A stretch of DNA of 64,000 bases from an uncultured archaeon. GTDB taxonomy: Archaea > Aenigmatarchaeota > Aenigmatarchaeia > Aenigmatarchaeales > Aenigmatarchaeaceae. The notes below the pieces were generated by a model. It searched no databases and had not been told where the DNA came from. It saw only the letters and a list, made by a program, of their open reading frames with translations. Shown piece after piece: positions 1-64,000 of this stretch (positions are counted from its first letter, which is position 1; every line of letters starts with the position of its first letter). The position numbers and the translations under genes were made by a program. The stretch lies in contig CAYFXV010000001.1 in NCBI GenBank assembly GCA_964347265.1, positions 115,876-179,875 on the forward strand, in the 5' to 3' direction.

Positions 1-1
1 T

Positions 2-3000
2 TCAAATGATTCTAACTCAAGTATTACTGGAGATTTTATAGGAATACCTCAAACAACGGAGAAGAGCTTTCCAATAGAAGTTTTGGCTGACGTTTCTATT
101 AATCTTGAGGTTGGAGAAAATCTTGTTAGAGCTACTTTAATTCTGGATAATGGAGATTTGCTTGAAAACCAGCAAATAGACTTTTACTTGAATAATACTC
201 TTCTTGGTTCTGGTTTAACTAATTCTGAAGGTTTTGTTGATTTTCCTGTTTCTGATATGGGAATTCTAAAAGCTGTTTTTAGTGGTGATTCCTCTTTGTT
301 TTATAATCCTTCTGAGATTGAGAAGGAAATAAAGCCAGTTGAAATATTAACTACTAAACAAGAAGAAAACATAACTTTAACTTTAGAAGAATCAGAAGGA
401 ATAAAGTTTTATAGAAGACTAGATTGTGACAGATGTGGACAACACAAAACTCCTCCTTTAACAGAAGTTAATATGAGTATATGGGTTAATAATGAAACAG
501 GTAATTTAACAGATTATTATCCTACAGAATGGACAATTATGAATAATAACGGTGGAACAATAACTGTTCATAATGAAACTTATAATAAAATAGAATTTGA
601 TAAGCCTTCTAGTTGGTATATAATAGAAAGTCCTAATAGAACACTTCCACCAACAAAGTACTATTTCTTTTCTGAATTCGGTGGAATAATAAGTGATAGC
701 TGGTTTGTAATAGTGTCTGATCCTGCAGCAGAATGTGTCTGGAAGCAAGATACTATCAGTTATTCTTGTGTTGAGAGTGGTGGACAGGATTCAGATTGTG
801 ATAATGGAAATAAAACATGGAATGTTGGTACAAGCTGTACAGAAGCAGGTGGTCCAACAATTGGCTGCTATATAGCAAACATAACTGTTTTGTTTTTCAC
901 AAGCAATGCTGCAACATCTCAGAATCATGATGCACAATTTATAATATATAACTCAACAGCTGCTCATTATCCAGCAAGTTTTAACTATCCTTATGAAGGA
1001 TATTTAGGTCCTTTATATTCATGTGGTAGTGTAAATAATGCTACAACTCAACCAAACAGTCCTACAACATGTAATTTAACTGGTCGTGGATTTAATGAAA
1101 CAAGCTATAACATAACATCATATGTGCCTGCCAAAGGGGCTGTTTCAGTCACACAGATTAATTATCAGTGGTGCTGGGAGGACGAGTTTCCAAAATTAGA
1201 TAATCCTCTTGTAAATGATACACAATCAGGATTTACTGCAGGTTGGGGAAGTATATTTAATTTTTCAGTGGAAGTATGGGAACCCCAAGGTAATGAAACG
1301 AATATAAGTTTATGGTATACTCAAACCGCAGGACAAAATTGGATGTTTGCAGGATCAAAAAATGATACCTCACCCCCAAAAACTGCTCCAGGAAATTTGA
1401 CTAATTTTACTTTAAACTTTAGTTGTAGTGATGGCTCAATTACAGATAGTTTATCAAATGATTTAGGAGTTTTGGGAGCGACAAAATACTACAAATTCAA
1501 TGCTACTGATCCTTATTTTAATACAAACGATACTTATAATTATTATGGAAACATTTATTTCACACCTGTTAAAGATAATTTAACACTTTCAAATGCAACT
1601 CCTAATAATTCTGTAATCAACAGAACAGATAGTATCGATCTTTCTCAATTAGTTAATGATAGTATTAGAAGTGTTTCTTTAGGAGAAAATGAAGTTGGTG
1701 GTACTGTATACATACAAAGAGATGGCACTAACTTTAATGATTATTATATATCTGGAACTAATTCTACAGGTTATCTTAATTACAATTTAACCTCAACAAC
1801 AATGTGTACTGATAATTTTGATGTGGGACTACAGAAATGGTATATATCAACTGATGGAAGTGCTTGCTATAATGGTAACCAATCAGAAAATCTTACTTTA
1901 ACTATTCAAGGTATTCTAACTGCAACAGTAAAACAGCCTACTGGCAATCAAAATTATGATAGAGGCCAGACAGTAACAATAAAAGGTTATATTGAGGATG
2001 ATTGTGGTGCAAAAACCGGATGGGAAGATAAAATAAACTTTACTCTAATAACTGAAGGTGGTACATATTATTGTAACCCTATTACAGAAGTAATAGGAGA
2101 AGCAGGAAATTATTCTTGTAATTGGGATTCTAATGAAGGAGTTGCAGGAACTTATAACATTACAGTTAATACAAGCGATGGATATTATTATAACTCTACA
2201 GTTAATGAAACAGATGCATTCAGTTTAGTGACAACGCCAAGATATGACAACATAAGTATTAGTCCATCGTCGGGAAGTGGGTGGGGCAATGAATATAATT
2301 ATACTGTGGATATTGATGATGCGACTGGTGAAGAAGTAAATGTTAGTTTTTGGTTACAAGAGTCAGGAGAAAGTTGGACATATCAAGAAAGTAAGAATTG
2401 TACTGTTGGCACAAATTGTACAGATGTTTGGTTTGCTAAAAACTTTACTTGTAATGATCAAAATACATGGTTTTTTAAATTTAATGTTACTGATCCATAT
2501 GGAACATCCAATGAATCAAGTGATACTGCAAATTCTCATGTAATAGGAAAGGACAATGTAACTATTGAGTATATGGCTGGAAACAACACAACTGCTAGTT
2601 TAGATACGCCTGCAACATTTATTCTAAGAATTTATGACTTTGAAAAAGGAACATATAATCTTAGTGCTCCAATTACTTTTAATGTAACAAAACAAGGTGC
2701 TGGAAATGATTATTATTTTGTAGGTACAAACACGACAAATGAAACCGGATATGTTATATTTGATTTTTATGCAGATCCAAGTTTTGATTCAGTCAGACAA
2801 TATTGGAGAGGTTATGTTAACACTACACAATCTCCTCAATGTTATGATTTTAATCAGTCTAATGAATATAATGTTACTACTCGTTCTAATGTTCCAAAAT
2901 TAGAAAACGAATCAGTTAGTCCTATAACAGGAGGGTGGGGTGATTCTAGAAGATTTAACATATCAGTGTATGATCAGAATGATACTACCAATGTAAGCTT

Positions 3001-6000
3001 GTGGAGATCTACAAGTACTGGAGGTCCTTGGATATTTGTATACTCTGAGAATTATACTAGCGTTGATACTTGGCAAAATCTTAGCTTTTTGATAAACTTT
3101 ACTTGTAGCGAAGTAAGAACTGATCCATGGTATTATAAGTTTAATGCAACTAATGCAATTGGCAATAAAAATACAACAACAGCTGATAGTACCAGGAACT
3201 TTACTGTTAGTAAAAATGATGTTATATTCGTAGATTTTTATGGAAATAATACAATTGCTAACCGTTCTGGCAGTCAGGAAAATCTATTATTCTTAAGGTT
3301 AGTAGATGGTAATGGAACTAACCTTAGTGATTATAATGCAAGTTTTTATGTAACTACAGACGGTGAAAACTTTCCAGCTGTTGGTGTTAGTAATGATTCT
3401 AATTCTAGTGGATATGTTCATTATTATTTCAATCCTTCATGCTCACCAAAGAATCAAGTTGGTGATCAAATGTGGAAAGTTGAGGTTGGTGATGCTTGTT
3501 ATCAGACCAACAGTACTAATACTTCTGGAATATACTTGAATCTAACTGTTATGGGTAACATTCTAATAACACTATCAAACCCGGATGGTACTGAAAATGT
3601 AACGCAGAGAAGTAACATGTTGTTCCTTGGTTCTAGTGATGATGATTGTGGAGATTCTCTAACTCTAAATACAACTTCTGGTTATGAAGAAGTAGAATAT
3701 TATGCTAATAATTCTTCAACATATGGATTTTATTGTGATGGTTATACCCTCATAGGTGCTAACTCTTATAGATGTTACTGGAAAACCAATACTTCTACAC
3801 CAGTTGGTTCATACAACGGATCTATGTTTGTAAATAAGAATTATTATTATCCGAATAATACATTAGATGATGCAGATAGAGGTTGGTTGTTCTATGTTGA
3901 AGTGTTAAGAGAGTTTGTAAATGTGAGTGTTAATCCATCATCAGAGATGTGGGATTATGTGAACTGGAATTTCTCTGCAGTGGCTACTAGTGGTGATGAT
4001 GAGAATGAGACTATTAAATTGTTGTTGAAAAAAGGAGCTGGTGCATGGCGATTCTGTGAAGATGCTATAGCTCAATGTTCAAACATGACACCTACTAACT
4101 GTACTCATTGTGAAAATCAGACTTACTTCTGGTATGCTAACTTTACAGAGTCGAATGCTGGAACATGGTTCTATAAGTTCCAGATGAATAATACTAATAC
4201 TCTTGCTGCAGACCATGAGACAAGTGGAACTGATAGCTTTGATGTATTGACAAGTGCTATTAGAGTATACTTAGAGAATGTAACTGTGGGTTCATCATGT
4301 GGTGGTTATACGTGCAGCTGGGGTGGTGGTAACTTTACATTTAATGTTACTGTGAATACTACTGGGGTTAATAATGCTACAGTATTCTTGTGGTATTCTC
4401 CAACAAATAGTGAACCATGGACATTGATTGAACAAGATAATTATACAATTCCTGGTGATCAATGGCAACAATTGAACTTTAGCAAAAGATATAATTGTAG
4501 TGATATAGGAACTAACTATTATTTCTTCAATGCTACAAACTACAATGGAACAACTAATACAACTGCATCTCAAACGTTTACAGTAACAAGAGATAATGTA
4601 ACATTCAATTATATAGAAGGTCATAATTCTACTGCCAATAGAACCGGGATTCAGACTACGCTTTTGAGTTTTCAAGCAAAGGATTTGAATGGAACGAATC
4701 TATCGTCCTTTCCAATCAAATATTCTATAACAACAAATAACGTAACATATTATACAGATAATAATTTCATAGTTATTACTGATTCAAGTGGTTATGCTAA
4801 TTTGTCATTTAATGCAACCTGTGCCAATGATTATTCAGGTGCTCCTAAATTCTTGGTGGGAGATCAACAATGGAAAGCTGAAGTGAATGATACTGAATTG
4901 AGTTGTTATTACAATAATGACACATCTAATTTCTTGTATAGAAATCTAACTGTTATGGGTAACATTCTAATAACACTATCAAACCCGGATGGTACTGAAA
5001 ATGTAACGCAGAGAAGTAACATGTTGTTCCTTGGTTCTAGTGATGATGATTGTGGAGATTCTCTAACTCTAAATACAACTTCTGGTTATGAAGAAGTAGA
5101 ATATTATGCTAATAATTCTTCAACATATGGATTTTATTGTGATGGTTATACCCTCATAGGTGCTAACTCTTATAGATGTTACTGGAAAACCAATACTTCT
5201 ACACCAGTTGGTTCATACAACGGATCTATGTTTGTAAATAAGAATTATTATTATCCGAATAATACATTAGATGATGCAGATAGAGGTTGGTTGTTCTATG
5301 TTGAAGTGTTAAGAGAGTTTGTAAATGTGAGTGTTAATCCATCATCAGAGATGTGGGATTATGTGAACTGGAATTTCTCTGCAGTGGCTACTAGTGGTGA
5401 TGATGAGAATGAGACTATTAAATTGTTGTTGAAAAAAGGAGCTGGTGCATGGCGATTCTGTGAAGATGCTATAGCTCAATGTTCAAACATGACACCTACT
5501 AACTGTACTCATTGTGAAAATCAGACTTACTTCTGGTATGCTAACTTTACAGAGTCGAATGCTGGAACATGGTTCTATAAGTTCCAGATGAATAATACTA
5601 ATACTCTTGCTGCAGACCATGAGACAAGTGGAACTGATAGCTTTGATGTATTGACAAGTGCTATTAGAGTATACTTAGAGAATGTAACTGTGGGTTCATC
5701 ATGTGGTGGTTATACGTGCAGCTGGGGTGGTGGTAACTTTACATTTAATGTTACTGTGAATACTACTGGGGTTAATAATGCTACAGTATTCTTGTGGTAT
5801 TCTCCAACAAATAGTGAACCATGGACATTGATTGAACAAGATAATTATACAATTCCTGGTGATCAATGGCAACAATTGAACTTTAGCAAAAGATATAATT
5901 GTAGTGATATAGGAACTAACTATTATTTCTTCAATGCTACAAACTACAATGGAACAACTAATACAACTGCATCTCAAACGTTTACAGTAACAAGAGATAA

Positions 6001-9000
6001 TGTAACATTCAATTATATAGAAGGTCATAATTCTACTGCCAATAGAACCGGGATTCAGACTACGCTTTTGAGTTTTCAAGCAAAGGATTTGAATGGAACG
6101 AATCTATCGTCCTTTCCAATCAAATATTCTATAACAACAAATAACGTAACATATTATACAGATAATAATTTCATAGTTATTACTGATTCAAGTGGTTATG
6201 CTAATTTGTCATTTAATGCAACCTGTGCCAATGATTATTCAGGTGCTCCTAAATTCTTGGTGGGAGATCAACAATGGAAAGCTGAAGTGAATGATACTGA
6301 ATTGAGTTGTTATTACAATAATGACACATCTAATTTCTTGTATAGAAATCTAACTGTTATGGGTGATATAAATATTACATTTACCAAACCCGATGGAACT
6401 TCAAATTACACACAAGAAGATACTATGCTTTTCCAGGGTTATACCTATGATGATTGTCATGATGCTTTATTACCAACAGTGAAATTTTATGCAAACAATT
6501 CAAGTGATAATAGTTCCGAATGTACAAATGTAAATATTTTAGGTGAAAATGTATTTGAATGTGATTGGGAAACGACCATAGAAACGCAAAGGGGATGGTA
6601 TAATACAACAATGAAGGCAAATATAACAGGTCACTATAATAACTTTAGCATAAATTCTGGAGATCCTGGTTTATTCTATCTATTTCCAATATACAAACTA
6701 CAAAACGAGGGTGCTGTTCCAACAACAGAAGGTTGGGGTTATAAAAATTGGAACTTTTCAATAAACGCATCTTCCGGAGATCCTGATAATGTTTACAACG
6801 TAACTTTCCAAATCAATAAAGGTTCTCCGCCAGTAGGATCAACTCCATGTAATGATTCTGTATGTGTTAATCAAACATATAAGGAATGTAGTTATCCTGA
6901 TTGCGTAGGAAGAACAGTTTATTGGTATAGAAATTTCAGTTATAATGATCAGGGCACATGGTTCTATAAATTCTTATTAAACACTGAAGAAACATCTGGT
7001 AATGATATTATCATTGTTGAAGAGGATAATATTACTATAAATCGTTCATCTCCTCCAGACGAAACTATTGTTAATAGAAGTGGGAGTCAGAGTGTACTGT
7101 TTGTTGTATTTGTTAATGATACTGATGCAAACCATACAGCTGGTAACCTAACAGATGGTTTCCCATCAGCTACAATATATTTCAATGTTACTAACACTTC
7201 AGGAAATTATATAACTTATGGATCGAATCTAACAAATGATACTGGTCATTCTAATGTTAGTTTTAATCCAAATTGTACGTATCCAAATGGAACGCAGAAT
7301 TGGACTTCTTATACATTAAATGATCCCAATTATAAGAACTTTACTATGAATGTTCATAACATAACAATCTGGGGAGACTTAGAACCACAAGAAATCAGAA
7401 CATATAATACAACTGATGAATCAGATATCTTTTATTGGGACCAAACAATTAATGTTACCGGAGTTATAGAAGATGATTGTGGCAATAGAATTTCAAATGA
7501 AACTGGAATAAATGTAACTTTCAAGATTTATAAGAACGATACTTATCCATCAGAAGCAATTGCTCTATGTACAGATGTTGAGTATCTTGGTAATGGAGTG
7601 TATTCTTGTCAATGGTTTGCTAATACTTATGAAAATACAACTTACAAAATAACAATGAATGCGAGTAATGTAAGTCTTCATAATAACGGGACTTATACAA
7701 AACCCGGAGCATTTGGTTTAAATGTGCCTCCAAACACACCTCCTTTAGTCGAAGCAGGTAGTGTAACACCAAATCCTGGAGCTTGGGGCTCAAACTTTAA
7801 CTTTTCTGTTAATGTAACTGATGAAGATAATTATCAAAATGTTACTGTTTATTTGTGGTATTCTTCTGATGGAAACGAGCCATGGACTATAATTAATCAA
7901 ACCACTTGTGTTGAAAACTGCACTAATAATAATGAGACAACTATATACTTTAATAAAAGTGATTATAGTTGTCAAGATATAGGAACAAGGTATTTCAAGT
8001 TTAATGCTACTGATAATTCAACTAAAGAAAATGCGGGTTCTGAACAAGATGAAGGACCTTATATGCTTAATTTAACAAGAAATAATGTTGATTTCATTAA
8101 TGCTGTTGGTGATGGTGGAACTGTTAATAGAAGTGGAACTCAAAATATAACATTCTTTATTCAGATTAATGATACGATTAAAAATGTTTTAGTTACTTCA
8201 AATGTGACAAAAGGAAGATTCTGGGTAACTTATGATGAATTAAATTGGGATGATGGTAGTGACAATAGAACATCAAATGCTTCAAGTTATATAAACTACA
8301 CATTTAATCCTACCTGTACTCCAACAAGATACAATGCAAGTGGTTCACAAAAATGGAAAGCAGGAGTTTTAAATGATTCTTGTTATGCTGATAATAACAG
8401 CACTAATTACAGCTTAACAATAAAGGGCGATTTAGTTAATTCAATAATAGAACCTAATGGAGATGTTGTCTCTGACCCTAACAACGTTACAATAATAGGA
8501 AATGTTACAAGTGATTGTAGTGATGATTTCGTAACTGATGCTAATGTTACTTTCAGAATTTCACATGAATCCTTTACTTATTTTGCTGAACCTGATCCAG
8601 CAAATAACAATGGAACATACTACAATGCTACACGTAATGTAACTGTAACTGAAGGAGGAAATTATTCAGTAATAATGAATTCTTCAAGAAGTATTTACAA
8701 TCCTGATAATGATACAACTTCAAATGCATTCCACCATCAAATCAATCCTGAATTGACAAATGATTATGTAACTCCTAGCAGTAAAGCATGGGGAACAACC
8801 TTTTATTTTTATGTTAATGTAACTGATGATGATGATAATGTTACTGTTTATTTGTGGACGAGATGTACAGGAGGTAATACAACAGCGAATGATTGTTATG
8901 CAGGATCTGAATTCAAATTAAATGATACGCAAACCTGTTTTGATTGTGTAAATAATCAAACACAGTTTTCAGTAACAACTGTATCAAATAGTATAGGAAA

Positions 9001-12000
9001 TTATGAATGGTTCTTTAATTCATCTGATAGTAATGGAGGAATAAATAATACATCAATAAAAACTTTTAACATAACAAAAAGACCGATATATTTTGTCCAT
9101 CAACAAGGTAATGAAAGTAATGTTAGTAGAATAGGCAGTAACACAACAATACTTCAAGTAAAAGTTTACAGAGTTGGTGTTAATGGTGGTGCTGATGATG
9201 AATTAGATGGACTTCCAGTTAGGTTTTGGATAACCCTTAATGGAACTGATTGGTCTTCAACTATTAGACAGAACACATCAGGTCAAACAGGAGCCGGTTT
9301 AGTAGAACATTACTTTAATCCTACTTGTCCGACACCTGAGTTCTTCAAAACTGGTCAACAAAAATGGAATACTACATTTGCAGGTAATGCCATCTATTTC
9401 TCAAATACATCTGAAAACTTTAACTTAAATATCAATTCAACTTTTATTGGAATTATTAATGTTCCAAATGGTGACACCTTTGCTACTGGTTCAAATATTT
9501 TCACTTCAGGAAACTTAACAGATGAATGTGAAATCATAATTGGAGCTACAGTTACCTATGGTGTTGAAGGTGAGCCAACCGTAACTTGTTCTGGTACAGA
9601 TCACAGTAATGGTACTTATACGTGTACACTACCAACTTCAGGGTTGTTAACAGGTTGGTATAATGAAACAATGAATGCAAGTAAAGCATATTATGAGAAT
9701 TTGTATCATATAGATGAAAATAATTTTGAAATGAGAGGTGGTCCAACCCTATTTAGTGAACAAATCAATCCAGCAACAGAAGGTTGGGGCTATAACTTCA
9801 CTATAAATGTTACAGCTGAGGATACAGATCCAAGTGATTATATCAACATAAGCTTGTGGAAGAGTGTTGGTGGTGGAGAATGGATTGAAATAGCAACCCA
9901 AGATTGTGATCCAGGAGTCTGTATAACTCCACAACCATTTTTCTTTTATCCAGAATTCAATTGTACTGATTATTTAAATGGACCGAATATAAATTTCAAA
10001 TTCAATGCTACAGACTCTTATGGATTAACAGATGAAACCTCAAATTTCTCTGCAACTTTCCAAAAAGACAATGTAACATTCACAATAGTTCAAGGTCAGG
10101 GAATAAATATTGGCAGAGAAAACGAAACAAATAATTTCATTATAATAGTTAATGATTCTGATAGAAATAACAACCCTGTAAACGCTTCACAAGAAAGTGA
10201 TAATTCTATTAATGGTACATTCTGGTTTGGAACAGTCAGTGGTTCAGCAACTTTTGATGAGGGTCATAATGTGTCAATAGAAGATGCTTCTGGTCAAATG
10301 AATTATACTTTTGATCCAAATTGTAGTTACGAGGTTGGAAATGAATACTGGTATGCAGAAATTATTGATAATCAGTGTTATGATGATGAAAGCATGGATA
10401 CAACAAGTCAAACTTATAATCTCTTTGGCCAATTAAAAGTAAACCTTTATACACCCAGCGAATTTTCACAATGGAATGTAACAGATTTTATTAATTTTAG
10501 ATGGAATGTTTCTAGTGATTGTTATGCTCAAGAAGGAAATATTAGTGGGTTATCAAATACTTTTGAACTGAATAACTTTGATAATACTTCTAGCTGTACA
10601 GACATAACAGAACCTTTTGCTGGCAATTATAATTGTACTTGGAATTCTACATCTCAACCAGAAGGTAATTGGACTGTAAATATTACAGCCATTAATAACA
10701 CGCACTGGTGGAATAATTTCACTAGTTATGCAGATTGGTTCTTCTTAAATAACAGAAACGCAACTGGATCAAATCCAACAGTCAATCCTCCGAATGGAGG
10801 GTGGGGAGGATTTTATAGATATAATATAACAGTTAATGATTCGGAAAATGATACAGTAACTTGTAGGTTATATACAAATACAAATGGAACATGGGTATAC
10901 AAAGGTTCAGATACTATTTCCACTCCTGAAAATTGTTCAATTGTTGTTAATGATTTTAGTTGTGGTGATCAGGGTAGTGGAGAATTCTACTTTATGATAA
11001 ATGATACATACAATGTAGTAAACACATCTCAAACTCTTGGAATAACAGATGGCCCAAATTTAGGAACTGATGAAGTAACTGTTACTTTTATACAAGAAGG
11101 CGGAGCTCCTGATTTTTATGTGAATAGAAGTGGCAATCAATATACAACAATGGTATTATTAGTTAATGATACCATCAAAAGTGAACAGCCTAATAATACT
11201 AATGTAACATTCTGGGTAACTACTAATGAAACTGACTATGATTCTGGAAATGTAGTAACAACAAATTCAAGTGGATATGCAATTTATAAATTTAATCCAA
11301 ATTGTACTGGTCCGTTTTATGATGATGGAAATCAAACATGGATAGGAGGAACTACTGATGGTTGTTATAATGATACTAATACAACTACGAATTTCAGTTT
11401 GAAGATTTTTGGAGACTTGATAAACACGGTGATTGAACCAACAGGCGGGTTCACAGTTTTGCGTGGTAACAATACAACTATAAAGGTAAATGTAACTGAT
11501 GATTGTAATGCGTCAGTTAACATAAGCACAATTAATATAACATCAATACAAGATACAAATGAATATGAATGTTCACCGATTCTACAATACTTTGATGTAT
11601 CACCTACAGGATTCTATAATTGTACATTTAACACAAGTGATCCAGTTTTAATGCCAGCAAGATATTATAAAATAAAAGTTAACACGACCTTGGAGAACCA
11701 TACTTATGAAGAAGTGAACGAAACTAATGCATTCTTTATTGAGACAGAACCTGTTTTATCAAGTGAGACTGTAATGTTACCTGAAACAGGTTGGGGTTCA
11801 ACTAATACTTTTACTGTTAACTTTACAGACGAAGATTTGGATGCTAATAGTGAAGTAACAGTTTGGTTTAGAAAATGTACTGATGAAACATGTACTGCAT
11901 ATAGTCCTGATTGGACTTCTGCAAATTCAATAAGTAATAATTCAGTTTCTGGTATTGGAATAAATGTTTCATTCAATAAAACTTGGGGTTGTGGTGACAT

Positions 12001-15000
12001 AGGTTATTGGCAATACAAGTTTAATGCAAGTGATTCAAGAGGTTACACTAATGAAACATCTATTCATAGTTTTAATTTAACTAAAGATGATGTATCAATA
12101 GAATATTTCTGGGGCAACAATTCTGTTGTTAATAGAAGTATATCGGAAAATCAAGTCTTAAGTGTAAGAGTAAAAGATTTAAATAAAAATGTTTATGTTG
12201 GAGTACCAATCGTATCAGCAAGTGGAAAATTCTGGGTTACAAATGATACTTTAAATAATTTCCTTGAAGTCTTTTCTGATGTCAGCTCAGATAATAGTTA
12301 TTTAAACAGAACGTGGAGCCCAAATTGTACTTTTGCAATAGGGCCACAGAAATGGAAAGTCAACATATCAAATGATGGTTGTTATCAAGATAATACAAGT
12401 GATGAATTTAAGATAAACATAACAACCTATCCATTAGTTGTTAATATATTACAACCAACAGACAATACAACGTTCTTAAAAGGTATAGATAACATTTTGG
12501 TTAAGGGTAATGTTACTGATGATTGTTCTGCTACTTTAGGGAAGGGAATTGTAAATGCGACAGTAATATTTACTGCTGAAAAAATAGATGATGGCTTTTC
12601 TAGTTCAACACCAGCACTATGTACCGTGTATAATGAAAGTGATGGGGAGTATAATTGTACTATATTGAATACTACACATGAACAAGTAGATTGGAATTAT
12701 GGAATTTATAACATTACAATGAATGCTACTAAAAATTATTATAATAACTCAATAACAAAAACTGAGGAAGATGCATTCGTACTTGCAAGCGAACCTGAAC
12801 TAAAAACTATAACTGTTTCTTCAACTCAAGGTGGTTCAACAGGTGGATGGGGAGAAATATGGACATACTCTATTCAATTAAGAGATAATGACACTAATAC
12901 AGTAAATGTCAGTTTATGGGCTTACAATTTGAGTGGAACAGACGTATGGGAATTGCTTAACTCAACAACGTGTCCAGGAACATTATGTCCAAATCCTACA
13001 TCAAGTTTTCAAACAATTACATTTACTGGCCATAATTATAGTTGCTCTAACTTAGAAGGTTTGTATTCAAGAGGAATAACATACAAGTTTAATGCTTCAG
13101 ATAATCTTAATTATACTAATCAAAGTTCTAATGATACATTTACTTTAGAAAGGGATAATAGTTTTACTTTATATATTTCTGGGGGTGGAACAAGTGTAGA
13201 TAGAGAAGGAGATGCTACAACGAGACTCATTCTTCAAGTTCAAGATGAGGATAGGGGATATGTAATTGTTGAAGGCGGTGTTAGTGCAAAAATATTTGTC
13301 ACATATAATCAAACTCAATGGGATTCTGGAGCAGATTTAACAACTAACAGTTCACCAAATGGTGGTTATGTAAATTATGATTTCAATGCAACATGTAGTT
13401 ATGAAACTGGTTTGCAATGGTGGAGAGGAGGCCCTTATGATGATTCATGTTATAAACCAAGCAACAACACTCCAAACAGAAGTGTTTATGTTTGGGGCCA
13501 ATTAAAGAATAATTTAGAATTACCTAATTATGGTTCAATTTATTACACTGGTGATCCAATAACAGCAAGATATAATACAACTTCTGATTGTGCAGGAGAA
13601 AGTCTTATAGCTAATGCAACTCCTGCTTCAATAGAATTTAGTTTATCAGGTTCGACTTGGTTTAATTGTACATCATTTAACAATGAATATGATGGTTGGT
13701 ATAATTGCACTTGGACAGACACAATCCAAACACATGGACAATGGGATATAAGACTTAATTCTAGTAAATCGCCAGACTATTATAATTCTAATAGTACTAT
13801 TTATACTGATTGGTTTAATTTGACCGATTCGCCCCCAAGTTATAACAATCAAAATGTAAGTCCATCAAGTGGAGGATGGGGAACTTCATTTAATTTTAGT
13901 ATAAATGTTTCTGATATTGATGCAAATGATATAAATTGTACATTATTTACATATACAAATGGTGCTTGGACAAACAGAGGCACTACAACTGTTTCTCCAT
14001 CGTATCCAAAATTATGTTCAATTATTGTTGATAACTTCACTTGTAGTGATATTAACACATCATCATTAAACTGGTTTAAGTGGGAATTGGAAGATGTAAT
14101 AAATATAAATAATACTACTAACACTACTGGCCCGAATATAACTAAAGATTCGATACAAATAATTCATCTTTCAGGTGATGGCCAACCAGTAAATAGAACT
14201 TATGGTAGTTTAACCATTAAAGTTTTTGTAAATGATACTACCAAGAATCAGGGTGTTGGTAGCGGTAGTGATCCGACAGCTACAGTATACTTTAATATTA
14301 CAACTAATGGAACAAATTATATAACTGAAGATTCTGACACAACATCTAGTGGTAATGCAAGTATTGATTTTGCTCCAACATGTAGTAATTATTCGATTGG
14401 TCTGCAAGATTGGTTTGCTTATGTTTTAGGGGATAGTTGTTATATTGATCAAAATTCATCCACATTCAACTTAACAGTACTTGGTAGTTTAACACCTCTA
14501 ATCACTTTACCTACTGGAGATAAATATCTGAGAGGTGAAAACGATACAATAATAAGAGGTAATGTAACTGATGATTGTAGTCAGGCATTTAATACCTCAA
14601 TAGTTAATTTCACAGCCATACATCAAGACAGTTCTACTGAAAATTTATGCTCTCCTACAAATAATGAAAATGATGGTTGGTACAATTGTACTGTAAATAA
14701 TACTACACATGCTACTTGGACAGCGGGAGCTTATAGAATTAAGTTTAATGTTACTGCTAATAATTACAATTACAATGAGAGTATAGATAATTGTGCACCC
14801 GGAACAAATGATGAAAATGGTGGTTGGTGTACAAATAATTATAAAGGATTCTGGTTAGAAACCAAACCTAATCTAACTGCACCATCTGTCAGTCCATCAG
14901 GTGATGGTGGTTGGGGAGAGACATGGACATTCACTGTTAATTCTACTGATGAGGATTATGATAATCTAAGGGTTAGATTATGGATTAGGAAGTGTGATGA

Positions 15001-18000
15001 TGATTTGTGTGGTAGTCCTGGTGCATGGCAGTTAACAGGAAGTAACACTTCTGTATCTGGTATTAATACAACTGTCACATTCACCAAGAGTAATTTTGAT
15101 GAGGATGCTATAGATTCTGGTGGTAAGTGGCAGTATAAATTCAATGTTACTGATTATGTATCTGCTATTCCAAATTATGATGGATGGGATAATAACGAGA
15201 CTCTTATTTATAATTTCACCTTACAGCCAGATGATATTAACATCACATATTTCTGGGGTAATAATTCTGTTGTTAATAGAAGTATTGCACCTTCTCAGTC
15301 CAATGTTACTTTGAGTGTTAGGGTGTATGATACTGATAGGAATGCTTTATTAAGTGCTGGTGCTGGTGGTACAGGTAAGTTCTATGTTACAACTGACCCT
15401 TATGATACTAACAGTTTTATTGTTGATAAATCCGGAATATCTGTTACTGGTAACGGATTCATTAATGAAACATTTCCAAATACTCTTTACCCATCTAGTA
15501 GCGAACCTTGTAATTATTCTATTGGACCTCTTAGATGGAGAGCTGAATATTCTGGAAGCGCTTATGAAGCTACCAACTCTAGTGATTTCTTTGTTAATCT
15601 AACAACTTATCCATTACAAGTGAATCTATATAACCCAGATAATGATACATTCAGGAGGAATGTAGACCCGATTCCTTATATTGGTAATGTTACTGACGAT
15701 TGTACTGATGTATTGGGAACTGGTGTTAGTAATGTGACTACAGTCACGTTCCAAGGTTATTATGGTACTAACTATCCATCATGGGCTCTTTGTCAGGATG
15801 GTTCAGTCACTGATAATAATAATGGAACTTATAATTGTTCAGTAACATCATCAGCTGTTGCTGCTTTTAATAGGTATAATCTTACATTTAATGCTACCAA
15901 AGAGTATTATAATGATTCAAACACAACAGAGATAATTGATTCATTCTGGATTGTTACTAACCCAAGACTGGATGGTGAAGGTGTTACCACAGATGATCAA
16001 GGAAGTGTTCACCCTTATAGCTGGGGTGCTGTATGGACATTCTCTGTCACTGTCACTAATCCAGATGTGTCTCAGTATACATTTGATGATATGAATTTAT
16101 CATTATGGTTGAATCTAACTGGTGATTGGGAACTTGCTAATTCTACCATAGCTGATGCAGATGATAGTGACTATGCTACTGGTAAACAAGTTAGCTTTAT
16201 ACAGTATTTTGATTGCGGTGATGTTGGCAGTAAGCAGTATAAGTTCAATATCACTAGTTTCTGGAATTATAACAATACCACAGCTGCTAATGGATTTAGT
16301 ATAGACAAGGATGATGTTACTGCTGTGTTTGGTTCTGATCCTGATAACATCAATAGAGAATCTGGAAGTGAATTGTTTGTGTTCAGGATAAGAGACGATG
16401 ATAATTCATCTTCTTATGTGACTAACAGTAGTACTAATGTTACTATTTACTTTGCTTATGAGGAGAATCTTAATGAGTATAATATATCTTATACTGTTAA
16501 TCCTAATTCAACCGGATATTTGAATTACAGTCTGGATCCTGATTGTAATTATTCAACTGGGATACACTATTGGAAAGGTGGAATTGAAGAAGATGGTTGC
16601 TACTATGGTGACAATATATCTGCTGCGACTTACAATATCACTGGACAGTTGAAGAACAATTTGACATTACCTGTTTATAATTCCAATTATAATGTTACTG
16701 ACCAGATACCTGTTAACTTTTCAACATTAAGTGATTGTTCTAATGATAGAACAGATGAGAATCCTGTTATCAATGCTAGTGATTTTAGTATTGAAATGAG
16801 TCTGGATGGCAGTAGTTGGAGCGAATGTTCTTCAGATAATAGTTATCTGGGTTGGTATAATTGTACATGGAACTCTACTGATAAATCAGAAGGCCAGTGG
16901 GATGTTAGGGTCAATTCTTCTAAGGATGGATGGTTCTACTCTAACTCTTCTATATACACTGACTGGTTTAATTTGTTGAACTGGAATGTTACTAATACTT
17001 CTGTTCCTGCTGTATCTCCTACAGAGGATGGATGGACCAGAACTTATAACTATACTGTGAATGTTTCTGACCAGGAAGGAGATACAATCAATTGTTCATT
17101 GTTTATTAGTAAGGATGACCAAGCAACATGGACTTACAATGGTTCTTACATAGTTTCCGGTACACCTGGCATTGTTACTACTGGAACATGTTTTATAGAG
17201 ATTAATGACTTTACTTGTGCTAATATGGGAACGGATAATTGGTTCAAGTGGAGAATAGAGAATGGTGAGCCACAGAATGCTTGGAACACTTCAGCTATTC
17301 AAGGTCCTAATCTTACTGAGAGTAATGTTACTGTTATTCTTATAGAGGGTGATGATTATGTGTTTAATAGGAGTTATGGCGGTAATCAGGTTAGAAGGTT
17401 AGGTGTTAATGTTTATGACGATGATAACAACAGTTTTAATCCAAATATCTATGTTAGTTTCTGGATAACTAATGATACTTCTTCCTATAGACTTGAAACA
17501 AACAATACTACTGATTCCTCTGGAAATGCCAGTTATTATTTTGATCCTAATTGTACTCATTCAGTTGGCATGCAGTATTGGGTGGCTGGAGTTACTGATA
17601 ATTGTTATGAGGATATGAATGCTACTTCAACTAACTTCACTCTCAATGTCACTGGTGATTTGAAGTTCAACATAACATCTCCAGTTAATGATACTTATCA
17701 GGGAACCAAGTATATTAGAGGTGTTGATAACATTACATTCAGAGGTAATATTTCTGATGAGTGCGGTGCTGATATAACCAGCGCTGTGATTAACTTCACT
17801 GCTATACAATCTGGAGAAGAGCACATGTGTTCTTCTGTTAACAATGAGGGTGATGGATTCTATAATTGTACTGTTGATGGAAGCGATACATCTTCTTGGA
17901 GTCCATCCAATTATCAATCCAGTATTAGTTATTCTGTTAAATTCAATGCCACTGCTAGTTTCTATAATTATAATGAAACTATAGATACTTGTTCGCCTGC

Positions 18001-21000
18001 TACTTCTGGTTCTGGGTGTACTGATAGTAAGAGAGGATTCTTATTAGAGACCACGCCTAATCTCACCGATCCTGGTGTCAGTCCATCAGGTGATGGTGGT
18101 TGGGGAGAGACATGGACATTCACTGTTAATTCTACTGATGAGGATTATGATAATCTAAGGGTTAGATTATGGATTAGGAAGTGTGATGATGATTTGTGTG
18201 GTAGTCCTGGTGCATGGCAGTTAACAGGAAGTAACACTTCTGTATCTGGTATTAATACAACTGTCACATTCACCAAGAGTAATTTTGATGAGGATGCTAT
18301 AGATTCTGGTGGTAAGTGGCAGTATAAATTCAATGTTACTGATTATGTATCTGCTATTCCAAATTATGATGGATGGGATAATAACGAGACTCTTATTTAT
18401 AATTTCACCTTACAGCCAGATGATATTAACATCACATATTTCTGGGGTAATAATTCTGTTGTTAATAGAAGTATTGCACCTTCTCAGTCCAATGTTACTT
18501 TGAGTGTTAGGGTGTATGATACTGATAGGAATGCTTTATTAAGTGCTGGTGCTGGTGGTACAGGTAAGTTCTATGTTACAACTGACCCTTATGATACTAA
18601 TAGTTTTATTGTTGATAAATCTGGAGTATCTGTTACTGGTAACGGATTCATTAATGAGACATTTCCAAATAGTGGTGTTTGTAACTATTCTATAGGACCC
18701 CTTAGATGGAGAGCTGAATATAGTGGAACTGCTTATAATGATACAAATTCATCAGATTTTTATGATGATTTCTTTGTTAATCTAACAACTTATCCATTAC
18801 AAGTGAATCTATATAACCCAGATAATGATACATTCAGGAGGAATGTAGACCCGATTCCTTATATTGGTAATGTTACTGACGATTGTACTGATGTATTGGG
18901 AACTGGTGTTAGTAATGTGACTACAGTCACGTTCCAAGGTTATTATGGTACTAACTATCCATCATGGGCTCTTTGTCAGGATGGTTCAGTCACTGATAAT
19001 AATAATGGAACTTATAATTGTTCAGTAACATCATCAGCTGTTGCTGCTTTTAATAGGTATAATCTTACATTTAATGCTACCAAAGAGTATTATAATGATT
19101 CAAACACAACAGAGATAATTGATTCATTCTGGATTGTTACTAACCCAAGACTGGATGGTGAAGGTGTTACCACAGATGATCAAGGAAGCCTTAATCCTTA
19201 CAGTTGGGGTGCCACATGGACATTCTCTGTCACTGTTACTAATCCAGATGTAACTGGATATAGTTTTGATGATATGAACTTATCATTATGGTTGAATCTA
19301 ACTGGTGATTGGGAACTTGCTAATTCAACTACATGTGATGCAGATGATAGTGATTATGCTTCAGGAAAATCTGTTAGCTTTATACAGGACTTTGATTGTG
19401 GTGATGTTGGTAGTAAAGAGTACAAATTCAATATTACTAGTTTCTGGAATTATAATAATACAACGTCTGCCAATGGATTCAGTATTTTAAAGGATGATGT
19501 CACTATTATATCTGATTCTGACCCAGCTAACATCAATAGAGAATCTGGAAGTGGATTGTTTGTGTTCAGGATAAGGGATGATGATAATGCTTCATCTTAT
19601 GTGACTAACAGTAGTACTAATGCTGCTATTTACTTTAGTTATGAAAATGTTAGTGAGCACAATATATCTTATACTGTTAATCCTAATTCAACCGGATATT
19701 TGAATTACAGTCTGGATCCTGATTGTAATTATTCAACTGGAATACATTATTGGAAAGGAGGAACCACTACTGATGACTGTTATTATGCTGTTAATTTATC
19801 TTCCGATCCTACATTCAATGTTACTGGACAATTGAAAAACTCTATTATACAACCTTCAGAAGATTCTGAATTCGCGATGGGAACCTTAGTAAACATAACA
19901 TCAAATATAAGTTCTGATTGTCAAGAAAATGTAAGCAGTGCAACTGTAACGCACGAAGCAAGTTTATATGGATCAGGAACTTGGGAATGGGCCAACATAT
20001 CAGCAATAGAGAATGAAGAGTTTGGAAAATATAACAGTACTTGGAACACTACTTTCAATCAAGGAGGAAATTGGAGCTTTAAAATAAATGCAAGTAAATT
20101 AAATTACTATTCTAATTCAACAATATTTACTAATTGGACTTATTTGAATAATACGGCGCCAACAGCTGAAAATGCTTCTGTATCTCCAGAAACTGATGGT
20201 TGGGGATCTAATTATAGTTTTAGCATTAGTGTAGATGATATGCAGTATGATAATGTTACATGTAAGTTGTTTACTTATACTGCAGGTTCTTGGTCTTATA
20301 GGGGAAACGATACTGTCTATTTGGGAGTAGGAAATTGTACAGTTAATGTTACAGACTTTACATGTAGTGATATTAATACAACATCATTAAATTGGTTCAA
20401 ATGGGAAATAGATGATGCTACAAATGTATTCAATACTTCAAATGTTTCAGCACCGTCCATAACAAAAGATAATGTGACAATATATTATGAGTATGGTAAT
20501 AATAGCACAGCAAATAGAAACATGTCTCAAACAGATTTATTAATAGTAAGAATATTTGATAATAATTCTCAAAAATATGTTGGCTCACAAATTCCTAATG
20601 CAACTGGAAGAATATTTGTAACAACTAATGGAAATGATTTTGATTCTGGAACTCAGAATACAACTAATTCTTCAGGTTACTTAAATATTTATTTTGATGC
20701 CACTGGCGACTTTAGTGTTGGATTGCAGAATTGGACTGGAGGAACATATGGTGATAGCTGTTATTATGATGCTAACTTGACTCAAAACTATACTTTAATA
20801 GTTAAAGGAGATTTGGCAAACTCTATTAGTTCTTGGATTTCTCCAGGTGGAAAAGGCGAGTCTGTTGTTAAACCTGATAATGTTAGCTTCCAGATGCTAG
20901 TTAAAGATGATGAAGATTTGGGTATTACAGGAGCTTCTCTAAATGTTACTTTTATTAACAGTTTATATGGAAATAATTTTACTTGTGATACTATAATGGA

Positions 21001-24000
21001 AATTAGTAATGGTTATTACAATTGTACCATCAATACAACATTAATGAGTGCAGGTTGGTACAACATAACTATTGACTCAAATAAGACTTATTATAATGAT
21101 GGATATTATTTTGATTCTGATGTTTTCTATGTAGAAACTATACCAGCATTAATCACACCAATAATTTTATCTCATAACGGAAGTGATATTGGGGGTTGGG
21201 GAGAGACATGGACTGCAATAACAAATGTTACTGATGAAGATCAAGATAATGTTACATTGAAAGTTCAAGTAAAGAAATACACGGATCCTGATACTCCAGC
21301 TAATTGGTTAGATGAAAATCAGTCAAGTTATTTCGACAATCCAGATTTGAGAGGACCTGTAAATCAAACTATTAATTTAACTTTCCAAGATTTGGACTTC
21401 ATGGATGATCAAGTAGTTTGGCAAGTTAGATTCATGGTCAATGATACTGACGGTTATGGTTCTATTTCAAGTTACACTAATTTCACAATAGACAAAGATG
21501 ATATTCTTATTGAATTACTTTATGGAGATAATGAAGAGGTTTGGAGGAATGGAACAGAAACTCTATCCTTAATATTAAACGTAACAGATCTTGATCAAAA
21601 TCTACCAGCAGATCAAGTGAATATGACCTTTTATATAACAACAAACAGTAGTGATCCTGAAAGTTTTGATGGCGGAGCAACATATCAAACTAATACAAGT
21701 GGGATTTCTGAATATCCATTTCAGCCAGATTGTCTTTATTCAACAGGTGAGCAGACATGGTATGGAAAAAATAATCCTGACCCTTATTATAAATACAATT
21801 TCACACAAAATTACAGTTTAAATATAAAATCTTACATTGCTTTAGAAGTTAATTATCCAACTGGTCAAAGTTTTCTTATAGGTGCACAAATACCATTTAT
21901 TGGAAGAGTTTTTGATGAGTGCTTCAACATTTCTAATGCTGAAGTTAATTTTTATGACAGACGACCTGGAGCAACTGAAAGATTTTATACATGTTACGGT
22001 ACTACAGATTGGGGAAACGGAACTTACAACTGTACATGGGATTCTAGCAATAAGCCTCCTGGTTGGCATGGTGTAAAAATAGAAGCAAGAAAAGAGTATC
22101 ATGGAAACTATCCAAATTATAATCAAACAATACGTTATATTGATGGATACGAAACTCACCACCTTTCAACTCAACCTTCAATTTCACTTGGTTGGAGTAG
22201 CTATCCTTCTGTTGATCCAAAGGTTGATGGATGGGGTAAATTAAGAACTTTTCAAGCAAAAATAACTGATTTGGATGGAAGCTTAAATAACATAAGTTTA
22301 TGGAAAAGTTTCGATAATAATACTTGGTATTTGATTAATTCAACTAACATGTCACCTCAAGGTGTAGATGTACAGGTAAGATATAATTTAAGTGGTGTAT
22401 TAACAGATCCATTTAAAAACAGATTTAGTTGTGACGATCTTTCTAATTCAACAGGTGGAATAGTTTATTTCAAATTCAACACAACAGACATATTTGGATA
22501 CGGTGACGAAAGTGAGATTGATAACTTTACTGTACAAGTTGATAATGTTACTTTGACTCTGGACCCATTAAGTAATACGACTACAAGAAGAATAGCAGAT
22601 AATAAAGCATATCTTAGATTCACGATAAGAGATGATGACTATGGTAATTATTATCCTGATAATGTAAATGGTAGTGTATGGATTACATTAAATGGAACAA
22701 ATTATAGTTATAATATTACAAATAGTTCTTACTCTGGAAACCTTACAGTATATTATAACTCTACTTGTAATTCAGATGTAGGCATTCAATATTGGAAAGG
22801 TGGAACAATAGATTCTTGTTATGAGATGAAAAACACAACTAATGAAACTTTAACTGTTTATGGTCAATTGAATGTTTCTTTGATAAGTCCACCAAATGAA
22901 TCTGTAATAAATCGTGATAAAAATGTTAGTTTAAATTCAAGTGTAGAAGATGAATGCAGTCAAAGTATTTTCGATGCAACAGTTAATTGGTACAACTCTA
23001 GCTCATACTCATTAGGAAACGATTATAATGTAACTTGGCACATTCCTGTTGAGTATAAATTAGGTAATGAAACAATTATAACAAATGCAACAAGAACTTA
23101 TTATGACTACGACAGCAATAACACAACTGTATATGTTTATGGTTGGAGTGATGTTAGTTATATAGAACCATTAAATGAAACAACCTATGATTCAGGAGAT
23201 GGTGTTGATATAGCATGTCGTGTTATAGATAGTAATACCACGCAACCGATAGCAAATTATGCTGTGTTTATTTATGTAAATGATGAATCTCTAGAAAACT
23301 TAACCACTGATTCAAATGGTTGGATAAATACAAGTTGGGACACAAGTGGTAAATCAGCAGGATGGTATAACATAACTTGTTCAATAGAAGATAATTCAAC
23401 TCTGTATTATAATACTTCTGCCTCACAAAATGAAACTTGGATAATGTTAGAAAGGCCGCTTAAAATAAATATAATACGTATGGATGGTTCTGCATGTCAA
23501 CAAGGACTTGTATGTAAATGGATATACAGAAATGATACATTTAGTCCATATAAAGTAAACATAACTGTTCATGTTATGGATGCCAGCATCGGAAGCGCAC
23601 AAGATGCAAATGTGACATTTTATAATTCTACTAACTTTTTAGGAAATTGTACTACAAACTCTACAGGTTGGTGTTATTTAGAGAATTACAATCCTGCCAA
23701 CAACACAAACCCAGCCATTATTACAATTTATATTAATGCAACAAGACCTGAAAATGAAGACTCTGTCACAAATACTAGTTTGTTAAGAGTAAAAGGAATA
23801 TTAAATGTTACAGTTATATCACCACCTGACATAGTACGTTGTGGTGCAAGTGGTTATGATTGTTCAAAATCTGAAGCAATTAATTTAACTGTTGATGTTT
23901 TTAGTGAAAACGGAGAAAATGCATCAACATTAAATCCAACTGTCACTTGGTATAATGAAACCTCGCAAGTAACTTCTGGTGGTGTAAGTATATTATTGCC

Positions 24001-27000
24001 TCAAACAAAAGTTAAGGAGCAAGATACTGGAAATCATAATTTCATGGCTGTGGCAACTAAAGACAATTATGATGATGGAAGCGCTAATGTTACATTTAAC
24101 ATATCTGGTGTTGTTACTGTTACTTGGATTTCTCCAACTGTAGAAACTCCTTATCCCTATGATTTCTATCCTACTTGTTATGTAGAAGATGAAGATGCGG
24201 GAATAGGAGTTGATGAATATTTAGTTAATTTCTCTTATAAGTGGGAACCGACACCAGATTTCACATTTAATGGAACCTATTTAACAAACTCAAGTGGTTA
24301 TGCAAATTATACTTTCACACCAACACAAAAAGGAAATATATCATTTAACTGCACAATAGGAGATAATACAAGTAGATATTATTCAAAAAGTCCTACACAA
24401 TATTTTGACATAGAATACGATATTTGGGTAAAAGATTTAGATCCACCAGAATTTTATAATGTTTCTATAGTACCTAATGAAAGCATGGAAGCAAATCTTA
24501 ATTATACTAACATAACTGTTTTTGTTAATGATAATTATGAAATAAAAACCGTTAAGGTTTATATAGAGTATCCAAATACTACCACTGAAAACTTAACAAT
24601 GACAAATCTAACTCCAATACAAAGTGAATTTGGTTATTATAATGCAACTTATAATCTTACATTTACTCCTCCGATAGGAGGTATCTATAACATAACTATT
24701 TATGCTATAGACGGAGATACAGAAAACAATTATAATTCTACATCAAAATATAACATAAGTGTCTGGGGAGGAATAAATGGTTCTGTTAGTCAATGTGTTA
24801 ACAATACAAATGATGGTGATTTAACAGACTGTGATTCTGACATAACTGCACCATTTATTTCACAAACAAATAGCTTTACATTTGAAGTAAGATCAAACTT
24901 CACAAACTTAGGTCCAGCCGGTGCATATGAAATTAATTTAACTCATTCAGAAGATCCAGTTGGATCCTTAACATATGATGATCCATACCATGAATGTGGT
25001 CTTTTGTATCCAAATGAAACTTGTTCATGGAACTTTAATGTTACTGTTCCTGCAGCCAAACCTCCTGGATTATATTTAACTCATGTAAATTCAACATGGA
25101 AGAATCCTGATAATACATATCAAACAGTGTATAATACAACTTATATTAGTGTTGATTCCAACCCAATAATAAACATAACTGAAACTGAATTGATAAAAGA
25201 TATAGCACACAATCAAACAACATATATTGGAAACATAACTATTGTTTCTGCTGGTAATGATGAAGTAAGAAACATTACTTTATCTTGGTATGGTATTAGC
25301 GGAGTAATGGGTTATTATAATTTGGCACTTAATTGTCCGCTCTGTTCACTTGATATATCACCAAATCAAGAAACCGTTTTATTTGCAGCAGACAACTTTA
25401 CTTCGCATATAAATATAAGTGTACCTGCTGGCCAAGAACCTGGAAATTATCTTGCAGACTTAATTGTAATGAGTGAAAATGCTGGAAATGATACTGCATT
25501 GTTGAACTTAACAGTACCTTTAAATGATTCATGGATCAGAACACCATTATCAGGTACATTCGGTACAATTTTAGCTCCGCTAAACACAAGCAATTTAATA
25601 GGATATATAAATGTAACGAACATTGGAAATATTAAGATTGCTTTTGAAGTAATTAAATCTGGAGATATCTATTCATATACAAAAATAGATAATCAAAACT
25701 GGTTTAGTTTTGATTTAGAAAAATTGGTAACAAGGCCATTAAATCTAACATATTCTATACCAGCTGCTGCTAGTGTTGGTGTTTATGATATTACTATTTA
25801 TATAAGGAATTTTTCTTTAACTGTACCACAACAAACCGTTAATTTTAGCTTAAATGTTACTGATGTACCACCAAATATAACAGATATTCAGATTGTTCCA
25901 ACATCATTTGAACAAGGTTATGAAAATGTAACTATACAAGCTAATGTAACAGACAATTTCGCAGTTGACAAAGTCTGGACCAATATAACTCCACCAAATG
26001 GAAGTAGTTTTATATTATTGATGCAAAACTATACAGGTTTTATATATAACATTACATATGTTTATCCTGTAGCAGGAACTCATGAAATTATAATATGTGC
26101 AAATGATAGTGCATCTTTATTAGCATGTACTTCACCAATAAATATTACAAGTTCTGATACAACTCAATTAACAATAAGTACAAATGCTACCCTATTAAAT
26201 GCTACACAAATAAGAATTGATTCTGGACAAGGTTTTGCAATTAACTTTTCCGTAAATAACATTGGAGCTTCAAGAGCAAATAATACTAATGTATCTATTT
26301 CATATCCAAGTAATATAACTGTATCTTATGACTATTTCGATTTTGGAGAAGTCCTGAAAAATACTTCAGAATATAATATAACAACAATAACTGTAGAGAA
26401 TGCCACCGCACCTGGAATCTATGTAGTCAATCTTACTGTTAGTTGGACCAACCTTAATAACACATTTAATTCAAGTCTATTTAACATAACCATAAATGTT
26501 ACACCAAATGCTGAAATCGATATTTTAGAAAATGTTATAAATAAAATAATTGAAGAAGGTGATTCAGACAATGCTACACTCACATTAAGATCTATTGGTA
26601 ATGATAATGTTACAAATGTTAATATAAGCTGTTCTTCAGGAGAAATTTGTGATCCAGTTAATAACTTTATAATTGACATTGAGCCTTGGAACATATCCTT
26701 AATGCCAATAGGTAACATAACTTATGTTAATATAACATTCGGTGTACCTTCAGGTTATCCAACTGGAGATCATAGTGGATACATAAGAGTTGATTGGAAT
26801 GATAGCACATCTACACAAAACTTCTCAGAAGAAATTCCTGTTAACATCCTAGTACCAGCAAATGTTTCATGGATACATAATCCAAAAACGATAGAGAAAA
26901 GAGTTTATGATAATGAAACAGGAAGTTATGGACAAATAAATATAACGAATACTGGGAATGCTAATGCTACACTAAACTTAACAATCAACGGAACCGTAGC

Positions 27001-30000
27001 TGAATGGTTGACATTAAGCAAATACAATATAACATTACTTTATGGTGAAATACAAACAATTTATGTTAATTACTCGTCTCCAAATATAACTTACAACACG
27101 AATTACACTGGTTATATAACTAGCAATATCACTGGAAGTTTAAGAGAAAATGCAACTACAAAAGAAGTGTCAACATTTGTAAGCTTATTTGTAAGTCCTT
27201 ATGGCGTAAACATAACTTATCCAACACAAAACAATCCTATCTTAGATGTTAATCCAGCAGATACTGTACAAGCAAAGGTTAACATAACTGAAAATGGAAC
27301 CATAGTGTCTTCTGCTGCAATGTTTGAAGTTACATTATTCAATGAAACGATGTCGAGTTCAGCAAATATTACTAGTTATCCTTTCAATGCTTCAGAAGGT
27401 TTTTGGTTAGTCAATTTCACAGCTCCGAATATTAGCATAGGAAGAATTTATAATTTAAATATTAGTGCAAACCATACTGGAGTTTATAATAATACAAGAT
27501 ATGATATTGAGTATGACTCTATAGTTTATAATGATACTACAGCACCTATTATAGATGTTATTTTTCCTGTAAGAACGCCTGCAAATCAAACTGTAAATAT
27601 AAAAATAAATATAACTGAATATGGTGGTTTAAAAAATATAACTGCAAACATTACTCATCCTGACAATTCATCTGAAATTGTTAACTTAACTTTCTTATCA
27701 AGAGTTTCTAATGCTTATACATATGAAAATAACTTTTCTAATACATCTCAAATAGGTATTTATGTTTTAAATACAACAGCATGTGACATTTCAGACAATT
27801 GTAATTCAACATCTTCCTCTTTTGAAATTTATCCAACTGCATACTTTAGTGGTCATGCAGTAGATGTAGAATCAGTAGGTGAAGAACCTATATACATTAA
27901 TTTCACATTTTATGATTCTAACACAACTACTATAAGGTTTAATTTTGGTACAAACTTAACTGACGGCTATTATAATGAAACTATTGATGTTAAATCATAT
28001 GATTTGAAAGTGAAAACTGTAAATCAAAGCTTCAGACATACTATTGAATTTAATACTATTAGCATTAGCAGTAATTATTATAATCCTATAATACTTGGTA
28101 ATATTCCAAGTGCTAGAACTACTATAAGTGCATTCAAAGGTCTTTACATTTATAGTAATTTGTCATCTTCTGATATGAAAATTATAATGGACTTTTCAGA
28201 ATGTTTGAGTAATGGTTGTGGTCCCCCTATTTATGATCCTCAACACTTAGCAATATACAAATACGATAGTAGCTGGACACCTAAAGTCACTTCTTCACAA
28301 AATACTTTATGGACTAGAATAAATAATGAAAATGGTGATAATGCAGATAATTCTGTTAATTTAACTACTCTTTCTGTTAGTGCAACTGTTTCATCACTAA
28401 ATGGAGCTTACATATTAGCTGAATTCATTTGTGGCGATGAAGAATGTGAAAACAGCTTTGGAGAAAGTACGAACAATTGTCCTATAGATTGTCCTAGCTT
28501 ACCACCAACACCACCTACAGAACCAACAGAACCAACACCTGGAGGAGGTGGAGGAGGTGCTGGTATGGGTACTGGAATAGCAGGTGTAGCAGGTGCTGGA
28601 GGTGCAGCTGCAGCAATAACCCCTGCTCAACCGCTTCCTGTACCATTAGAAATAAAATCAACTTTATTAGAGACTACATTAGCTCCAGGTGAAGAAAAAA
28701 TATTTTCAGTAGATATAACAAACAATTTAGACAGTGGTGCCACAGCAACACTTTTTGTTGAAGGACCTGTATTTGCTTTGTTGACTGTTCAAAAACCATC
28801 AATGTCAATAAAAGCAAAATCAACAGAAGTTAGTGAAATAAGAGCAGCAGCACCAGTAGCTGCTGTACCTGGGATTTATACAGGTGATTTAGTTATTAAA
28901 TCTGGCAGTATTGTGCATAGAATTCCTGTAACTATAACAGTAGAACCTGTTGTGGAACCATTGTTGGATGTACAAGTAAAAGCCTTATCTAAGGAAATTA
29001 ATCCTGGCGCAAATGTCAGCTTTGAAATATCTTTAGTAAATATGGGTGAAACAGCAGAAGTAGAAGACATAACTGTTACATACTCTGTTAAACCAGTAGC
29101 GAATCAAACAAATATAATATCTACTAGTTCAGAAACTTTAGCAGTTGAGGATAAAGTCACATACAGAAGAACAATTGAAATTCCAGCAGACACTCCTGAA
29201 GAGAAATACATTATTGAAGCTAATGCAAGTTATTGGTATGGTACAAAGTTTGCTGTATCTGCTGATAATTTTGATGTAACCACATTGCCTTGGCCTTTGC
29301 TGTTATTAAAAGCAGCATTCATGAATTGGATAACTTATGTTATTTTACTTGGAGGGGTTCCTGCACTAATAATTGGTATAAGATGGTATTCTGCTTATAG
29401 AGCATCTAAAGCAGCTAAAGCAAGATATATAGCACCTCTTGACTTTAAAACATTGCCACAAAAAAGTCCAGATTCATTATTAGTTGGTAAAATTGCTGAA
29501 ACTGATGTAAAAGCTTATATGAGTATTCCTCAACTCTTGATGCACTCAATAGCTGCAGGTGGAACTGGATCTGGAAAGACAGTATCTGCTATGGTAGCTT
29601 CAGAAGAGTTACTAAAGAGAAAAGTTCCAATAATTGTTTTCGATCCAACAGCACAATGGACAGGTTTCATGAAACCATGCAGCCTAAAACCAATGCTTAA
29701 ATTATATTCAAGATTTGGATTAAAGCCAACTGACGCAACAAGGTTTAAGACAACTGTTATATTAGTTGAAAACCCAAATATGCCAATTAACATAAAAGAT
29801 TACATGAAACCTGGAGAAATGACTGTCTTTGTAATGAACAGATTGAAAGGAGAAGATTTGGATAGATTTGTTAGAAGAAGTATACAAGCAATATTTGACA
29901 TGAGACCAACAGAATCCAAGCAAATAAAATTACTTGTAGTCTATGACGAAGTTCACAGATTATTACCAAAATATGGAGGAAAGAAAGGATATATTGCAAT

Positions 30001-30505
30001 AGAAAGAGCATGTAGAGAATTCAGAAAGTGGGGAATTGGATTATTCTTAATATCTCAGGTTTTGTTAGACTTCAAAGGAGCAATAAGAGCTAATATAGCA
30101 AACGAGATACAATTAAGAACAAAATATGAAGGAGACATAGGAAGAGTAAAATCAAAATATGGTTCTGATTATGCATCAAAAGTAACAAGACTTACCATTG
30201 GTACAGGTTTATTCCAGAATCCAGAATTTAATCACGGAAGACCTTGGTTCTTAATGTTTAGACCTTTGTTGCATTCACCGTTTGCTTTAACTGACAAAGA
30301 GATTGATACGTATATGAAATTAGATAAGAAAGTAAAAGAGATTGAAGACAAAATTAAGAAACTAAAAGCAAAGAAAGTTGATACTTACGACATAGAAGTT
30401 GAACTAAACATTGCTAGAGATAAAGTTAAAACTGCTGCTTTCAGAATGGCTAAAACTTATTTAGAATCAATTGAGAAAAGACTCGAAAAAATGGGAGTTA
30501 AATGA
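2..30505 (+). CDS. Giant (>10,140 aa, 5' partial) repetitive N-glycosylation-sequon-rich cell-surface protein ending in a TM helix and a cytoplasmic HerA/FtsK-superfamily (DUF87-like) P-loop ATPase domain
   Basis: A 30.4-kb uninterrupted reading frame in a ~30% GC genome, where random ORFs are short. The frame is open back to nt 2 with no stop (SNDSNSSITGDFIGIPQTTEKSFPIEV precedes the TTG at 83) and there is no N-terminal signal peptide, so the gene continues upstream. It contains hundreds of N-x-S/T sequons. A ~350-aa module periodicity is marked by P.V.P..GGWG..F.F.V.V.D.D..V.V.LW, YKFNATD, NPTC, VTDDCG and GxYNCTW motifs. The C-terminus is a PTPPTEPTEPTP + GGGGGGAGMGTGIAGVAGAGGAAAA linker, then two small beta-rich domains, the TM helix WITYVILLGGVPALIIGI followed by RWYSAYRASKAAKAR (positive-inside), and then Walker A AAGGTGSGKT, IIVFDPT, Walker B LLVVYDEVHRLLP and WGIGLFLISQ..D......IANEIQLR. 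Confidence 0.85.
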   Translation, partial: SNDSNSSITGDFIGIPQTTEKSFPIEVLADVSINLEVGENLVRATLILDNGDLLENQQIDFYLNNTLLGSGLTNSEGFVDFPVSDMGILKAVFSGDSSLFYNPSEIEKEIKPVEILTTKQEENITLTLEESEGIKFYRRLDCDRCGQHKTPPLTEVNMSIWVNNETGNLTDYYPTEWTIMNNNGGTITVHNETYNKIEFDKPSSWYIIESPNRTLPPTKYYFFSEFGGIISDSWFVIVSDPAAECVWKQDTISYSCVESGGQDSDCDNGNKTWNVGTSCTEAGGPTIGCYIANITVLFFTSNAATSQNHDAQFIIYNSTAAHYPASFNYPYEGYLGPLYSCGSVNNATTQPNSPTTCNLTGRGFNETSYNITSYVPAKGAVSVTQINYQWCWEDEFPKLDNPLVNDTQSGFTAGWGSIFNFSVEVWEPQGNETNISLWYTQTAGQNWMFAGSKNDTSPPKTAPGNLTNFTLNFSCSDGSITDSLSNDLGVLGATKYYKFNATDPYFNTNDTYNYYGNIYFTPVKDNLTLSNATPNNSVINRTDSIDLSQLVNDSIRSVSLGENEVGGTVYIQRDGTNFNDYYISGTNSTGYLNYNLTSTTMCTDNFDVGLQKWYISTDGSACYNGNQSENLTLTIQGILTATVKQPTGNQNYDRGQTVTIKGYIEDDCGAKTGWEDKINFTLITEGGTYYCNPITEVIGEAGNYSCNWDSNEGVAGTYNITVNTSDGYYYNSTVNETDAFSLVTTPRYDNISISPSSGSGWGNEYNYTVDIDDATGEEVNVSFWLQESGESWTYQESKNCTVGTNCTDVWFAKNFTCNDQNTWFFKFNVTDPYGTSNESSDTANSHVIGKDNVTIEYMAGNNTTASLDTPATFILRIYDFEKGTYNLSAPITFNVTKQGAGNDYYFVGTNTTNETGYVIFDFYADPSFDSVRQYWRGYVNTTQSPQCYDFNQSNEYNVTTRSNVPKLENESVSPITGGWGDSRRFNISVYDQNDTTNVSLWRSTSTGGPWIFVYSENYTSVDTWQNLSFLINFTCSEVRTDPWYYKFNATNAIGNKNTTTADSTRNFTVSKNDVIFVDFYGNNTIANRSGSQENLLFLRLVDGNGTNLSDYNASFYVTTDGENFPAVGVSNDSNSSGYVHYYFNPSCSPKNQVGDQMWKVEVGDACYQTNSTNTSGIYLNLTVMGNILITLSNPDGTENVTQRSNMLFLGSSDDDCGDSLTLNTTSGYEEVEYYANNSSTYGFYCDGYTLIGANSYRCYWKTNTSTPVGSYNGSMFVNKNYYYPNNTLDDADRGWLFYVEVLREFVNVSVNPSSEMWDYVNWNFSAVATSGDDENETIKLLLKKGAGAWRFCEDAIAQCSNMTPTNCTHCENQTYFWYANFTESNAGTWFYKFQMNNTNTLAADHETSGTDSFDVLTSAIRVYLENVTVGSSCGGYTCSWGGGNFTFNVTVNTTGVNNATVFLWYSPTNSEPWTLIEQDNYTIPGDQWQQLNFSKRYNCSDIGTNYYFFNATNYNGTTNTTASQTFTVTRDNVTFNYIEGHNSTANRTGIQTTLLSFQAKDLNGTNLSSFPIKYSITTNNVTYYTDNNFIVITDSSGYANLSFNATCANDYSGAPKFLVGDQQWKAEVNDTELSCYYNNDTSNFLYRNLTVMGNILITLSNPDGTENVTQRSNMLFLGSSDDDCGDSLTLNTTSGYEEVEYYANNSSTYGFYCDGYTLIGANSYRCYWKTNTSTPVGSYNGSMFVNKNYYYPNNTLDDADRGWLFYVEVLREFVNVSVNPSSEMWDYVNWNFSAVATSGDDENETIKLLLKKGAGAWRFCEDAIAQCSNMTPTNCTHCENQTYFWYANFTESNAGTWFYKFQMNNTNTLAADHETSGTDSFDVLTSAIRVYLENVTVGSSCGGYTCSWGGGNFTFNVTVNTTGVNNATVFLWYSPTNSEPWTLIEQDNYTIPGDQWQQLNFSKRYNCSDIGTNYYFFNATNYNGTTNTTASQTFTVTRDNVTFNYIEGHNSTANRTGIQTTLLSFQAKDLNGTNLSSFPIKYSITTNNVTYYTDNNFIVITDSSGYANLSFNATCANDYSGAPKFLVGDQQWKAEVNDTELSCYYNNDTSNFLYRNLTVMGDINITFTKPDGTSNYTQEDTMLFQGYTYDDCHDALLPTVKFYANNSSDNSSECTNVNILGENVFECDWETTIETQRGWYNTTMKANITGHYNNFSINSGDPGLFYLFPIYKLQNEGAVPTTEGWGYKNWNFSINASSGDPDNVYNVTFQINKGSPPVGSTPCNDSVCVNQTYKECSYPDCVGRTVYWYRNFSYNDQGTWFYKFLLNTEETSGNDIIIVEEDNITINRSSPPDETIVNRSGSQSVLFVVFVNDTDANHTAGNLTDGFPSATIYFNVTNTSGNYITYGSNLTNDTGHSNVSFNPNCTYPNGTQNWTSYTLNDPNYKNFTMNVHNITIWGDLEPQEIRTYNTTDESDIFYWDQTINVTGVIEDDCGNRISNETGINVTFKIYKNDTYPSEAIALCTDVEYLGNGVYSCQWFANTYENTTYKITMNASNVSLHNNGTYTKPGAFGLNVPPNTPPLVEAGSVTPNPGAWGSNFNFSVNVTDEDNYQNVTVYLWYSSDGNEPWTIINQTTCVENCTNNNETTIYFNKSDYSCQDIGTRYFKFNATDNSTKENAGSEQDEGPYMLNLTRNNVDFINAVGDGGTVNRSGTQNITFFIQINDTIKNVLVTSNVTKGRFWVTYDELNWDDGSDNRTSNASSYINYTFNPTCTPTRYNASGSQKWKAGVLNDSCYADNNSTNYSLTIKGDLVNSIIEPNGDVVSDPNNVTIIGNVTSDCSDDFVTDANVTFRISHESFTYFAEPDPANNNGTYYNATRNVTVTEGGNYSVIMNSSRSIYNPDNDTTSNAFHHQINPELTNDYVTPSSKAWGTTFYFYVNVTDDDDNVTVYLWTRCTGGNTTANDCYAGSEFKLNDTQTCFDCVNNQTQFSVTTVSNSIGNYEWFFNSSDSNGGINNTSIKTFNITKRPIYFVHQQGNESNVSRIGSNTTILQVKVYRVGVNGGADDELDGLPVRFWITLNGTDWSSTIRQNTSGQTGAGLVEHYFNPTCPTPEFFKTGQQKWNTTFAGNAIYFSNTSENFNLNINSTFIGIINVPNGDTFATGSNIFTSGNLTDECEIIIGATVTYGVEGEPTVTCSGTDHSNGTYTCTLPTSGLLTGWYNETMNASKAYYENLYHIDENNFEMRGGPTLFSEQINPATEGWGYNFTINVTAEDTDPSDYINISLWKSVGGGEWIEIATQDCDPGVCITPQPFFFYPEFNCTDYLNGPNINFKFNATDSYGLTDETSNFSATFQKDNVTFTIVQGQGINIGRENETNNFIIIVNDSDRNNNPVNASQESDNSINGTFWFGTVSGSATFDEGHNVSIEDASGQMNYTFDPNCSYEVGNEYWYAEIIDNQCYDDESMDTTSQTYNLFGQLKVNLYTPSEFSQWNVTDFINFRWNVSSDCYAQEGNISGLSNTFELNNFDNTSSCTDITEPFAGNYNCTWNSTSQPEGNWTVNITAINNTHWWNNFTSYADWFFLNNRNATGSNPTVNPPNGGWGGFYRYNITVNDSENDTVTCRLYTNTNGTWVYKGSDTISTPENCSIVVNDFSCGDQGSGEFYFMINDTYNVVNTSQTLGITDGPNLGTDEVTVTFIQEGGAPDFYVNRSGNQYTTMVLLVNDTIKSEQPNNTNVTFWVTTNETDYDSGNVVTTNSSGYAIYKFNPNCTGPFYDDGNQTWIGGTTDGCYNDTNTTTNFSLKIFGDLINTVIEPTGGFTVLRGNNTTIKVNVTDDCNASVNISTINITSIQDTNEYECSPILQYFDVSPTGFYNCTFNTSDPVLMPARYYKIKVNTTLENHTYEEVNETNAFFIETEPVLSSETVMLPETGWGSTNTFTVNFTDEDLDANSEVTVWFRKCTDETCTAYSPDWTSANSISNNSVSGIGINVSFNKTWGCGDIGYWQYKFNASDSRGYTNETSIHSFNLTKDDVSIEYFWGNNSVVNRSISENQVLSVRVKDLNKNVYVGVPIVSASGKFWVTNDTLNNFLEVFSDVSSDNSYLNRTWSPNCTFAIGPQKWKVNISNDGCYQDNTSDEFKINITTYPLVVNILQPTDNTTFLKGIDNILVKGNVTDDCSATLGKGIVNATVIFTAEKIDDGFSSSTPALCTVYNESDGEYNCTILNTTHEQVDWNYGIYNITMNATKNYYNNSITKTEEDAFVLASEPELKTITVSSTQGGSTGGWGEIWTYSIQLRDNDTNTVNVSLWAYNLSGTDVWELLNSTTCPGTLCPNPTSSFQTITFTGHNYSCSNLEGLYSRGITYKFNASDNLNYTNQSSNDTFTLERDNSFTLYISGGGTSVDREGDATTRLILQVQDEDRGYVIVEGGVSAKIFVTYNQTQWDSGADLTTNSSPNGGYVNYDFNATCSYETGLQWWRGGPYDDSCYKPSNNTPNRSVYVWGQLKNNLELPNYGSIYYTGDPITARYNTTSDCAGESLIANATPASIEFSLSGSTWFNCTSFNNEYDGWYNCTWTDTIQTHGQWDIRLNSSKSPDYYNSNSTIYTDWFNLTDSPPSYNNQNVSPSSGGWGTSFNFSINVSDIDANDINCTLFTYTNGAWTNRGTTTVSPSYPKLCSIIVDNFTCSDINTSSLNWFKWELEDVININNTTNTTGPNITKDSIQIIHLSGDGQPVNRTYGSLTIKVFVNDTTKNQGVGSGSDPTATVYFNITTNGTNYITEDSDTTSSGNASIDFAPTCSNYSIGLQDWFAYVLGDSCYIDQNSSTFNLTVLGSLTPLITLPTGDKYLRGENDTIIRGNVTDDCSQAFNTSIVNFTAIHQDSSTENLCSPTNNENDGWYNCTVNNTTHATWTAGAYRIKFNVTANNYNYNESIDNCAPGTNDENGGWCTNNYKGFWLETKPNLTAPSVSPSGDGGWGETWTFTVNSTDEDYDNLRVRLWIRKCDDDLCGSPGAWQLTGSNTSVSGINTTVTFTKSNFDEDAIDSGGKWQYKFNVTDYVSAIPNYDGWDNNETLIYNFTLQPDDINITYFWGNNSVVNRSIAPSQSNVTLSVRVYDTDRNALLSAGAGGTGKFYVTTDPYDTNSFIVDKSGISVTGNGFINETFPNTLYPSSSEPCNYSIGPLRWRAEYSGSAYEATNSSDFFVNLTTYPLQVNLYNPDNDTFRRNVDPIPYIGNVTDDCTDVLGTGVSNVTTVTFQGYYGTNYPSWALCQDGSVTDNNNGTYNCSVTSSAVAAFNRYNLTFNATKEYYNDSNTTEIIDSFWIVTNPRLDGEGVTTDDQGSVHPYSWGAVWTFSVTVTNPDVSQYTFDDMNLSLWLNLTGDWELANSTIADADDSDYATGKQVSFIQYFDCGDVGSKQYKFNITSFWNYNNTTAANGFSIDKDDVTAVFGSDPDNINRESGSELFVFRIRDDDNSSSYVTNSSTNVTIYFAYEENLNEYNISYTVNPNSTGYLNYSLDPDCNYSTGIHYWKGGIEEDGCYYGDNISAATYNITGQLKNNLTLPVYNSNYNVTDQIPVNFSTLSDCSNDRTDENPVINASDFSIEMSLDGSSWSECSSDNSYLGWYNCTWNSTDKSEGQWDVRVNSSKDGWFYSNSSIYTDWFNLLNWNVTNTSVPAVSPTEDGWTRTYNYTVNVSDQEGDTINCSLFISKDDQATWTYNGSYIVSGTPGIVTTGTCFIEINDFTCANMGTDNWFKWRIENGEPQNAWNTSAIQGPNLTESNVTVILIEGDDYVFNRSYGGNQVRRLGVNVYDDDNNSFNPNIYVSFWITNDTSSYRLETNNTTDSSGNASYYFDPNCTHSVGMQYWVAGVTDNCYEDMNATSTNFTLNVTGDLKFNITSPVNDTYQGTKYIRGVDNITFRGNISDECGADITSAVINFTAIQSGEEHMCSSVNNEGDGFYNCTVDGSDTSSWSPSNYQSSISYSVKFNATASFYNYNETIDTCSPATSGSGCTDSKRGFLLETTPNLTDPGVSPSGDGGWGETWTFTVNSTDEDYDNLRVRLWIRKCDDDLCGSPGAWQLTGSNTSVSGINTTVTFTKSNFDEDAIDSGGKWQYKFNVTDYVSAIPNYDGWDNNETLIYNFTLQPDDINITYFWGNNSVVNRSIAPSQSNVTLSVRVYDTDRNALLSAGAGGTGKFYVTTDPYDTNSFIVDKSGVSVTGNGFINETFPNSGVCNYSIGPLRWRAEYSGTAYNDTNSSDFYDDFFVNLTTYPLQVNLYNPDNDTFRRNVDPIPYIGNVTDDCTDVLGTGVSNVTTVTFQGYYGTNYPSWALCQDGSVTDNNNGTYNCSVTSSAVAAFNRYNLTFNATKEYYNDSNTTEIIDSFWIVTNPRLDGEGVTTDDQGSLNPYSWGATWTFSVTVTNPDVTGYSFDDMNLSLWLNLTGDWELANSTTCDADDSDYASGKSVSFIQDFDCGDVGSKEYKFNITSFWNYNNTTSANGFSILKDDVTIISDSDPANINRESGSGLFVFRIRDDDNASSYVTNSSTNAAIYFSYENVSEHNISYTVNPNSTGYLNYSLDPDCNYSTGIHYWKGGTTTDDCYYAVNLSSDPTFNVTGQLKNSIIQPSEDSEFAMGTLVNITSNISSDCQENVSSATVTHEASLYGSGTWEWANISAIENEEFGKYNSTWNTTFNQGGNWSFKINASKLNYYSNSTIFTNWTYLNNTAPTAENASVSPETDGWGSNYSFSISVDDMQYDNVTCKLFTYTAGSWSYRGNDTVYLGVGNCTVNVTDFTCSDINTTSLNWFKWEIDDATNVFNTSNVSAPSITKDNVTIYYEYGNNSTANRNMSQTDLLIVRIFDNNSQKYVGSQIPNATGRIFVTTNGNDFDSGTQNTTNSSGYLNIYFDATGDFSVGLQNWTGGTYGDSCYYDANLTQNYTLIVKGDLANSISSWISPGGKGESVVKPDNVSFQMLVKDDEDLGITGASLNVTFINSLYGNNFTCDTIMEISNGYYNCTINTTLMSAGWYNITIDSNKTYYNDGYYFDSDVFYVETIPALITPIILSHNGSDIGGWGETWTAITNVTDEDQDNVTLKVQVKKYTDPDTPANWLDENQSSYFDNPDLRGPVNQTINLTFQDLDFMDDQVVWQVRFMVNDTDGYGSISSYTNFTIDKDDILIELLYGDNEEVWRNGTETLSLILNVTDLDQNLPADQVNMTFYITTNSSDPESFDGGATYQTNTSGISEYPFQPDCLYSTGEQTWYGKNNPDPYYKYNFTQNYSLNIKSYIALEVNYPTGQSFLIGAQIPFIGRVFDECFNISNAEVNFYDRRPGATERFYTCYGTTDWGNGTYNCTWDSSNKPPGWHGVKIEARKEYHGNYPNYNQTIRYIDGYETHHLSTQPSISLGWSSYPSVDPKVDGWGKLRTFQAKITDLDGSLNNISLWKSFDNNTWYLINSTNMSPQGVDVQVRYNLSGVLTDPFKNRFSCDDLSNSTGGIVYFKFNTTDIFGYGDESEIDNFTVQVDNVTLTLDPLSNTTTRRIADNKAYLRFTIRDDDYGNYYPDNVNGSVWITLNGTNYSYNITNSSYSGNLTVYYNSTCNSDVGIQYWKGGTIDSCYEMKNTTNETLTVYGQLNVSLISPPNESVINRDKNVSLNSSVEDECSQSIFDATVNWYNSSSYSLGNDYNVTWHIPVEYKLGNETIITNATRTYYDYDSNNTTVYVYGWSDVSYIEPLNETTYDSGDGVDIACRVIDSNTTQPIANYAVFIYVNDESLENLTTDSNGWINTSWDTSGKSAGWYNITCSIEDNSTLYYNTSASQNETWIMLERPLKINIIRMDGSACQQGLVCKWIYRNDTFSPYKVNITVHVMDASIGSAQDANVTFYNSTNFLGNCTTNSTGWCYLENYNPANNTNPAIITIYINATRPENEDSVTNTSLLRVKGILNVTVISPPDIVRCGASGYDCSKSEAINLTVDVFSENGENASTLNPTVTWYNETSQVTSGGVSILLPQTKVKEQDTGNHNFMAVATKDNYDDGSANVTFNISGVVTVTWISPTVETPYPYDFYPTCYVEDEDAGIGVDEYLVNFSYKWEPTPDFTFNGTYLTNSSGYANYTFTPTQKGNISFNCTIGDNTSRYYSKSPTQYFDIEYDIWVKDLDPPEFYNVSIVPNESMEANLNYTNITVFVNDNYEIKTVKVYIEYPNTTTENLTMTNLTPIQSEFGYYNATYNLTFTPPIGGIYNITIYAIDGDTENNYNSTSKYNISVWGGINGSVSQCVNNTNDGDLTDCDSDITAPFISQTNSFTFEVRSNFTNLGPAGAYEINLTHSEDPVGSLTYDDPYHECGLLYPNETCSWNFNVTVPAAKPPGLYLTHVNSTWKNPDNTYQTVYNTTYISVDSNPIINITETELIKDIAHNQTTYIGNITIVSAGNDEVRNITLSWYGISGVMGYYNLALNCPLCSLDISPNQETVLFAADNFTSHINISVPAGQEPGNYLADLIVMSENAGNDTALLNLTVPLNDSWIRTPLSGTFGTILAPLNTSNLIGYINVTNIGNIKIAFEVIKSGDIYSYTKIDNQNWFSFDLEKLVTRPLNLTYSIPAAASVGVYDITIYIRNFSLTVPQQTVNFSLNVTDVPPNITDIQIVPTSFEQGYENVTIQANVTDNFAVDKVWTNITPPNGSSFILLMQNYTGFIYNITYVYPVAGTHEIIICANDSASLLACTSPINITSSDTTQLTISTNATLLNATQIRIDSGQGFAINFSVNNIGASRANNTNVSISYPSNITVSYDYFDFGEVLKNTSEYNITTITVENATAPGIYVVNLTVSWTNLNNTFNSSLFNITINVTPNAEIDILENVINKIIEEGDSDNATLTLRSIGNDNVTNVNISCSSGEICDPVNNFIIDIEPWNISLMPIGNITYVNITFGVPSGYPTGDHSGYIRVDWNDSTSTQNFSEEIPVNILVPANVSWIHNPKTIEKRVYDNETGSYGQINITNTGNANATLNLTINGTVAEWLTLSKYNITLLYGEIQTIYVNYSSPNITYNTNYTGYITSNITGSLRENATTKEVSTFVSLFVSPYGVNITYPTQNNPILDVNPADTVQAKVNITENGTIVSSAAMFEVTLFNETMSSSANITSYPFNASEGFWLVNFTAPNISIGRIYNLNISANHTGVYNNTRYDIEYDSIVYNDTTAPIIDVIFPVRTPANQTVNIKINITEYGGLKNITANITHPDNSSEIVNLTFLSRVSNAYTYENNFSNTSQIGIYVLNTTACDISDNCNSTSSSFEIYPTAYFSGHAVDVESVGEEPIYINFTFYDSNTTTIRFNFGTNLTDGYYNETIDVKSYDLKVKTVNQSFRHTIEFNTISISSNYYNPIILGNIPSARTTISAFKGLYIYSNLSSSDMKIIMDFSECLSNGCGPPIYDPQHLAIYKYDSSWTPKVTSSQNTLWTRINNENGDNADNSVNLTTLSVSATVSSLNGAYILAEFICGDEECENSFGESTNNCPIDCPSLPPTPPTEPTEPTPGGGGGGAGMGTGIAGVAGAGGAAAAITPAQPLPVPLEIKSTLLETTLAPGEEKIFSVDITNNLDSGATATLFVEGPVFALLTVQKPSMSIKAKSTEVSEIRAAAPVAAVPGIYTGDLVIKSGSIVHRIPVTITVEPVVEPLLDVQVKALSKEINPGANVSFEISLVNMGETAEVEDITVTYSVKPVANQTNIISTSSETLAVEDKVTYRRTIEIPADTPEEKYIIEANASYWYGTKFAVSADNFDVTTLPWPLLLLKAAFMNWITYVILLGGVPALIIGIRWYSAYRASKAAKARYIAPLDFKTLPQKSPDSLLVGKIAETDVKAYMSIPQLLMHSIAAGGTGSGKTVSAMVASEELLKRKVPIIVFDPTAQWTGFMKPCSLKPMLKLYSRFGLKPTDATRFKTTVILVENPNMPINIKDYMKPGEMTVFVMNRLKGEDLDRFVRRSIQAIFDMRPTESKQIKLLVVYDEVHRLLPKYGGKKGYIAIERACREFRKWGIGLFLISQVLLDFKGAIRANIANEIQLRTKYEGDIGRVKSKYGSDYASKVTRLTIGTGLFQNPEFNHGRPWFLMFRPLLHSPFALTDKEIDTYMKLDKKVKEIEDKIKKLKAKKVDTYDIEVELNIARDKVKTAAFRMAKTYLESIEKRLEKMGVK
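3539..6346 (+). repeat. Perfect 2 × 1404-bp (468-codon) in-frame tandem duplication inside the giant gene (3539–4942 = 4943–6346). A diverged third unit starts at 6347
   Basis: Identical antisense shadow ORFs at 4295..4675 and 5699..6079 are offset by 1404. Direct comparison shows identity from aatctaactgttatgggtaacattc (3539 / 4943) to ...ttcttgtatagaa (4942 / 6346). Flanking bases differ (3538 g vs 4942 a). The third copy diverges after ...gttatgggt (gatataaat instead of aacattcta). Confidence 0.85.
14888..16580 (+). repeat. ~1.7-kb block, copy A, of a near-identical (>95%) intragenic duplication spaced 3189 bp apart
   Basis: Identical shadow ORFs 14956..15144 / 18145..18333 and 15120..15314 / 18309..18503. 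The protein block VSPSGDGGWGETWTFTVNSTDEDYDNLRVRLWIRKCDDDLCGSPGAWQLTG...YSLDPDCNYSTGIHYWKGG recurs with a few substitutions and small indels (TLYPSSSEPCNYSIGP vs SGVCNYSIGP). Confidence 0.75.
18077..19760 (+). repeat. ~1.7-kb block, copy B, of the same near-identical intragenic duplication
   Basis: See copy A. The offset is 3189 bp, equal to one ~1063-aa supermodule. Confidence 0.75.
29290..30505 (+). other. C-terminal single-pass TM segment (~29290–29385) plus cytoplasmic HerA/FtsK-like (DUF87-type) ATPase domain of the giant protein
   Basis: Walker A codons gcaggtggaactggatctggaaagaca lie at ~29555–29581. Walker B ttacttgtagtctatgacgaagttcac lies at ~29931–29957. The ordered motif set GTGSGKT / hhhFDP / hhhhDEVH / R.FRKWGhGhhhhSQ is typical of DUF87/HerA-branch ATPases (pattern recognition, not searched). 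Confidence 0.6.
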
Positions 30506-32241
30506 AGAATAAAAAGAAGAATAAAAAAAATAAAAAAAAGAGAAAGCGAGAAAGCGAGAAGGACATAAAAGATATGTTGCTTCACTTAGAAGATGAATAT
30601 AGAAAAGCAAGTATTTCAGAAAAAGATTATAAGGAGCTAAAAGAAAAATATTCAAAGAGACTTAATAAGATGAACAACGTGGCTAAGAAAGATCCTCCTA
30701 AAGAAAAGAAGAAAGATACATTAGAAGTCGGAGAAATAGAAGAAGTTACGCCAGAAGTAATAGAAAAACTAGCAACGCAACTAAGTGAGCAGCCTGAAGT
30801 TGAAGAAGAAGTGAAAGAAAAAAAACCAGGTTTCTTTGGTAGATTGTTTGGGGGAAAGAAAAAGGGGAAGAAAGTCGAAGAGATTGAAACTACCACAGCA
30901 CAAGAAACTTCAGCTCCACCGACTTTTGAAGAATCAATGGATGAACCTCAAACATTAAGAGAGCCTTCAGAAGTTTATCAAACTTCTCAACCTTCACCTC
31001 GTTTTCCTGAATTAAACAAAAAAATTGGGTTGTTTGAAGTAGAAGTCGAGAAAGTAAAAGCAATGTTAGAAGCTGTAAAGGAAACTGGTCATGTTACAGA
31101 TGAAAGTATACAAGCGATTTCTGAAAGTATTGGAGAATTGAGATCTTTAATATTCCAAACTGATGCTAGTTTAAAAGAAACTATGGTGAAAATGGAAAAA
31201 ATAGAAGATGAGATTTCTGAAGTTAAACCTAAAGAGATTGTAAAAAAATTTAGAGTATTCGATACAAAAATTGAAAAAGATGACTTAGAAATTGAAAAAC
31301 TTCAGAAAAAATCAGAAAGTGCTAATGAAAAATTAAATAAAATGTATGAGATGCTTAAAAGTATAGATGGTATAGAAAATCTAGTTAATGTAAACGAAAA
31401 AATACAAGAAAAATTAAAAGAGGTTGAGGAAGCTGTAAAATATATAGGGAGGATAGGAGCTAAAACAGAGAAACAGTTTATGGATTTGAGTAGGGGTTTA
31501 GAAGATTTGGTTCTATTCAAAGCTAAACAAGAAGATTTTGATGAAGGTTTAAAAGACATAATGAAATCTATTGATGCTCTAAATGTTAAATTTGAAAGTT
31601 ATGTTAGTAAAAAGGATTTGGGTGTTTTTAGAGAGGATATATTAATAATTAAGAAACAATTAGAAAACATAAATAAAATTTTGCCATTAGCAGAAGTTAA
31701 ATTGCCTGAAAACATAATTGATTTGAGAAAAGAAAGGGAAGACATATTGTTGCTTCTTGATTCTCTTCAAGAACAATATGAAAACAAAAAAATTACTAGA
31801 GCTGAATATAAAAACTTCAAAGAAGGTAATGAGACGAGATTAAAAGAAATTGAAAAGCAATTGGCAAGTGAATGGAAAAAAATTGAAAGGATTATAAAAG
31901 TTTCTGGGAAAGAAAAGTCAGTTGAACAAGCACCAGAACAAGCAAAAGAAATTGAAACTAAAGAAGAGAGAATAACAGAACTTAAAACTAGCGGAAAAAA
32001 AGGAGAGGAGATGAAAGAAGAGATTGAAAAAATTGAACCAGAAGAGAAGGAAAAGGAAGAAGAACCTGAATTAGAAGAGATGAAAAAAGAGGAAGAAGAA
32101 ATTAAACCTGAAGAAAAAGCTGGGAAAGTTAAAAAAGAGGTAAAGAAAAAGGTAAATTTGAAGAAAAAAATTAAGAAAACGAAAAAAAAGAAAAAAGAAT
32201 CAGAAAAATCAAAAATTTTAAGTGAAATTAAAAAAATGTAA
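30502..32241 (+). CDS. Highly charged K/E-rich coiled-coil protein with basic poly-Lys N- and C-termini, function unknown; start overlaps the giant gene stop (ATGA)
   Basis: 579-aa ORF. The ATG at 30502 overlaps the TGA at 30503–30505. The N-terminus KNKKKNKKNKKKRKR and the C-terminus KKKIKKTKKKKK are basic. There is a long heptad-like E/K/L/I-rich stretch and no TM segment. Confidence 0.6.
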   Translation: MKNKKKNKKNKKKRKRESEKDIKDMLLHLEDEYRKASISEKDYKELKEKYSKRLNKMNNVAKKDPPKEKKKDTLEVGEIEEVTPEVIEKLATQLSEQPEVEEEVKEKKPGFFGRLFGGKKKGKKVEEIETTTAQETSAPPTFEESMDEPQTLREPSEVYQTSQPSPRFPELNKKIGLFEVEVEKVKAMLEAVKETGHVTDESIQAISESIGELRSLIFQTDASLKETMVKMEKIEDEISEVKPKEIVKKFRVFDTKIEKDDLEIEKLQKKSESANEKLNKMYEMLKSIDGIENLVNVNEKIQEKLKEVEEAVKYIGRIGAKTEKQFMDLSRGLEDLVLFKAKQEDFDEGLKDIMKSIDALNVKFESYVSKKDLGVFREDILIIKKQLENINKILPLAEVKLPENIIDLRKEREDILLLLDSLQEQYENKKITRAEYKNFKEGNETRLKEIEKQLASEWKKIERIIKVSGKEKSVEQAPEQAKEIETKEERITELKTSGKKGEEMKEEIEKIEPEEKEKEEEPELEEMKKEEEEIKPEEKAGKVKKEVKKKVNLKKKIKKTKKKKKESEKSKILSEIKKM

Positions 32242-32287
32242 ATAAAGTAGACAAATCTTTAATAATTAATTAAGGAGAATCTTTATT

Positions 32288-32725
32288 ATGGCAAAAATAA
32301 TTAAGTTAGAAAATGTACAAAAAAATACAAAGAAATTCTATGAAATTTGTTCTGACATAAGTGTTTTACAAAGAGAACTAGATCAAATGTTGACTGCTAT
32401 AGAAAAAAATTCTGTAGATTTTGAAAAAGGAAAAATTTCAAGAGAATTATTTAAATACAATGACGATAGAATGAAAAAAGAAAGTGCAAAAATAATTAAA
32501 AAAATTAATAGTTTTGCCGACTTGGGAATTGCTTTGATTAATAAAGTTAATAAAGAAATTGCATCTCAAAAAACAGAAACAAAAGAAAAGCAAGGAAAGA
32601 AAAAAATAAAAGAGATAAAGAAAAGTTTAGAAGAAAAGAAACCTAAAACTGTAAAGAAAAAGAAAGAAACAACTCCCAGTCCGCCACCAGTACAGACGCC
32701 TCCAGAAACATCTCCTGCTCAATAA
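32288..32725 (+). CDS. Small lysine-rich hypothetical protein with a Pro-rich C-terminus (PSPPPVQTPPETSPAQ)
   Basis: 145-aa ORF. An SD-like AAGGAG sits ~10 nt upstream (32271–32276). Confidence 0.5.
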   Translation: MAKIIKLENVQKNTKKFYEICSDISVLQRELDQMLTAIEKNSVDFEKGKISRELFKYNDDRMKKESAKIIKKINSFADLGIALINKVNKEIASQKTETKEKQGKKKIKEIKKSLEEKKPKTVKKKKETTPSPPPVQTPPETSPAQ

Positions 32726-32745
32726 AATAGAATAAGGTAGTTAAA

Positions 32746-33042
32746 ATGGGGATAATAAAAAGAATAAATTTAAATTCAATTGAAGATAGTTTAGAAGAAA
32801 TAGCTGGTTTATCATTTCAAGCAAAGTTTTTTCAAGAACAGCAGAAAGTTATAATGGAGCAAATAAAACTCAATAAATCTAGTTTTTCTTCTGGTAGCAT
32901 TTCTAAATATGTTTACAATAAAAACAAAATTATCTTAGAAGATGAGGAAAAAAAAATGATTGGAAAGATAAATAAAACTATTAGTAAAATTCAGAGAGTC
33001 AATGATAATTTGCAAAAGATTATAAAAGAGTATAGAATTTAG
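32746..33042 (+). CDS. Hypothetical small protein
   Basis: 98-aa ORF in an operon-like run; no recognisable motifs. Confidence 0.4.
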   Translation: MGIIKRINLNSIEDSLEEIAGLSFQAKFFQEQQKVIMEQIKLNKSSFSSGSISKYVYNKNKIILEDEEKKMIGKINKTISKIQRVNDNLQKIIKEYRI

Positions 33043-33049
33043 TGAGAAT

Positions 33050-33532
33050 TTGAAAAAAACATTTTTGAGTATTGTATTAGTAAATATTATGATTTTTTTT
33101 GCTTTAATTGCTATTCATGAAATTAGTCATATCTTTGTGGGTTACTGTTTAGGTTGTGAATATGAAAAAGCTGTTCTCTTTGACAGTAATTTTAATGGTC
33201 CGCACACTGAACTTATTTGCAATAACAGTATAAATGAGTTTTTTGTTTATATTGGAGGTTTGATAATTACATCGATCTTTAGTTTAAGTTTTCTGTTAGT
33301 GAACACCATTGAAAAAAATATGTCTTTTCTATCATTAGGTGTCTCAATAATTTTAAGCTCTTTAGATATTAGTTTTGTTTTAAATTCACAAACAATATTT
33401 TATCCTTTGCTAATTCTTGGGTTTTTCTTCATTACACTTGGAGAGTATTTTTTGACTTCTTCTTATATTAAAGAAGGTTTTTCTTTCAATTTTTTAAAAA
33501 ATAAGAAGCTTCCATTAGAAGAGGAAATGTAG
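33050..33532 (+). CDS. Small polytopic membrane protein with an HExxH motif (HEISH) in its first predicted TM helix; candidate intramembrane zinc metalloprotease-like protein
   Basis: 160 aa with about four hydrophobic segments. IAIHEISHIFVGY carries HExxH. The start is TTG at 33050, or ATG at 33089. Confidence 0.45.
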   Translation: MKKTFLSIVLVNIMIFFALIAIHEISHIFVGYCLGCEYEKAVLFDSNFNGPHTELICNNSINEFFVYIGGLIITSIFSLSFLLVNTIEKNMSFLSLGVSIILSSLDISFVLNSQTIFYPLLILGFFFITLGEYFLTSSYIKEGFSFNFLKNKKLPLEEEM

Positions 33533-33568
33533 TTCAGCATATTTTAATATAACTTCTATAAATTTATT

Positions 33569-36500
33569 ATGGAAAAAGTAATGATTTTATTAGTTTTACT
33601 TATCTCGTTCGTATTAATTTCTAGCTTATACTTCTTGAATTTAACAAGACTTACAGGAATGTTTATCGGATTTGGACAACCACAAAGTGCTGAATGGTGG
33701 AATATTTCTTGGCAATATAGATTTAGATTTGAAATTAATTCCACTCAATATAATAGAACAGATTGGCCAATAGAACAACAAATAAATTTTACAGACTTAT
33801 TACCTTCTGGAACATTTGATATAAATTCTACCAGAGTTTTTGAATATTCTTCTGGCTCAATATTATATGAAATCCCAAGCCAATTTGAAGTAGATGAAAA
33901 TTATAATGCAACAAACAATGCAATAGGCACTTTAGTTTTTCTCATGAATGGAACAACTAATGCTAACACTAATAGAACTTTTTATGTTTATTATGATTCC
34001 ATAGAAAATGGTGCTAAAGAAAATCCAAATTATACAATTAATATTAACTATAATTGGGATGGAGAAGAAATTAATGTTAATAATTCATTCTTATCAATTA
34101 ACATTGATACCAATAGATCGGAAAATACTTCTGGTATTTACCGTGTTTATAGTGGTGAAGATTATTTGCTTGACGTAGCAGACGAATCTAATAGAACTGC
34201 AGAATATCTTGAATACTCTAATGGAACATATAATTTCAGTTTTGATTTGATAGGTAATGCTAGTTTCACAAATGGTTCTGTAAGACTTATAATAGAACAG
34301 GTGGGAGATGAAATTATATTTGGATATCCTAGCCAAAAGACAAATGAAGGTCAAATAATTAAAAGATATTATATATATGATAAAGCTGGGCCTCAGAGCC
34401 AAGGAATTTTTATTAAAATCTGGCAAAGATTTTCAAACAATGCAGGTTATTCTATAGATAGAAATTCTACTTTTTCGGGTGCTTTAGCATTTGATGTTGA
34501 AAGAACTTTTGATTCTGGCAATGTATATAGTCATGAATCTAATACAACAAATCCCTACTCTTGGTCTAGAACTACTGGTGGAACTACTGGAGCTTGGGAA
34601 ACTCTAGGTATAATTAATTTAAATCAAACCGGAACCTCAAACTACTTTGCCAATTATACTTCAGAGTGGGGTAGGGTAGGACTCCAACTTAATAATACTA
34701 CTATAACGTCTGGATCTTACATAGAACAAACTTCTGTGGTTTATCTTGCTCCTACTGGTGGAGGTTTGGCTATTGACGAATTTGAAAACATAAGAGACAG
34801 ATTCATTAATCCTATAAGTATTACTCAATATCTTCCAGAAGTATGGTATGTGGATATTGATCCATCAACAAATGAAACGATTTACAATAAAAATGAAACG
34901 ATTTTGATTACAGGTAATATTTCAGATGGAGATAGCTATAATCTTACAGAATATATGAATGCTACTCTAGATATGGGCACAATTGATAGTGGTGATGATC
35001 AAACAATAATTCTTTATGATGATGGAAATCATGAGGATGGAGCTGCCAATGATAGTGTTTTTGCTAATAGTTTTCAAATACCAAATAATGGTGAACTTGG
35101 TATATGGACAATAAACTTTACTACATATTCAAATAATTCAGAGTTTCTAAATTCAACAAATTATACTTTTAATGTAACTGATATTTTAAATGTTAGTGTG
35201 AATATAAACAACCCTACAGGATTAACAGGAAGAACAGTTTTTGCAAATATTAGTGTTAAAAATTATAGAACTGATATTTGGATTCCCGGATCTACTTTAA
35301 ATTGTAGTTACGATTCTACTGAAGTTACTAATAAAACTGATTGGGGAGATGGAAATTATTCTGTTAACTTTACTGCTCCTATTGAAGAAGGGGATTATAA
35401 CCTTAGTTGTAATGCAACATGGAACAATAATACGGGTAATGATACTGACAGTTTTATCACAGAATCTGCAAAAATTAATGTAAGTATAACTGCTCAACCA
35501 TCTAATTTTACGTTAAATAATGTTGGATTATATGAAAATGAAAGTTTTGTAACTGCAATTAATGCTACAAATTTAGGAAATGGTACTGCATATAATTCTA
35601 ACATAAGTTTAAATCTTTTAGGTGGATGGGATGCAAATGAAACAATTGAACAGTGTGGAAATATAAACAAGACTGAATTCTGTATAAAGGGCTTTAATAT
35701 TACAGCGCCCAATGCAACTAGTCCTGGGAATTATTATATAAATGTTAGTGTGAATTGGACTAATCCTGACGATAGTTTTGGAACGAATCAAACTACTTTA
35801 AATGTAACTATTTCTTCGAATCCAAAAGTCAATGTATCTGAAGAAACTTTAACAGCAGAAGCCGGTGATGGAGTAAATATTTATGTTTTTAATTTCACTG
35901 TCATATCCATAGGTAATGATGCACTACAAAATATTACATTTAACTGTTCTGAAGGCGATGTTTGTAATAATTTTGTTGTTAATTTTACTCCACAGAATAT
36001 TTCAAGTTTAAATGTAGATGAGAATTATTCTGTAGCTGTAAATGTGACAGTACCGTTAGGATATACTGTTGGTACTTATAATGGTACTGTTAATGTATCT
36101 GCTGAGAATGATGATTATAAGAATTTGACTTTGAATATAAGTGTAGCTGCAAAAACTAATGCCAGCATAACGTTTGACCCTTCAAATTATACTTCACAAA
36201 ATTTAACTCAGCTTGCTAATGAAAGTTTTATTCTTAATATTACTATTATGGATATAAGTAATGGAAGTGCGAGATATACAAACATAAGTTTAAATGTTCC
36301 TTCTAATTTATCATCAAACTCAACATTCGAAAATTGTAATAATTTAACAAAAGGTGAAGTTTGTCTTAAAGCTTTCAATATAACAATACTAAAGGGGGCT
36401 AATCCTGGAAATTATTATATAAATGTTAGTGTGAATTGGACTAATCCTGATAATAGTTTGGGAGTGAATCAAACTAGTTTTAATGTTACAGTAGAGAGCA

Positions 36501-39463
36501 ATCCTTTGGTTAATGTAAGTGAGACTGTTTTATCACAAAATGTTAGCGATGCTACAAATGTTTATATAGGAAACTTTACTGTCTTATCCATAGGTATTGG
36601 TGCACTACAAAATATTACATTTAACTGTTCTGAAGGCGATGTTTGCAATAATTTTGTTATTAATTTCACGCCACAAAACATTTCAACTCTAGACATGAAT
36701 GAAAATTATTCTGTAGCTGTAAATGTGACAGTACCGTTAGGATATACTGTTGGTACTTATAATGGTACTGTTAATGTATCTGCTGAGAATGATGATTATA
36801 AGAATTTGACTTTGAATATAACAGTACCTTCTAACAGAACTTGGACAATGATTCCATCATCATGCGATAAAAGTGAAAGTTCTGATGAAGGAACTGTTTG
36901 TGAAGTATTAGTAAGAAACTTAGGAAATGATATAATAAACTTTACAATAACACCCGAAGAAGGCAACTATACAAAAGTTAATGTAACTAACTTTTCAATA
37001 AGTGATTGGACAAACTATACTTTTAATGTAACTTACAATATAACTCCTGTTGGTCAAGGTGTTTATAATTCTATCTTTATTGTAGATGCTAACCAAACAA
37101 ACGCCAATCCTGACAATATGACCTTGAATGTAACTCTTTATCCCTTTTTAGCACCTTTAATTAACTTTACAGTAACACCAAATTTAACTGAACAAAATAG
37201 TTCTATATTAATTTTAGCTAATGTAACAGAAAGATCTGGAACTGGCATACAATGGGTTAACATAACTGTTATTAAGCCAGATGAATCAACTAATGAAACA
37301 AACATGACTCTAATTAATTTGAACGGTAGTTTTTCTCAATGGAACTTTACTTACCCTGATTATGGTTTAGGAAACACTACTCTTAGAGGTAATTACAGTG
37401 TAAGAATAACAGCAATAGACAACATAGGCAATATTGATAATTCAACTAAAAACTTTTCAATTCATTCAAAACTTTTAATAACGTCTGCAACATTATCAGG
37501 TACTTATTTGCAAGGAGATAGTGGTTCTATATACCATATAGTAAAAAATGATAGTGGAATTGGTGTAAGTGGAATCAATGTAACATTTACTATAAGAGAT
37601 TCTAATAATAATGTTACATATTCTGCAACAGGACAAACAGATAGTGAAGGAACAATTTATCCATTACCTACTTTTTCTTTAGCGTCTGATGCTCCTACAG
37701 GTACTTACACTTTATTCTCAAACTCTACTTACTTTGATGATGCTTTAAATCATAGCATAGTATTTCAAAGGAATAGCACGTTCCTAGTTAATGCAAGGAC
37801 AATAACTGTTACTGGTTTGTTTGCTGATATAGAAACTGCTGTTACTTGGTATCCAAATAATATAATGAGATTTGGAATTTTAATTTACAATGGAGAAGGC
37901 AGACCTGTAGATCCTGATGACATGAATTTAACTGTTTACGATCCTGCTGACAATGTTTACTTTTTTACTGGTTTGTCTAATATGATAAAAGAGGCAACTG
38001 GATTCTATACTTATTCATATGCTATGGGAGCTGGCACTGCTACTGGCATGTATTTAGCTGTATTAAATGTATCACAGGATACTTTTGAGACAAAGAAACT
38101 AAAAGCCTTTAGAGTTTCTCAAGGAGGACCATATGATGTTGAAATAGTTTTATTTGAAAATGAGGTACCACAAGGCGATTATCTAGATTTTGCAATAAAT
38201 GTTGAAAACAAAGGAGAGGTCGGTCAAGATGTTTCTATTAATTTTTGGGTTTCTGATGCCAATAATGTGACTTATTATAATTATTCACATGACGTATATA
38301 CACCAGCAGTTAGCAATCAAAGTGTTACAGAACAGGCATTTATTTATTCTGATCAGCCTCTTGGTAATTATTATCTAAATGTGAAAGTAAGTTATTCTAC
38401 TATACAACCTCCTATTATTGCATATACAAGTTTTGTAGTAGTGACAGGAGAAGGTTTTATTTTTCCACCTCCATTACCTCCTCCACCCCCAATATATTAC
38501 TATGGACCTGTTGGAGGTTTTGTAACAACATACCCACCAGAACCAACTGCAAAAATAAGAGCAAGTATTATAATAACAAACTATAAAACTAACATAAGTT
38601 TAGCTAGAGGTTTTACTAAAATAGAGAGCGTAACTGTTAAAAACAATGGAATATCTAATTTAACTAATGTAAGTCTTTTCGTAATAGGAGTACCAACTAA
38701 TTGGTTTAACATAACTCCAGAAAAATATGCAGAACTTGAACCAGATAATTCTTCAATCTTCTTAATCGAGTTTAACATTCCTAAAAATACTAAAGTAGAT
38801 GAATACGATGCAAACATAATAGCAAGTTCTGGTGTTGTTACTGATCAAAAGGCAATTAAAATAACGATTTTTGAAAGTTTAGAGGATTTGATAAGAGATG
38901 ATATCAGAAAACTGAAAAGAGATTTAGAGGATTTAAAAGTCGATACTAGAATAGCAGAAATGGAAGGTAAGAATGTTTCAGCTGTTCTTTTAGTTATTAA
39001 TGAGACTGAGAATCAAATTTATGGGGCTGAAATTGACCTTGAAAACAATGATACAGAAGCTGCTATGGATAAAATTCAAAACGCTATTGATCTGATTAAA
39101 AAAGCTAGAGACCTATTAGAAGGTTTAAAGGTTGAAAAAGTTCCTGAAATTTTCCCGATTTGGATAATTTTTGTTATTTTAATTATAATAGCTGCAATCG
39201 TGTTCATTATTATGTATTTGTGGAAGAAAAAGAAATTAGAAAAAATAAGACCTTATATAATACCATTAAGTAAACTTGTAAAAACTGTTAAAAGAAGGAA
39301 AGTTAGTATAGAAAAATTAAAAGGGGAAAGGGATAAAATAAATAGAATGCTAAGAGTCTTAGAAAGGGAGAAAAGACAAGGAATAATAAGTGCTAGAACG
39401 TATGAAAAAATGAAGAAAAGTTTAGAAGAAAAACTAGAAAAAATTGAGAAAAAACTGGAATAA
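33569..39463 (+). CDS. Large (1964 aa) type-I membrane-anchored, sequon-rich surface protein with internal tandem repeats, a poly-Pro segment, a C-terminal TM helix and a charged coiled-coil tail
   Basis: N-terminal signal/anchor MEKVMILLVLLISFVLISSLYFL. N-x-S/T is abundant. PPLPPPPPIYYYGP occurs. TM helix IFPIWIIFVILIIIAAIVFIIMYLW is followed by KKKKLEK and K/E-rich heptads. Confidence 0.8.
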   Translation: MEKVMILLVLLISFVLISSLYFLNLTRLTGMFIGFGQPQSAEWWNISWQYRFRFEINSTQYNRTDWPIEQQINFTDLLPSGTFDINSTRVFEYSSGSILYEIPSQFEVDENYNATNNAIGTLVFLMNGTTNANTNRTFYVYYDSIENGAKENPNYTININYNWDGEEINVNNSFLSINIDTNRSENTSGIYRVYSGEDYLLDVADESNRTAEYLEYSNGTYNFSFDLIGNASFTNGSVRLIIEQVGDEIIFGYPSQKTNEGQIIKRYYIYDKAGPQSQGIFIKIWQRFSNNAGYSIDRNSTFSGALAFDVERTFDSGNVYSHESNTTNPYSWSRTTGGTTGAWETLGIINLNQTGTSNYFANYTSEWGRVGLQLNNTTITSGSYIEQTSVVYLAPTGGGLAIDEFENIRDRFINPISITQYLPEVWYVDIDPSTNETIYNKNETILITGNISDGDSYNLTEYMNATLDMGTIDSGDDQTIILYDDGNHEDGAANDSVFANSFQIPNNGELGIWTINFTTYSNNSEFLNSTNYTFNVTDILNVSVNINNPTGLTGRTVFANISVKNYRTDIWIPGSTLNCSYDSTEVTNKTDWGDGNYSVNFTAPIEEGDYNLSCNATWNNNTGNDTDSFITESAKINVSITAQPSNFTLNNVGLYENESFVTAINATNLGNGTAYNSNISLNLLGGWDANETIEQCGNINKTEFCIKGFNITAPNATSPGNYYINVSVNWTNPDDSFGTNQTTLNVTISSNPKVNVSEETLTAEAGDGVNIYVFNFTVISIGNDALQNITFNCSEGDVCNNFVVNFTPQNISSLNVDENYSVAVNVTVPLGYTVGTYNGTVNVSAENDDYKNLTLNISVAAKTNASITFDPSNYTSQNLTQLANESFILNITIMDISNGSARYTNISLNVPSNLSSNSTFENCNNLTKGEVCLKAFNITILKGANPGNYYINVSVNWTNPDNSLGVNQTSFNVTVESNPLVNVSETVLSQNVSDATNVYIGNFTVLSIGIGALQNITFNCSEGDVCNNFVINFTPQNISTLDMNENYSVAVNVTVPLGYTVGTYNGTVNVSAENDDYKNLTLNITVPSNRTWTMIPSSCDKSESSDEGTVCEVLVRNLGNDIINFTITPEEGNYTKVNVTNFSISDWTNYTFNVTYNITPVGQGVYNSIFIVDANQTNANPDNMTLNVTLYPFLAPLINFTVTPNLTEQNSSILILANVTERSGTGIQWVNITVIKPDESTNETNMTLINLNGSFSQWNFTYPDYGLGNTTLRGNYSVRITAIDNIGNIDNSTKNFSIHSKLLITSATLSGTYLQGDSGSIYHIVKNDSGIGVSGINVTFTIRDSNNNVTYSATGQTDSEGTIYPLPTFSLASDAPTGTYTLFSNSTYFDDALNHSIVFQRNSTFLVNARTITVTGLFADIETAVTWYPNNIMRFGILIYNGEGRPVDPDDMNLTVYDPADNVYFFTGLSNMIKEATGFYTYSYAMGAGTATGMYLAVLNVSQDTFETKKLKAFRVSQGGPYDVEIVLFENEVPQGDYLDFAINVENKGEVGQDVSINFWVSDANNVTYYNYSHDVYTPAVSNQSVTEQAFIYSDQPLGNYYLNVKVSYSTIQPPIIAYTSFVVVTGEGFIFPPPLPPPPPIYYYGPVGGFVTTYPPEPTAKIRASIIITNYKTNISLARGFTKIESVTVKNNGISNLTNVSLFVIGVPTNWFNITPEKYAELEPDNSSIFLIEFNIPKNTKVDEYDANIIASSGVVTDQKAIKITIFESLEDLIRDDIRKLKRDLEDLKVDTRIAEMEGKNVSAVLLVINETENQIYGAEIDLENNDTEAAMDKIQNAIDLIKKARDLLEGLKVEKVPEIFPIWIIFVILIIIAAIVFIIMYLWKKKKLEKIRPYIIPLSKLVKTVKRRKVSIEKLKGERDKINRMLRVLEREKRQGIISARTYEKMKKSLEEKLEKIEKKLE
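35470..36835 (+). repeat. Internal tandem repeat of ~227 codons (681 bp) within the 1964-aa gene
   Basis: PGNYYINVSVNWTNPD...NITFNCSEGDVCNNFV.NFTPQNIS...YSVAVNVTVPLGYTVGTYNGTVNVSAENDDYKNLTLNI occurs twice. cctggGaattatt at 35723 matches cctggAaattatt at 36404. Confidence 0.75.
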
Positions 39464-39472
39464 TTAATAGTT

Positions 39473-41225
39473 TTTATGAAACTGCATAAATTGTTAGTGT
39501 TGCTTGACTCATGTTCCCGCTGGGAATTCCATTTGGAACCCATGAATCAACTCTAATTGTGTATGAATTTCCAGGAGTTAAATCGTCGTTATAAAAGTAT
39601 TCTGTGTTTGCGCAATCTGTATAATTGGCTGTTCTATCGTATTTGATTATGTATATCTTTGTACAACTAACATCTGCTGCTACACAATGTCCGCTTAATG
39701 TGCCAGTAGTAACAGCACCATATGCCCACCCTGAACTGCCAGTACTTGTAGTCAAACTAATAGCATTAATTGGTGTTCTTGTTGCCGTTGTACCTAAATC
39801 TTCGTCAGTTTCTATAGCAAATTGGGCTGAGTTATTACAATATATACCATTGGGGTCACCAACAGGAGGTGTTCCGTTTCCTAATACCCATACATAATCA
39901 TTGCTAGTGTTTCTATGGTATCCCCATGATACAGGACTTGTTACAGCACTCCAGTCATGATCAGCTATGTCTTCTGTCCAGTTCCATTCTATTCTTCCAA
40001 CAAAGTAGTAATTGGTGGTGTCATTTGACAGTGTTATAACGCCACCTGCTGCAAAGTCTGATGGATCACCGCTTTGATAAGGTCTTGTTGTCTCATCAGT
40101 TAGTGAATCTACATATGCTGAGAGATTTGATACATTTAAGGATCCTGCATTTTTTATGGTTAAGTTCCTATAGCCTCCCGTACTTCCTGTAGCAACCTGT
40201 GTCCAATTTATATATGAGGGAATTACTGATATTGATGCTGTTTCTGAAACATTAACATCTAATGCTGTTGTGTCAGTTGTATCTGCAGTAGCTAGTTGAG
40301 TAATTAGTATAGAAGAAACTAAAAGAAAAAACACTAATAATGCAAACCGAAAATACATTTGTTTGGAAATTTTTTTAACCCTTTTTTTTAAAATAACAAA
40401 TTTTTTTAAAATATTTAATATTTTGGGCTATATTTATGAAACTGCATAAATTGTTAGTGTTGCTTGACTCATGTTCCCGCTGGGAATTCCATTTGGAACC
40501 CATGAATCAACTCTAATTGTGTATGAATTTCCAGGAGTTAAATCGTCGTTATAAAAGTATTCTGTGTTTGCGCAATCTGTATAATTGGCTGTTCTATCGT
40601 ATTTGATTATGTATATCTTTGTACAACTAACATCTGCTGCTACACAATGTCCGCTTAATGTGCCAGTAGTAACAGCACCATATGCCCACCCTGAACTGCC
40701 AGTACTTGTAGTCAAACTAATAGCATTAATTGGTGTTCTTGTTGCCGTTGTACCTAAATCTTCGTCAGTTTCTATAGCAAATTGGGCTGAGTTATTACAA
40801 TATATACCATTGGGGTCACCAACAGGAGGTGTTCCGTTTCCTAATACCCATACATAATCATTGCTAGTGTTTCTATGGTATCCCCATGATACAGGACTTG
40901 TTACAGCACTCCAGTCATGATCAGCTATGTCTTCTGTCCAGTTCCATTCTATTCTTCCAACAAAGTAGTAATTGGTGGTGTCATTTGACAGTGTTATAAC
41001 GCCACCTGCTGCAAAGTCTGATGGATCACCGCTTTGATAAGGTCTTGTTGTCTCATCAGTTAGTGAATCTACATATGCTGAGAGATTTGATACATTTAAG
41101 GATCCTGCATTTTTTATGGTTAAGTTCCTATAGCCTCCCGTACTTCCTGTAGCAACCTGTGTCCAATTTATATATGAGGGAATTACTGATATTGATGCTG
41201 TTTCTGAAACATTAACATCTAATGT
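39473..41225 (-). repeat. Tandem gene duplication: a 793-bp perfectly identical block (39473–40265 = 40433–41225) covering the mature-protein region and 3' ends of two adjacent genes, 960-bp period
   Basis: Direct base comparison. Divergence begins at 40266 / 41226, in the signal-peptide coding part, and at 39472 / 40432. Confidence 0.85.
39474..40358 (-). CDS. Secreted/surface protein, tandem paralog A (294 aa), Sec-type signal peptide
   Basis: N-terminus MYFRFALLVFFLLVSSILITQLATA, then TALDVNVSETASISVIPSYINWTQVATGSTGGYRNLTIKNAGSLNVSNLS. The mature region is 100% identical to paralog B. Confidence 0.75.
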   Translation of the reverse strand: MYFRFALLVFFLLVSSILITQLATADTTDTTALDVNVSETASISVIPSYINWTQVATGSTGGYRNLTIKNAGSLNVSNLSAYVDSLTDETTRPYQSGDPSDFAAGGVITLSNDTTNYYFVGRIEWNWTEDIADHDWSAVTSPVSWGYHRNTSNDYVWVLGNGTPPVGDPNGIYCNNSAQFAIETDEDLGTTATRTPINAISLTTSTGSSGWAYGAVTTGTLSGHCVAADVSCTKIYIIKYDRTANYTDCANTEYFYNDDLTPGNSYTIRVDSWVPNGIPSGNMSQATLTIYAVS

Positions 41226-41321
41226 TACTGTATCACTTGTATCTGCTATAGTAATTGTTACACTCAAAAAAATTGCTAAAAATACAAAAACTATCCCCAA
41301 AACTAACAAATTCCGGTTCAC
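40434..41321 (-). CDS. Secreted/surface protein, tandem paralog B (295 aa), with a divergent signal peptide
   Basis: N-terminus MNRNLLVLGIVFVFLAIFLSVTITIA. The rest is identical to paralog A. Confidence 0.75.
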   Translation of the reverse strand: MNRNLLVLGIVFVFLAIFLSVTITIADTSDTVTLDVNVSETASISVIPSYINWTQVATGSTGGYRNLTIKNAGSLNVSNLSAYVDSLTDETTRPYQSGDPSDFAAGGVITLSNDTTNYYFVGRIEWNWTEDIADHDWSAVTSPVSWGYHRNTSNDYVWVLGNGTPPVGDPNGIYCNNSAQFAIETDEDLGTTATRTPINAISLTTSTGSSGWAYGAVTTGTLSGHCVAADVSCTKIYIIKYDRTANYTDCANTEYFYNDDLTPGNSYTIRVDSWVPNGIPSGNMSQATLTIYAVS

Positions 41322-41408
41322 TTATATTCCTCCTTATAAGAGTAATTATATTTGAATTTTATGGATATATAAATATTATTATATTTTTGTAACTATAATA
41401 AAAATAAT
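41322..41408. promoter_or_regulatory. AT-rich divergent intergenic region with TATA-like elements (e.g. attattatattttt ~41376–41388, ~25 nt before the ATG at 41409); candidate promoters for both flanking genes
   Basis: Archaeal TATA-like motifs at appropriate spacing for short-leader or leaderless transcripts; not verified. Confidence 0.3.
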
Positions 41409-42347
41409 ATGAAATTCAGATTTCTAATCATATTTTTTATTATATTCTTTGTAATTTTTTCTATTCCTTCTCTATCACAAAGTGTTGGCGTATCTCCTGT
41501 AAGAATAAACCTAGGAGAATTAAAAGGTGGCTCGACAAAATTAGTAAGTTTTTATGTAATAAGTCCTTCAGAAAAAACTTTATTAGTTAAATTAGAGCCT
41601 GAAAGATCTAATTTAGACTCTATTGGAAAAAATCTTATCACTAACTTATCTGAAGAGGACATAAGCTCTTGGATAAAAATAATAAATAATCCAGTAGAGC
41701 TTAGGCCTACTAATGAAACTCTAAAAACAACAGGCGGATTAATAAGGGGTCAAAGAGAAATAAGTTTTCTAGTTGAAATTCCAAATAATAGTGAACCTGG
41801 ATATCATGCAATAGATATAAAACCTGTACCTTTAGAATCTCCAGAAGCAACAGCTCCTGTAGGTGGTAGAGTTGTTGCAATAGTTTCTGTTAAAGTTTTA
41901 TTTGATATTATTGGAAATGCTTTAAGAAGAGGAATAATTTTAGATACAGAAACTGGGAAGTATGTTGGTGATAAATTGGAAATAAACAATTATTTTCAAA
42001 ATACTGGCACAGTTACTATTTCTGCAAGTGGTACTCAAAAAATTTATGATAAAGAAGGGAACTTAAAAGAAGTGCTTTTTTTGAGTAAACAATACTTAAA
42101 ACCCAAAGAAATAAAAGTTTTCAGAGGACTCTTACCAACAACAGGACTTTCTTTAGAAGACTATAATGTTTATACAGTTATTGACTATACGACTGGCAAA
42201 GCAGAAAAAAGTTCAACCATAACATTAACTGCTCCTCCACCAACAGCCCTAGCTGCAAAAGCAGAAGAAGAGATATTTATTCCTTTATTGATCATTATTA
42301 TAATTGTTATTTTTGTTATCTCAGTAATAATTTACAGGAGAACTTAA
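41409..42347 (+). CDS. Type-I membrane protein (signal peptide + C-terminal TM), hypothetical
   Basis: 312 aa. N-terminus MKFRFLIIFFIIFFVIFSIPSLSQS; C-terminal TM IFIPLLIIIIIVIFVISVIIY followed by RRT. Confidence 0.6.
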   Translation: MKFRFLIIFFIIFFVIFSIPSLSQSVGVSPVRINLGELKGGSTKLVSFYVISPSEKTLLVKLEPERSNLDSIGKNLITNLSEEDISSWIKIINNPVELRPTNETLKTTGGLIRGQREISFLVEIPNNSEPGYHAIDIKPVPLESPEATAPVGGRVVAIVSVKVLFDIIGNALRRGIILDTETGKYVGDKLEINNYFQNTGTVTISASGTQKIYDKEGNLKEVLFLSKQYLKPKEIKVFRGLLPTTGLSLEDYNVYTVIDYTTGKAEKSSTITLTAPPPTALAAKAEEEIFIPLLIIIIIVIFVISVIIYRRT

Positions 42348-42865
42348 TGAAAATAAAAACATGGATAATTTTAATGATCTCATTGTTTTTTGTTATCTTC
42401 TTATTTATTCTTATCAATATTCAAGAACCTCCAGAACCTAAAGAATTTGTAAAAAATCAGAGCTCTGCCACGTATTCTACTTTATTTTTTACCTATGAAA
42501 TAAAAAGATATCCATCCAACGTTGAAATAAAACTAACAGAACAGACAAACCAAACAGCAGTCTTAGGTTTTGTTACCGAACCTTGGAACATTAATTTTGG
42601 GATAATTCCTGGTAATGAAAGTTTTGTAACAAGAAATATTGAAATAGCTAATTTGGGAGAGAAAAATAACAAAATAATCTTAAAGGTTTATGGAAATATA
42701 TCTCCCTTAGTTACCTTTAGCAAAAACAATTTTATTTTAAAACCTGGAGAAAAGACTTCAATCGATATCTTTTTATATAGCAAAAAATTTGATCCTGGAA
42801 ACTATTCTGGAGAAATTGACGTGATTGCTCGAAAAGATATTTATAATTTTCTATCTATAACATGA
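42347..42865 (+). CDS. N-terminally anchored hypothetical protein
   Basis: 172 aa. TAATG overlap with the upstream gene. N-terminal TM WIILMISLFFVIFLFILI. Confidence 0.5.
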   Translation: MKIKTWIILMISLFFVIFLFILINIQEPPEPKEFVKNQSSATYSTLFFTYEIKRYPSNVEIKLTEQTNQTAVLGFVTEPWNINFGIIPGNESFVTRNIEIANLGEKNNKIILKVYGNISPLVTFSKNNFILKPGEKTSIDIFLYSKKFDPGNYSGEIDVIARKDIYNFLSIT

Positions 42866-42868
42866 TTA

Positions 42869-43615
42869 ATGAAAATATTAATAATCTGTATAATTTGTTT
42901 CTTAATTCTAATAGGAGTTGTTCACTCTTCAATAATAGAAGTTGGCATAATGGAAGAGGTGAAAGGAAAAATTAGTTCAATAAGTTATGATAATTCTACA
43001 AATATTATGAAGTTTTTAATAGAATTCTACAATACTGGTAGTGTTCCATACAAAGCTAGAATTAAGAGTGAGATTTTTAAGGAAGATAAATTGATTTTTA
43101 GTGGTTGGACTCAAGAAAACGAGCTTATGCCTGGAAATAAAAAACTCTCTGATATTTATTGGTTTACTAATTATACTGGAGAATATTTTGTAAAACTAAA
43201 AGCATATTTTGGTAATGAAATCAAGAAATATAAAAAATTTGGAATTTCAATTAATAAATCTATTTTATCTGAAAATGTTTTTGAAATTAAAAATCTTAGA
43301 ACTTATGATAAGTATATTATATTTGATGTTCAAAGCAAAGAAGATGTGGAAAATGTAATAATTATGCCTAATAATTATGTTTCTGGTTGGATATTTGAAC
43401 AAAAGAAAATAGATAACATAACCAAAGATGGTTCAAAACTTGTTTTAATTCCTTATTATTCAACTTTATGGAAACCAACCAATATTACTCTAGCAATAGC
43501 TTCAAATAATGGAAAATATTACACAGAAAAAACTATAGAAATGAAAAAAAGTGAAGGTTTAATTGGATTCTTTTATTATATAATAGATGGTCTAAGAATA
43601 GCTTTCTTTAAGTGA
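42869..43615 (+). CDS. N-terminally anchored/secreted hypothetical protein
   Basis: 248 aa, 3 nt after the upstream stop. N-terminus MKILIICIICFLILIGVVHS. Confidence 0.5.
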   Translation: MKILIICIICFLILIGVVHSSIIEVGIMEEVKGKISSISYDNSTNIMKFLIEFYNTGSVPYKARIKSEIFKEDKLIFSGWTQENELMPGNKKLSDIYWFTNYTGEYFVKLKAYFGNEIKKYKKFGISINKSILSENVFEIKNLRTYDKYIIFDVQSKEDVENVIIMPNNYVSGWIFEQKKIDNITKDGSKLVLIPYYSTLWKPTNITLAIASNNGKYYTEKTIEMKKSEGLIGFFYYIIDGLRIAFFK

Positions 43616-43722
43616 TTAGCCCTTCAATATTGATACTATATTGTATCTATATTTATACAGAAAGATATAAATATGAGATTTATGTGATATCTATATAGCT
43701 GCAATATGAAAAGAGGGATTAT
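43616..43722. promoter_or_regulatory. Intergenic region with several palindromes upstream of the wHTH regulator gene (GATACtatattGTATC 43622–43637; TCTATATTTATA..8 nt..TATAAATATgAG 43636–43667; CTATATAG 43691–43698); candidate operator and promoter
   Basis: Inverted repeats read directly in the sequence. Their position immediately upstream of a DNA-binding regulator gene suggests autoregulation. Confidence 0.35.
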
Positions 43723-43941
43723 TTGGTTGAAAATGGAATAACAAGCAATGATTTGGAGAAAAAAATTCTAGATATGTTAAGCAAGGAATTATTATCTGTT
43801 TCTCAAATTGCTAAAAGACTAGGAATAAGAAGGGATGTTGCAACAGGATATTTAGAAGCATTAAAAAATCAAGGGAAATTAGAATTCCACAAAGTGGGTA
43901 GATCTAATATCTATACAATTCCTAGGAGGACAAAAAAATGA
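43723..43941 (+). CDS. Small winged-helix-turn-helix transcriptional regulator
   Basis: 72 aa. LSVSQIAKRLGIRRDVATGYLEALKNQGKLEF matches a helix–turn–helix plus wing pattern (ArsR/TrmB/MarR-like). It overlaps the downstream surface-protein gene by 4 nt. The start is TTG at 43723 (alternative ATG at 43774). Confidence 0.6.
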   Translation: MVENGITSNDLEKKILDMLSKELLSVSQIAKRLGIRRDVATGYLEALKNQGKLEFHKVGRSNIYTIPRRTKK

Positions 43942-46331
43942 AGAAATTTATATTTTTATCAGTGATTTTATTTTTAATTACAATTCCTTTAGCTTCAGCT
44001 ATGCCTACAATTGAAAATTTTTCTGTCCAACCTCCATCTCTTTGGTTAGGAGAGGGTGCATTTATTTCTCTAAATTGTCTTGATGAAAATTATACAATAG
44101 AACAGGTCTATGCTGATATAATAGGCCCTTCAATTACTCTTCCTACAATGTACTTCACAAAATCTGGTGAAAATTACAGCTTATCTGTTGATAAAGAGTA
44201 CCTTGACAGAACTGGAAATTTTGATGTAACAATATCTTGTGAAAATAATAATAGTGAAATAAGTTATACTTCTACAAATTTCACGATCTCAGAACTTACA
44301 GGTTATATCAATAAAATTAGTCCTAGTCCTGCTTACATTGGAGATACATTAGAAATAGATTTTATAGTCAAAAAAGATGATACAAAATTATCTTCTGGTG
44401 TTGTCTTCAATGTTACATTAAACGATGATCTAAAGAATTTGAAAGTTCTTCCAGCTTATGATATTAACAAAGGTTGGATACTAAAAATAAATTCTCCTAC
44501 CAAATCCAATCTTTATGATTTAGAAGTAACAGCATTTTATGACAGAACAAGTGTAACAGATTATGATACGATTGATGTTAGAAACAAAATTGAATTTGAA
44601 ATCGTTTCTATAGATAGAAATTGGATTAAAACTAATGACAATATAACTGTTAGAGTAAAAGCCTTAGAAAGGGGTAGTGTCATTGAGTTAAATAAAAATA
44701 ATGTTGACATTAACATAGGTTCTACTACTGCTGAAATAACTAGCGTATCTAGAGAAGGTGATTTATTTAATGTAAAAATTATTGCACCAAGTCTTTCTTC
44801 TGGAAGATATAATTTAGAAGCTTATCTCAACTATGAAAGTTCTTCTTATTCAGATAGTGAACCAATAGATTATATTGTAACAGTTGAGGGAGTTTTTGTT
44901 GATGAAAAAAACAAAGCAATGAATGTTAAGATAATTTTTATTCAGGACGATATTACAAAATTAAGCATAACAACAGATGCTTACGGTCACTATTCTGGTT
45001 CGTTGCCTCCTGATATTTATGATGTTAAAATTATTTTCCCGAGATCTGAAGTTATTTTGTATGATGTCTCAGTTAGTAGTTTTGATGATCCTATAAAACA
45101 TTTTTACTCAACTGGTTTTAGTGTTTCTGGAATAAGAAATGCTGGTTTATATAGTTTTGAAATAGATTTATCTTACTTTGATGCTGATATAGAAATGAAA
45201 TATGAGGAAAGGAATGTTATAAGCGAAAATAATTTGAGGGTTTTCAGATGTTCAAGTTGGAGTTCTGGAAGAGGAACATGTAATGGTGAGTGGGAAGAAG
45301 TAGTTGGTGAAATTGATGTTATAAGAAACAAAGTAAAAATAACTTCTTCCACACTTTCAGCTTTTGTTATAGGTGAAATAAAGGCTTTAAGTGCAGATTT
45401 CAGCTTAGATAAAGAAAGATATTATCTTAACGATGATATCACAATAACAGGAATATTAAAAGATGAAGACAGAGGTAGTGTTAGTAATGCTACCATAGAT
45501 GTAAATATTAAAAATACAGGTATAAATTCTAAAACTACTACAGATGAAAATGGTGTATTTTCTGTAGAAATTCCAGCACCTGAAATTGAAGGAGAATATG
45601 GTTTAGTTTTAAAGGCAAAAAAGCATCCTTATAAAGAATTTAGTGCTGAAAAGTATTTTGAAATTATTAAAAGCAGATCAGTCTACATAGATTTTCCAGA
45701 CACGATAAAAATAGCTAGAGGGAATAATCTTACTCAAGAATTTAGTTTAACAAATAATGGACAAGCAGATCTTTCTGATTTAAAAATTTCTTTAGAGGGC
45801 ATACCTGAAAATTATTATAGTATCACTTCAGATAGTACAGATTTGAAAATTGAAGAAAAGAAAACTTTTTATATAGATTTCTTTATTCCTGTTTATGCTG
45901 ATACTGGAATCTCCAGTACTACCTTAAAAATTGAAGATAGTAATGTATCCGAAGAAAAAATTTTCGGATTAAATATATTTGAAAAAATCGAAGAAAATGA
46001 AACTACAGCTGCTCCCACAGGTCTTGTTACAGGTTTTGTTTTCCCAGAAATTAGTTATTTAGAGGTACTCTATATTGTATTGTTTGCAGTAGCTTGTTTT
46101 TCTGTAACAATTATTTTAAAGAAAAGAAAAGTCAGAAAAGGAAGCAGAGGTAATATTAAAAATTTTTTATTTGATATTAAAAACTTTATTGAAAAAGAAG
46201 AACCTCAAACTCAAAAAATTAAAGTTCAGAAAAAATCTAAAAAAAATAATTATGATAAGATAATTGCAACAGAATTTCCTAATTTTCTTAAATTATCTGA
46301 AAATTTGAAAAAAATAAAAGGTGGTGAATAA
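43938..46331 (+). CDS. Type-I membrane-anchored surface protein (797 aa) with CarboxypepD_reg-like beta-sandwich segments
   Basis: Signal MKKFIFLSVILFLITIPLASA. Motifs TDAYGHYSGSLPPDIYDVKIIF and TDENGVFSVEIPAPEIEGEYGLVL. C-terminal TM YIVLFAVACFSVTIIL followed by KKRKVRK. Lysine-rich cytoplasmic tail. Confidence 0.7.
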   Translation: MKKFIFLSVILFLITIPLASAMPTIENFSVQPPSLWLGEGAFISLNCLDENYTIEQVYADIIGPSITLPTMYFTKSGENYSLSVDKEYLDRTGNFDVTISCENNNSEISYTSTNFTISELTGYINKISPSPAYIGDTLEIDFIVKKDDTKLSSGVVFNVTLNDDLKNLKVLPAYDINKGWILKINSPTKSNLYDLEVTAFYDRTSVTDYDTIDVRNKIEFEIVSIDRNWIKTNDNITVRVKALERGSVIELNKNNVDINIGSTTAEITSVSREGDLFNVKIIAPSLSSGRYNLEAYLNYESSSYSDSEPIDYIVTVEGVFVDEKNKAMNVKIIFIQDDITKLSITTDAYGHYSGSLPPDIYDVKIIFPRSEVILYDVSVSSFDDPIKHFYSTGFSVSGIRNAGLYSFEIDLSYFDADIEMKYEERNVISENNLRVFRCSSWSSGRGTCNGEWEEVVGEIDVIRNKVKITSSTLSAFVIGEIKALSADFSLDKERYYLNDDITITGILKDEDRGSVSNATIDVNIKNTGINSKTTTDENGVFSVEIPAPEIEGEYGLVLKAKKHPYKEFSAEKYFEIIKSRSVYIDFPDTIKIARGNNLTQEFSLTNNGQADLSDLKISLEGIPENYYSITSDSTDLKIEEKKTFYIDFFIPVYADTGISSTTLKIEDSNVSEEKIFGLNIFEKIEENETTAAPTGLVTGFVFPEISYLEVLYIVLFAVACFSVTIILKKRKVRKGSRGNIKNFLFDIKNFIEKEEPQTQKIKVQKKSKKNNYDKIIATEFPNFLKLSENLKKIKGGE

Positions 46332-47107
46332 TGGTAAGGATAATTGCTGTATGTTCTGGTAAAGGTGGTGTTGGAAAAACTATTGTGGCTTCCAATTTAG
46401 GAGTAGCCCTTCAGAAATTTTATAAAAAAGCTGCAGTTATTGACTTTAATTTTACAACATCACATTTAAGTCTATATTTTGGTATACATTCTCATCCAAT
46501 AACTTTAAACCACGTCTTAAGAAATGAAGCAAGATTAGAAGATGCTATTTATAATCATCATTCAGGTTTAAAAATTGTTCCTGGATCTTTAAAACTCAGA
46601 GATATTATTGATGTTGATGTTAATAATTTAAGAAATACATTAAAACAAGCATTTTCTAGCTTTGACGTTGTTTTTCTTGATTCTGCACCAGGATTAGGTA
46701 AAGAAGCTTTAATAGCTTTGCAAGCAAGTGATGAGGTTTTATACATTGCAAACCCTCACCTACCTTCTTTAATTGATATAACAAAGTGTAATCAAGTAAT
46801 TAATAAACTGGAAAACAAACCAATTCCAATAGGTATAATTGTTAACAGGGTTAAAAACAAAGGTTATGAAATTAAAAACGATGAAATAAGACAATTTACA
46901 GAACTACCAATTATTGGAGTTATTCCTGAAGATGAAAATATATTATCAGGTTTCAATAGAAGAGATTTGGTAATGCTTTCTAAAAAAAGATCTTCATCTA
47001 AAAAAGAGTTTTTTAAAATTGCTGCAAAACTTGTTGGAATGAAATATGAATACAGTTTTTGGGATAGAATCAAGAGTATTTTCGGAAAAGAAAAAGAATT
47101 TTTTTAA
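46331..47107 (+). CDS. minD: MinD/ParA-family (SIMIBI class) ATPase, paralog 1
   Basis: Deviant Walker A CSGKGGVGKT at residues 8–17. Motifs DFNFTTSHLSLYFG and VVFLDSAPGLG. Its ATG shares a base with the upstream stop (TAATGG). Confidence 0.8.
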   Translation: MVRIIAVCSGKGGVGKTIVASNLGVALQKFYKKAAVIDFNFTTSHLSLYFGIHSHPITLNHVLRNEARLEDAIYNHHSGLKIVPGSLKLRDIIDVDVNNLRNTLKQAFSSFDVVFLDSAPGLGKEALIALQASDEVLYIANPHLPSLIDITKCNQVINKLENKPIPIGIIVNRVKNKGYEIKNDEIRQFTELPIIGVIPEDENILSGFNRRDLVMLSKKRSSSKKEFFKIAAKLVGMKYEYSFWDRIKSIFGKEKEFF

Positions 47108-47131
47108 CAGAATTCATTATCACGATAAATC

Positions 47132-50100
47132 GTGGAATATATGGCTAAATCATTAACAAAAATGAGTTTAACTTTATTTTCTTTATTCTTACTAATAATA
47201 GGTTTATATATAACACAGATAGTTTTAGCTGACCCAGATGAAACAACAATCACATTAACAACTGCTGCTTCAAATACTTATAATGGTGGTGATGCAAACG
47301 GTGGATTGACAGGAGATATTAATTGTGAATATACGATTGATACAATAACTGCACCAACAGGAACTATAGATCAAATAAATTGTTCAGTTTATATAAACTC
47401 TTTTAATAACAAAAAAACTCCAAACAATACTATAAAATGTTTGGAATGTTCAGATGTTTCTTGCACTGGTTATAATCAGATTGGAACAACACAAACCCCT
47501 GCTGAAACGGGATGGATAAATTTTCCAAATGAAGTTCCTTCATATTGTGATACTTCTGGGGAGACATGTTATTTTGCTGTTGAAGTATGTGAATTAGGTC
47601 ATGCACTTGACGATATTGCATTATCTGATGCTTGGGCTGGTTTTAATTTTACCCCACCAGATGACAGCACTCCACCCAATTGGTTTGACAATACTACTTC
47701 TGTTGTTAATGGGTCGCAGTACTCGCCTGGAAAAAATTATCAATTTAATGTAACTTGGAATGATAGTCAAACTGATGTTAATACTGTTTTAATAGAACAT
47801 AATTTTACTGGAGGTGCTGTTCCTCACAATGATAGTGTGAGTAATGAAAGTGATATTTATTATTTTTACCTTAGTGATTTGCCAGCTGGAACTTACGCAT
47901 GGAGAGAACATGCAAATAACACGGATGATTATTGGAATGTTACTAATGATGGAGTTTATTGGGAATATGTTGTAGATCAGAATCAAAGTAATTCTGTTGA
48001 TATGTATATCAATAATGGAACTGTATACAAGAATGAGAATGTTACAATAGATTACAGTACACAGACAAATACTAATGGAACCGCTGTTTACAGTAATAGT
48101 GGAACTGTGAATTTGTATAGAAATGAAAGTCCTGTTAGTAATCCTGACATTGTCACTCTAGGCGCTAGTACATATGTATATAAGGCAAATATAACGGGGA
48201 ACAATAATTACACTGATAATTCAACTGGTGCGACCTATTATTTGTTTGTTAAAAAGGCTGACCCAACAGCAAATTTGAAATTAGCTTTAAATGGAACTGA
48301 GAGTGACTGGACCTATACATATCCTGAGACTGTTAATGCAACTGGTTGGTGTGATTTAACTGATAATCAAGATCTGAGTTTCACTTTGTATAGGAATTAT
48401 GTTTCTACTGGACAGACAGGAGATCCATCAACAGAAGAGATATTACTTGGTAATGCGACTTATGTTTATGAATATAATACAACAGGTGGAAGTAACTATA
48501 GTTCAGGAACTATTACTAGAACAGCTTATGTTAACAAAGGAACAGTTTCACCTAGTTTGTCAATAAATACAACCTGGACAGAGATGTATCCAACAGCAAC
48601 GAGTGTTAGCTGTTCAGTCACTTCTGTGAATAATGAGGTTAATTGTAATTTGTATAGGAATGATACTGGTTCTGTTGTTAGTCCGGATGAAGTATTACTT
48701 GGAGTAGGAGGTTATAATTATTCAACTAACACATCTGAGACAGCTAACTATTCAGCAAATACTACGGGAACATTTAATGTTTTAGGAATTAATCTAGGTA
48801 CTCCGAATGTTAAGACATTTATAGATACTTTACCTTTAAATAAAACTATTAATTATTCTACCAGCGTAACCATAGAAGGAAATTCTACTACCACAACAAC
48901 TCCACCAACTTTTGATTTATTTGTATTTAATGTAACACCATCTTCACCAGCTGTTAGTTTGTCGAACACTTCGAATAATCCTGCGACCTTAATATTAACA
49001 CTGGGAAATGGAACTTATCAAATAATTTACAATACCTCTGGGAATGCTAACTGGTCTTCTACTCAGAATAACACCTTATATTTAATGGTTAATAAAGGTA
49101 GTGCTAATTTGGTTTTAAGCTCTAATGTGACATGGAGTACGATTTACCCGAATGCTAGCAATGTTACTGGTTCTGGATGTCCAACAAATGGCGCATCAGA
49201 TTTTACATGTAATTTATATAGAAATACTTCAGTTACGAATCCTGTCGGTTCTGGTGAACCCATGACAAATGAAACTATTTTACTTGGAGCAGGTAGTCAT
49301 GAATATGTATGGAATATGAGTATTAGTAATCCTGCTAACTGGACTTTTAATACAACTAATGATATTTTAGTTATATCTCCAAATAGTTCTACTCAAAATT
49401 ATATGAATCTAACTTTAGGAACTGGAGCAACTGGAACAGAAGATAATAAAACATATAGTTATCCTACAACTACTAATGCAACTGGATGGTTTGACGCTAA
49501 TGCATTCGTAGGTTCTGCTCCTACATTTAATTTATACAGAAATGATACACCAATCGTAGATGGTAATCCTGTTAGCAATGTTATAGAACTTGGGGCTGAT
49601 TATTATCAATATGTTTATAACACATCTGGTAATACTAACTATTCATCGGCATCAAAAACATTTTTCTTGAACATAACTAAGGCTGACCCAACAGCAAATT
49701 TGAAATTAGCTTTAAATGGAACTGAGAGTGACTGGACCTATACATATCCTGAGACTGTTAATGCAACTGGTTGGTGTGATTTAACTGATAATCAAGATCT
49801 GAGTTTCACTTTGTATAGGAATTATGTTTCTACTGGACAGACAGGAGATCCATCAACAGAAGAGATATTACTTGGTAATGCGACTTATGTTTATGAATAT
49901 AATACAACAGGTGGAAGTAACTATAGTTCAGGAACTATTACTAGAACAGCTTATGTTAACAAAGGAACAGTTTCACCTAGTTTGTCAATAAATACAACCT
50001 GGACAGAGATGTATCCAACAGCAACGAGTGTTAGCTGTTCAGTCACTTCTGTGAATAATGAGGTTAATTGTAATTTGTATAGGAATGATACTGGTTCTGT

Positions 50101-52405
50101 TGTTAGTCCGGATGAAGTATTATTAGGTGCTGGATATTATAACTATACTACAAATACATCACAAACTGCTAATTATTCTGCTAATACTACGGGAGAGGGT
50201 CAAATATTAACCATACAAGCAAATACATCATCTAGTATTGATTTGTTCTTGAATAATTCACAAGCTAATTTTGATATGGATGCTCATACCGCCTTGAATA
50301 CAACAGCAGTTCTTGTTATTCCTCCTTCTAGTAATATAGAAATATGGACAAATTATTCTGATGGAGGATGGAATCTTTGGGATTCATGTTCAGATTGTCC
50401 TTCACTGGAGAATGTAACTGTCTTAACACAATCTGGTATTTGGAATTTCACTGCTAATCTTACAAATGCTAATTATACTTCTGCTTATGAGAGTTGGTAT
50501 GCTAATATGACAGGAGATACAACTTCACCACAATGGAGTCAACAAGGATCCAACGCCACATTAATTGGAGTTGGAGAACCAATCAAACTCTATGCAAATT
50601 GGTCTGATAATATTGATTTAGACTATGCTTGGCTTTCTACAAATGAAAGTGGTGAATGGAAAAATAAATCTGGGGTTTATAATTCGCCTATAGATATAAA
50701 CCTAAGTGTAGGTGAAACATGGTCAAACTTCACTTGGCAAAATACTTCTACTCCAGCAGGAACAGCTGTTAGTTGGAGAATCTATGCTAATGATTCTAAT
50801 AGCAATGAGAATGTTACAAACATTCAAACTTTCACCTTAAATGTTACTGAACTTTGGAATTTTTCAACTAATGGTTCAATATTTTCATCTGCAGCAATAG
50901 CAGATATAAATGATGATACATTCATAGATGTGATAATAGGTTCTGATGATTTCAATGTTTATGCACTGAATGGTACTAATGGTAGTAAATTATGGAATTA
51001 TTCAACTGAAGGTGCAGTTGCATCATCTCCTTCTTTGGCTAATGTTACTGGCGGTGATGATTTAGAAGTTATAGTTGGGTCCTTTGATGATAGTGTTTAT
51101 GTATTAAATGGAACTAATGGGAGTAAGATATGGAACGTTTCGCTTGGAGGGGATGTTTGGTCATCTGCGGCAATTGAAGACATAGATAATGATAATTATT
51201 TAGATATAGTTATAGGCTCTGATAATTGGACTGTCTATGCTTTTAATGGAACAGGAGATTTAATCTGGAGTTTTTCAGCTGAAGATTCTATATGGTCTTC
51301 TCCAGTAATCGCAAATATAACTCAAGATGAGTTTATAGAAGTAATTTTTACATCTTATGATTATAATGTCTATGCCCTTAATGGGAGCAATGGAAGTAAA
51401 TTATGGAACTATTCAGTTTTGGATATGATTGAATCGTCTCCAGCAGTTGGTGATATTAATAATGATAATTTATTAGAAGTTGTTTTTGGGTCTTATGATA
51501 ACAGAACATATGCTATTAATGGAACCAATGGAGAAGAGCTTTGGAATTTCTCAACTAACGAATGGATAATATCTTCTCCTGTAATAGCTAATATCACAGG
51601 AGGTAATTCATTAAAAATTGTTGTTGGGTCTGATGATGGTACTGTTTATGCTCTGAATGGAGATGGTACATCTTTTTGGAATTTTACTGTACCTACTGGA
51701 GGAAGAATTGAATCTTCACCAGCTATTGCTGATATGAATGATGATGGAATTAATGATGTTATTGTAGCTTCTACTGATAATAGAGTATATGCTTTAAATG
51801 GCTCTACTGGCACACAAATATGGAGCTATAATACACGTGGCTATCTCTTTTCATCTCCATCTGTTGAAGACATAAATGGTGATGGACGTTTAGACATTGT
51901 AATTGGTTCATTTAATGAAAAGATTTATTCTCTTGATCCTCCAAGTGGTTGGAATATGTTTGGTGGTAATCAAAAACGCACAAGAGTTGTGGATAGGTCT
52001 CCACCAATTAACTTAAAATATGGAGTATATCTAATCAATGGTTCTGCAATAATTTATTCCTATTGGAGAGATTTGTATAGTAACTTGGCTTTTGGAATAA
52101 TAGAAGAAAACTCAAATGGAATGTTTACTGATCACAATATTAATATTTTTGGAACAACTAGTTGGATTAATTATACTATTGACAATTGTTTAAGTTCTCC
52201 TGAAAAAAACATGCGTAATTGTATAAAACAATGTACAGAAACGTGGAAAACATGTGAAGAAACAAAAGATGAATGTCATGAAGAGATGAAACACTGTAAA
52301 AACAATTGTAGAAATTCTGAAAAAATAGTCGAATATAAAATTCATGCTTTTGACACATTCAACAATGAAGGTATCGTAGAAGATGTGTTTATATGTGGTG
52401 GATGA
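47132..52405 (+). CDS. Large (1757 aa) N-terminally anchored surface protein: sequon-rich repeats, an 8-bladed PQQ-like/FG-GAP-like beta-propeller region (~50850–51990) and a Cys-rich C-terminal tail
   Basis: N-terminus MAKSLTKMSLTLFSLFLLIIGLYITQIVLA. Eight repeats of SSPAIADI.DD...DVIVGS.D..VYALNGTNGSKLWN. C-terminus CLSSPEKNMRNCIKQCTETWKTCEETKDECHEEMKHCKNNC. Confidence 0.8.
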   Translation: MEYMAKSLTKMSLTLFSLFLLIIGLYITQIVLADPDETTITLTTAASNTYNGGDANGGLTGDINCEYTIDTITAPTGTIDQINCSVYINSFNNKKTPNNTIKCLECSDVSCTGYNQIGTTQTPAETGWINFPNEVPSYCDTSGETCYFAVEVCELGHALDDIALSDAWAGFNFTPPDDSTPPNWFDNTTSVVNGSQYSPGKNYQFNVTWNDSQTDVNTVLIEHNFTGGAVPHNDSVSNESDIYYFYLSDLPAGTYAWREHANNTDDYWNVTNDGVYWEYVVDQNQSNSVDMYINNGTVYKNENVTIDYSTQTNTNGTAVYSNSGTVNLYRNESPVSNPDIVTLGASTYVYKANITGNNNYTDNSTGATYYLFVKKADPTANLKLALNGTESDWTYTYPETVNATGWCDLTDNQDLSFTLYRNYVSTGQTGDPSTEEILLGNATYVYEYNTTGGSNYSSGTITRTAYVNKGTVSPSLSINTTWTEMYPTATSVSCSVTSVNNEVNCNLYRNDTGSVVSPDEVLLGVGGYNYSTNTSETANYSANTTGTFNVLGINLGTPNVKTFIDTLPLNKTINYSTSVTIEGNSTTTTTPPTFDLFVFNVTPSSPAVSLSNTSNNPATLILTLGNGTYQIIYNTSGNANWSSTQNNTLYLMVNKGSANLVLSSNVTWSTIYPNASNVTGSGCPTNGASDFTCNLYRNTSVTNPVGSGEPMTNETILLGAGSHEYVWNMSISNPANWTFNTTNDILVISPNSSTQNYMNLTLGTGATGTEDNKTYSYPTTTNATGWFDANAFVGSAPTFNLYRNDTPIVDGNPVSNVIELGADYYQYVYNTSGNTNYSSASKTFFLNITKADPTANLKLALNGTESDWTYTYPETVNATGWCDLTDNQDLSFTLYRNYVSTGQTGDPSTEEILLGNATYVYEYNTTGGSNYSSGTITRTAYVNKGTVSPSLSINTTWTEMYPTATSVSCSVTSVNNEVNCNLYRNDTGSVVSPDEVLLGAGYYNYTTNTSQTANYSANTTGEGQILTIQANTSSSIDLFLNNSQANFDMDAHTALNTTAVLVIPPSSNIEIWTNYSDGGWNLWDSCSDCPSLENVTVLTQSGIWNFTANLTNANYTSAYESWYANMTGDTTSPQWSQQGSNATLIGVGEPIKLYANWSDNIDLDYAWLSTNESGEWKNKSGVYNSPIDINLSVGETWSNFTWQNTSTPAGTAVSWRIYANDSNSNENVTNIQTFTLNVTELWNFSTNGSIFSSAAIADINDDTFIDVIIGSDDFNVYALNGTNGSKLWNYSTEGAVASSPSLANVTGGDDLEVIVGSFDDSVYVLNGTNGSKIWNVSLGGDVWSSAAIEDIDNDNYLDIVIGSDNWTVYAFNGTGDLIWSFSAEDSIWSSPVIANITQDEFIEVIFTSYDYNVYALNGSNGSKLWNYSVLDMIESSPAVGDINNDNLLEVVFGSYDNRTYAINGTNGEELWNFSTNEWIISSPVIANITGGNSLKIVVGSDDGTVYALNGDGTSFWNFTVPTGGRIESSPAIADMNDDGINDVIVASTDNRVYALNGSTGTQIWSYNTRGYLFSSPSVEDINGDGRLDIVIGSFNEKIYSLDPPSGWNMFGGNQKRTRVVDRSPPINLKYGVYLINGSAIIYSYWRDLYSNLAFGIIEENSNGMFTDHNINIFGTTSWINYTIDNCLSSPEKNMRNCIKQCTETWKTCEETKDECHEEMKHCKNNCRNSEKIVEYKIHAFDTFNNEGIVEDVFICGG
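48254..48699 (+). repeat. Exact ~446-bp intragenic repeat, copy 1 (copy 2 at 49679–50124, offset 1425 bp)
   Basis: ADPTANLKLALNGTESDWTYTYPETVNATGWCDLTDNQDLSFTLYRNY...NCNLYRNDTGSVVSPDEVLLG is identical at both sites. ggctgaccc appears at 48256 and 49681. Confidence 0.8.
49679..50124 (+). repeat. Exact ~446-bp intragenic repeat, copy 2
   Basis: See copy 1. Confidence 0.8.
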
Positions 52406-52937
52406 GATGAATAAAAATAAATTAATGTTATTGTTCGTATTGTCAGTATGCTTTATTGTTTTAATGTTTTTTGTAATGCCCGCATCATCTAATGTAATAC
52501 ATTTAACACCTATTGAAGCAAAAGATTCTGATGGCAATCCATCATCTGATATAATCCAAAGAATAATTTTAGAAAATGATTTTGAAGATGTTATTTTAAA
52601 GGTAAGACCGTTTGGCTACATTACAGTAAAAGAATGGGATAATGGAATGTCTGACATATCAAAGATAGAAAAAGCTATCATAAATGTTAAGTGGAAAACT
52701 GATGTGAATAAAGGAGCTGGTAATATCTACATAGGATATTCAACAGATGAAGGTAAATCTTTTGTGGAAAAAGGGCCTTTCAATGAAAGTGAGATTATAC
52801 AAAATAGCGTGATTGAACTCCCAAAACCTTTTACATATGATTTAAAGAAAGTTCAGGTTAGATGGAGAGGAGAAGATCTTGATTACAGATTAGCTGCTAG
52901 GGGATATGTTAATTTCACAATGGATGTTTATGTTTGA
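52383..52937 (+). CDS. Small secreted/anchored protein with one copy of the GKGAGNIY(I/V)GY...VR.RGEDLD domain shared with the next gene
   Basis: 184 aa. Hydrophobic N-terminus LMLLFVLSVCFIVLMFFVMPASS. KGAGNIYIGYSTDEG...VRWRGEDLDYRLAARGYVNF parallels the duplicated domain of the downstream gene. Confidence 0.55.
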   Translation: MCLYVVDEMNKNKLMLLFVLSVCFIVLMFFVMPASSNVIHLTPIEAKDSDGNPSSDIIQRIILENDFEDVILKVRPFGYITVKEWDNGMSDISKIEKAIINVKWKTDVNKGAGNIYIGYSTDEGKSFVEKGPFNESEIIQNSVIELPKPFTYDLKKVQVRWRGEDLDYRLAARGYVNFTMDVYV

Positions 52938-52947
52938 GGATGAAAAT

Positions 52948-55056
52948 ATGATGACTGTTAATAAAATAAAAAATAATTTTGTGTATTCATTCTTATTGAT
53001 TTTATTAATTTGGTTTTTATTTTTTGTTATTTTTGTAATTGCAACACAGCCTAGCATAAACAGAGTACCGACTGCATGTGTAGATTCAGATGGTGATTGT
53101 GATGTTGAGAACATTAATCTAAGTGATAATATCTATGAGAGTGTTAACTTGAAGACATCTCCCTTTGGTTGGATTAATGCAACTGATTGGGATCAAGATG
53201 TGCCTGCTGGAAATACAATAGATAATGCGACATTGTATGTTGAATGGTACACTGATACTGGTAAAGGTGCTGGTAATATCTATGTAGGATATTATAACAG
53301 TACTGATTGGGTTAATTGTACAAGTCCTTTGAGTGAAAGTGGAGGTGAAGTAGATACAACATGTGATGTTTCTAGTCTGTCTCTTTCACAGTTGAATAAT
53401 ATAAAAGTTAGATTTAGGGGTGAGGATTTAGATCAACGTAACCCTGCTTATGCTTATGTTGATTATATTTACATTGAGGTTAATTATTCTGCTCCACCTT
53501 TGTGGGCAAATCAAACAACAAATGACACAAATAATGTTATACTTTCCAAAAAAGCCATAAATTTATCAGCACAAGGATATGATGATGTAGGTTTAGACTA
53601 TGCTTGGCTTTCTACAAATGAAAGTGGTGAATGGAAAAATTATACTGATGGAACTTATGGATCACCAATGTATTTGAATGGTGTATCGGAAACTTGGACT
53701 TGGAGTAATTTCACTTGGAAGAATGATTCATTTTCTTATGGACTGGTTGGATGGAAAATTTATTACAACGATACATGGGGAAAAGAAAATGTTACAGATA
53801 ATTCTACATTTTTTGTTCAATTAGGAAGAATACCGACTGGATGTGTAGATTCAGATGGTGATTGTGATGTTGAGAACATTAATCTAAGTGATAATATCTA
53901 TGAGAGTGTTAACTTGAAGACATCTCCCTTTGGTTGGATTAATGCAACTGATTGGGATCAAGATGTGCCTGCTGGAAATACAATAGATAATGCGACATTG
54001 TATGTTGAATGGTACACTGATACTGGTAAAGGTGCTGGTAATATCTATGTAGGATATTATAACAGTACTGATTGGGTTAATTGTACAAGTCCTTTGAGTG
54101 AAAGTGGAGGTGAAGTAGATACAACATGTGATGTTTCTAGTCTGTCTCTTTCACAGTTGAATAATATAAAAGTTAGATTTAGGGGTGAGGATTTAGATCA
54201 ACGTAACCCTGCTTATGCTTATGTTGATTATATTTACATTGAGGTTAATTATTCTATGGCTGGCATGGGTTATTTAGAAGTTAATCTTTCATTGCCACCT
54301 GATCCATACAATGTTATTCAAAATAATACTTTTACTATTAATGCAACTGTTTATTGTAGAAGTGGGAATTGTCAAAATGTTAATGGAACTGCTAGATATA
54401 ATCTCTCATCTGCAACGCCAGACACTCCGATGAATGTTACACCAGGAGAAGAACCATTTTACGTGAATGAAACTCCTGCTCTAGCAATGAAGTCTTGCCC
54501 AACAAACCCATTAAATGTTGATGATTTTTGCAATTTAACTTGGACCATTAATGCAACAGGTAATATTAACACTTATTGGGAAATCGATGTCTTATTTAAT
54601 TCATCTGATGGTGGTATTACAGACAATCATACAGATGATACAACAATATCAATACTTGATTGCACTGTGGATATTACTGCACAATGGTCTTCTATAAAAT
54701 TTGGTTTATTGTATCCGAGTACAGGACCACATGCAGCTCCTGACAATTCAAATGATAAATATAACATAACTGTTAATCCGGGAAGTTGTAATCTAGATCT
54801 TTACATAAATGGAACAGATTTAACAAACATAACTTACAATTCTCAAATCGGTGTTGATAATGTAACATGGAGTAACACAAGTGAAGTAGCTGGTGAATTT
54901 AATCTATCATCCACAGTTGATGTTATTAAGTTAGATGTTCCTCAAAATACAAATGTTACAACTTGGTATTGGATAAATGTTCCAGCTGTTTATGCCGGCT
55001 ACTATAATGGAACAATTTATATATATGGTGTTGAAAATGGTGAAAATCCTCCTTAA
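52948..55056 (+). CDS. Secreted/anchored protein (~703 aa) with two near-identical ~141-aa domains and a sequon-rich C-terminal region
   Basis: Likely start is the ATG at 52948 (MMTVNKIKNNFVYSFLLILLIWFLFFVIFVIA), just after the upstream stop at 52937; the ORF track extends to 52906. PT(A/G)CVDSDGDCDVENINLSD...VRFRGEDLDQRNPAYAYVDYIYIEVNYS occurs twice. Confidence 0.7.
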   Translation: MMTVNKIKNNFVYSFLLILLIWFLFFVIFVIATQPSINRVPTACVDSDGDCDVENINLSDNIYESVNLKTSPFGWINATDWDQDVPAGNTIDNATLYVEWYTDTGKGAGNIYVGYYNSTDWVNCTSPLSESGGEVDTTCDVSSLSLSQLNNIKVRFRGEDLDQRNPAYAYVDYIYIEVNYSAPPLWANQTTNDTNNVILSKKAINLSAQGYDDVGLDYAWLSTNESGEWKNYTDGTYGSPMYLNGVSETWTWSNFTWKNDSFSYGLVGWKIYYNDTWGKENVTDNSTFFVQLGRIPTGCVDSDGDCDVENINLSDNIYESVNLKTSPFGWINATDWDQDVPAGNTIDNATLYVEWYTDTGKGAGNIYVGYYNSTDWVNCTSPLSESGGEVDTTCDVSSLSLSQLNNIKVRFRGEDLDQRNPAYAYVDYIYIEVNYSMAGMGYLEVNLSLPPDPYNVIQNNTFTINATVYCRSGNCQNVNGTARYNLSSATPDTPMNVTPGEEPFYVNETPALAMKSCPTNPLNVDDFCNLTWTINATGNINTYWEIDVLFNSSDGGITDNHTDDTTISILDCTVDITAQWSSIKFGLLYPSTGPHAAPDNSNDKYNITVNPGSCNLDLYINGTDLTNITYNSQIGVDNVTWSNTSEVAGEFNLSSTVDVIKLDVPQNTNVTTWYWINVPAVYAGYYNGTIYIYGVENGENPP
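53068..54255 (+). repeat. Near-perfect 423-bp intragenic duplication (53068–53490 = 53833–54255, 765-bp offset; a single gca/gga difference noted)
   Basis: Direct base comparison. Confidence 0.8.
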
Positions 55057-55690
55057 AATATTGATTATTATTTTATTTTCCATTTTGCTATCGTCAGAAG
55101 TACATGCAATAAATCTTGGAAGCGTTGCAAAAAATAAATTTGCCGAGATATCAAATGATGAATCAGTAAAATTCAAAATGCTTTTTTGGAACGTTGAAAA
55201 CGAATCTTATACTATGAAATTATCAGTAAAAGAGGCTCCAAAAGATTGGGTAATAATAATTGATCCTAACGAGTTTATTTTAAATAAGTCAATTGGTGAA
55301 GAATATATTAAATTACCACATATAAAAGAAAACATAAAAGCAAAAGTTGTTAATCTTTTTGTTAAAGCTGATAGCAATAGCAAACCTGGTAAATATTTTG
55401 TTATGATTGAAGCAGAAATTAAAATATTTAAAAATGAAACGACCGATATAACAATCGTTCCTAGAAAATTATTCAAATTTGAAATTGAATTAATGGATTT
55501 TGATACTAACTTGAATAATGTAATTAAAAATAAGGAAACCATGATAGAATTTTCTGGTAATAGTTTTGATCATAATGATGAAATTCTAATAAGTAATGGA
55601 AAAAATGGAAAGCAAATAGATAGAAAATATTTTTATTCTATTGTTATATTTCTAATTGTCCTAATTTCAATAATAATATATAAAAAATGA
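55037..55690 (+). CDS. Type-I membrane protein (signal peptide + C-terminal TM), hypothetical
   Basis: The ATG at 55037 gives MVKILLKILIIILFSILLSSEVHA and overlaps the upstream stop. The ORF-track start 54977 lies inside the upstream gene. C-terminal TM SIVIFLIVLISIIIY followed by KK. Confidence 0.6.
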   Translation: MVKILLKILIIILFSILLSSEVHAINLGSVAKNKFAEISNDESVKFKMLFWNVENESYTMKLSVKEAPKDWVIIIDPNEFILNKSIGEEYIKLPHIKENIKAKVVNLFVKADSNSKPGKYFVMIEAEIKIFKNETTDITIVPRKLFKFEIELMDFDTNLNNVIKNKETMIEFSGNSFDHNDEILISNGKNGKQIDRKYFYSIVIFLIVLISIIIYKK

Positions 55691-56970
55691 TAACTATGTT
55701 CAAAATTAGTATAACAAATAAAATCTTTTTAATTAGTATTTTTTCGATAATAGTTGCATTTTTAATGTTTTATTATAATCTGAGTGGAATTACTGGTTTT
55801 GTTGGGGCTGATGTAGCCATAAAATCAAAAACAGATGGAAATATATTTTTAAATTATAATTATAGTGTTAATTTAACATCAATTCAAAATATAACAGTAG
55901 AATTTATTAATACGGGAAGTACAAATTACACTGCAAGAATAGAAATAGCACTATATTTTTATAACAATACTACTGGTAACTTAGATGAATTAGCAACTTA
56001 TTATGACGCTTCTGTTTTTCTATTTCCTGGAGAAAGAAAAAATTTTAAAATATCTTTTCTGCCAAACAGAGTAGGGATTTATTATATTAAAGCAAGAGTT
56101 ATCTATGGTGCTAAAGTAGGAGAGCAATGGGGTAGTTTTTTTGTCTATTATCGATATACACAAATACCAGAAATAATTCATGTAGCAACATATCCTGGAG
56201 GTGGGACAATACCTAGGAAAGGAGAAGGAGGAATCACTAATTTAGATTTGGAATATAGAGATAAGGTCGAATTGTATCCTGGACAAGAGATTTTGTTAAG
56301 TGTAACTGTAAATAACACTGGGACAATTAATTTACACAACATGAAATTTTATTCTTCGACAACAGAATATATAGACTTTGAAGTGAATCCAAAAGAAATT
56401 TATGAATTGGGACTCGGTGAGCATAGCATATTCTTAATTTCTTTAAAACTATCAGAAGATATCCCACCAGGAGAGTATGACTTCTTTTTTGAAGTATTGT
56501 GTCTAGAAATAAAAAGGACAGGAAATATAAAATTAAACATAACGCCTTTTGCTAAACCTCCATTAAAAGATGAAATTTATGATACAATATTAAATTATGA
56601 ATATCTTATCACAGAACTAGACTATGAAATATATCTAACATCTTCAAAAGGATTTAATACTTCAAGAGCTGAAAGGTATTTAGATAATGCCAAAAGAAAT
56701 TTACAAAGAGCGAGAGAGCGTTTTGATGAAGAAGATTATGAAGATGCGAGAGATGTTTTAGATAGAGTTAAAAGAGATTTAGAAAACGTTGTTTTTGAAC
56801 TAGCTGCTATTTCATTTAGAGTTTATGTTTATCCAGCCTACAGTCCTTTTTTAATATCGATATTATTATTAATGGTTTTAATTAGTATAATAATCGCTAT
56901 TTATTTGTATAAGAAAAGAAAGAAGAAAAAACCAAAGTTAATAAAAGAATTTACTGAAGAGGAGACATAA
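55687..56970 (+). CDS. Membrane-anchored hypothetical surface protein (N- and C-terminal TM; charged helical juxtamembrane region)
   Basis: 427 aa. ATGA overlap with the upstream gene. N-terminus ISITNKIFLISIFSIIVAFLMF. C-terminal TM SPFLISILLLMVLISIIIAIYLY followed by KKRKKKK. Confidence 0.6.
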   Translation: MITMFKISITNKIFLISIFSIIVAFLMFYYNLSGITGFVGADVAIKSKTDGNIFLNYNYSVNLTSIQNITVEFINTGSTNYTARIEIALYFYNNTTGNLDELATYYDASVFLFPGERKNFKISFLPNRVGIYYIKARVIYGAKVGEQWGSFFVYYRYTQIPEIIHVATYPGGGTIPRKGEGGITNLDLEYRDKVELYPGQEILLSVTVNNTGTINLHNMKFYSSTTEYIDFEVNPKEIYELGLGEHSIFLISLKLSEDIPPGEYDFFFEVLCLEIKRTGNIKLNITPFAKPPLKDEIYDTILNYEYLITELDYEIYLTSSKGFNTSRAERYLDNAKRNLQRARERFDEEDYEDARDVLDRVKRDLENVVFELAAISFRVYVYPAYSPFLISILLLMVLISIIIAIYLYKKRKKKKPKLIKEFTEEET

Positions 56971-57000
56971 GTTTAAAAATATTATAAATGGGATATAATT

Positions 57001-57288
57001 ATGGGATTATTTGGTCCTTATATATACACAAACAAAAAAGGTAAGAAATTTTGGCTTCACATGAGAAAAAAAGGGAAATCTACTATATACTTTTTTTCAA
57101 AAGATCCTAGAGGAGCTATTAATAGCTTGCCAAGAGGTTTTACAGTTGTGGAAAACCCAAAAACAGGACTACCCTTCGTAAAAAGAAAAACAGGTGGACT
57201 ATTGGGTGGTCTATTTAAAAAGGTTACTGAGAAAAAATTAACAGAAGAAAAGACTACAGAAACATCACAAAAAACTGAAGGTGAATAA
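57001..57288 (+). CDS. Small basic hypothetical protein (95 aa) immediately preceding MinD paralog 2
   Basis: K/R-rich with no TM. Its stop abuts the MinD start (TAAATGG). Confidence 0.45.
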   Translation: MGLFGPYIYTNKKGKKFWLHMRKKGKSTIYFFSKDPRGAINSLPRGFTVVENPKTGLPFVKRKTGGLLGGLFKKVTEKKLTEEKTTETSQKTEGE

Positions 57289-58053
57289 ATGGTAAGAATA
57301 ATAGGAATTGTATCAGGAAAGGGCGGTGTTGGAAAAACTACTGTAGGTCTAAACCTTGGAGCAGCTTTAGCTCATCACTTTAAAAAGAATGTTACTATTG
57401 TTGACTGTAATGTTACAACATCACATTTAGGACTTTATTTAGGAATGTATTACTGTCCTATTACATTAAATAAGGTTTTAAGAGGAGAATATACTGTTGA
57501 AGAAGCTGTTCAACAACACCACACAGGATTAAAAGTAATACCAGCCTCTCTATCTTTAACAGATTTAGAAGGAATAGATATAACAGAAATAAGAAACAGT
57601 TTAAAATCAATCTTTGATAAAAATGATATCATATTATTAGATGCAAGTCCTGGTTTAGGAAGGGAAGCAGTAGCAACATTAAGAGCAAGCGATGAGGTAT
57701 TGTACATTACAAATCCTTATATTCCTTTTGCGATGGATATTGTAAGAAATCAAGAAATTGTTAATGAGATTGGAGTAAAACCTATAGGAATTGCTCTTAA
57801 CATGGTTCATGACAAAAAATATGAAATGAATAAAAAAGAAATAGAAGAATTAACAAGATTACCTGTTATAGCTAAAATACCTTTTGACAGAAATATTCAT
57901 AAGAGTCTTGCTTTAAAAACTCCAGTCGTAACTTATAAGCCTTATACTGCTGCAAGTAAAGAAATCATAAATCTTGCTTCTAATTTAATTGGAGAAACTT
58001 ATAATTTTGAGGGTGCACTACAAAGATTTTTAAGAAAATTAAGATTAAGATAA
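57289..58053 (+). CDS. minD: MinD/ParA-family ATPase, paralog 2
   Basis: MVRIIGIVSGKGGVGKTTVGLNLG has the deviant Walker A. DCNVTTSHLGLYLG and ILLDASPGLG. Colinear with paralog 1 at roughly 35–40% identity by eye. Confidence 0.8.
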   Translation: MVRIIGIVSGKGGVGKTTVGLNLGAALAHHFKKNVTIVDCNVTTSHLGLYLGMYYCPITLNKVLRGEYTVEEAVQQHHTGLKVIPASLSLTDLEGIDITEIRNSLKSIFDKNDIILLDASPGLGREAVATLRASDEVLYITNPYIPFAMDIVRNQEIVNEIGVKPIGIALNMVHDKKYEMNKKEIEELTRLPVIAKIPFDRNIHKSLALKTPVVTYKPYTAASKEIINLASNLIGETYNFEGALQRFLRKLRLR

Positions 58054-58084
58054 GCTTAAATTTTTTCATTTAAACAATATTCTC

Positions 58085-58573
58085 ATGTATAAAAAAGTTT
58101 TTTGGTTCTTGCTTGTATGGACAGTGTTCTCTTTAATATTACAAATGTTTGGTTATGAAATTTTAGATTCCATTATAATTGTTCTCATAATTGATTTAAT
58201 AGCACTAGGAGTAATTGTAGAAATTGGTAGGAAAAAACCATTAAAAGAAATTAATGAAAAAATTGCATCAAAAATTGAAAACATAGAAAATGTTTGCCAA
58301 AGCATACTTAAAAGTTCTGATGAAAATCCAATAATGGAAAAAATAGAAGGAAGAATAAATAAACAAAAAGAAGATGTAAATTATCTTTTAGATAAAATGT
58401 CTAGAAAAGCTCTAGAATTAGAAGAGAAAATAAATAAGTTCGGATTAAATTTAGCTGAACATGTAGAAGATTTTACTGATAGGCTAGAAAAACTTGAAAA
58501 TCCTGAAGAAACAGAAGAAACAGAAAGTTTTCCTATTGGAGAAACCGTATACATAGAAGAAGAAAAAACTTAA
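58085..58573 (+). CDS. N-terminally membrane-anchored coiled-coil hypothetical protein
   Basis: 162 aa. Two hydrophobic segments, then an E/K-rich helical region. Confidence 0.45.
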   Translation: MYKKVFWFLLVWTVFSLILQMFGYEILDSIIIVLIIDLIALGVIVEIGRKKPLKEINEKIASKIENIENVCQSILKSSDENPIMEKIEGRINKQKEDVNYLLDKMSRKALELEEKINKFGLNLAEHVEDFTDRLEKLENPEETEETESFPIGETVYIEEEKT

Positions 58574-58598
58574 ATATATATTAAAATAATTAATCTAC

Positions 58599-58612
58599 AC
58601 TGCTTAAGCAGT
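58599..58612. promoter_or_regulatory. Perfect 14-bp palindrome ACTGCTTAAGCAGT, 29 nt upstream of the L1 ATG
   Basis: Read directly. Possible hairpin (terminator or attenuator for the upstream gene, or an L1 translational feedback element) or a protein-binding site. Confidence 0.25.
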
Positions 58613-58640
58613 AGCATTGTGCGTTGACGAGTTGTTGAAA

Positions 58641-59279
58641 ATGGTTAATGAAAAAATAATTGAAGTTTTGAAAAAGACTAGAGACACAAAGAAAAGAAAC
58701 TTTAAACAAAGTTTTGATCTAGCCATTAATTTAAAAAATATAGATTTAAGAAAACCTGAAAATAGAATTAAAACTGAAATAAAATTACCAAATGGTTTGG
58801 GAAAAGAAACTAAAATAGGAGTTATTGTTGATTCTCTTTTACCTCAAACAAATAACATAGAAAATATTGTTATTATTAAAAAAGATCAATTATCAGGATT
58901 CGGAAAAAATAAAAAAGAAGCAAAAAAAATTGTAAGGCAATGCAGATATTTTTTGGCTGAAGCTCCTTTAATGCCTTTAGTTGGAAAAAACTTAGGTCCT
59001 GTCTTAGCTCCTAGGAATCTTATGCCATTACCAATACCTCCAAATGCTAATTTAGGGGCAATGGTGAATGAAAAAAGAAATGTTTTAAAAATCCAGTTAA
59101 AAGAATCTCCAACAATTCATGTAGGTATTGGAACAGAAGATATGGATGATCAAAAAATTGCTGAAAATGTTGATGTTGTTATTAAAAATGTTATATCAAA
59201 ACTTCCAAAAGGTAGAGAACAGGTTAAAAATTATGTTATTAAATTAACAATGGGTAAACCTGTTAAGTTTAAGTTGTGA
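58641..59279 (+). CDS. rpl1: Ribosomal protein L1 (uL1)
   Basis: MVNEKIIEVLKKTRDTKKRNFKQSFDLAINLKNIDLRKPENRIK... fits the archaeal L1 pattern. ATG at 58641; the ORF track's TTG at 58617 is less likely. Confidence 0.8.
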   Translation: MVNEKIIEVLKKTRDTKKRNFKQSFDLAINLKNIDLRKPENRIKTEIKLPNGLGKETKIGVIVDSLLPQTNNIENIVIIKKDQLSGFGKNKKEAKKIVRQCRYFLAEAPLMPLVGKNLGPVLAPRNLMPLPIPPNANLGAMVNEKRNVLKIQLKESPTIHVGIGTEDMDDQKIAENVDVVIKNVISKLPKGREQVKNYVIKLTMGKPVKFKL

Positions 59280-59283
59280 TTAT

Positions 59284-59742
59284 ATGACTGTAAATTGGGA
59301 TTCATTTGAAAAGGGAGTTTTCCTAGTTAATTGTCTAGCTATAATTTATAAAGATGGAAAAATTCTAATTGGAAGAATAGGAAAAGATCCTCATATAAAA
59401 GAATTAACTTGGCGTTTCCCTGGAGGAAGACCTAGATATGATAAACCTTTGGAAAAATCATTAAAAGAAGAAGTTAAGAAAAAAACTAATATTGATGTTA
59501 AAGTAAAGAAACTAATCTTTGCAAGAATTTATCCAGAAAAAAAAGAATTTTTATCTTTATATTATCTTTGTGAGTTTTATTTGTGTGAACCTATTGGTGG
59601 AATTGAAAAACCAGGAGAAAAATTTAAAGAATTAAAATGGATAAAACCAACAGAAGTTACTAAATATTTTACAACATCAATAGACCCTTTCATTTTAGAG
59701 TTTTTGAAAAAATTAGAGAGTGGAGAATATGAAAAAAGGTAG
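59284..59742 (+). CDS. Nudix-fold protein with a degenerate Nudix box (catalytic Glu positions replaced by Lys), inserted between the L1 and P0 genes
   Basis: WRFPGGRPRYDKPLEKSLKEEVKKKTNIDV aligns with the Nudix consensus WEFPGGK.E.GE...AL.RELKEELGI but reads EEVKKK where REuxEE is expected. Overlaps the P0 start by 14 nt. Confidence 0.5.
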   Translation: MTVNWDSFEKGVFLVNCLAIIYKDGKILIGRIGKDPHIKELTWRFPGGRPRYDKPLEKSLKEEVKKKTNIDVKVKKLIFARIYPEKKEFLSLYYLCEFYLCEPIGGIEKPGEKFKELKWIKPTEVTKYFTTSIDPFILEFLKKLESGEYEKR

Positions 59743-60571
59743 GGAAGAGGTAAAACCTAAGAAAATAAAAGCTGTAGAAGATTTAGCTAATTTAATTAAT
59801 AGTTATAGTGTTGTAGGTATCTTAGATCTTTATAAAACTCCTGCTTCAGTTCTACAAACAACAAAAACAATTCTTAGAGGAAGAGCTCTTATAAAGGTTG
59901 CTAAAAAGAACATCATGGTACGTGCTTTAGAAAATGCTGGTAAAGAGAGTTTAAAAGAATTCACTGAAGGCTATCCTGCATTAATACTAACAAAAGAAGA
60001 TCCTTTCAAGATATATAATTTCTTGCAAAGAAAAAAAGTTTCTGCACCTGCAAAGCCAGGCGATATTCCAGAAGAAGATATAGAAATTAAAGCTGGTCCT
60101 ACAGATCTTATGCCTGGTCCTGCTATTTCAACTCTAACAAAAGTTAAAATTCCTGCAAAAGTTGAAGCTGGGAAAATTGCTGTTATTAGAGATAAGGTTG
60201 TTGCTAAAGCTGGTGAAAAAATTTCTTTGGATTTGGCATCTGCTTTACAATTATTAAAATTAAAACCAATGGAAGTTGGATTGAATGTTGTTGTTTTAGA
60301 AGAAAAAGGAATACTCTATAAAGGAGAACAATTGTTTATAGACGAGGAAAAAGTATTTAATGATTTTCGAACTGCAATACAAAATGCATTTAATTTGTCA
60401 ATAAATTCTGCATATCCAACAAAAGTAACTATTAGTTTAATAATTACTAAAGCATTTTTGAATGCAAAACAATTGGGATTGGAAGCTGGAATAATTGAAC
60501 CTGGAATTATTGAAGATTTAATAGCAAAAGCGAAAGTGCAGGCTGAGGCTTTGAAAGCAAAGGTTGGTTAA
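59729..60571 (+). CDS. rplP0: Ribosomal stalk protein P0 (uL10), short form lacking the C-terminal acidic tail
   Basis: KIKAVEDLANLINSYSVVGILDLYKTPASVLQTTKTILRGRALIKVAKKNIMVRALENAG fits the archaeal P0 N-domain. Ends ...AKAKVQAEALKAKVG without the EE...GLFG tail. ATG at 59729. Confidence 0.75.
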   Translation: MKKGREEVKPKKIKAVEDLANLINSYSVVGILDLYKTPASVLQTTKTILRGRALIKVAKKNIMVRALENAGKESLKEFTEGYPALILTKEDPFKIYNFLQRKKVSAPAKPGDIPEEDIEIKAGPTDLMPGPAISTLTKVKIPAKVEAGKIAVIRDKVVAKAGEKISLDLASALQLLKLKPMEVGLNVVVLEEKGILYKGEQLFIDEEKVFNDFRTAIQNAFNLSINSAYPTKVTISLIITKAFLNAKQLGLEAGIIEPGIIEDLIAKAKVQAEALKAKVG

Positions 60572-60572
60572 C

Positions 60573-61007
60573 ATGATTGAAATAGTCGAAACTAAAGATT
60601 ATGAAAAAATTTGCAAATTAGCAAAAGCTGGTGGAGCAGATATGCATGATTTAGAGAAACTTGATTTAGTATGGATGGCTCTAGTTGACAAAGAAGAGGT
60701 TGGTGTATCTGGAATAAGGAATTTTGAAAAATATTATGTTGTTGATATGTTGGCTGTAAAGCCAGAATTTCATAAAAAAGGCATAGAAAAGAAATTATTA
60801 GAAGCAATCATAGAACATGCCAAAAAAAACAAAATTAAAACTCTTTATACTATGTTTAAGAAAAGTCATAGAGAGTTTGGTTTAGAGGTTGGTTTTAAAC
60901 TTATTAATTTTGATGAACTGCCAAAAGATTATGATGGTGCATGTTTAACATGTGATCAAAGAGGTGAAACATGTTTTCCTGAACCTATGGAATTAAATTT
61001 GAGGTGA
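60573..61007 (+). CDS. GNAT-family N-acetyltransferase located between the P0 and P1 genes
   Basis: LAVKPEFHKKGIEKKLLEAIIEHAKKN matches GNAT motif A (h.V.P..+G.GIG..LL). 145 aa, typical GNAT size. ATG at 60573, 2 nt after the P0 stop. Confidence 0.6.
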   Translation: MIEIVETKDYEKICKLAKAGGADMHDLEKLDLVWMALVDKEEVGVSGIRNFEKYYVVDMLAVKPEFHKKGIEKKLLEAIIEHAKKNKIKTLYTMFKKSHREFGLEVGFKLINFDELPKDYDGACLTCDQRGETCFPEPMELNLR

Positions 61008-61011
61008 TAAA

Positions 61012-61677
61012 ATGCCAATATTGTTTAACTTCAAAGTGTGTGACAATGCGTCTGCGTGTAATGGAATAGGTGCTTGTCCAGTAAAAGCAATAACTTGGAA
61101 TGATGAACAAAAAACTTTAGTTGTTGATAATTCAAAATGTACTAGTTGTGGACTTTGTGCAAAAGCTTGCCCTGTTCCAGAAGCTATTTTAGTTGTAAAA
61201 ACAGAGGAAGATTTTGAAAAAATAAAAAATCAAGTAGAAGATGATCCAAGAACTAGAGCAGAACTATTAAAAGATAGATATGGTGTTGCACCGACAGATC
61301 TTAATCTAGTTTTAACTATGGCAAATTTCAATAAAGAAGTGTTAGAAACTGATAGAATTGTTATTGTTGATTTTTGGGATGAACCACATGTATCTTGCAG
61401 ATTATTTTCTATACCGTTTGAAAACATATTACCAAAAAAAACATTTATTTCAGAAATAATGAAAATGGGAAATCTCGAAGATTTGAAGTTCAGATTTAGA
61501 AAAGTTGATGTAGAAAAAAATCCTGAAATTGCTACAAGATATAATGTAAAAGAAATTCCTTCACTATTAATATTTTGGAAAGGAAAATCAATAGGAAGAA
61601 TTGAAGGTAAATTTAAAGTCGAAAAGGAGAAAGAACTCAGAAAGAAAATAGCAGAAGTACTAAAACAAATAAGGTGA
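61012..61677 (+). CDS. Fusion of an N-terminal ferredoxin-like Cys-cluster module and a C-terminal thioredoxin-fold domain with the CxxC active site lost
   Basis: [14 protein letters not shown] (C-x5-C-x5-CP) and [12 protein letters not shown] (C-x2-C-x2-C-x3-CP) give 7 Cys. The C-terminus [17 protein letters not shown]...[54 protein letters not shown] parallels thioredoxin hhVDFWA.WCGPCK...NP..A..Y.I..IPTLLLFKNGE... but has DEPH in place of CGPC. Confidence 0.6.
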
Positions 61678-61681
61678 TGTT

Positions 61682-61987
61682 ATGGAATACATATATTCAG
61701 CACTTTTGCTTCACTCTGCTAAACAAGAAGTGAATGCTGAAAACGTAACAAAGGTGTTACAAGCAGCTGGTATAACACCAGATGAAACACGAGTAAAGGC
61801 AATGGTAGCATCTTTAGATGGAGTTAATATTGAAGAAGCAATAAGCAAAGCAGCAATGCCAGTGGCAGCAGCTGCACCAGCAGCAGAAGCAAAAGGAAAA
61901 GAGGAAAATAAAGAAAAGGAAAAAGAAGAAGATGTTGAAAAAAGAGCAGAACAGGCTGTAGAAGGTTTGGCTGGTTTGTTTGGTTAA
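61682..61987 (+). CDS. rpl12: Ribosomal stalk protein P1 (archaeal L12 / aP1)
   Basis: [35 protein letters not shown]...[39 protein letters not shown] is the canonical archaeal P1 N-terminus with an Ala-rich hinge and acidic GLFG tail. Confidence 0.85.
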
Positions 61988-61999
61988 TATTTTTAAGAA

Positions 62000-63064
62000 C
62001 TAGCCTAACTTTCCTATAGCTTCTCCTCTAACTGTTTTTCTAAAATCACTACTCTCTTTAGCTAATCTCTCTCTATTTTCTTCTGTTATCATTTCAGCTT
62101 GAGGAAAATATTTTGGATTTTGTTTAACTCTTCCTCCATAAGGTGCTAGTGAATTCAATTTATCAACCCAAGTGAAAACACCCGCTTTTCCATCTCTACT
62201 AAAAACATCTGCAATATAAGATGTTATTTGAGTATTTGGTGAAAGGACTGCAATTTCTGCTTCTCTAACAGCATAATCATTACCATTAAAGGAAACTGTT
62301 AATCCTCCAGCATTTCTAACCAATCGGTAAGCGTAAACATCTGTAATACTATCTCCAACATATATTGTATTTTCAAGTTCTCCGTTACGTTTTGAAACAA
62401 AATCTTTAACTGCATTTGCTTTTTCAATTCCTCCTATTGGGTTAACATCTTTTAGCATTTCACCAACTTTCATCTTAGCAATTTTTTCCCAAATTATTTC
62501 ATCTATTGCTTTTACTTTTAGTCTATCTATTTCAGAAAGATCTTTTAGAGACTTAGCTCCTTTAGGAATAGAAATATTAGACATATCTAGTATATCTCTT
62601 CTAAATTCTTCTAGTTTTGATTTTTCTCTATCAGTTATACCATACTTATCAATATTCATCTTTGTACAATAAGCATTTTCATAAGAAAAACTAACAAGAT
62701 CACAAACAGAACTTACATAGTGTTCGTAACTTGTACTAATAACAGCTGAGGGCATTATTCCACTAACAAACTTTAATGTTTCAGCTGCTCCTGGAACTAA
62801 CAAAACGTTTTTAGGATTTGAAGAATAATTAACAATTTCTTCATTTGTCACTCCAACTGCCTTAAAGAATGGAAGTATTAATTTTAAAGTGTCTCCAGCT
62901 TTATACCCCTTCCTTTTAACAATGTCTGCTTGGACATCATCGTATGCACTTAATACAGAAAATAATGTATCCCCATCTTCTATAAAACGATCTGCTAATT
63001 CAAAAGCATTGTCATTTTTTGAAAAAGGACCTTCTAAATCACTTGTAAAAATCATTTGTTGCAT
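62000..63064 (-). CDS. HAD-superfamily-like (Cof-type) hydrolase with an unusual D-x-E motif I
   Basis: MQQMIFTSDLEGPF is motif I-like (DLEG instead of DxDG). TIYVGDSITDVYAYRLVRNAGGLTVSFNGNDYAVREAEIAV fits motif IV and the Cof-like C-terminal pattern. 354 aa. Convergent with the P1 gene, 12 bp apart. Confidence 0.4.
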   Translation of the reverse strand: MQQMIFTSDLEGPFSKNDNAFELADRFIEDGDTLFSVLSAYDDVQADIVKRKGYKAGDTLKLILPFFKAVGVTNEEIVNYSSNPKNVLLVPGAAETLKFVSGIMPSAVISTSYEHYVSSVCDLVSFSYENAYCTKMNIDKYGITDREKSKLEEFRRDILDMSNISIPKGAKSLKDLSEIDRLKVKAIDEIIWEKIAKMKVGEMLKDVNPIGGIEKANAVKDFVSKRNGELENTIYVGDSITDVYAYRLVRNAGGLTVSFNGNDYAVREAEIAVLSPNTQITSYIADVFSRDGKAGVFTWVDKLNSLAPYGGRVKQNPKYFPQAEMITEENRERLAKESSDFRKTVRGEAIGKLG

Positions 63065-63170
63065 GAAAAAAATACTAATTTTAAAAATTTATAGTCAATT
63101 TTGTAATGCGTAGCAATTACATAGTAAAATTCAACAAAGCTTAAATCTTTTTACTATATTAATACTTAGT

Positions 63171-64000
63171 ATGGGATTAATGAAATTATTACCAATAACA
63201 CTTTTAGCATTAGTTCTTGCAGCAACACTAGTTAGAGCTGCCCATATACCAGAAGTTTTACTAAATCCTTCTGAATGGGCTGCTAACACTGAAAAAGAAC
63301 TTTATTTGTCAGTAAAGAATTCAGACGAAGATAACATAATAAAAGTAGAAATAGAAGTTCCGGAAGCTTTAGACGAAACACCAATATATGAGATAGTTGA
63401 TGTAGGGATGCCTGCAGGATGGACATACCAGCAATTTTCTAAAAAGATAGTATGGACAGCAACTGGAGTAGGAATTGGAGTCGGGGAAACTGTAGAATTT
63501 GGTTTTATAGCTGTATCACCAGAATCAGGGGAATATGAATGGACTTGGAGAACACATGACAGCGTGGACACATACGCAGGAACATCCACAACAAGAGTTT
63601 CAGCAGCTCCAGTATCTTATTTCAAGATATTTGGTGTTTCAGAAAAAACAAAGGCCGGAAATCTTCTTAGAATAACAGTTAAAGCATATGCAGAAGATGA
63701 TACAGTAAAAACAGATTATACTGGAATAGTTAGTTTTACTTCAACAGATTCAAGAGCAATATTGCCTTCTGATTACATATTCACCAGTTTAGACAAAGGT
63801 TCTAGAGAATTCTTAGTAACTTACAAAACAATAGGAGACCAAACATTTACTATTACTGATTGGACTTCAAAAATTACAAAACAATCAATTATAACAAATG
63901 TTGAACCTGGACCTGCAATATCAATAACTATAAGTCCTGAAGGTTCTGAAGTAAGTCCAGGAAGTTCAATAACATTTGAAGCAGAAGGAAAAGACAAATT
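63171..64000 (+). CDS. Secreted protein with a Sec signal peptide and Ig-like (Big-type) beta-sandwich repeats; 3' partial, runs off the window end
   Basis: ATG at 63171 gives MGLMKLLPITLLALVLAATLVRAAHIPEV... The frame stays open to nt 64000 (translated by hand; no in-frame stop). Absent from the ORF track, probably because it has no stop. The listed antisense ORF 63302..63589 is its shadow. Confidence 0.55.
   Translation, partial: MGLMKLLPITLLALVLAATLVRAAHIPEVLLNPSEWAANTEKELYLSVKNSDEDNIIKVEIEVPEALDETPIYEIVDVGMPAGWTYQQFSKKIVWTATGVGIGVGETVEFGFIAVSPESGEYEWTWRTHDSVDTYAGTSTTRVSAAPVSYFKIFGVSEKTKAGNLLRITVKAYAEDDTVKTDYTGIVSFTSTDSRAILPSDYIFTSLDKGSREFLVTYKTIGDQTFTITDWTSKITKQSIITNVEPGPAISITISPEGSEVSPGSSITFEAEGKDK

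What the first reader, a model, noticed from the sequence alone, without database searches (positions are those of the whole stretch)
2..30505. >30-kb uninterrupted ORF, 5' partial: the gene is even larger than the 10,140 codons visible
The frame containing the TTG at 83 is open back to nt 2 with no stop, and the first residues show no signal peptide, so the N-terminus lies upstream of the window. A 30-kb stop-free frame in a ~30% GC genome cannot arise by chance, so this is a bona fide coding region and among the largest prokaryotic genes. There are ~29 modules of ~350 aa, each with a P.V.P..GGWG..FNFSVNV.D.D..V.V.LW segment, YKFNATD, NPTC, VTDDC and GxYNCTW Cys motifs (probable disulfide-stabilised Ig/fibronectin-like folds).
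Basis: seen in the sequence. Interest (0 to 1): 0.7.

Follow-up and report, generated by a model that had tools for sequence, protein, structure and literature searches.

The report
Giant archaeal surface fibre with ATPase tail
The 30-kb open frame is a real gene for a ~10,205-residue sugar-coated surface fibre of a tiny symbiotic (DPANN) archaeon, anchored by one membrane helix to an internal HerA-type ATP motor; this design is already known from the 'SPEARE' giants of salt-loving nano-archaea, so this is a very large new member, not a new kind.

Summary
Frame +2 is stop-free from nt 2 to 30502 (10,167 codons, TGA at 30503-30505; chance about 1e-385). The gene is 5'-partial, but only 38 codons are missing. 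A 99.9 %-identical protein from another assembly supplies a classical Sec signal peptide, which gives a 10,205-aa, 1.13-MDa precursor.

The module count was overestimated. There are 20 full and 3 partial tri-domain beta-sandwich modules (aa 409-7710), not about 29.

It consists of a Cys knot, a Pro/Thr-Gly linker, two beta-sandwich domains, the only TM helix (aa 9765-9795), a cytoplasmic HerA/DUF87 P-loop ATPase with intact motifs, and a coiled coil.

All 710 N-glycosylation sequons (three times the number expected) lie outside the membrane. None lies inside.

The fused architecture recurs in 70 of 80 related DPANN loci, and dN/dS is 0.09-0.16. Directly downstream are a coiled-coil protein (73 of 80 loci) and, usually, a ~1,900-aa MG2 protein.

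Published SPEARE/giant membrane-anchored proteins of Nanohaloarchaeota share the core architecture, and Aenigmarchaeota homologues of the intracellular domain were already reported. Verdict: a real gene and a new member of a known kind. It exceeds the archaeal giants cited in the papers I read (9,409 aa and about 9,000 aa).

The parts
2..30505 (+). Giant gene, 5'-partial in the window. It has 10,167 codons plus a TGA stop. The inferred full precursor is 10,205 aa; the 38 missing N-terminal residues (signal peptide MKHKGYSGQSQLLIPLIIILTSVAAFA, then ANTTIDIINST) lie about 114 nt upstream of the window.
   Evidence: Open frame. N-terminus from P0175 (99.86 % identical over aa 1-1458) and from P0121/P0122. 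dN/dS 0.09-0.16 against L008.
2..1225 (+). Distal 'tip' region (aa 1-408). It contains a conserved domain FYRRLDCxxCGQHKxPP...PPTKYYFFSE...W.VIVSDP and a Cys-rich stretch. No relative was found in Pfam, or by sequence among solved structures.
   Evidence: Alignment with P0121, P0122, P0123 and P0125. Pfam. PDB sequence search.
1226..23131 (+). Array of 20 full and 3 partial tri-domain modules (aa 409-7710). Each full module is three beta-sandwich domains. Modules 9-20 form a three-module super-repeat of about 1,050 aa.
   Evidence: HMM self-search. Alignment A1. AF2 model (pLDDT 84, pTM 0.72). Foldseek hits to titin Ig, C5/A2M MG domains and the MpIBP adhesin. Lag-3 identity 46 % against 26 % at other lags.
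3539..6364 (+). Exact in-frame tandem duplication. The unit is 1,404 nt (468 aa); nt 3539-4960 are identical to nt 4943-6364.
   Evidence: Relatives carry 2 (P0128) or 4 (P0130) tandem copies of the same unit. P0175's sequence ends inside this repeat.
14818..19188 (+). Segmental duplication. nt 14818-16005 match nt 18007-19188 at 93-100 % identity, with a 3,183-3,189-nt offset (module 13 is 98 % identical to module 16, and module 14 is 65 % identical to module 17).
23132..28351 (+). Membrane-proximal ectodomain with a different architecture (aa 7711-9450). It has MG4-like, NPCBM_assoc/CARDB-like and other beta-sandwich domains. aa 8293-9224 are paralogous to the neighbouring 1,964-aa MG2 protein.
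   Evidence: Pfam. blastp against the MG2 protein.
28418..28615 (+). Cys knot (AEFICGDEECENSFGESTNNCPIDCPS, aa 9473-9499) followed by a Pro/Thr- and Gly/Ala-rich linker (aa 9500-9538) that is predicted to be disordered. This is where collinearity with the mature ~725-aa stand-alone paralogues begins.
28646..29278 (+). Two membrane-proximal beta-sandwich domains (NPCBM_assoc/NEW3-like), aa 9549-9759.
   Evidence: Pfam. AF2 model residues 99-309.
29294..29386 (+). The only hydrophobic TM segment of the protein (aa 9765-9795). A K/R-rich stretch follows on the C-terminal side, consistent with the positive-inside rule.
   Evidence: Hydropathy scan. AF2 helix. Flanking sequence.
29474..30271 (+). 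Cytoplasmic HerA/DUF87-type P-loop ATPase (aa 9825-10090). Motifs: Walker A GGTGSGKT (aa 9853-9860), Walker B VVYDEVH (aa 9979-9985), REFRKWG (aa 10005-10011), and SQ in LISQVLLDF (aa 10016-10024).
   Evidence: Pfam DUF87 and HerA_C. NCBIfam HerA and CedD. PDB sequence searches return HerA only. Foldseek top hit is HerA 4d2i. The motifs are invariant in 27 homologues.
30293..30499 (+). C-terminal cytoplasmic coiled coil (aa 10098-10166). This is the most conserved stretch (98.6 % identity, dN/dS 0.03 against L008).
30502..32241 (+). Gene for a 579-aa K/E-rich cytoplasmic coiled-coil protein. Its ATG overlaps the giant gene's TGA (ATGA). A homologue lies directly downstream of the ATPase in 73 of 80 related loci.
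33569..39463 (+). Gene for a 1,964-aa exported, sequon-rich MG2/NPCBM_assoc protein with a C-terminal TM segment. It is a conserved member of the cluster, present as a ~1,900-aa downstream gene in most related loci.
46331..47107 (+). MinD/ParA-type ATPase gene (a second copy lies at 57289-58053). A MinD/ParA gene lies within 10 kb downstream of the ATPase in about 29 of 80 related loci.

Best explanation
This is the gene for a SPEARE-type giant membrane-anchored surface protein of an Aenigmatarchaeota (DPANN) archaeon.

Shown by the sequence and comparisons:
- A Sec signal peptide lies just upstream of the window.
- About 9,760 residues follow that are extracellular. They form roughly 80 or more beta-sandwich domains carrying 710 N-glycosylation sequons and 189 cysteines.
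- Next come a flexible Pro/Thr-Gly linker, two membrane-proximal beta-sandwich domains and a single TM helix.
- The cytoplasmic end is a HerA/FtsK-superfamily P-loop ATPase with intact Walker A, Walker B and REFRKWG motifs, followed by a coiled coil.
- The gene overlaps by ATGA the start of a gene for a cytoplasmic coiled-coil partner, and both belong to a gene cluster conserved across DPANN.

Inferred, not shown:
- The ectodomain is an N-glycosylated, disulfide-stabilised fibre a few hundred nm long (about 4 nm per domain). It reaches out from the small cell and binds a host or neighbour surface through its distal tip.
- The ATPase tail oligomerises into a HerA-like hexameric ring under the membrane and so bundles several fibres.
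- ATP hydrolysis by this ring, working with the coiled-coil partner and possibly positioned by MinD/ParA, drives translocation of macromolecules (DNA or protein) or a mechanical change at the contact site.
For: Real gene:
- The frame is stop-free with chance about 1e-385.
- dN/dS against L008 is 0.16 for the ectodomain and 0.09 for the cytoplasmic tail.
- Independent assemblies are collinear with the whole length: P0175 aa 1-1458 (99.9 %), P0128 aa 1873-4935 (63 %), P0127 aa 1922-7653, P0145/P0147 aa ~5800-10167, and L008 aa 6377-10166 (86 %).

Topology:
- The signal peptide comes from P0175, P0121 and P0122.
- There is one hydrophobic segment in 10,167 aa, with a K/R-rich stretch after it.
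- All 710 sequons lie before the TM helix and none after it. The number expected from composition is 232.
- Other exported proteins of the window have 5.7-7.2 sequons per 100 aa, while cytoplasmic ones have 0.2-0.8.

Fold:
- The module model has pLDDT 84 and is three beta-sandwiches resembling titin Ig, A2M/C5 MG domains and the MpIBP adhesin.

ATPase:
- Pfam gives DUF87 at 1.9e-7.
- A profile search of PDB sequences returns only HerA chains, best 4d2i at 6e-10.
- The Foldseek top hit is hexameric HerA.
- The catalytic motifs are invariant in 27 homologues of 38-72 % identity.

Recurrence:
- At least 565 species-representative genome loci encode relatives of the tail.
- In 70 of the 80 best loci, the ATPase frame is open to the start of the fetched locus. 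That is at least 4,000 codons wherever the full 10-kb flank was available.
- The coiled-coil partner lies downstream in 73 of 80 loci, and the MG2 protein in most.

Literature:
- The same core architecture (signal peptide, Ig-like ectodomain, TM, cytosolic ATPase, coiled coil) is described for SVXNc_0300 and BNXNv_0298 and for SPEARE proteins (PMC10266531).
- SPEARE intracellular regions carry DUF87/P-loop domains. Related sequences were reported in Aenigmarchaeota, and the SPEARE protein was detected by proteomics (PMC6642349).
Against: - No function has been demonstrated for any member. Host binding, hexamer formation and translocation are all inferences.
- A ring of six single TM helices is unlikely to form a channel for DNA or protein on its own, and no obvious channel partner was identified in the window.
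- The solved relatives are soluble DNA translocases (HerA), not secretion ATPases. The HAS-barrel domain of HerA is absent here.
- The ectodomain lacks the laminin-G and protease domains used to name SPEARE proteins (Pfam).
- The downstream gene here is a coiled-coil protein. It is not the second VirB4-like ATPase reported in nanohaloarchaea.
- One relative (L002) carries the orthologous region broken by at least 6 frame changes, so the gene may be dispensable in some populations, or that assembly may contain indel errors.
- The exact 1,404-nt tandem duplication could be an assembly artefact, in which case the length would be 468 aa less.
Confidence: 0.8

Rival explanations
1. The protein is part of a type-IV-secretion-like 'straw'. 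The ATPase tail would be a VirB4/TraG-type secretion ATPase that pumps effectors through or along the giant ectodomain into the host, as proposed for nanohaloarchaeal giants.
For: - PMC10266531 proposes this for SVXNc_0300 and BNXNv_0298, which share the architecture.
- There are weak Pfam and NCBIfam hits to T4SS-DNA_transf (7.6e-4), TraD, TraC and TraB.
- The ATPase belongs to the FtsK-HerA superfamily, which includes VirB4 and VirD4 (established knowledge).
Against: - Every significant sequence and structure match is to HerA. No VirB4, VirD4 or TraG chain appears at E <= 0.001 in the profile-against-PDB search or among the 50 Foldseek hits listed.
- The gene downstream is a coiled-coil protein with no Walker A motif, not a second VirB4.
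- Pfam detected no other T4SS component in the window.
- A string of solid beta-sandwich domains offers no conduit.
Confidence: 0.15
2. The protein is a structural cell-envelope component, such as an S-layer-like coat, a sheath or an inter-cell matrix fibre, with no role in host interaction. The ATPase tail would serve only in its own assembly, positioning or turnover.
For: - Heavy N-glycosylation potential and tandem Ig-like domains are typical of archaeal envelope proteins (established knowledge).
- MinD/ParA genes in the cluster suggest positioning of a large complex.
- Short ~725-aa paralogues lacking the fibre coexist in the same genomes, so the ATPase module has a function that does not depend on a long adhesin.
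Against: - The genome holds one copy of a 1.1-MDa protein anchored by a single helix, which is not the usual design of a lattice-forming S-layer protein.
- The family is concentrated in DPANN lineages, which are thought to be episymbionts.
- The distal region and the repeat number vary between relatives, as expected for a recognition molecule.
Confidence: 0.15
3. The 30-kb ORF is an assembly artefact: a chimera or a mis-joined repeat array that fuses a surface-protein gene to a separate ~725-aa TM-ATPase gene.
For: - The gene contains an exact 1,422-nt tandem repeat and a second 93-100 % duplication, which are hard to assemble.
- Stand-alone ~725-aa TM-ATPase genes exist.
- In L002 the junction region is split into several ORFs.
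Against: - The junction is read through in frame in independent assemblies (P0004 and P0009). These include L008, L009, L011, L014, L033 and L066, which align as single HSPs of 3,800-4,250 aa.
- In 70 of 80 loci the frame is open as far as the fetched locus start.
- L002 is collinear but frameshifted, so it does not hold separate genes.
- dN/dS is low throughout the shared region.
- Tandem copies of the same ~460-aa unit also occur in relatives.
Confidence: 0.03

Closest known systems
SPEARE proteins / giant membrane-anchored extracellular proteins of Nanohaloarchaeota: Ca. Nanohaloarchaeum antarcticus NAR1_1133 (5,998 aa), Ca. Nanopetramus SG9 (8,553 aa), Ca. Nanohalococcus occultus SVXNc_0300 (9,409 aa), and BNXNv_0298 (8,880 aa). 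Sources: PMC6642349 and PMC10266531.
   Same: - Same order of parts: Sec signal peptide, thousands of extracellular residues dominated by tandem Ig-like domains, a single TM helix near the C-terminus, a cytoplasmic DUF87/P-loop ATPase, and a terminal coiled coil.
- Short 655-717-aa versions exist with the same topology as the ~725-aa paralogues found here.
- Both occur in DPANN. The tail is 50-53 % identical to tails in Nanohalarchaeota MAG loci (L041 and L074).
- Hamm et al. already listed an Aenigmarchaeota homologue of the intracellular domain.
   Different: - The ectodomain is not homologous; in L074 only the last ~620 aa align.
- Pfam detected no laminin-G domain, serine-protease or toxin-like region, or N-terminal PQQ beta-propeller. 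In this window a PQQ/FG-GAP propeller is a separate 1,757-aa protein.
- The fibre is built from a lineage-restricted 340-aa tri-domain module, found in 681 carriers among 1.84e9 representative proteins.
- The downstream gene is a coiled-coil protein, not a VirB4-like ATPase.
- At 10,205 aa it is longer than any of these named proteins.
HerA hexameric DNA translocases: Sulfolobus HerA (PDB 4d2i), Thermococcus HerA-NurA, and bacterial anti-phage HerA (SIR2-HerA, DUF4297-HerA).
   Same: - The RecA-like ATPase core carries Walker A, Walker B, an Arg-finger-type 'RE.RK.G' motif and an SQ motif.
- These are the best and only significant matches in the PDB sequence searches, and hexameric HerA is the top Foldseek hit.
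   Different: - There is no N-terminal HAS barrel; the core follows directly after a TM helix.
- It is membrane-tethered and fused to a giant ectodomain.
- No NurA, SIR2 or DUF4297 partner gene was seen in the window.
- NCBIfam scores lie far below the equivalog cut-offs (32 bits against 800).
Giant bacterial repeat adhesins, such as MpIBP of Marinomonas primoryensis (1.5 MDa, PDB 4p99 and 5irb), and Embp, SiiE and LapA-type RTX adhesins.
   Same: - They are megadalton fibres made of many tandem Ig-like beta-sandwich domains that project a distal binding region far from the cell.
- The module model matches MpIBP repeats in Foldseek.
- Repeat copy number varies between relatives.
   Different: - The bacterial adhesins are exported by T1SS or by Sec plus sortase and are held in the outer membrane or cell wall.
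- They have no TM-linked cytoplasmic ATPase.
- They are stabilised by Ca2+ rather than being Cys- and sequon-rich.
- There is no sequence homology.
Halomucin of Haloquadratum walsbyi (about 9,000 aa; cited in PMC6642349 and PMC10266531).
   Same: It is a very large secreted archaeal glycoprotein-like surface protein, and it is the usual benchmark for the 'largest archaeal protein'.
   Different: It is mucin-like and sugar-binding, is not described as having a C-terminal TM helix plus ATPase, and belongs to a different lineage (Halobacteria). I did not compare the sequences.

Membership tests
SPEARE-type giant membrane-anchored proteins of DPANN (core architecture as in PMC6642349 and PMC10266531) | Very long protein (thousands of residues), most of it extracytoplasmic and preceded by a signal peptide | tested here: met
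   The precursor is 10,205 aa. The signal peptide comes from the 99.9 %-identical P0175. About 9,760 aa precede the only TM helix.
SPEARE-type giant membrane-anchored proteins of DPANN (core architecture as in PMC6642349 and PMC10266531) | Single TM helix near the C-terminus, with the C-terminal region in the cytoplasm | tested here: met
   There is one hydrophobic segment, at aa 9765-9795. A K/R-rich stretch follows it. The last 372 aa hold no sequon, against 710 before the helix.
SPEARE-type giant membrane-anchored proteins of DPANN (core architecture as in PMC6642349 and PMC10266531) | Conserved intracellular P-loop/DUF87 domain, the most conserved part of the family, followed by a coiled coil | tested here: met
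   Pfam gives DUF87 at 1.9e-7. The tail is 50-53 % identical to tails in Nanohalarchaeota MAG loci L041 and L074. The Hamm supplement lists DUF87/SSF52540 in SPEARE tails and an Aenigmarchaeota homologue. The coiled coil is in the AF2 model. I could not retrieve the named SPEARE sequences, so no direct alignment to them was made.
SPEARE-type giant membrane-anchored proteins of DPANN (core architecture as in PMC6642349 and PMC10266531) | Ectodomain rich in adhesion-type (Ig-like) domains | tested here: met
   The AF2 model of one module is three beta-sandwiches, and Foldseek matches Ig/MG/adhesin repeats.
SPEARE sensu stricto (name-giving features in Hamm et al. 2019) | At least one laminin-G domain in the ectodomain | tested here: not met
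   Pfam hmmscan of the whole protein at E <= 0.01 gives no Laminin_G hit. A very divergent LamG fold could have been missed.
SPEARE sensu stricto (name-giving features in Hamm et al. 2019) | [quoted passage not shown] | tested here: not met
   Pfam finds no protease or endonuclease family. PMC10266531 also disputes that these domains exist in the original SPEARE proteins.
HerA (FtsK-HerA superfamily) ATPases | RecA-like core with Walker A, Walker B, an Arg finger and a sensor motif | tested here: met
   GGTGSGKT, VVYDEVH, REFRKWG and SQ are invariant in 27 homologues, and they align to HerA 4d2i.
HerA (FtsK-HerA superfamily) ATPases | N-terminal HAS beta-barrel domain and a NurA (or other nuclease/effector) partner | tested here: not met
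   The ATPase core begins about 30 residues after the TM helix. Pfam detected no NurA, SIR2 or DUF4297 in the window. NCBIfam HerA equivalog scores are 32 bits or less against cut-offs of 800 or more.
HerA (FtsK-HerA superfamily) ATPases | Hexameric ring assembly and NTP-driven translocation | not testable with these tools
   This is inferred only from the fold similarity to hexameric HerA.
VirB4/VirD4 (TraG) type IV secretion ATPases | Significant sequence or structure similarity to VirB4/VirD4, and co-located T4SS components | tested here: not met
   There is only a sub-threshold T4SS-DNA_transf hit (18.9 bits against a cut-off of 20.1). No VirB4 or VirD4 chain appears in the PDB searches. 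No T4SS genes were detected nearby.

The most novel reading that the evidence does not exclude
The giant protein may be the outer arm of a conserved, DPANN-wide trans-envelope apparatus that has not been described as such. Its parts would be the fibre-TM-HerA-like ATPase protein, the cytoplasmic coiled-coil protein whose start overlaps the giant's stop, a MinD/ParA positioning ATPase, and a ~1,900-aa TM-anchored alpha-2-macroglobulin-like (MG2) protein. This set recurs from Aenigmatarchaeota to Nanohalarchaeota, Micrarchaeota and Woesearchaeota-labelled MAGs. In this reading, a hexameric ATPase ring bundles six fibres of about 0.3 um at one site on the cell and powers exchange of macromolecules with the host. 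The ~725-aa paralogue would be the minimal, fibre-less version of the same machine.
Probability: 0.25. Interest if true: 0.8.

Novelty: new member of a known kind. Interest (0 to 1): 0.5.

Why it matters
DPANN archaea are very small cells that are thought to depend on direct contact with host cells, and how they attach and exchange material is still unresolved. This gene shows that the SPEARE-type design, a megadalton glycosylated fibre wired through one helix to a cytoplasmic HerA-like motor, is not peculiar to nanohaloarchaea.

In Aenigmatarchaeota it reaches 10,205 residues, longer than any archaeal protein named in the papers I read. It sits in a gene cluster conserved in many DPANN lineages.

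The survey also yields concrete material for experiments:
- invariant catalytic motifs that can be mutated;
- a short ~725-aa paralogue suited to biochemistry and cryo-EM;
- a conserved coiled-coil partner and an MG2 protein to test for interaction.

It also illustrates how such genes grow, through hierarchical and very recent tandem duplication of a 340-aa tri-domain module.

Tried and rejected
- **Exact look-up of the source contig** through the 579-aa neighbour returned only a 5.3-kb Logan contig. It could not extend the window upstream.
- **Search with the N-terminal 400 aa** found no identical protein, only relatives of 48-70 % identity. The near-identical P0175 turned up later in the profile search, but its contig is not on record.
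- **Linking my hits to the accession RLG14629.1** cited by Hamm et al. failed; the cluster members carry other accessions.
- **No tRNA and no Rfam family** was found in the window, so taxonomy rests on the archaeal L1 equivalog and on the labels of related MAGs.
- **Pfam and NCBIfam** gave nothing for the 579-aa partner beyond coiled-coil noise, and nothing for the distal tip.
- **Literature searches** for 'DPANN + DUF87' (0 papers), for 'DPANN + macroglobulin' and for 'DPANN + FtsK/HerA + membrane-anchored' found no description of the conserved cluster.
- **Considered and rejected:**
  - an assembly chimera (see the rival explanations);
  - a bacterial RTX/T1SS adhesin, because the context is archaeal, the signal peptide is Sec-type and there are no RTX repeats;
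  - a viral or plasmid origin, because ribosomal protein genes L1, L10 and L12 lie on the same contig.
- **Not used:** the third homologous-protein search, the metagenome scan and the last fold search, because the answers they could give would not have changed the verdict.
Full report
**1. The observation**

- The window has 31.7 % G+C. Frame +2 is free of stops from nt 2 to nt 30502, which is 10,167 codons, and ends with TGA at 30503-30505. It is by far the longest open frame on either strand. The ORF lister reports 10,140 codons from the first TTG at nt 83.
- With the window's base composition, a stop is expected in 8.4 % of random codons. The chance of 10,167 consecutive sense codons is therefore about 1e-385.

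**2. How much is missing upstream**

- The translated sequence starts SNDSNSSITGDFIGIPQ... and has no hydrophobic leader.
- A search with the first 400 residues found two relatives that begin MKYKGYSGQSQLLIPLVIILTS(I/V)VA(L/F)AANTT...INST and then continue into the same sequence as the window. They are P0121 (70 % identity) and P0122 (48 % identity, from an Aenigmarchaeota MAG).
- The profile search later recovered P0175. Its residues 39-1496 are 99.86 % identical to residues 1-1458 of the window protein, with two mismatches. Its first 38 residues are MKHKGYSGQSQLLIPLIIILTSVAAFA-ANTTIDIINST. This has a basic n-region, a 16-residue hydrophobic core and an A-F-A motif, so it is a classical Sec-type signal peptide.
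The precursor is 10,205 aa, with a mass of 1.13 MDa before glycosylation and a pI of 4.2.

**3. Anatomy of the ectodomain**

*Modules.* An iterative HMM self-search seeded with one period finds 20 complete modules. The matched stretches are 301-344 aa and the period is about 335-370 aa. There are also three partial modules between aa 409 and 7710. Only fragmentary matches follow, up to aa 8247. The figure of about 29 modules is an overestimate obtained by dividing the whole length by 350.

AlphaFold2 run on this alignment gives a confident all-beta model (pLDDT 84, pTM 0.72) of three consecutive beta-sandwich domains. Foldseek matches titin I67-I69, the MG domains of complement C5 and A2M, OPCML, phage Hoc and the MpIBP ice adhesin. 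This is the generic tandem Ig/MG fibre fold.

*Hierarchical repeats.* Among modules 9-20, identity is 46 % at a lag of three modules and about 26 % at other lags. This indicates a super-repeat of about 1,050 aa.

*Recent duplications.*
- nt 3539-4960 are identical to nt 4943-6364. This is a 1,404-nt, in-frame tandem unit of 468 aa.
- nt 14818-16005 match nt 18007-19188 at 93-100 % identity.
- Relatives have two (P0128) or four (P0130) tandem copies of the same ~460-aa unit, and P0175's sequence ends inside the repeat. I therefore read the duplication as real copy-number change. An assembly error cannot be excluded without reads.

*Other regions.*
- Residues 7711-9450 have a different set of beta-sandwich domains (MG4-like and NPCBM_assoc-like). 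They are partly paralogous to the neighbouring 1,964-aa MG2 protein.
- The distal 408 residues contain a conserved domain, FYRRLDCxxCGQHKxPP...PPTKYYFFSE...VIVSDP. It also occurs right after the signal peptide of shorter, otherwise unrelated proteins. It has no Pfam relative and no relative by sequence among solved structures.

**4. Glycosylation signature and topology**

- The protein carries 710 N-x-S/T sequons, against 232 expected from its composition. All 710 lie before the TM helix, and none lies in the last 372 residues.
- Across the window, proteins with signal or anchor segments have 5.7-7.2 sequons per 100 aa. The MinD proteins and the coiled-coil protein have 0.2-0.8.
- A Kyte-Doolittle scan finds only one hydrophobic segment in 10,167 residues, at aa 9765-9795. 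The K/R-rich stretch YRASKAAKARY follows it.
- Together with the signal peptide, this gives a type-I topology: about 9,760 residues outside the cell and about 370 inside.
- The ectodomain holds 189 cysteines at conserved module positions, and the tail holds 2. This is consistent with extracellular disulfides, but that is an inference.

**5.

- Pfam places DUF87 (HerA central domain, 1.9e-7) and HerA_C after the TM helix, with weaker hits to T4SS-DNA_transf and DEAD. NCBIfam gives HerA and CedD at scores far below their equivalog cut-offs.
- Among PDB sequences, the single protein and the 27-sequence profile both match only HerA-family chains. The best is Sulfolobus HerA 4d2i, at 2e-5 and 6e-10 respectively.
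- The AlphaFold2 model of the last 717 residues (pLDDT 79) shows these parts in order:
  - a disordered Cys knot plus Pro/Thr-Gly/Ala linker;
  - two beta-sandwich domains;
  - a long TM helix;
  - a RecA-like alpha/beta core;
  - a 70-residue coiled coil.
- Foldseek's top hit is hexameric HerA, followed by the anti-phage HerAs. No VirB4 or VirD4 chain appears among the 50 hits listed.
- Walker A (GGTGSGKT, aa 9853-9860), Walker B (VVYDEVH, aa 9979-9985), REFRKWG (aa 10005-10011) and the SQ motif are invariant in 27 homologues of 38-72 % identity.

**6. Is the fusion real and recurrent?**

*Two forms of the tail.* The tail has 370 significant database relatives, mostly labelled Aenigmarchaeota, with some Nanoarchaeota and Pacearchaeota. 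Complete members on long contigs are about 725 aa. The closest hits are partial. The ~725-aa proteins consist of a signal peptide, Cys knot, P/G linker, two beta-sandwich domains, a TM helix, the ATPase and a coiled coil. They are collinear with the giant's last ~700 residues.

*Read-through in other assemblies.* The partial close relatives P0004 and P0009 read through in frame upstream of the Cys knot.

*Survey of genomes.*
- A scan of species-representative genomes found at least 565 loci encoding relatives.
- In 70 of the 80 best loci, the frame holding the ATPase stays open to the start of the fetched locus. That is at least 4,000 codons wherever the full 10-kb flank existed.
- These loci come from MAGs labelled Aenigmatarchaeota, Micrarchaeota, Woesearchaeota, Undinarchaeota, Nanoarchaeia, Nanohalarchaeota and others.
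- Three MAGs each hold a locus of the long fused form (L009, L010, L016) and a locus of the ~725-aa form (L085, L086, L087). L086 is cut by the contig end at 718 codons.

*Collinearity.*
- L008, L009, L011, L014, L033 and L066 align with the giant as single HSPs of 3,790-4,250 aa at 86 % down to 35 % identity.
- In the Nanohalarchaeota locus L074, only the last ~620 aa align.
- Long proteins from the profile search cover the rest of the gene collinearly.

*Selection.* dN/dS against L008 is 0.16 over 3,381 ectodomain codons and 0.09 over the tail. The lowest values are in the TM helix and the terminal coiled coil.

*One exception.* In L002 the orthologous region is collinear but passes through at least 6 frame changes. 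That is either a pseudogene or indel errors.

The fusion is therefore real, widespread in DPANN and under purifying selection.

**7. Genomic context**

- The giant's TGA overlaps the ATG (ATGA) of a 579-aa K/E-rich coiled-coil protein that has no TM segment and no Walker A motif. A homologue lies directly downstream of the ATPase in 73 of 80 loci.
- A 1,964-aa sequon-rich MG2/NPCBM_assoc protein with a C-terminal TM segment follows. It is present as a ~1,900-aa gene in most loci, including the Nanohalarchaeota one. A MinD/ParA gene lies within 10 kb in about 29 loci.
- The rest of the window encodes more exported proteins: a 797-aa CarboxypepD_reg protein, a 1,757-aa PQQ/FG-GAP beta-propeller protein, and proteins of 716 and 427 aa. 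It also encodes a second MinD. The archaeal ribosomal proteins L1, L10 and L12 follow.
- The locus is therefore chromosomal and archaeal. There are no tRNAs and no Rfam hits.

**8. Comparison with what is known**

*Hamm et al. 2019 (PMC6642349).* They defined the nanohaloarchaeal SPEARE proteins as follows:
- They are up to 8,553 aa long.
- They are mostly extracytoplasmic, with one TM segment near the C-terminus.
- The intracellular region is conserved. Their supplement annotates it as P-loop/DUF87.
- Similar sequences were found in Woesearchaeota, Aenigmarchaeota, Micrarchaeota and Altiarchaeales.
- Short 655-717-aa versions exist. The 717-aa one has residues 1-322 outside, a TM at 323-345 and residues 346-717 inside.
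- The protein was detected by proteomics.

*PMC10266531.* This paper re-analysed these proteins and the 9,409-aa SVXNc_0300.
- It describes a Sec signal, about 75 Ig-like domains, a TM segment, a cytosolic VirB4/TraG-like ATPase and a coiled coil.
- It disputes the protease and endonuclease domains.
- It proposes a T4SS-like 'straw'.

*Where this gene fits.* The core architecture found here is already known, and an Aenigmarchaeota relative of the tail was already noted.

*What differs.*
- The ectodomain is non-homologous and built of a lineage-restricted tri-domain module, found in 681 carriers among 1.84 billion representatives. The longest carrier among the 150 best hits listed is 6,938 aa.
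- Pfam detects no LamG or protease domain.
- The downstream partner is a coiled-coil protein, not a second ATPase.
- My searches place the ATPase with HerA, not VirB4/TraG.
- It is larger than the named examples.

**9. Mechanism**

*Shown:* the topology, the domain order, the intact catalytic motifs, purifying selection and the conserved neighbours.

*Inferred:*
- With roughly 80 or more beta-sandwich domains at about 4 nm each, the ectodomain would span a few hundred nm, comparable to the diameter of a DPANN cell.
- The variable distal tip and the variable repeat number fit a recognition and adhesion role.
- The HerA-like tail probably forms a ring under the membrane, which would bundle the fibres. 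It would couple ATP hydrolysis to translocation or to a mechanical change, helped by the coiled-coil partner.
- The Pro/Thr-Gly linker may be a hinge or a processing site. Hamm et al. found the ecto- and cytoplasmic parts in different size fractions.

*Confidence:*
- About 0.9 for the identity of the gene as a real SPEARE-type giant.
- About 0.5 for the host-contact function.
- Lower for any specific substrate.

The T4SS 'straw' and purely structural readings remain possible. The assembly-chimera reading is essentially excluded for the fusion.

**10. Verdict**

It is a new, Aenigmatarchaeota member of the SPEARE-type class, not a new kind of system.

The most interesting open point is the conserved four-gene cluster. 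I found no description of it in the searchable literature.

Noticed in passing
window 30502-58053 and 58617-61987; L006 2536-3036: The ~58-kb block of surface-protein genes, which includes the giant gene, seems to be embedded in the ribosomal L11-L1-L10-L12 neighbourhood. rpl1, rpl10 and rpl12 lie at 58.6-62 kb, interleaved with NUDIX, GNAT and ferredoxin-thioredoxin genes. In a related MAG (L006), Spt5 and rpl11 lie about 3 kb upstream of the orthologous gene's start.
   Followed up: partly
L002 3848-11203: The orthologous gene in JGI contig Ga0527077_0545 (76 % identical ATPase) is collinear with giant aa 7700-10163 but changes frame at least 6 times. Gene callers split it into products of 8,615, 123, 401, 123, 380, 66 and 400 aa. 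It is either a decaying pseudogene or an assembly rich in indel errors.
   Followed up: partly
L085, L086, L087 (same MAGs as L009, L010, L016): Three MAGs each carry a locus of the giant fused form and a locus of a ~725-aa TM-ATPase paralogue about 47 % identical in the tail (L086 is cut by the contig end at 718 codons). The paralogue loci also have a coiled-coil partner downstream, and L085 and L087 have a MinD gene too. This suggests two parallel systems, or a minimal version of the machine.
   Followed up: partly
window 2-736; P0123, P0125: The N-terminal domain FYRRLDCxxCGQHKxPP...PPTKYYFFSE...W.VIVSDP is shared with shorter, otherwise unrelated secreted proteins, where it also follows the signal peptide directly. 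It has no Pfam relative and no relative by sequence among solved structures. It may be the host-binding or an export-related module.
   Followed up: partly
L007 2253-3200 (P0121): A JGI contig encodes a 315-aa protein with its own stop codon. It is 70 % identical to the giant's N-terminus, including the signal peptide, and then diverges. It may be a truncated or frameshifted copy of the gene's 5' end.
   Followed up: no
window 47132-52405: This gene encodes a 1,757-aa sequon-rich exported protein with a PQQ/FG-GAP beta-propeller. In the nanohaloarchaeal giant SVXNc_0300, PQQ-like propellers form part of the giant protein's N-terminus; here a propeller is a separate gene in the same island. No homologue was found within 10 kb of the related loci.
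   Followed up: partly
window 46331-47107 and 57289-58053: Two paralogous MinD/ParA-type ATPase genes (both with GKGGVGKT) flank the distal part of the surface-protein island.
   Followed up: no
window 33569-39463 and window 24878-27673 (giant aa 8293-9224): The membrane-proximal part of the giant protein is paralogous (24-29 % identity) to aa 630-1091 of the neighbouring 1,964-aa MG2 protein. This points to domain exchange or duplication between cluster members.
   Followed up: partly
window 39474-41321 (- strand): Two adjacent paralogous-looking genes (294 and 295 aa) lie on the opposite strand. Each has an N-terminal hydrophobic segment and 4.1 sequons per 100 aa, and neither has a Pfam hit. 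Homologues appear in only 6 of 80 related loci.
   Followed up: no

Follow-up and report, generated by a model that had tools for sequence, protein, structure and literature searches.

Results and Discussion

An exact tandem duplication inside a giant surface protein gene

In the gene at the left end of the window (the whole 64,000-nt stretch of DNA analysed here), a single 468-codon module has probably been duplicated in tandem and in frame, as a real event that is very recent in evolutionary terms. The module encodes an extracellular portion of a giant surface protein that is anchored in the membrane and ends in an ATPase. Direct comparison within the window showed that positions 3539–4942 (unit copy 1, U1; + strand) and 4943–6346 (unit copy 2, U2; + strand) stand head to tail and in frame, with 0/1404 mismatches, confirming the preliminary description, which had reported two base-for-base identical stretches of 468 codons each. 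U1 opens with the first base of a codon in the giant ORF (83..30505, + strand) and encodes aa 1153–1620, including 37 sequons and 12 Cys, while U2 encodes aa 1621–2088. The duplication was missed by Tandem Repeats Finder solely on account of that program's maximum period of 500. Elsewhere in the gene, the next-best paralogues of the unit share only 22–38% protein identity with it, which excludes chance as the source of the identity between U1 and U2.

The gene occupies positions 1..30505 (+ strand), is in frame from nt 2 and is open at the left window edge. Homologous N-termini, both in relatives and in the protein NIM46746.1, add 65 aa, beginning MKHKGYSGQSQLLIPL. Since these 65 residues are all that the window lacks, the whole gene is effectively visible, and no third copy of the unit was found in it. 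A donor copy located upstream, beyond the window edge, was rejected on the same grounds.

Junctions defined by an 18-nt homology

The maximal exact run at period 1404 extends from 3539 to 4960 (1422 nt). The identity thus amounts to 1404+18 nt, because the 18-mer that opens each unit also opens the following module at 6347. This 18-mer, H (AATCTAACTGTTATGGGT), encodes NLTVMG and is located at 3539..3556 (start of U1), 4943..4960 (U1/U2 junction, start of U2) and 6347..6364 (start of the right-flank module, where it is a pre-existing homology), always on the + strand. Even with three mismatches allowed, these are its only three matches in the window, against 0.14 expected. The U1/U2 junction, at which a unit end meets a unit start, reads …TTCTTGTATAGA|AATCTAACTGTTATGGGTAACATTCT….

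Only distant paralogy connects the sequences left of 3539 and left of 4943, or those right of 4960 and right of 6364. The left-flank modules span 2618..3538 (+ strand; aa 846–1152), and the right-flank module spans 6347..7048 (+ strand; aa 2089–2322) and is anciently paralogous to the unit's first half, sharing 38% protein identity with unit aa 1–253. The preliminary description had noted a third start at 6347 that diverges after 18 nt, and this holds: the exact match covers 6347–6364 and gives way to the old paralogue, with similarity persisting at about 70% identity up to positions 5053/6457 (blastn). The period is exact, and the identity exceeds twice the period only by the length of H. The restriction of H to the three boundaries is, as far as sequence can tell, the signature of a duplication whose breakpoints fell inside a short pre-existing homology.

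Zero, one and two copies at the same module boundary

When the same module boundary was examined in related loci, the unit was absent in two of them (L001 and L002), present once in a third (L004) and present twice in the window. No unit intervenes in L001 or L002, where the left-flank orthologue (…NSTNTS..L) runs straight into that of the right flank (NLTVMG.IN.TF…). L004 contains one unit (59–73% aa identity), followed directly by the orthologue of window aa 2089 onwards, and its two boundary motifs, AACCTAACAGTTATGGGTAACAT and AACCTAACAGTCATGGGTAACAT, match at 22/23 nt. Its arrangement appears to be the pre-duplication configuration with flanking homology. A further locus, L005 (about 84% DNA identity), shows the unit end, the motif and the right flank in contiguous order. 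The NLTVMG-coding motif is kept at module starts in all four loci.

These comparisons rest on distant relatives (about 55–75% aa identity) in which module order is not conserved, so a polarity from insertion to duplication is not proven. In L001, the unit's best homologue lies further upstream, some 1,300 aa from the site. Related loci in genome and metagenome contigs showed only 56–64% identity, apart from a fragment of 2.8 kb whose DNA is about 84% identical. The homologue search overlooked near-identical proteins of the GTN40 genome that a search of protein representatives recovered, and its lack of a close match is not to be read as absence. The lack of exact repeats in L001 and L002 is likewise a biased observation, since exact repeats that exceed k are beyond the reach of MEGAHIT contigs. 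On this evidence, copy-number variation is apparent between lineages.

Amplification of unit-type modules recurs in the family, as two further members carry such repeats: P0131 has four tandem unit-type modules with a period of 459 aa and 70–89% identity, and P0136 has 975-aa repeats that are up to 85% identical.

Other exact tracts in the window

Within the same giant gene, we identified an older, mosaic duplication, whose first copy lies at 14739..16657 (+ strand; exact tracts at 14887–15411 and 15583–16005) and whose second copy lies at 17937..19840 (+ strand; exact tracts at 18076–18600 and 18766–19188). The offset is about 3183–3198, and the exact tracts of 525 and 423 nt are embedded in a background of 62–93% identity; dS reaches 0.5 in a diverged tract adjoining one of them. 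Three other genes of the window contain exact tracts of 792, 444 and 415 nt with sharp edges. Besides the unit, the window therefore holds five exact tracts of 415–792 nt, whose flanks, compared at the same offset across the 50 nt next to each tract, are 22–94% identical. These sharp-edged tracts indicate that recombination between paralogues is frequent in the window.

Contigs from the independent Logan assembly of run ERR2564004 were 100% identical to the window over 7 kb. Because contig ends fall exactly k-1=30 nt inside two exact tracts, the borders concerned, namely the end of the 792-nt tract (41224) and the start of a 41-nt repeat (35729), exist in the raw reads. An exact look-up of peptides predicted from k=31 Logan unitigs, covering the exact tracts and the unit, returned 0 matches, as did its positive controls. 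An origin of the repeat pairs by a diversity-generating retroelement or by hypermutation was rejected: no RT domain was found in the ORFs scanned, and the mismatches, which cluster only at tract ends, are not A-biased, nor are their spectra there A-specific.

Proposed mechanism of duplication

Short direct repeats are known sites at which tandem segmental duplications arise, through unequal crossing-over or slipped misalignment. The present case resembles such events in its head-to-tail order, exact period, 18-nt junctional homology and reciprocal deletion in relatives, and we noted no mechanistic difference. In the ancestor, two NLTVMG-coding motifs with a common 18-nt stretch, 1404 nt from each other, would have bracketed the unit. 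If sister chromosomes crossed over unequally at these two short homologies, or if replication slipped or switched template between them, the unit end would be joined to the unit start, giving left flank-U-U-right flank. The reciprocal product would join the left flank to the right flank, which is the arrangement seen in L001 and L002. Such an event would lengthen the ectodomain by about four domains with 37 glycosylation sequons, and may be one instance of continuing module gain, loss and gene conversion in the gene family. We infer both the recombination mechanism and the direction of change.

The preliminary description had ascribed the identity to a very recent duplication or ongoing homogenisation. 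The junction structure, the 0/1/2-copy series and the five other exact tracts bear this out, and together they point to active unequal recombination and gene conversion; the less secure part of the claim is a divergence of truly zero, to which we turn below.

A same-strain genome supports the junction and reveals a second haplotype

In the GTN40 MAG, an independent NCBI assembly from this strain, the sequence is interrupted within the unit. Among its protein fragments, NIM46747.1 consists of unit aa 299–468 followed by NLTVMG and ends exactly where the 18-nt homology ends, a position that a random break would hit with a chance of about 0.2%. This end supports a real junction, since a graph branch is expected there only if the unit plus H has two continuations. 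GTN40 also differed from the window at 5/449 unit residues but at 0/1152 upstream residues (Fisher p=0.0017). The changes are V243I, Y244F, A343S, S344I and R351K in unit numbering, and the left-flank contig carries this second haplotype into copy 1. By eye, I243, S343, I344 and K351 match the residues of relatives at these positions, so the variant looks like a genuine allele rather than a set of errors. The left-flank contig extends 837 nt into the unit, whereas perfect identity between copies predicts a de Bruijn break at the unit start. Judging from these sequences, either the real copies would differ by about 1%, the identity in the window being an assembly construct, or closely related strains would differ here.

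It is therefore a serious, if somewhat unlikely, possibility that the duplication is real while its perfect identity and its count of exactly two copies are assembly constructs, with copies that differ by about 1%, number at least three or are heterogeneous in the population. Loop unrolling, bubble popping and polishing can each yield identical copies. The fragmentation of GTN40 inside the unit, the confinement of its five differences to the unit and the allele-like nature of the variant all favour this explanation; furthermore, short-read assemblies break at exact repeats here, and a gap-free 64 kb with a 1422-nt repeat needed repeat resolution. Against it, the window agrees perfectly with the Logan contigs, its other tract borders are sharp and supported by reads, so that carelessness is not a general trait of the assembly, and the variant haplotype could come from a co-occurring strain.

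An older tandem pair kept identical by gene conversion (concerted evolution), in which a tract of at least 1.4 kb overwrote one copy, is improbable. Mosaics are abundant in the window, with all five exact tracts (525, 423, 792, 444 and 415 nt) lying in paralogues and dS of up to 0.5 alongside, and a second haplotype linked to the left flank would fit a pair that still differs in one strain (U1≠U2) and has been made identical by conversion in another (U1=U2). However, the identity equals the period plus 18 nt with both edges on unit boundaries, so that conversion would require a tract that overlaps itself (donor 3539–4960, acceptor 4943–6364) and stops precisely at module edges. Such a tract would also far exceed the other tracts, at 1422 nt against 415–792 nt, and no ancient tandem pair was seen in L004, which has one copy at the site, or in L001 and L002, which have none.

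A purely artefactual duplication in an organism with a single copy, which the preliminary description had offered as an alternative, is very improbable: exact tandem repeats longer than the reads are classic sites of mis-assembly, but from one copy the 18-nt homology would be shorter than any usual k-mer and would leave no loop in the assembly graph that could be unrolled, nothing would make an independent assembly break at the homology end as NIM46747.1 does, the window contains several other recent duplications with the borders of two exact tracts confirmed by Logan breaks, and other family members show tandem amplification of the unit-type module. What survives of that alternative is that the zero divergence and the count of exactly two copies may be assembly constructs. 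The duplication itself is real, lineage-specific and of a familiar kind.

Architecture of the giant protein

The product comprises 10,140 aa in the window and about 10,205 aa in full, and the archaeon that encodes it, tiny and of symbiotic type, belongs to the Aenigmatarchaeota (DPANN). It consists, in order, of a signal peptide, an ectodomain of about 9,700 aa, one TM helix and a cytoplasmic P-loop ATPase. The signal peptide or N-terminal hydrophobic segment was seen in NIM46746.1 and in relatives, and the single TM segment (29285..29389, + strand; aa 9735–9769) was predicted from a hydropathy scan and the sequence. With 708 NxS/T sequons in the protein, the ectodomain is rich in potential N-glycosylation sites. 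Together, the signal peptide, the single TM segment and the sequons suggest a surface protein anchored at one end.

The predicted unit comprises about four domains of about 117 aa, three of which were modelled as β-sandwiches. The AF2 model is of moderate quality (pLDDT 65) and all-β over aa 121–465, with the first 120 aa not modelled. Its fold matched macroglobulin MG domains, RbmA FnIII and SiiE BIg domain strings, and the ectodomain is thus modelled as β-sandwich where tested; Pfam and NCBIfam contained no family for the unit itself.

The cytoplasmic ATPase domain (29480..30502, + strand) belongs to the HerA/FtsK superfamily (DUF87). It scored above the gathering threshold for DUF87 (PF01935; 33.0 bits against a cutoff of 23.2), HerA_C (24.8 against 22) and T4SS-DNA_transf (20.5 against 20.1), and has a Walker A motif (GGTGSGKT, 29558–29581) and a Walker B-like motif (VVYDEVH, 29936–29962). 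Scores against the NCBIfam equivalogs for HerA, CedD and TraB were 14–32 bits, compared with cut-offs of 600–970, and the likeness to these proteins appears to be at the superfamily level only.

Comparison with known giant and repetitive surface proteins

The SPEARE proteins of Nanohaloarchaeota are giant membrane-anchored surface proteins, such as SVXNc_0300 (9,409 aa) and BNXNv_0298 (8,880 aa), with a signal peptide, a tandem Ig-like/fibronectin-like ectodomain, a membrane anchor and a C-terminal cytoplasmic FtsK/HerA/VirB4-TraG P-loop ATPase (PMC10266531). As judged from sequence features and models, the giant protein appears to share this overall architecture, also within DPANN, the likeness drawn here being one of architecture. 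In nanohaloarchaea, a 529-aa tandem Ig/Fn block is present in one species and missing from another (PMC10266531). This indel resembles the gain and loss of the unit described here, but it separates species and is not a perfect tandem repeat. The present protein also differs in its phylum (Aenigmatarchaeota) and in its ATPase, which is best described as DUF87/HerA rather than VirB4; and whereas the SPEARE genes have a second VirB4/TraG ATPase gene next door, the downstream gene here encodes a coiled-coil protein of 579 aa that is rich in K/E and matched no ATPase.

Bacterial Periscope Proteins (SasG/Aap, Rib, Sgo_0707, Esp and CdrA) have stalks of long tandem repeats of globular, mostly Ig-like domains with very high DNA identity, which is thought to favour intragenic recombination and variation in repeat number, and hence in length; archaea are not mentioned in that paper (PMC8201768). 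The giant protein likewise appears to be a cell-surface protein anchored at one end. Periscope Proteins, however, have many near-identical repeats and documented variation in number between strains, whereas here only two identical copies and one mosaic pair were found, the rest of the roughly 80 domains being 22–38% identical, and the repeat unit is a 468-aa multi-domain block in an archaeon.

Host contact in DPANN archaea has been attributed to giant surface proteins (PMC10266531). Because genes of 25–30 kb fall to pieces in short-read assemblies, there is little record of how they originate and change. A clean example is offered by the present locus, in which a 468-aa expansion unit, its junction homology, states of 0, 1 and 2 copies and conversion-like tracts nearby can be seen together; as it stands, an event of this kind is ordinary and to be expected where a surface protein gene is repetitive. 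The locus also illustrates that "perfect" repeats in metagenome assemblies need confirmation at the read level. The surface-antigen length variation proposed in the preliminary description is plausible given the architecture, and the duplication might affect surface-fibre length or interaction with hosts or viruses. If copy number varies within populations, the Periscope idea of length variation would extend from bacteria to archaea, and giant genes would be flagged as fast-evolving determinants of symbiont-host specificity. A bolder and rather unlikely proposal is that the NLTVMG-coding motif of about 18–23 nt serves as an in-frame recombination joint for high-frequency gain, loss and swapping of modules, so that one population would bear ATPase-anchored attachment fibres differing in length and composition. 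These would be an archaeal, multi-domain counterpart of Periscope Proteins, possibly tuning host contact or escaping viruses, with the second haplotype and the window's six exact tracts as snapshots.

Among the relatives, an intein/Hint-like motif was noted by eye in the N-terminal region of L004, with no Pfam support, and the family member P0180 has the same C-terminal layout as the giant protein.

Two identical units in tandem

The two copies of the 1404-bp unit, U1 (3539-4942) and U2 (4943-6346), were identical at 1404/1404 positions, and the longest run of positions matching those 1404 nt downstream extended from 3539 to 4960 (1422 nt). Each copy comprises 468 codons and starts at the first base of a codon in the giant ORF (83..30505, plus strand), the copies corresponding to aa 1153-1620 and 1621-2088. 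The perfect, in-frame 1404-bp tandem duplication reported in the preliminary description was thus borne out with zero mismatches. Its further claim of a third start at 6347 that diverges after 18 nt also held, as exactly 18 nt are common, AATCTAACTGTTATGGGT, encoding NLTVMG. Beyond these 18 nt, the module at 6347 has about 70% DNA identity to the unit for about 95 nt, and its protein identity to unit aa 1-253 is only 38%, indicating an old paralogous module rather than a decayed third copy. Since unit paralogues elsewhere in the giant gene are only 22-38% identical, chance is excluded for the identical pair. Taken alone, 0/1404 gives a 95% upper bound of 0.21% on U1/U2 divergence. The unit repeat is missing from the output of Tandem Repeats Finder (TRF) because the maximum period of that program is 500.

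The giant protein and its organism

The window has a GC content of 31.7% and holds archaeal uL1, uL10/P0 (with the archaeal/eukaryotic insertion domain) and P1 genes, and the overwhelming majority of relatives, both of the giant protein and of its C-terminal domain, carry the label Candidatus Aenigmatarchaeota (DPANN). The giant ORF is open at the left window edge. Judged by the N-termini of its orthologues on three contigs of relatives (L001, L002 and L004) and by NIM46746.1, a protein of the GTN40 MAG (a public NCBI MAG of the same strain), 65 N-terminal residues are absent, including a signal-peptide-like MKHKGYSGQSQLLIPLIIILTSVAAFA, and the full-length protein comprises about 10,205 aa. 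It is rich in N, T and S, carries 708 NxS/T sequons, and has one hydrophobic segment (aa 9735-9769) followed by a P-loop domain of about 370 aa with GGTGSGKT and VVYDEVH. This C-terminal end, a single TM helix plus a cytoplasmic DUF87/HerA/FtsK-type ATPase, is encoded at 29285-30505 (plus strand). The P-loop domain scored above the Pfam gathering thresholds of DUF87 and HerA_C and marginally above that of T4SS-DNA_transf; its scores against HerA, CedD and TraB (NCBIfam/PDB) were at superfamily level only. The TM+ATPase module is common in Aenigmatarchaeota, occurring in proteins of about 725 aa and in "partial" fragments at contig ends, the latter consistent with giant genes shattered by short-read assembly. 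The next gene, at 30502-32241, overlaps the end of the giant gene by 4 nt; its product is a coiled-coil protein of 579 aa that is extremely rich in K and E and has a weak SMC-like match.

The unit itself had no match in Pfam or NCBIfam. In an AF2 model (pLDDT 65) that leaves out the Cys-rich residues 1-120, residues 121-465 are predicted to form three β-sandwich domains, and Foldseek matched the modelled unit to strings of macroglobulin MG, FnIII (RbmA) and BIg (SiiE) domains.

Junction anatomy and the site in relatives

We aligned the three boundaries, namely left flank to U1, U1 to U2, and U2 to right flank, where the flanks are the modules adjoining the unit pair. The sequences that precede the unit start, in the left flank and at the unit end, are only distant paralogues, with 35-40% ungapped identity at the same offset and a homology that is visible but divergent in gapped alignment. 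On the other side, beyond the 18-nt junction homology (H), the right flank diverges from the unit. H occurs in the window only at 3539, 4943 and 6347, even with three mismatches allowed. Because identity can exceed the period in a tandem duplication only where the sequence after the segment already matched the segment start, the 18 nt represent a homology that the starts of two neighbouring paralogous modules already shared, and the breakpoints lie inside H. The NLTVMG-coding motif at module starts is conserved in all relatives, and in L004 (Ga0315274_10000300) the single unit lies between AACCTAACAGTTATGGGTAACAT and AACCTAACAGTCATGGGTAACAT, identical to each other at 22/23 nt.

Orthology between the window and its relatives was assessed tile by tile. 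L004 carries one unit (59-73% aa identity), and the orthologue of window aa 2089 onwards comes immediately after it. L001 and L002, both from Aenigmatarchaeota MAGs, have the orthologue of window aa 846-1152 joined directly to that of aa 2089 onwards. Their boundary (…NSTNTS(D/G)..L followed by NL(T/S)VMG.IN.TF…) matches the end of the window's left flank plus the start of its right flank. This is the arrangement expected of a deletion product, reciprocal to the duplication, if both came from one unequal exchange. The best unit homologue in these two contigs lies about 1,300 aa upstream of the site, showing that module order is not conserved. The family is rare, with 208 of 1.84 billion cluster representatives matching at E≤0.001. 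Tandem arrays are present in two other giant members, P0131 (four unit-type modules at aa ~2336-4151, period 459 aa, 70-89% identity) and P0136 (975-aa repeats at aa ~4400-6500, identity up to 85%), indicating that amplification of the unit-type module recurs. Judged from these comparisons, the duplication in the window is lineage-specific. By eye, the N-terminal regions of L004 (~5000-5650) and P0131 (aa ~300-400) contain an intein/Hint-like stretch (…VTPDHKVFARLD…VPNHIVLVKR…WSSN) that is absent from the window and had no match in a Pfam search.

The best explanation of the unit pair, and in our view a probable one, is unequal crossing-over or slippage between two 18-nt boundary homologies. 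Such an event would have duplicated a multi-domain module in frame, adding 468 aa and 37 sequons to the ectodomain.

Evidence from a second assembly

The GTN40 MAG ("Ca. Aenigmarchaeota archaeon") carries two partial proteins (GTN40_01140/01145), both on one 91,886-bp contig. These near-identical proteins surfaced in the cluster-representative search and were absent from the homologous-protein listing. The first, NIM46746.1, equals window aa 1-1431 except for V1395I and Y1396F and ends at unit aa 279 (window 1-4375). The second, NIM46747.1, covers unit aa 299-468 followed by NLTVMG, differs from the window at three residues, corresponds to window 4433-4960 (or 5837-6364), and ends exactly where H ends; a break placed at random would fall there in ~0.2% of cases. 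A graph branch at the end of H is expected only if unit plus H has two continuations, and a single copy would give no branch at H, since an 18-nt repeat is shorter than any usual k. The unit-to-unit junction is therefore very probably real.

All GTN40 substitutions fall within the unit (5/449 residues vs 0/1152 upstream; Fisher p=0.0017), and in unit numbering they are V243I, Y244F, A343S, S344I and R351K. By eye, four of the five variant residues are those seen in relatives, which implies that a second genuine unit haplotype exists. This haplotype favours the reading that the duplication is real and its exactness or copy number an assembly construct, a serious caveat that we regard as possible rather than probable and that is compatible with exchange or slippage at the boundary homologies. 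Either two real copies differ by ~1%, with loop unrolling, bubble popping or polishing having produced the identity seen in the window, or the unit differs between two very close strains, for example by conversion. The left-flank contig of GTN40 continues 837 nt into the unit without a break, which perfectly identical copies leave unexplained.

Other exact repeats in the window

The whole window was scanned for exact repeats of at least 40 nt. Two exact tracts were found in the giant gene itself (525 nt, 14887-15411 vs 18076-18600; 423 nt, 15583-16005 vs 18766-19188). Further tracts lie in two tandem 294/295-aa genes (792 nt, 39473-40264 vs 40433-41224, minus strand), in a 1757-aa β-propeller/FG-GAP gene (PQQ/FG-GAP; 444 nt, 48254-48697 vs 49679-50122) and in a 716-aa gene (415 nt, 53076-53490 vs 53841-54255), together with several shorter repeats of 41-118 nt. 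All exact repeats in the window are direct with sharp edges, and their flanks, compared at the same offset, show identities of 22-94% in the adjacent 50 nt and of 29-85% when 150 nt are taken. Contigs assembled independently from sequencing run ERR2564004 (Logan contigs) are 100% identical to window 30436-35758 and 41195-42875 and stop exactly 30 nt (k-1, k=31) inside exact tracts, so the borders at 35729 (tract start) and 41224 (tract end) are present in the raw reads. The sequon-rich 294- and 295-aa paralogues (39474..40358 and 40434..41321, minus strand) had no family match, and their 5' ends and intergenic DNA are diverged outside the 792-nt tract. A sharp-edged 49-nt exact match (50617-50665 vs 53592-53640) joins the 1757-aa and 716-aa genes.

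The 525- and 423-nt tracts belong to a second, larger duplication in the giant gene (14739-16657 vs 17937-19840, offset ~3183-3198, 89% identity overall), where they are separated and followed by 62-93% identical sequence and adjoin sequence with dS ~0.5; this pair is a gene-conversion-like mosaic. L005, a 2.8-kb contig and the closest of the relatives (~84% DNA identity), runs from the unit end through the motif into the right flank. Its module is another mosaic: over the first third, identity to the unit in the window reaches only 34-53%, and the change at window 5351 is abrupt. Within the orthologue of the giant gene, this contig (JABAOH010025818.1) changes reading frame near nt 2580 (2576-2584), through a frameshift or an assembly error. 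A DGR was excluded as the source of the repeat pairs, as the mismatches show no adenine bias and the scanned ORFs include no reverse transcriptase. L001, L002 and L004 showed no internal repeats above 75% identity, an absence that for long exact repeats is biased in L001 and L002 because these are MEGAHIT contigs, which cannot span them.

Conversion could also have made an older unit pair identical, but we consider this improbable for U1 and U2: their run of identity is one period plus 18 nt long, its two ends coincide with unit boundaries, all further exact tracts in the window are much shorter, and relatives have no pair at the site. A pure artefact in an organism with a single copy is very improbable given where NIM46747.1 ends.

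Known systems and neighbouring genes

In mechanism, the proposed event is a textbook short-homology tandem duplication. In function, the nearest concepts are the SPEARE-type giant proteins of DPANN archaea and the Periscope proteins of bacteria. The SPEARE giant proteins of nanohaloarchaea (8,880 and 9,409 aa) have ectodomains described as tandem Ig/Fn-like domains, and one of them is without a 529-aa block of tandem Ig/Fn domains that the other has (PMC10266531). The giant protein here is laid out as they are, from a signal peptide through a giant ectodomain and a TM helix to a cytoplasmic ATPase of FtsK/HerA/VirB4 type (PMC10266531). Bacterial Periscope proteins combine identical tandem Ig-like repeats with length variation, in an account that does not mention archaea (PMC8201768); the giant protein is no more than a candidate for this class, as it has only two identical repeats and its copy-number differences are those among distant relatives. 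With its defined junction and its states of 0, 1 and 2 copies, the unit locus documents the growth of giant archaeal genes and flags a recombination-prone surface-protein locus.

Elsewhere in the window, two MinD/ParA-type ATPase paralogues (46331-47107 and 57289-58053, ~65% DNA identity) flank a cluster of large secreted-protein genes, which encode a 1964-aa MG2/NPCBM_assoc protein, a 797-aa CarboxypepD_reg protein, the 1757-aa β-propeller protein, and proteins of 716 and 427 aa; this arrangement suggests a dedicated surface-apparatus locus. The uL1, uL10(P0) and P1 genes at 58617-61987 are interrupted by genes for a NUDIX hydrolase (59284-59742), a GNAT acetyltransferase (60564-61007) and a ferredoxin-thioredoxin fusion (61012-61677), which seemed unusual for a normally compact operon.

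Follow-up and report, generated by a model that had tools for sequence, protein, structure and literature searches.

The window analysed here, a stretch of 64,000 nucleotides from an uncultured archaeon of the Aenigmatarchaeota, opens within one giant gene, which is followed by a smaller gene overlapping its stop codon. The features of both, all on the forward (+) strand, are as follows:

2-30505, +: giant gene of at least 10,167 codons, 5' end outside the window, encoding a predicted type I membrane protein
1235-22987 (residues 412-7662), +: about 21 tandem modules of about 340 aa (phmmer module map)
3539-6364, +: exact tandem duplication within the repeat array, the unit measuring 1,404 nt (468 codons), 3539-4960 being identical to 4943-6364
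28424-28645, +: Cys-rich stretch, then linkers, directly upstream of the conserved C-terminal module
28496-28540, +: Pro/Thr linker (translation of the ATPase frame)
28541-28615, +: Gly/Ala linker (translation of the ATPase frame)
28646-29326, +: two membrane-proximal Ig-like (NPCBM_assoc/CARDB-like) domains (Pfam NPCBM_assoc, E 1.8e-11; alignments to P0061, P0140 and P0141)
29327-29380, +: single TM helix WITYVILLGGVPALIIGI (hydropathy; helix in the AF2 model)
29381-29473, +: basic juxtamembrane stretch (positive-inside), then the motif ARYxxPxDxxxLP (translation; alignment A1)
29474-30292, +: RecA-like core of a HerA/VirB4-clade P-loop ATPase (profile searches, alignment A1, AF2 model)
29552-29587, +: Walker A AAGGTGSGKTVS (translation)
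29630-29659, +: IIVFDPTAQW (translation)
29927-29968, +: Walker B KLLVVYDEVHRLLP (translation)
30014-30058, +: REFRKWG...SQ block REFRKWGIGLFLISQ (translation)
30293-30502, +: C-terminal helical hairpin or short coiled coil (AF2 helices 329-354, 360-374 and 378-394)
30502-32241, +: cytoplasmic coiled-coil partner of 579 aa, with a poly-Lys tail at either terminus and an ATG that overlaps the giant gene's TGA (ATGA; translation)

In the translation of the window, no stop interrupts the frame bearing the ATPase between base 2 and its terminal TGA (30503-30505); the remaining two forward frames contain 1,542 and 741 stops, and the probability of a stop-free frame is about 1e-370. Since the ORF crosses the start of the window, the protein must be longer than 10,167 aa, which means a mass above 1.1 MDa before glycosylation. 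The sequence-only reading had placed repeats, TM helix and ATPase in a single frame; this holds over 10,167 codons and the fusion is kept in 73 of 80 related loci, while all the motifs quoted in that reading were found in the ATPase frame.

Approximately 9,775 residues lie N-terminal to the TM helix, consisting of sequon-rich beta-sandwich repeats and then the linker. This region was first described, from the letters alone, as a sequon-rich extracellular repeat protein, a description which is well supported by the 710 N-X-S/T sequons ahead of the TM helix (7.3 per 100 aa, compared with 2.3 expected from composition), the 81% of the protein's residues assigned to internal repeats and the array of modules. 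The repeats were determined by fragment-based self-comparison, a whole-protein BLAST against itself giving the identity match alone. Each module contains three predicted beta-sandwich (macroglobulin/Ig/FN3-like) domains with many N-X-S/T sequons, and its AF2 model (alignment A2) is all-beta with a pLDDT of 77, matching in Foldseek the MG domains of C3/C5/A2M/CD109, FN3 arrays and SiiE. The models show the ectodomain as a string of about 60 or more predicted beta-sandwich domains, probably heavily N-glycosylated, and the array of modules is presumed to form an adhesive fibre. As regards Pfam, zero matches were obtained on the first 5,000 aa, and only NPCBM_assoc, together with weak MG4 and PITM matches, beyond them; with Pfam nearly blank on the ectodomain, structure prediction was required for its annotation. 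Laminin-G, protease or toxin-like parts were not detected by Pfam in the ectodomain.

The conserved C-terminal module, about 615 aa long, begins with the two Ig-like domains and is common to short paralogues (620-730 aa), in which signal peptides are present, and to the SPEARE proteins discussed below; its edge was set from loci L010 and L043. The TM helix (hydrophobic segment, residues 9773-9793) is the sole 19-residue segment above 1.8 on the Kyte-Doolittle scale in 10,167 aa, and right after it, at 29381-29425, comes the basic stretch RWYSAYRASKAAKAR. In the juxtamembrane motif, R39, Y40, P43, L49 and P50 are almost invariant (alignment A1). No sequon is found C-terminal to the helix, and the cysteines number 189 N-terminal and 2 C-terminal to it. 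This split, taken together with Kyte-Doolittle hydropathy and the basic stretch, supports an N-out, C-in topology, in agreement with the single TM helix and cytoplasmic C-terminal part proposed earlier.

The core of the cytoplasmic domain is RecA-like and carries the signature motifs of HerA, and residues G84, G87, G89, K90, D213, E214, R236-G242 and S249-Q250 are invariant across 67 sequences, R236 and R239 being candidate arginine fingers. The AF2 monomer model of the C-terminal part gave a TM helix (residues 7-37), a coil, three short strands, the P-loop (84-90) of the ATPase and the helical hairpin. No HAS-barrel is present, the roughly 47 residues between TM helix and P-loop in this model being insufficient for one. 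The initial assignment to the HerA/FtsK superfamily is sustained, with the barrel absent. HerA and DndH outscored VirB4. In the profile searches, the NCBIfam HerA equivalogs reached 15-32 bits against cut-offs of 800-970, and the CedD, TraD and TraC matches fell far under theirs. The VirB4 N-terminal domain PF03135 was not found in the window ATPase or in the precomputed Pfam lists of nanohaloarchaeal paralogues. The restriction-enzyme reading contained in the original SPEARE annotation was rejected, since the ResIII and DEAD matches in Pfam were sub-threshold (ResIII scored 15.9 bits, the cut-off being 22.5) and confined to the P-loop and DEVH region; judging from the model, the motor belongs structurally with HerA and not with restriction enzymes. 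A defence-system reading was also discarded, as PADLOC yielded weak HerA and mad8 matches alone and no partner effector is present.

Compared with the HerA translocase of Sulfolobus solfataricus (PDB 4D2I), to which it is 18% identical, the window ATPase is membrane-anchored and lacks the HAS-barrel, and unlike HerA and HerA-like defence ATPases it has neither NurA, Mre11 or Rad50 nor a defence effector as a neighbour. The membrane-anchored motors of the FtsK-HerA superfamily (VirB4, the coupling proteins TrwB/VirD4/TraD, FtsK/SpoIIIE, the T7SS ATPase EccC and archaeal CedB) have a small ectodomain or none and dedicated channel proteins, and none of them is known to be joined to a giant adhesin. 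The domains specific to VirB4, coupling proteins and FtsK (N-terminal multi-TM anchor, family-specific N-terminal or all-alpha domains, FtsK alpha/gamma domains) were not detected in the window protein.

The closest described design is that of the SPEARE proteins of Nanohaloarchaeota, which are up to 8,553 aa long and mostly extracytoplasmic, with a TM segment near the C-terminus and a conserved cytoplasmic part, and of which relatives were noted in Aenigmarchaeota, Woesearchaeota, Micrarchaeota and Altiarchaeales (Hamm 2019, PMC6642349). Named members are NAR1_1133 (5,998 aa), AOV94740.1 of Ca. Nanopetramus SG9 (8,553 aa) and AOV94739.1 (PMC6642349). In 2023, SVXNc_0300 (9,409 aa, called the largest protein in cultivated archaea) and BNXNv_0298 (8,880 aa) were described as having Ig-like domains in tandem, a TM helix, an ATPase resembling VirB4/TraG and a coiled coil, which was reported as terminal in SVXNc_0300 (PMC10266531). 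The tail of the window protein matched AOV94739.1 (P0140) by BLASTP (603 aa aligned, 33% identical, E 2e-114) and WEL19326.1 (P0141) of Ca. Nanohalococcus occultus, annotated as 'VirB4/TraG-like ATPase / HerA helicase', with an E of 1e-122. AOV94739.1, together with the SVXNc paralogue and the loci from Nanohalarchaeota, provides the family link; the giants NAR1_1133 and SVXNc_0300 were not among the matches listed, and the comparison with them is by their published descriptions.

On these grounds, the window protein is identified, with a probability of roughly 0.85-0.9 for identity and topology, as a SPEARE-type giant surface protein of the Aenigmatarchaeota (DPANN), type I and with a cytoplasmic HerA/VirB4-clade ATPase. 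The long extracytoplasmic adhesion/Ig-like region, the C-terminal TM helix and the homologous cytoplasmic domain of SPEARE proteins are all found in it; so are the order of parts (huge ectodomain, one C-terminal TM helix, conserved ATPase, terminal coiled coil), the DPANN host, the cytoplasmic part as the most conserved one and homology over the whole C-terminal module. Pfam finds in it none of the domains behind the original SPEARE cytoplasmic annotation, which are also missing from the nanohaloarchaeal proteins (PMC10266531), so that the family can no longer be defined by them. The differences are that it comes from Aenigmatarchaeota, that its length of at least 10,167 aa exceeds any in PMC6642349 or PMC10266531, and that its ectodomain is built of regular three-domain modules with no laminin-G, protease or toxin-like part detected; moreover, a coiled-coil gene lies downstream here, whereas a short ATPase paralogue adjoins SVXNc_0300 (PMC10266531). 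It was claimed at the outset that such an architecture had not been described and that nothing else in the window was as likely to be a novel system. Both claims have to be withdrawn, since the giant-protein design was published in 2019 (Hamm 2019, PMC6642349) and its cytoplasmic part re-annotated in 2023 (PMC10266531). The window reveals no new kind of system; it contains a very large new SPEARE-type member, in which the design reaches intact into an Aenigmatarchaeota protein surpassing the 9,409-aa one (PMC10266531). Its size and the coupled coiled-coil partner were not found in either paper (PMC6642349, PMC10266531). The Aenigmarchaeota genomics paper makes no mention of giant ATPase-bearing proteins.

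The ATGA overlap suggests that the partner gene is translationally coupled to the giant gene. The partner is homologous to its counterparts at loci L001 (41% identity) and L002 (28%), and by tblastn it lies downstream in 70 of 72 related loci (about 95% of loci overall), being the immediate next ORF in 60 of 75. It had zero matches in the PDB, and only generic SMC/coiled-coil noise was obtained for it from Pfam and NCBIfam. MinD/ParA-like genes occur at most 10 kb away in 28-29 of the 72 loci, and two of them are found in the window, adjoining other C-terminally anchored surface proteins. As a polytopic membrane partner, the 72 loci offered nothing conserved, the one candidate being a 4-TM M50B-like protein (13 loci). 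In the window, an M50B-like protease is encoded nearby, at 33050-33532. No NurA nuclease, Mre11/Rad50, CedA-like channel, T4SS component or VirB3/6/8/10-like protein is encoded by the window ORFs. A type IV pilus reading of the neighbouring genes was abandoned, as their N-termini resemble ordinary signal peptides and PilB/TadC are absent.

DPANN archaea are tiny symbionts that need to touch their host cells, and the candidates that stand out most for their attachment and for the exchange of material are the SPEARE-type proteins. The most likely role of the window protein would be that of a ring translocase or an anchoring hub at the host-contact site. In the mechanism tentatively preferred, although the odds are somewhat against it, Sec would export the ectodomain and the long adhesive fibre would then bind a host cell or surface. 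The ATPase domains would form a submembrane ring, as in all characterised relatives, in which giant and short subunits may mix; the ring would be held by its own TM helices and bound to the coiled-coil partner. ATP hydrolysis would then thread a polymer at the contact site, DNA being likelier than protein from the homology with HerA, FtsK, TraB and CedB. Against translocation, six single TM helices in a ring would make a poor channel, and the want of a conserved polytopic partner and the lack of NurA, a CedA-like channel or a T4SS component in the window points the same way.

Rather unlikely, but the best placed of the alternatives, is a hub which transports nothing, an ATP-controlled ring that would bundle the giant chains, tie them to a coiled-coil scaffold and to MinD/ParA ATPases, and cluster or remodel the adhesin at the host contact. 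The near-universal and apparently coupled partner, the MinD/ParA-like genes in the window and near related loci, the presence of one TM helix per chain with no channel partner, and the conserved juxtamembrane motif, which suggests a docking site, are all consistent with it. Nevertheless, no scaffold-only member is known in the HerA/VirB4/FtsK clade, and the strictly conserved catalytic and sensor residues fit a working motor, although a switch is possible.

Less probable still is the type IV-secretion-like 'straw' proposed in PMC10266531, where the host is bound by the Ig-like fibre and effectors are injected into it through the giant protein itself, with the VirB4/TraG-like ATPase as the power source. 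The higher scores of HerA and DndH, the missing PF03135 and the absence from the window of VirB3/6/8/10-like or other conserved polytopic proteins argue against it, as do the AF2 and Foldseek results, in which the ectodomain appears as beads of beta-sandwich with no conduit.

A cis-acting motor for the export or assembly of the giant protein itself has a precedent in the Omnitrophota giants, in which C-terminal TM anchors are followed by SecA-like ATPase domains and self-export has been proposed (West-Roberts et al. 2023, bioRxiv 10.1101/2023.11.21.568195), but is highly improbable here, since the ATPase is made last, once the ectodomain must already be across the membrane, the identical ATPase type is kept in short paralogues with two Ig-like domains alone, and HerA-clade enzymes are not known for protein export. 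In addition, the Omnitrophota proteins (Archaeovorin and Dockerin types) are bacterial and rich in both TM regions and enzymatic domains, and their ATPase is SecA/DEAD-like and not HerA-clade.

Among GTDB species genomes, no fewer than 581 loci from different DPANN phyla encode relatives of the ATPase, and the giant fusion was observed in the genomes of 73 or more related species. In 73 of 80 related loci, the ATPase ORF meets no stop before the 5' limit of the retrieved DNA, reaching at least 3,600 aa in 40 of them; orthologues are collinear across 3,730 aa with 40-86% identity, the ATPase being better conserved than the ectodomain, and the Nanohalarchaeota loci L049 and L076 show long open ORFs with an ATPase 56-60% identical to that of the window. 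That an adhesin gene and a separate TM-ATPase gene were fused through faulty assembly or sequencing, or that the repeat array was mis-assembled, is hardly credible and largely refuted by these independent DPANN assemblies from many phyla, whose ORFs cross the junction, by one alignment with short paralogues covering Ig-like domains, TM helix and ATPase across it, by the divisibility of the repeat unit by three and by the detection of a SPEARE protein by proteomics in culture (PMC6642349), against which stand the L001 orthologue, broken by several (at least five) frame changes, the stand-alone ATPase form of 397-439 aa at L018 and the 1,422-nt stretch that recurs exactly within the window, which leaves the copy number open to mis-assembly. 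The L001 and L018 cases mean that the fusion is not obligatory or that those assemblies hold errors.

The cytoplasmic domain and its coiled-coil partner represent a compact, testable core. A wider proposal, possible though doubtful, is that the C-terminal module and the partner lie at the heart of a contact-site machine of DPANN at large, separate from T4SS, Ced, FtsK and T7SS, of which the giant fusion would be merely the adhesin-bearing subunit. If so, mixed short/giant rings might couple ATP hydrolysis to the uptake of host DNA or macromolecules, or might mechanically reel the megadalton adhesin. The module also occurs alone, in the 620-730 aa paralogues, and different ectodomains are attached to it in different lineages.

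No stop interrupts the giant reading frame between window base 2 and the TGA at 30503-30505 (10,167 codons); because the frame is cut by the window start, the protein exceeds 10,167 residues. Across this stretch the remaining two forward frames contain 1,542 and 741 stops, the chance of a stop-free ORF of this size being about 1e-370 at a per-codon stop probability of 0.08. All the motifs quoted in the sequence-only reading were located in this frame.

Features in the giant-gene frame (window positions)
28496-28540, + strand: Pro/Thr linker
28541-28615, + strand: Gly/Ala linker
29327-29380, + strand: TM helix WITYVILLGGVPALIIGI
29381-29425, + strand: basic stretch, Lys/Arg-rich, after the TM helix
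29552-29587, + strand: Walker A
29927-29968, + strand: Walker B
30014-30058, + strand: REFRKWG...SQ block

The TM helix is the single 19-residue window of the whole protein with a Kyte-Doolittle mean above 1.8. The part N-terminal to the helix contains 189 cysteines and 710 N-X-S/T sequons, a density of 7.3 per 100 residues where composition alone would give 2.3; the C-terminal side has no sequon and 2 cysteines. This asymmetry, together with the single hydrophobic helix and the Lys/Arg-rich stretch following it, points to an N-out/C-in topology, and the ATPase is predicted from these sequence statistics to be cytoplasmic.

The assignment of the ATPase to the HerA/DUF87 branch has been confirmed, since DUF87 (33 bits, cut-off 23.2) and HerA_C (24.9, cut-off 22) both exceed their Pfam thresholds and a PDB search with a profile of 67 homologues retrieved HerA-type chains only. 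ResIII, DEAD and T2SSE remained below threshold in Pfam, and the only NCBIfam matches (HerA, CedD, TraD) were far sub-threshold. The AlphaFold model built on an alignment of 67 homologues was confident (pLDDT 92.7, pTM 0.89). In addition, none of the 67 sequences has a substitution at the Walker A G/G/G/K, the Walker B D-E, R236-G242 or S249-Q250, an invariance from which the domain is predicted to be an active, selected NTPase. The HAS-barrel of true HerA is absent, some 47 residues leading from the TM helix to the P-loop in the model. NurA was looked for in the neighbourhood and not found, and the window ATPase could not be classed as HerA proper, VirB4, T4CP or FtsK.

The architecture had been thought undescribed, which is not the case: the SPEARE design was published in 2019 and 2023, and the window tail is homologous to AOV94739.1. 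SPEARE proteins, named from Nanohaloarchaeota by Hamm et al. 2019 (PMC6642349), are up to 8,553 aa long and lie mostly outside the cytoplasm. A TM domain is placed near their C-terminal end, and the conserved cytoplasmic part was then taken for a type III restriction enzyme, an annotation explained by the weak ResIII match seen in the window ATPase. They were detected by proteomics, and the same study recorded SPEARE-like sequences from Aenigmarchaeota, Woesearchaeota, Micrarchaeota and Altiarchaeales. In the 2023 re-analysis, giant proteins of 9,409 and 8,880 aa were resolved into about 75 Ig-like domains, a TM helix, an ATPase of VirB4/TraG-like type and a coiled coil at the end (PMC10266531). 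Over its last ~600 residues the window protein matches AOV94739.1, a SPEARE in Hamm 2019, along the entire length (identity 33%, E 2e-114), and its tail aligns with WEL19326.1, the 'VirB4/TraG-like ATPase / HerA helicase' of Ca. Nanohalococcus occultus (E 1e-122). The window protein adds a very large member, from Aenigmatarchaeota, to the known SPEARE family; no counterpart of its size (at least 10,167 aa, N-terminus missing) was found in PMC6642349 or PMC10266531. The observation made in the sequence-only reading stands, its interpretation is only partly supported, and its claim of novelty falls, the remaining value lying in the delimited core module and its partner gene. The Omnitrophota giant proteins, with a SecA-like ATPase behind TM anchors, are a looser analogue (bioRxiv 10.1101/2023.11.21.568195). 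The database record of AOV94739.1 has 625 aa, and the Hamm 2019 Fig. 7 legend gives this accession to the 3,315-aa 'SPEARE 3'; accession/length labels there appear to be swapped with the ~655-aa version.

Internal repeats cover 81% of the giant protein's residues, and phmmer resolved residues 412 to 7662 into some 21 modules in tandem, each of roughly 340 aa, with almost no Pfam matches over the repeat ectodomain. Modelled on an alignment of the copies within the window protein, a single module folds into three all-beta sandwich domains (pLDDT 77) and resembles macroglobulin domains of C3/C5/A2M/CD109, FN3 arrays and the giant adhesin SiiE. The membrane-adjoining part consists of two NPCBM_assoc/CARDB-like Ig domains. 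A 1,404-nt (468-codon) unit is exactly duplicated in tandem at 3539-6364 (bases 3539-4960 equal 4943-6364), reflecting either a very recent event or an uncertain assembled copy number; because the duplication is in frame, ORF continuity is unaffected.

Directly downstream, the gene of a 579-aa coiled-coil protein (30502-32241) overlaps the giant gene's stop with its start (ATGA). The protein is cytoplasmic, with poly-Lys tails and without a TM helix. By tblastn, its homologue follows the ATPase in 70/72 loci, and in 60 of 75 it comes directly as the next ORF; about 95% of related DPANN loci have it. No mention of the gene was found in PMC6642349 or PMC10266531. Other neighbours are less constant and were likewise not found described in those two papers: MinD/ParA-like ATPases, present in 28-29 of 72 loci and twice in the window, an MG2/NPCBM_assoc surface protein of 1,964 aa, and a small membrane protease resembling M50B.

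The reading we favour, with a probability of roughly 0.35, is that the ATPase would form a ring beneath the membrane, possibly together with short paralogues, and thread a polymer at the site of host contact at the expense of ATP, the ectodomain being an adhesive fibre exported via Sec; by homology, the polymer would most likely be DNA. Against any transport model stand the one TM helix per chain and the lack of a conserved channel partner. A tentative alternative is that the ATPase acts as an ATP-controlled hub for anchoring or positioning, together with the coiled-coil protein and the MinD/ParA proteins, the former encoded beside it almost throughout and the latter less constantly. T4SS-like secretion of effectors, akin to the 'straw' proposed for the giant nanohaloarchaeal proteins (PMC10266531), is unlikely; the VirB4 N-domain and T4SS components were sought in the neighbourhood of the ATPase and none was found. 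That the ATPase is the motor for the giant protein's self-export is quite improbable.

An artefactual fusion can practically be discarded. When one genome per GTDB species was scanned, at least 581 loci proved to encode ATPase relatives, in Aenigmatarchaeota, Micrarchaeota, Nanohalarchaeota, Nanoarchaeota, Woesearchaeota, Altiarchaeota and Parvarchaeota; among the best 80 of these, the ATPase-bearing ORF runs without a stop as far as the 5' limit of the fetched DNA in 73 and fills the whole 10 kb (at least 3,600 aa) in 40. Collinearity with the window protein extends across 3,730 aa in four loci (L006, 86% identity; L007, 58%; L011, 51%; L033, 40%), the ectodomain of close relatives being always less conserved than the ATPase. 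The ectodomain-ATPase fusion is real and conserved. L001 and L018 depart from this pattern and are either decayed copies or assembly errors. The L001 gene (1-11203), orthologous to and collinear with that of the window, has at least 5 frame changes within its last 5 kb, leaving a 400-aa TM-ATPase ORF, by pseudogene formation, gene fission or error-prone assembly.

Similarity of two further loci (L010, L043) to the window protein is limited to the last ~615 residues, which by this comparison marks a conserved C-terminal module borne by different ectodomains. The module comprises two Ig-like domains, TM helix, ATPase and hairpin, is joined to unrelated ectodomains or a small Cys-rich head, and also occurs alone in 620-730 aa proteins with a signal peptide; its varied partners indicate domain shuffling. 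Short paralogues in L002-L004 and L080 share only these last ~615 aa with the window protein. Contigs carrying the module and labelled Heimdallarchaeota (L032) and Halanaerobiaceae bacterium (L075) are probably mis-binned short contigs.

Further genes of the neighbourhood (window positions)
33050-33532: M50B-like protein, 160 aa, 4-TM, HEISH (HExxH) motif, weak Peptidase_M50B match
33569-39463: surface protein, 1,964 aa, shared C-terminal unit
39474-40358 and 40434-41321, - strand: tandem paralogues, secreted, sequon-rich, ~294 aa, 93% identical to each other
43938-46331: surface protein, 797 aa, shared C-terminal unit; MinD/ParA-like ATPase gene next (46331-47107)
47132-52405: secreted protein, 1,757 aa, PQQ/FG-GAP beta-propellers, 109 sequons
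55687-56970: surface protein, 427 aa, shared C-terminal unit; MinD/ParA-like ATPase gene next (57289-58053)
58617-60571: archaeal ribosomal protein genes L1 and L10 (L10 with RL10P insertion domain), downstream of the giant gene

Since the ecto part and the TM plus cytoplasmic part of SPEARE were recovered in separate size fractions (PMC6642349), the M50B-like protein, with homologues in 13 related loci, is a candidate processing protease. The C-terminal unit common to the 1,964-, 797- and 427-aa proteins has an Ig-like domain followed by a helical segment that is also extracellular, then a TM helix and a short tail of basic/coiled character. The MinD/ParA-like ATPase genes next to those of the 797- and 427-aa proteins suggest that anchored surface proteins are repeatedly paired with ATPases of the cytoplasm. 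For SVXNc_0300, a giant protein of nanohaloarchaea, PQQ-like propellers have been reported at the N-terminus. A homologue of the ~294-aa paralogues occupies the matching relative position in L001. Judged by the L1/L10 genes, the chromosomal surroundings of the giant gene are ordinary; the genome has a GC content of about 32%.
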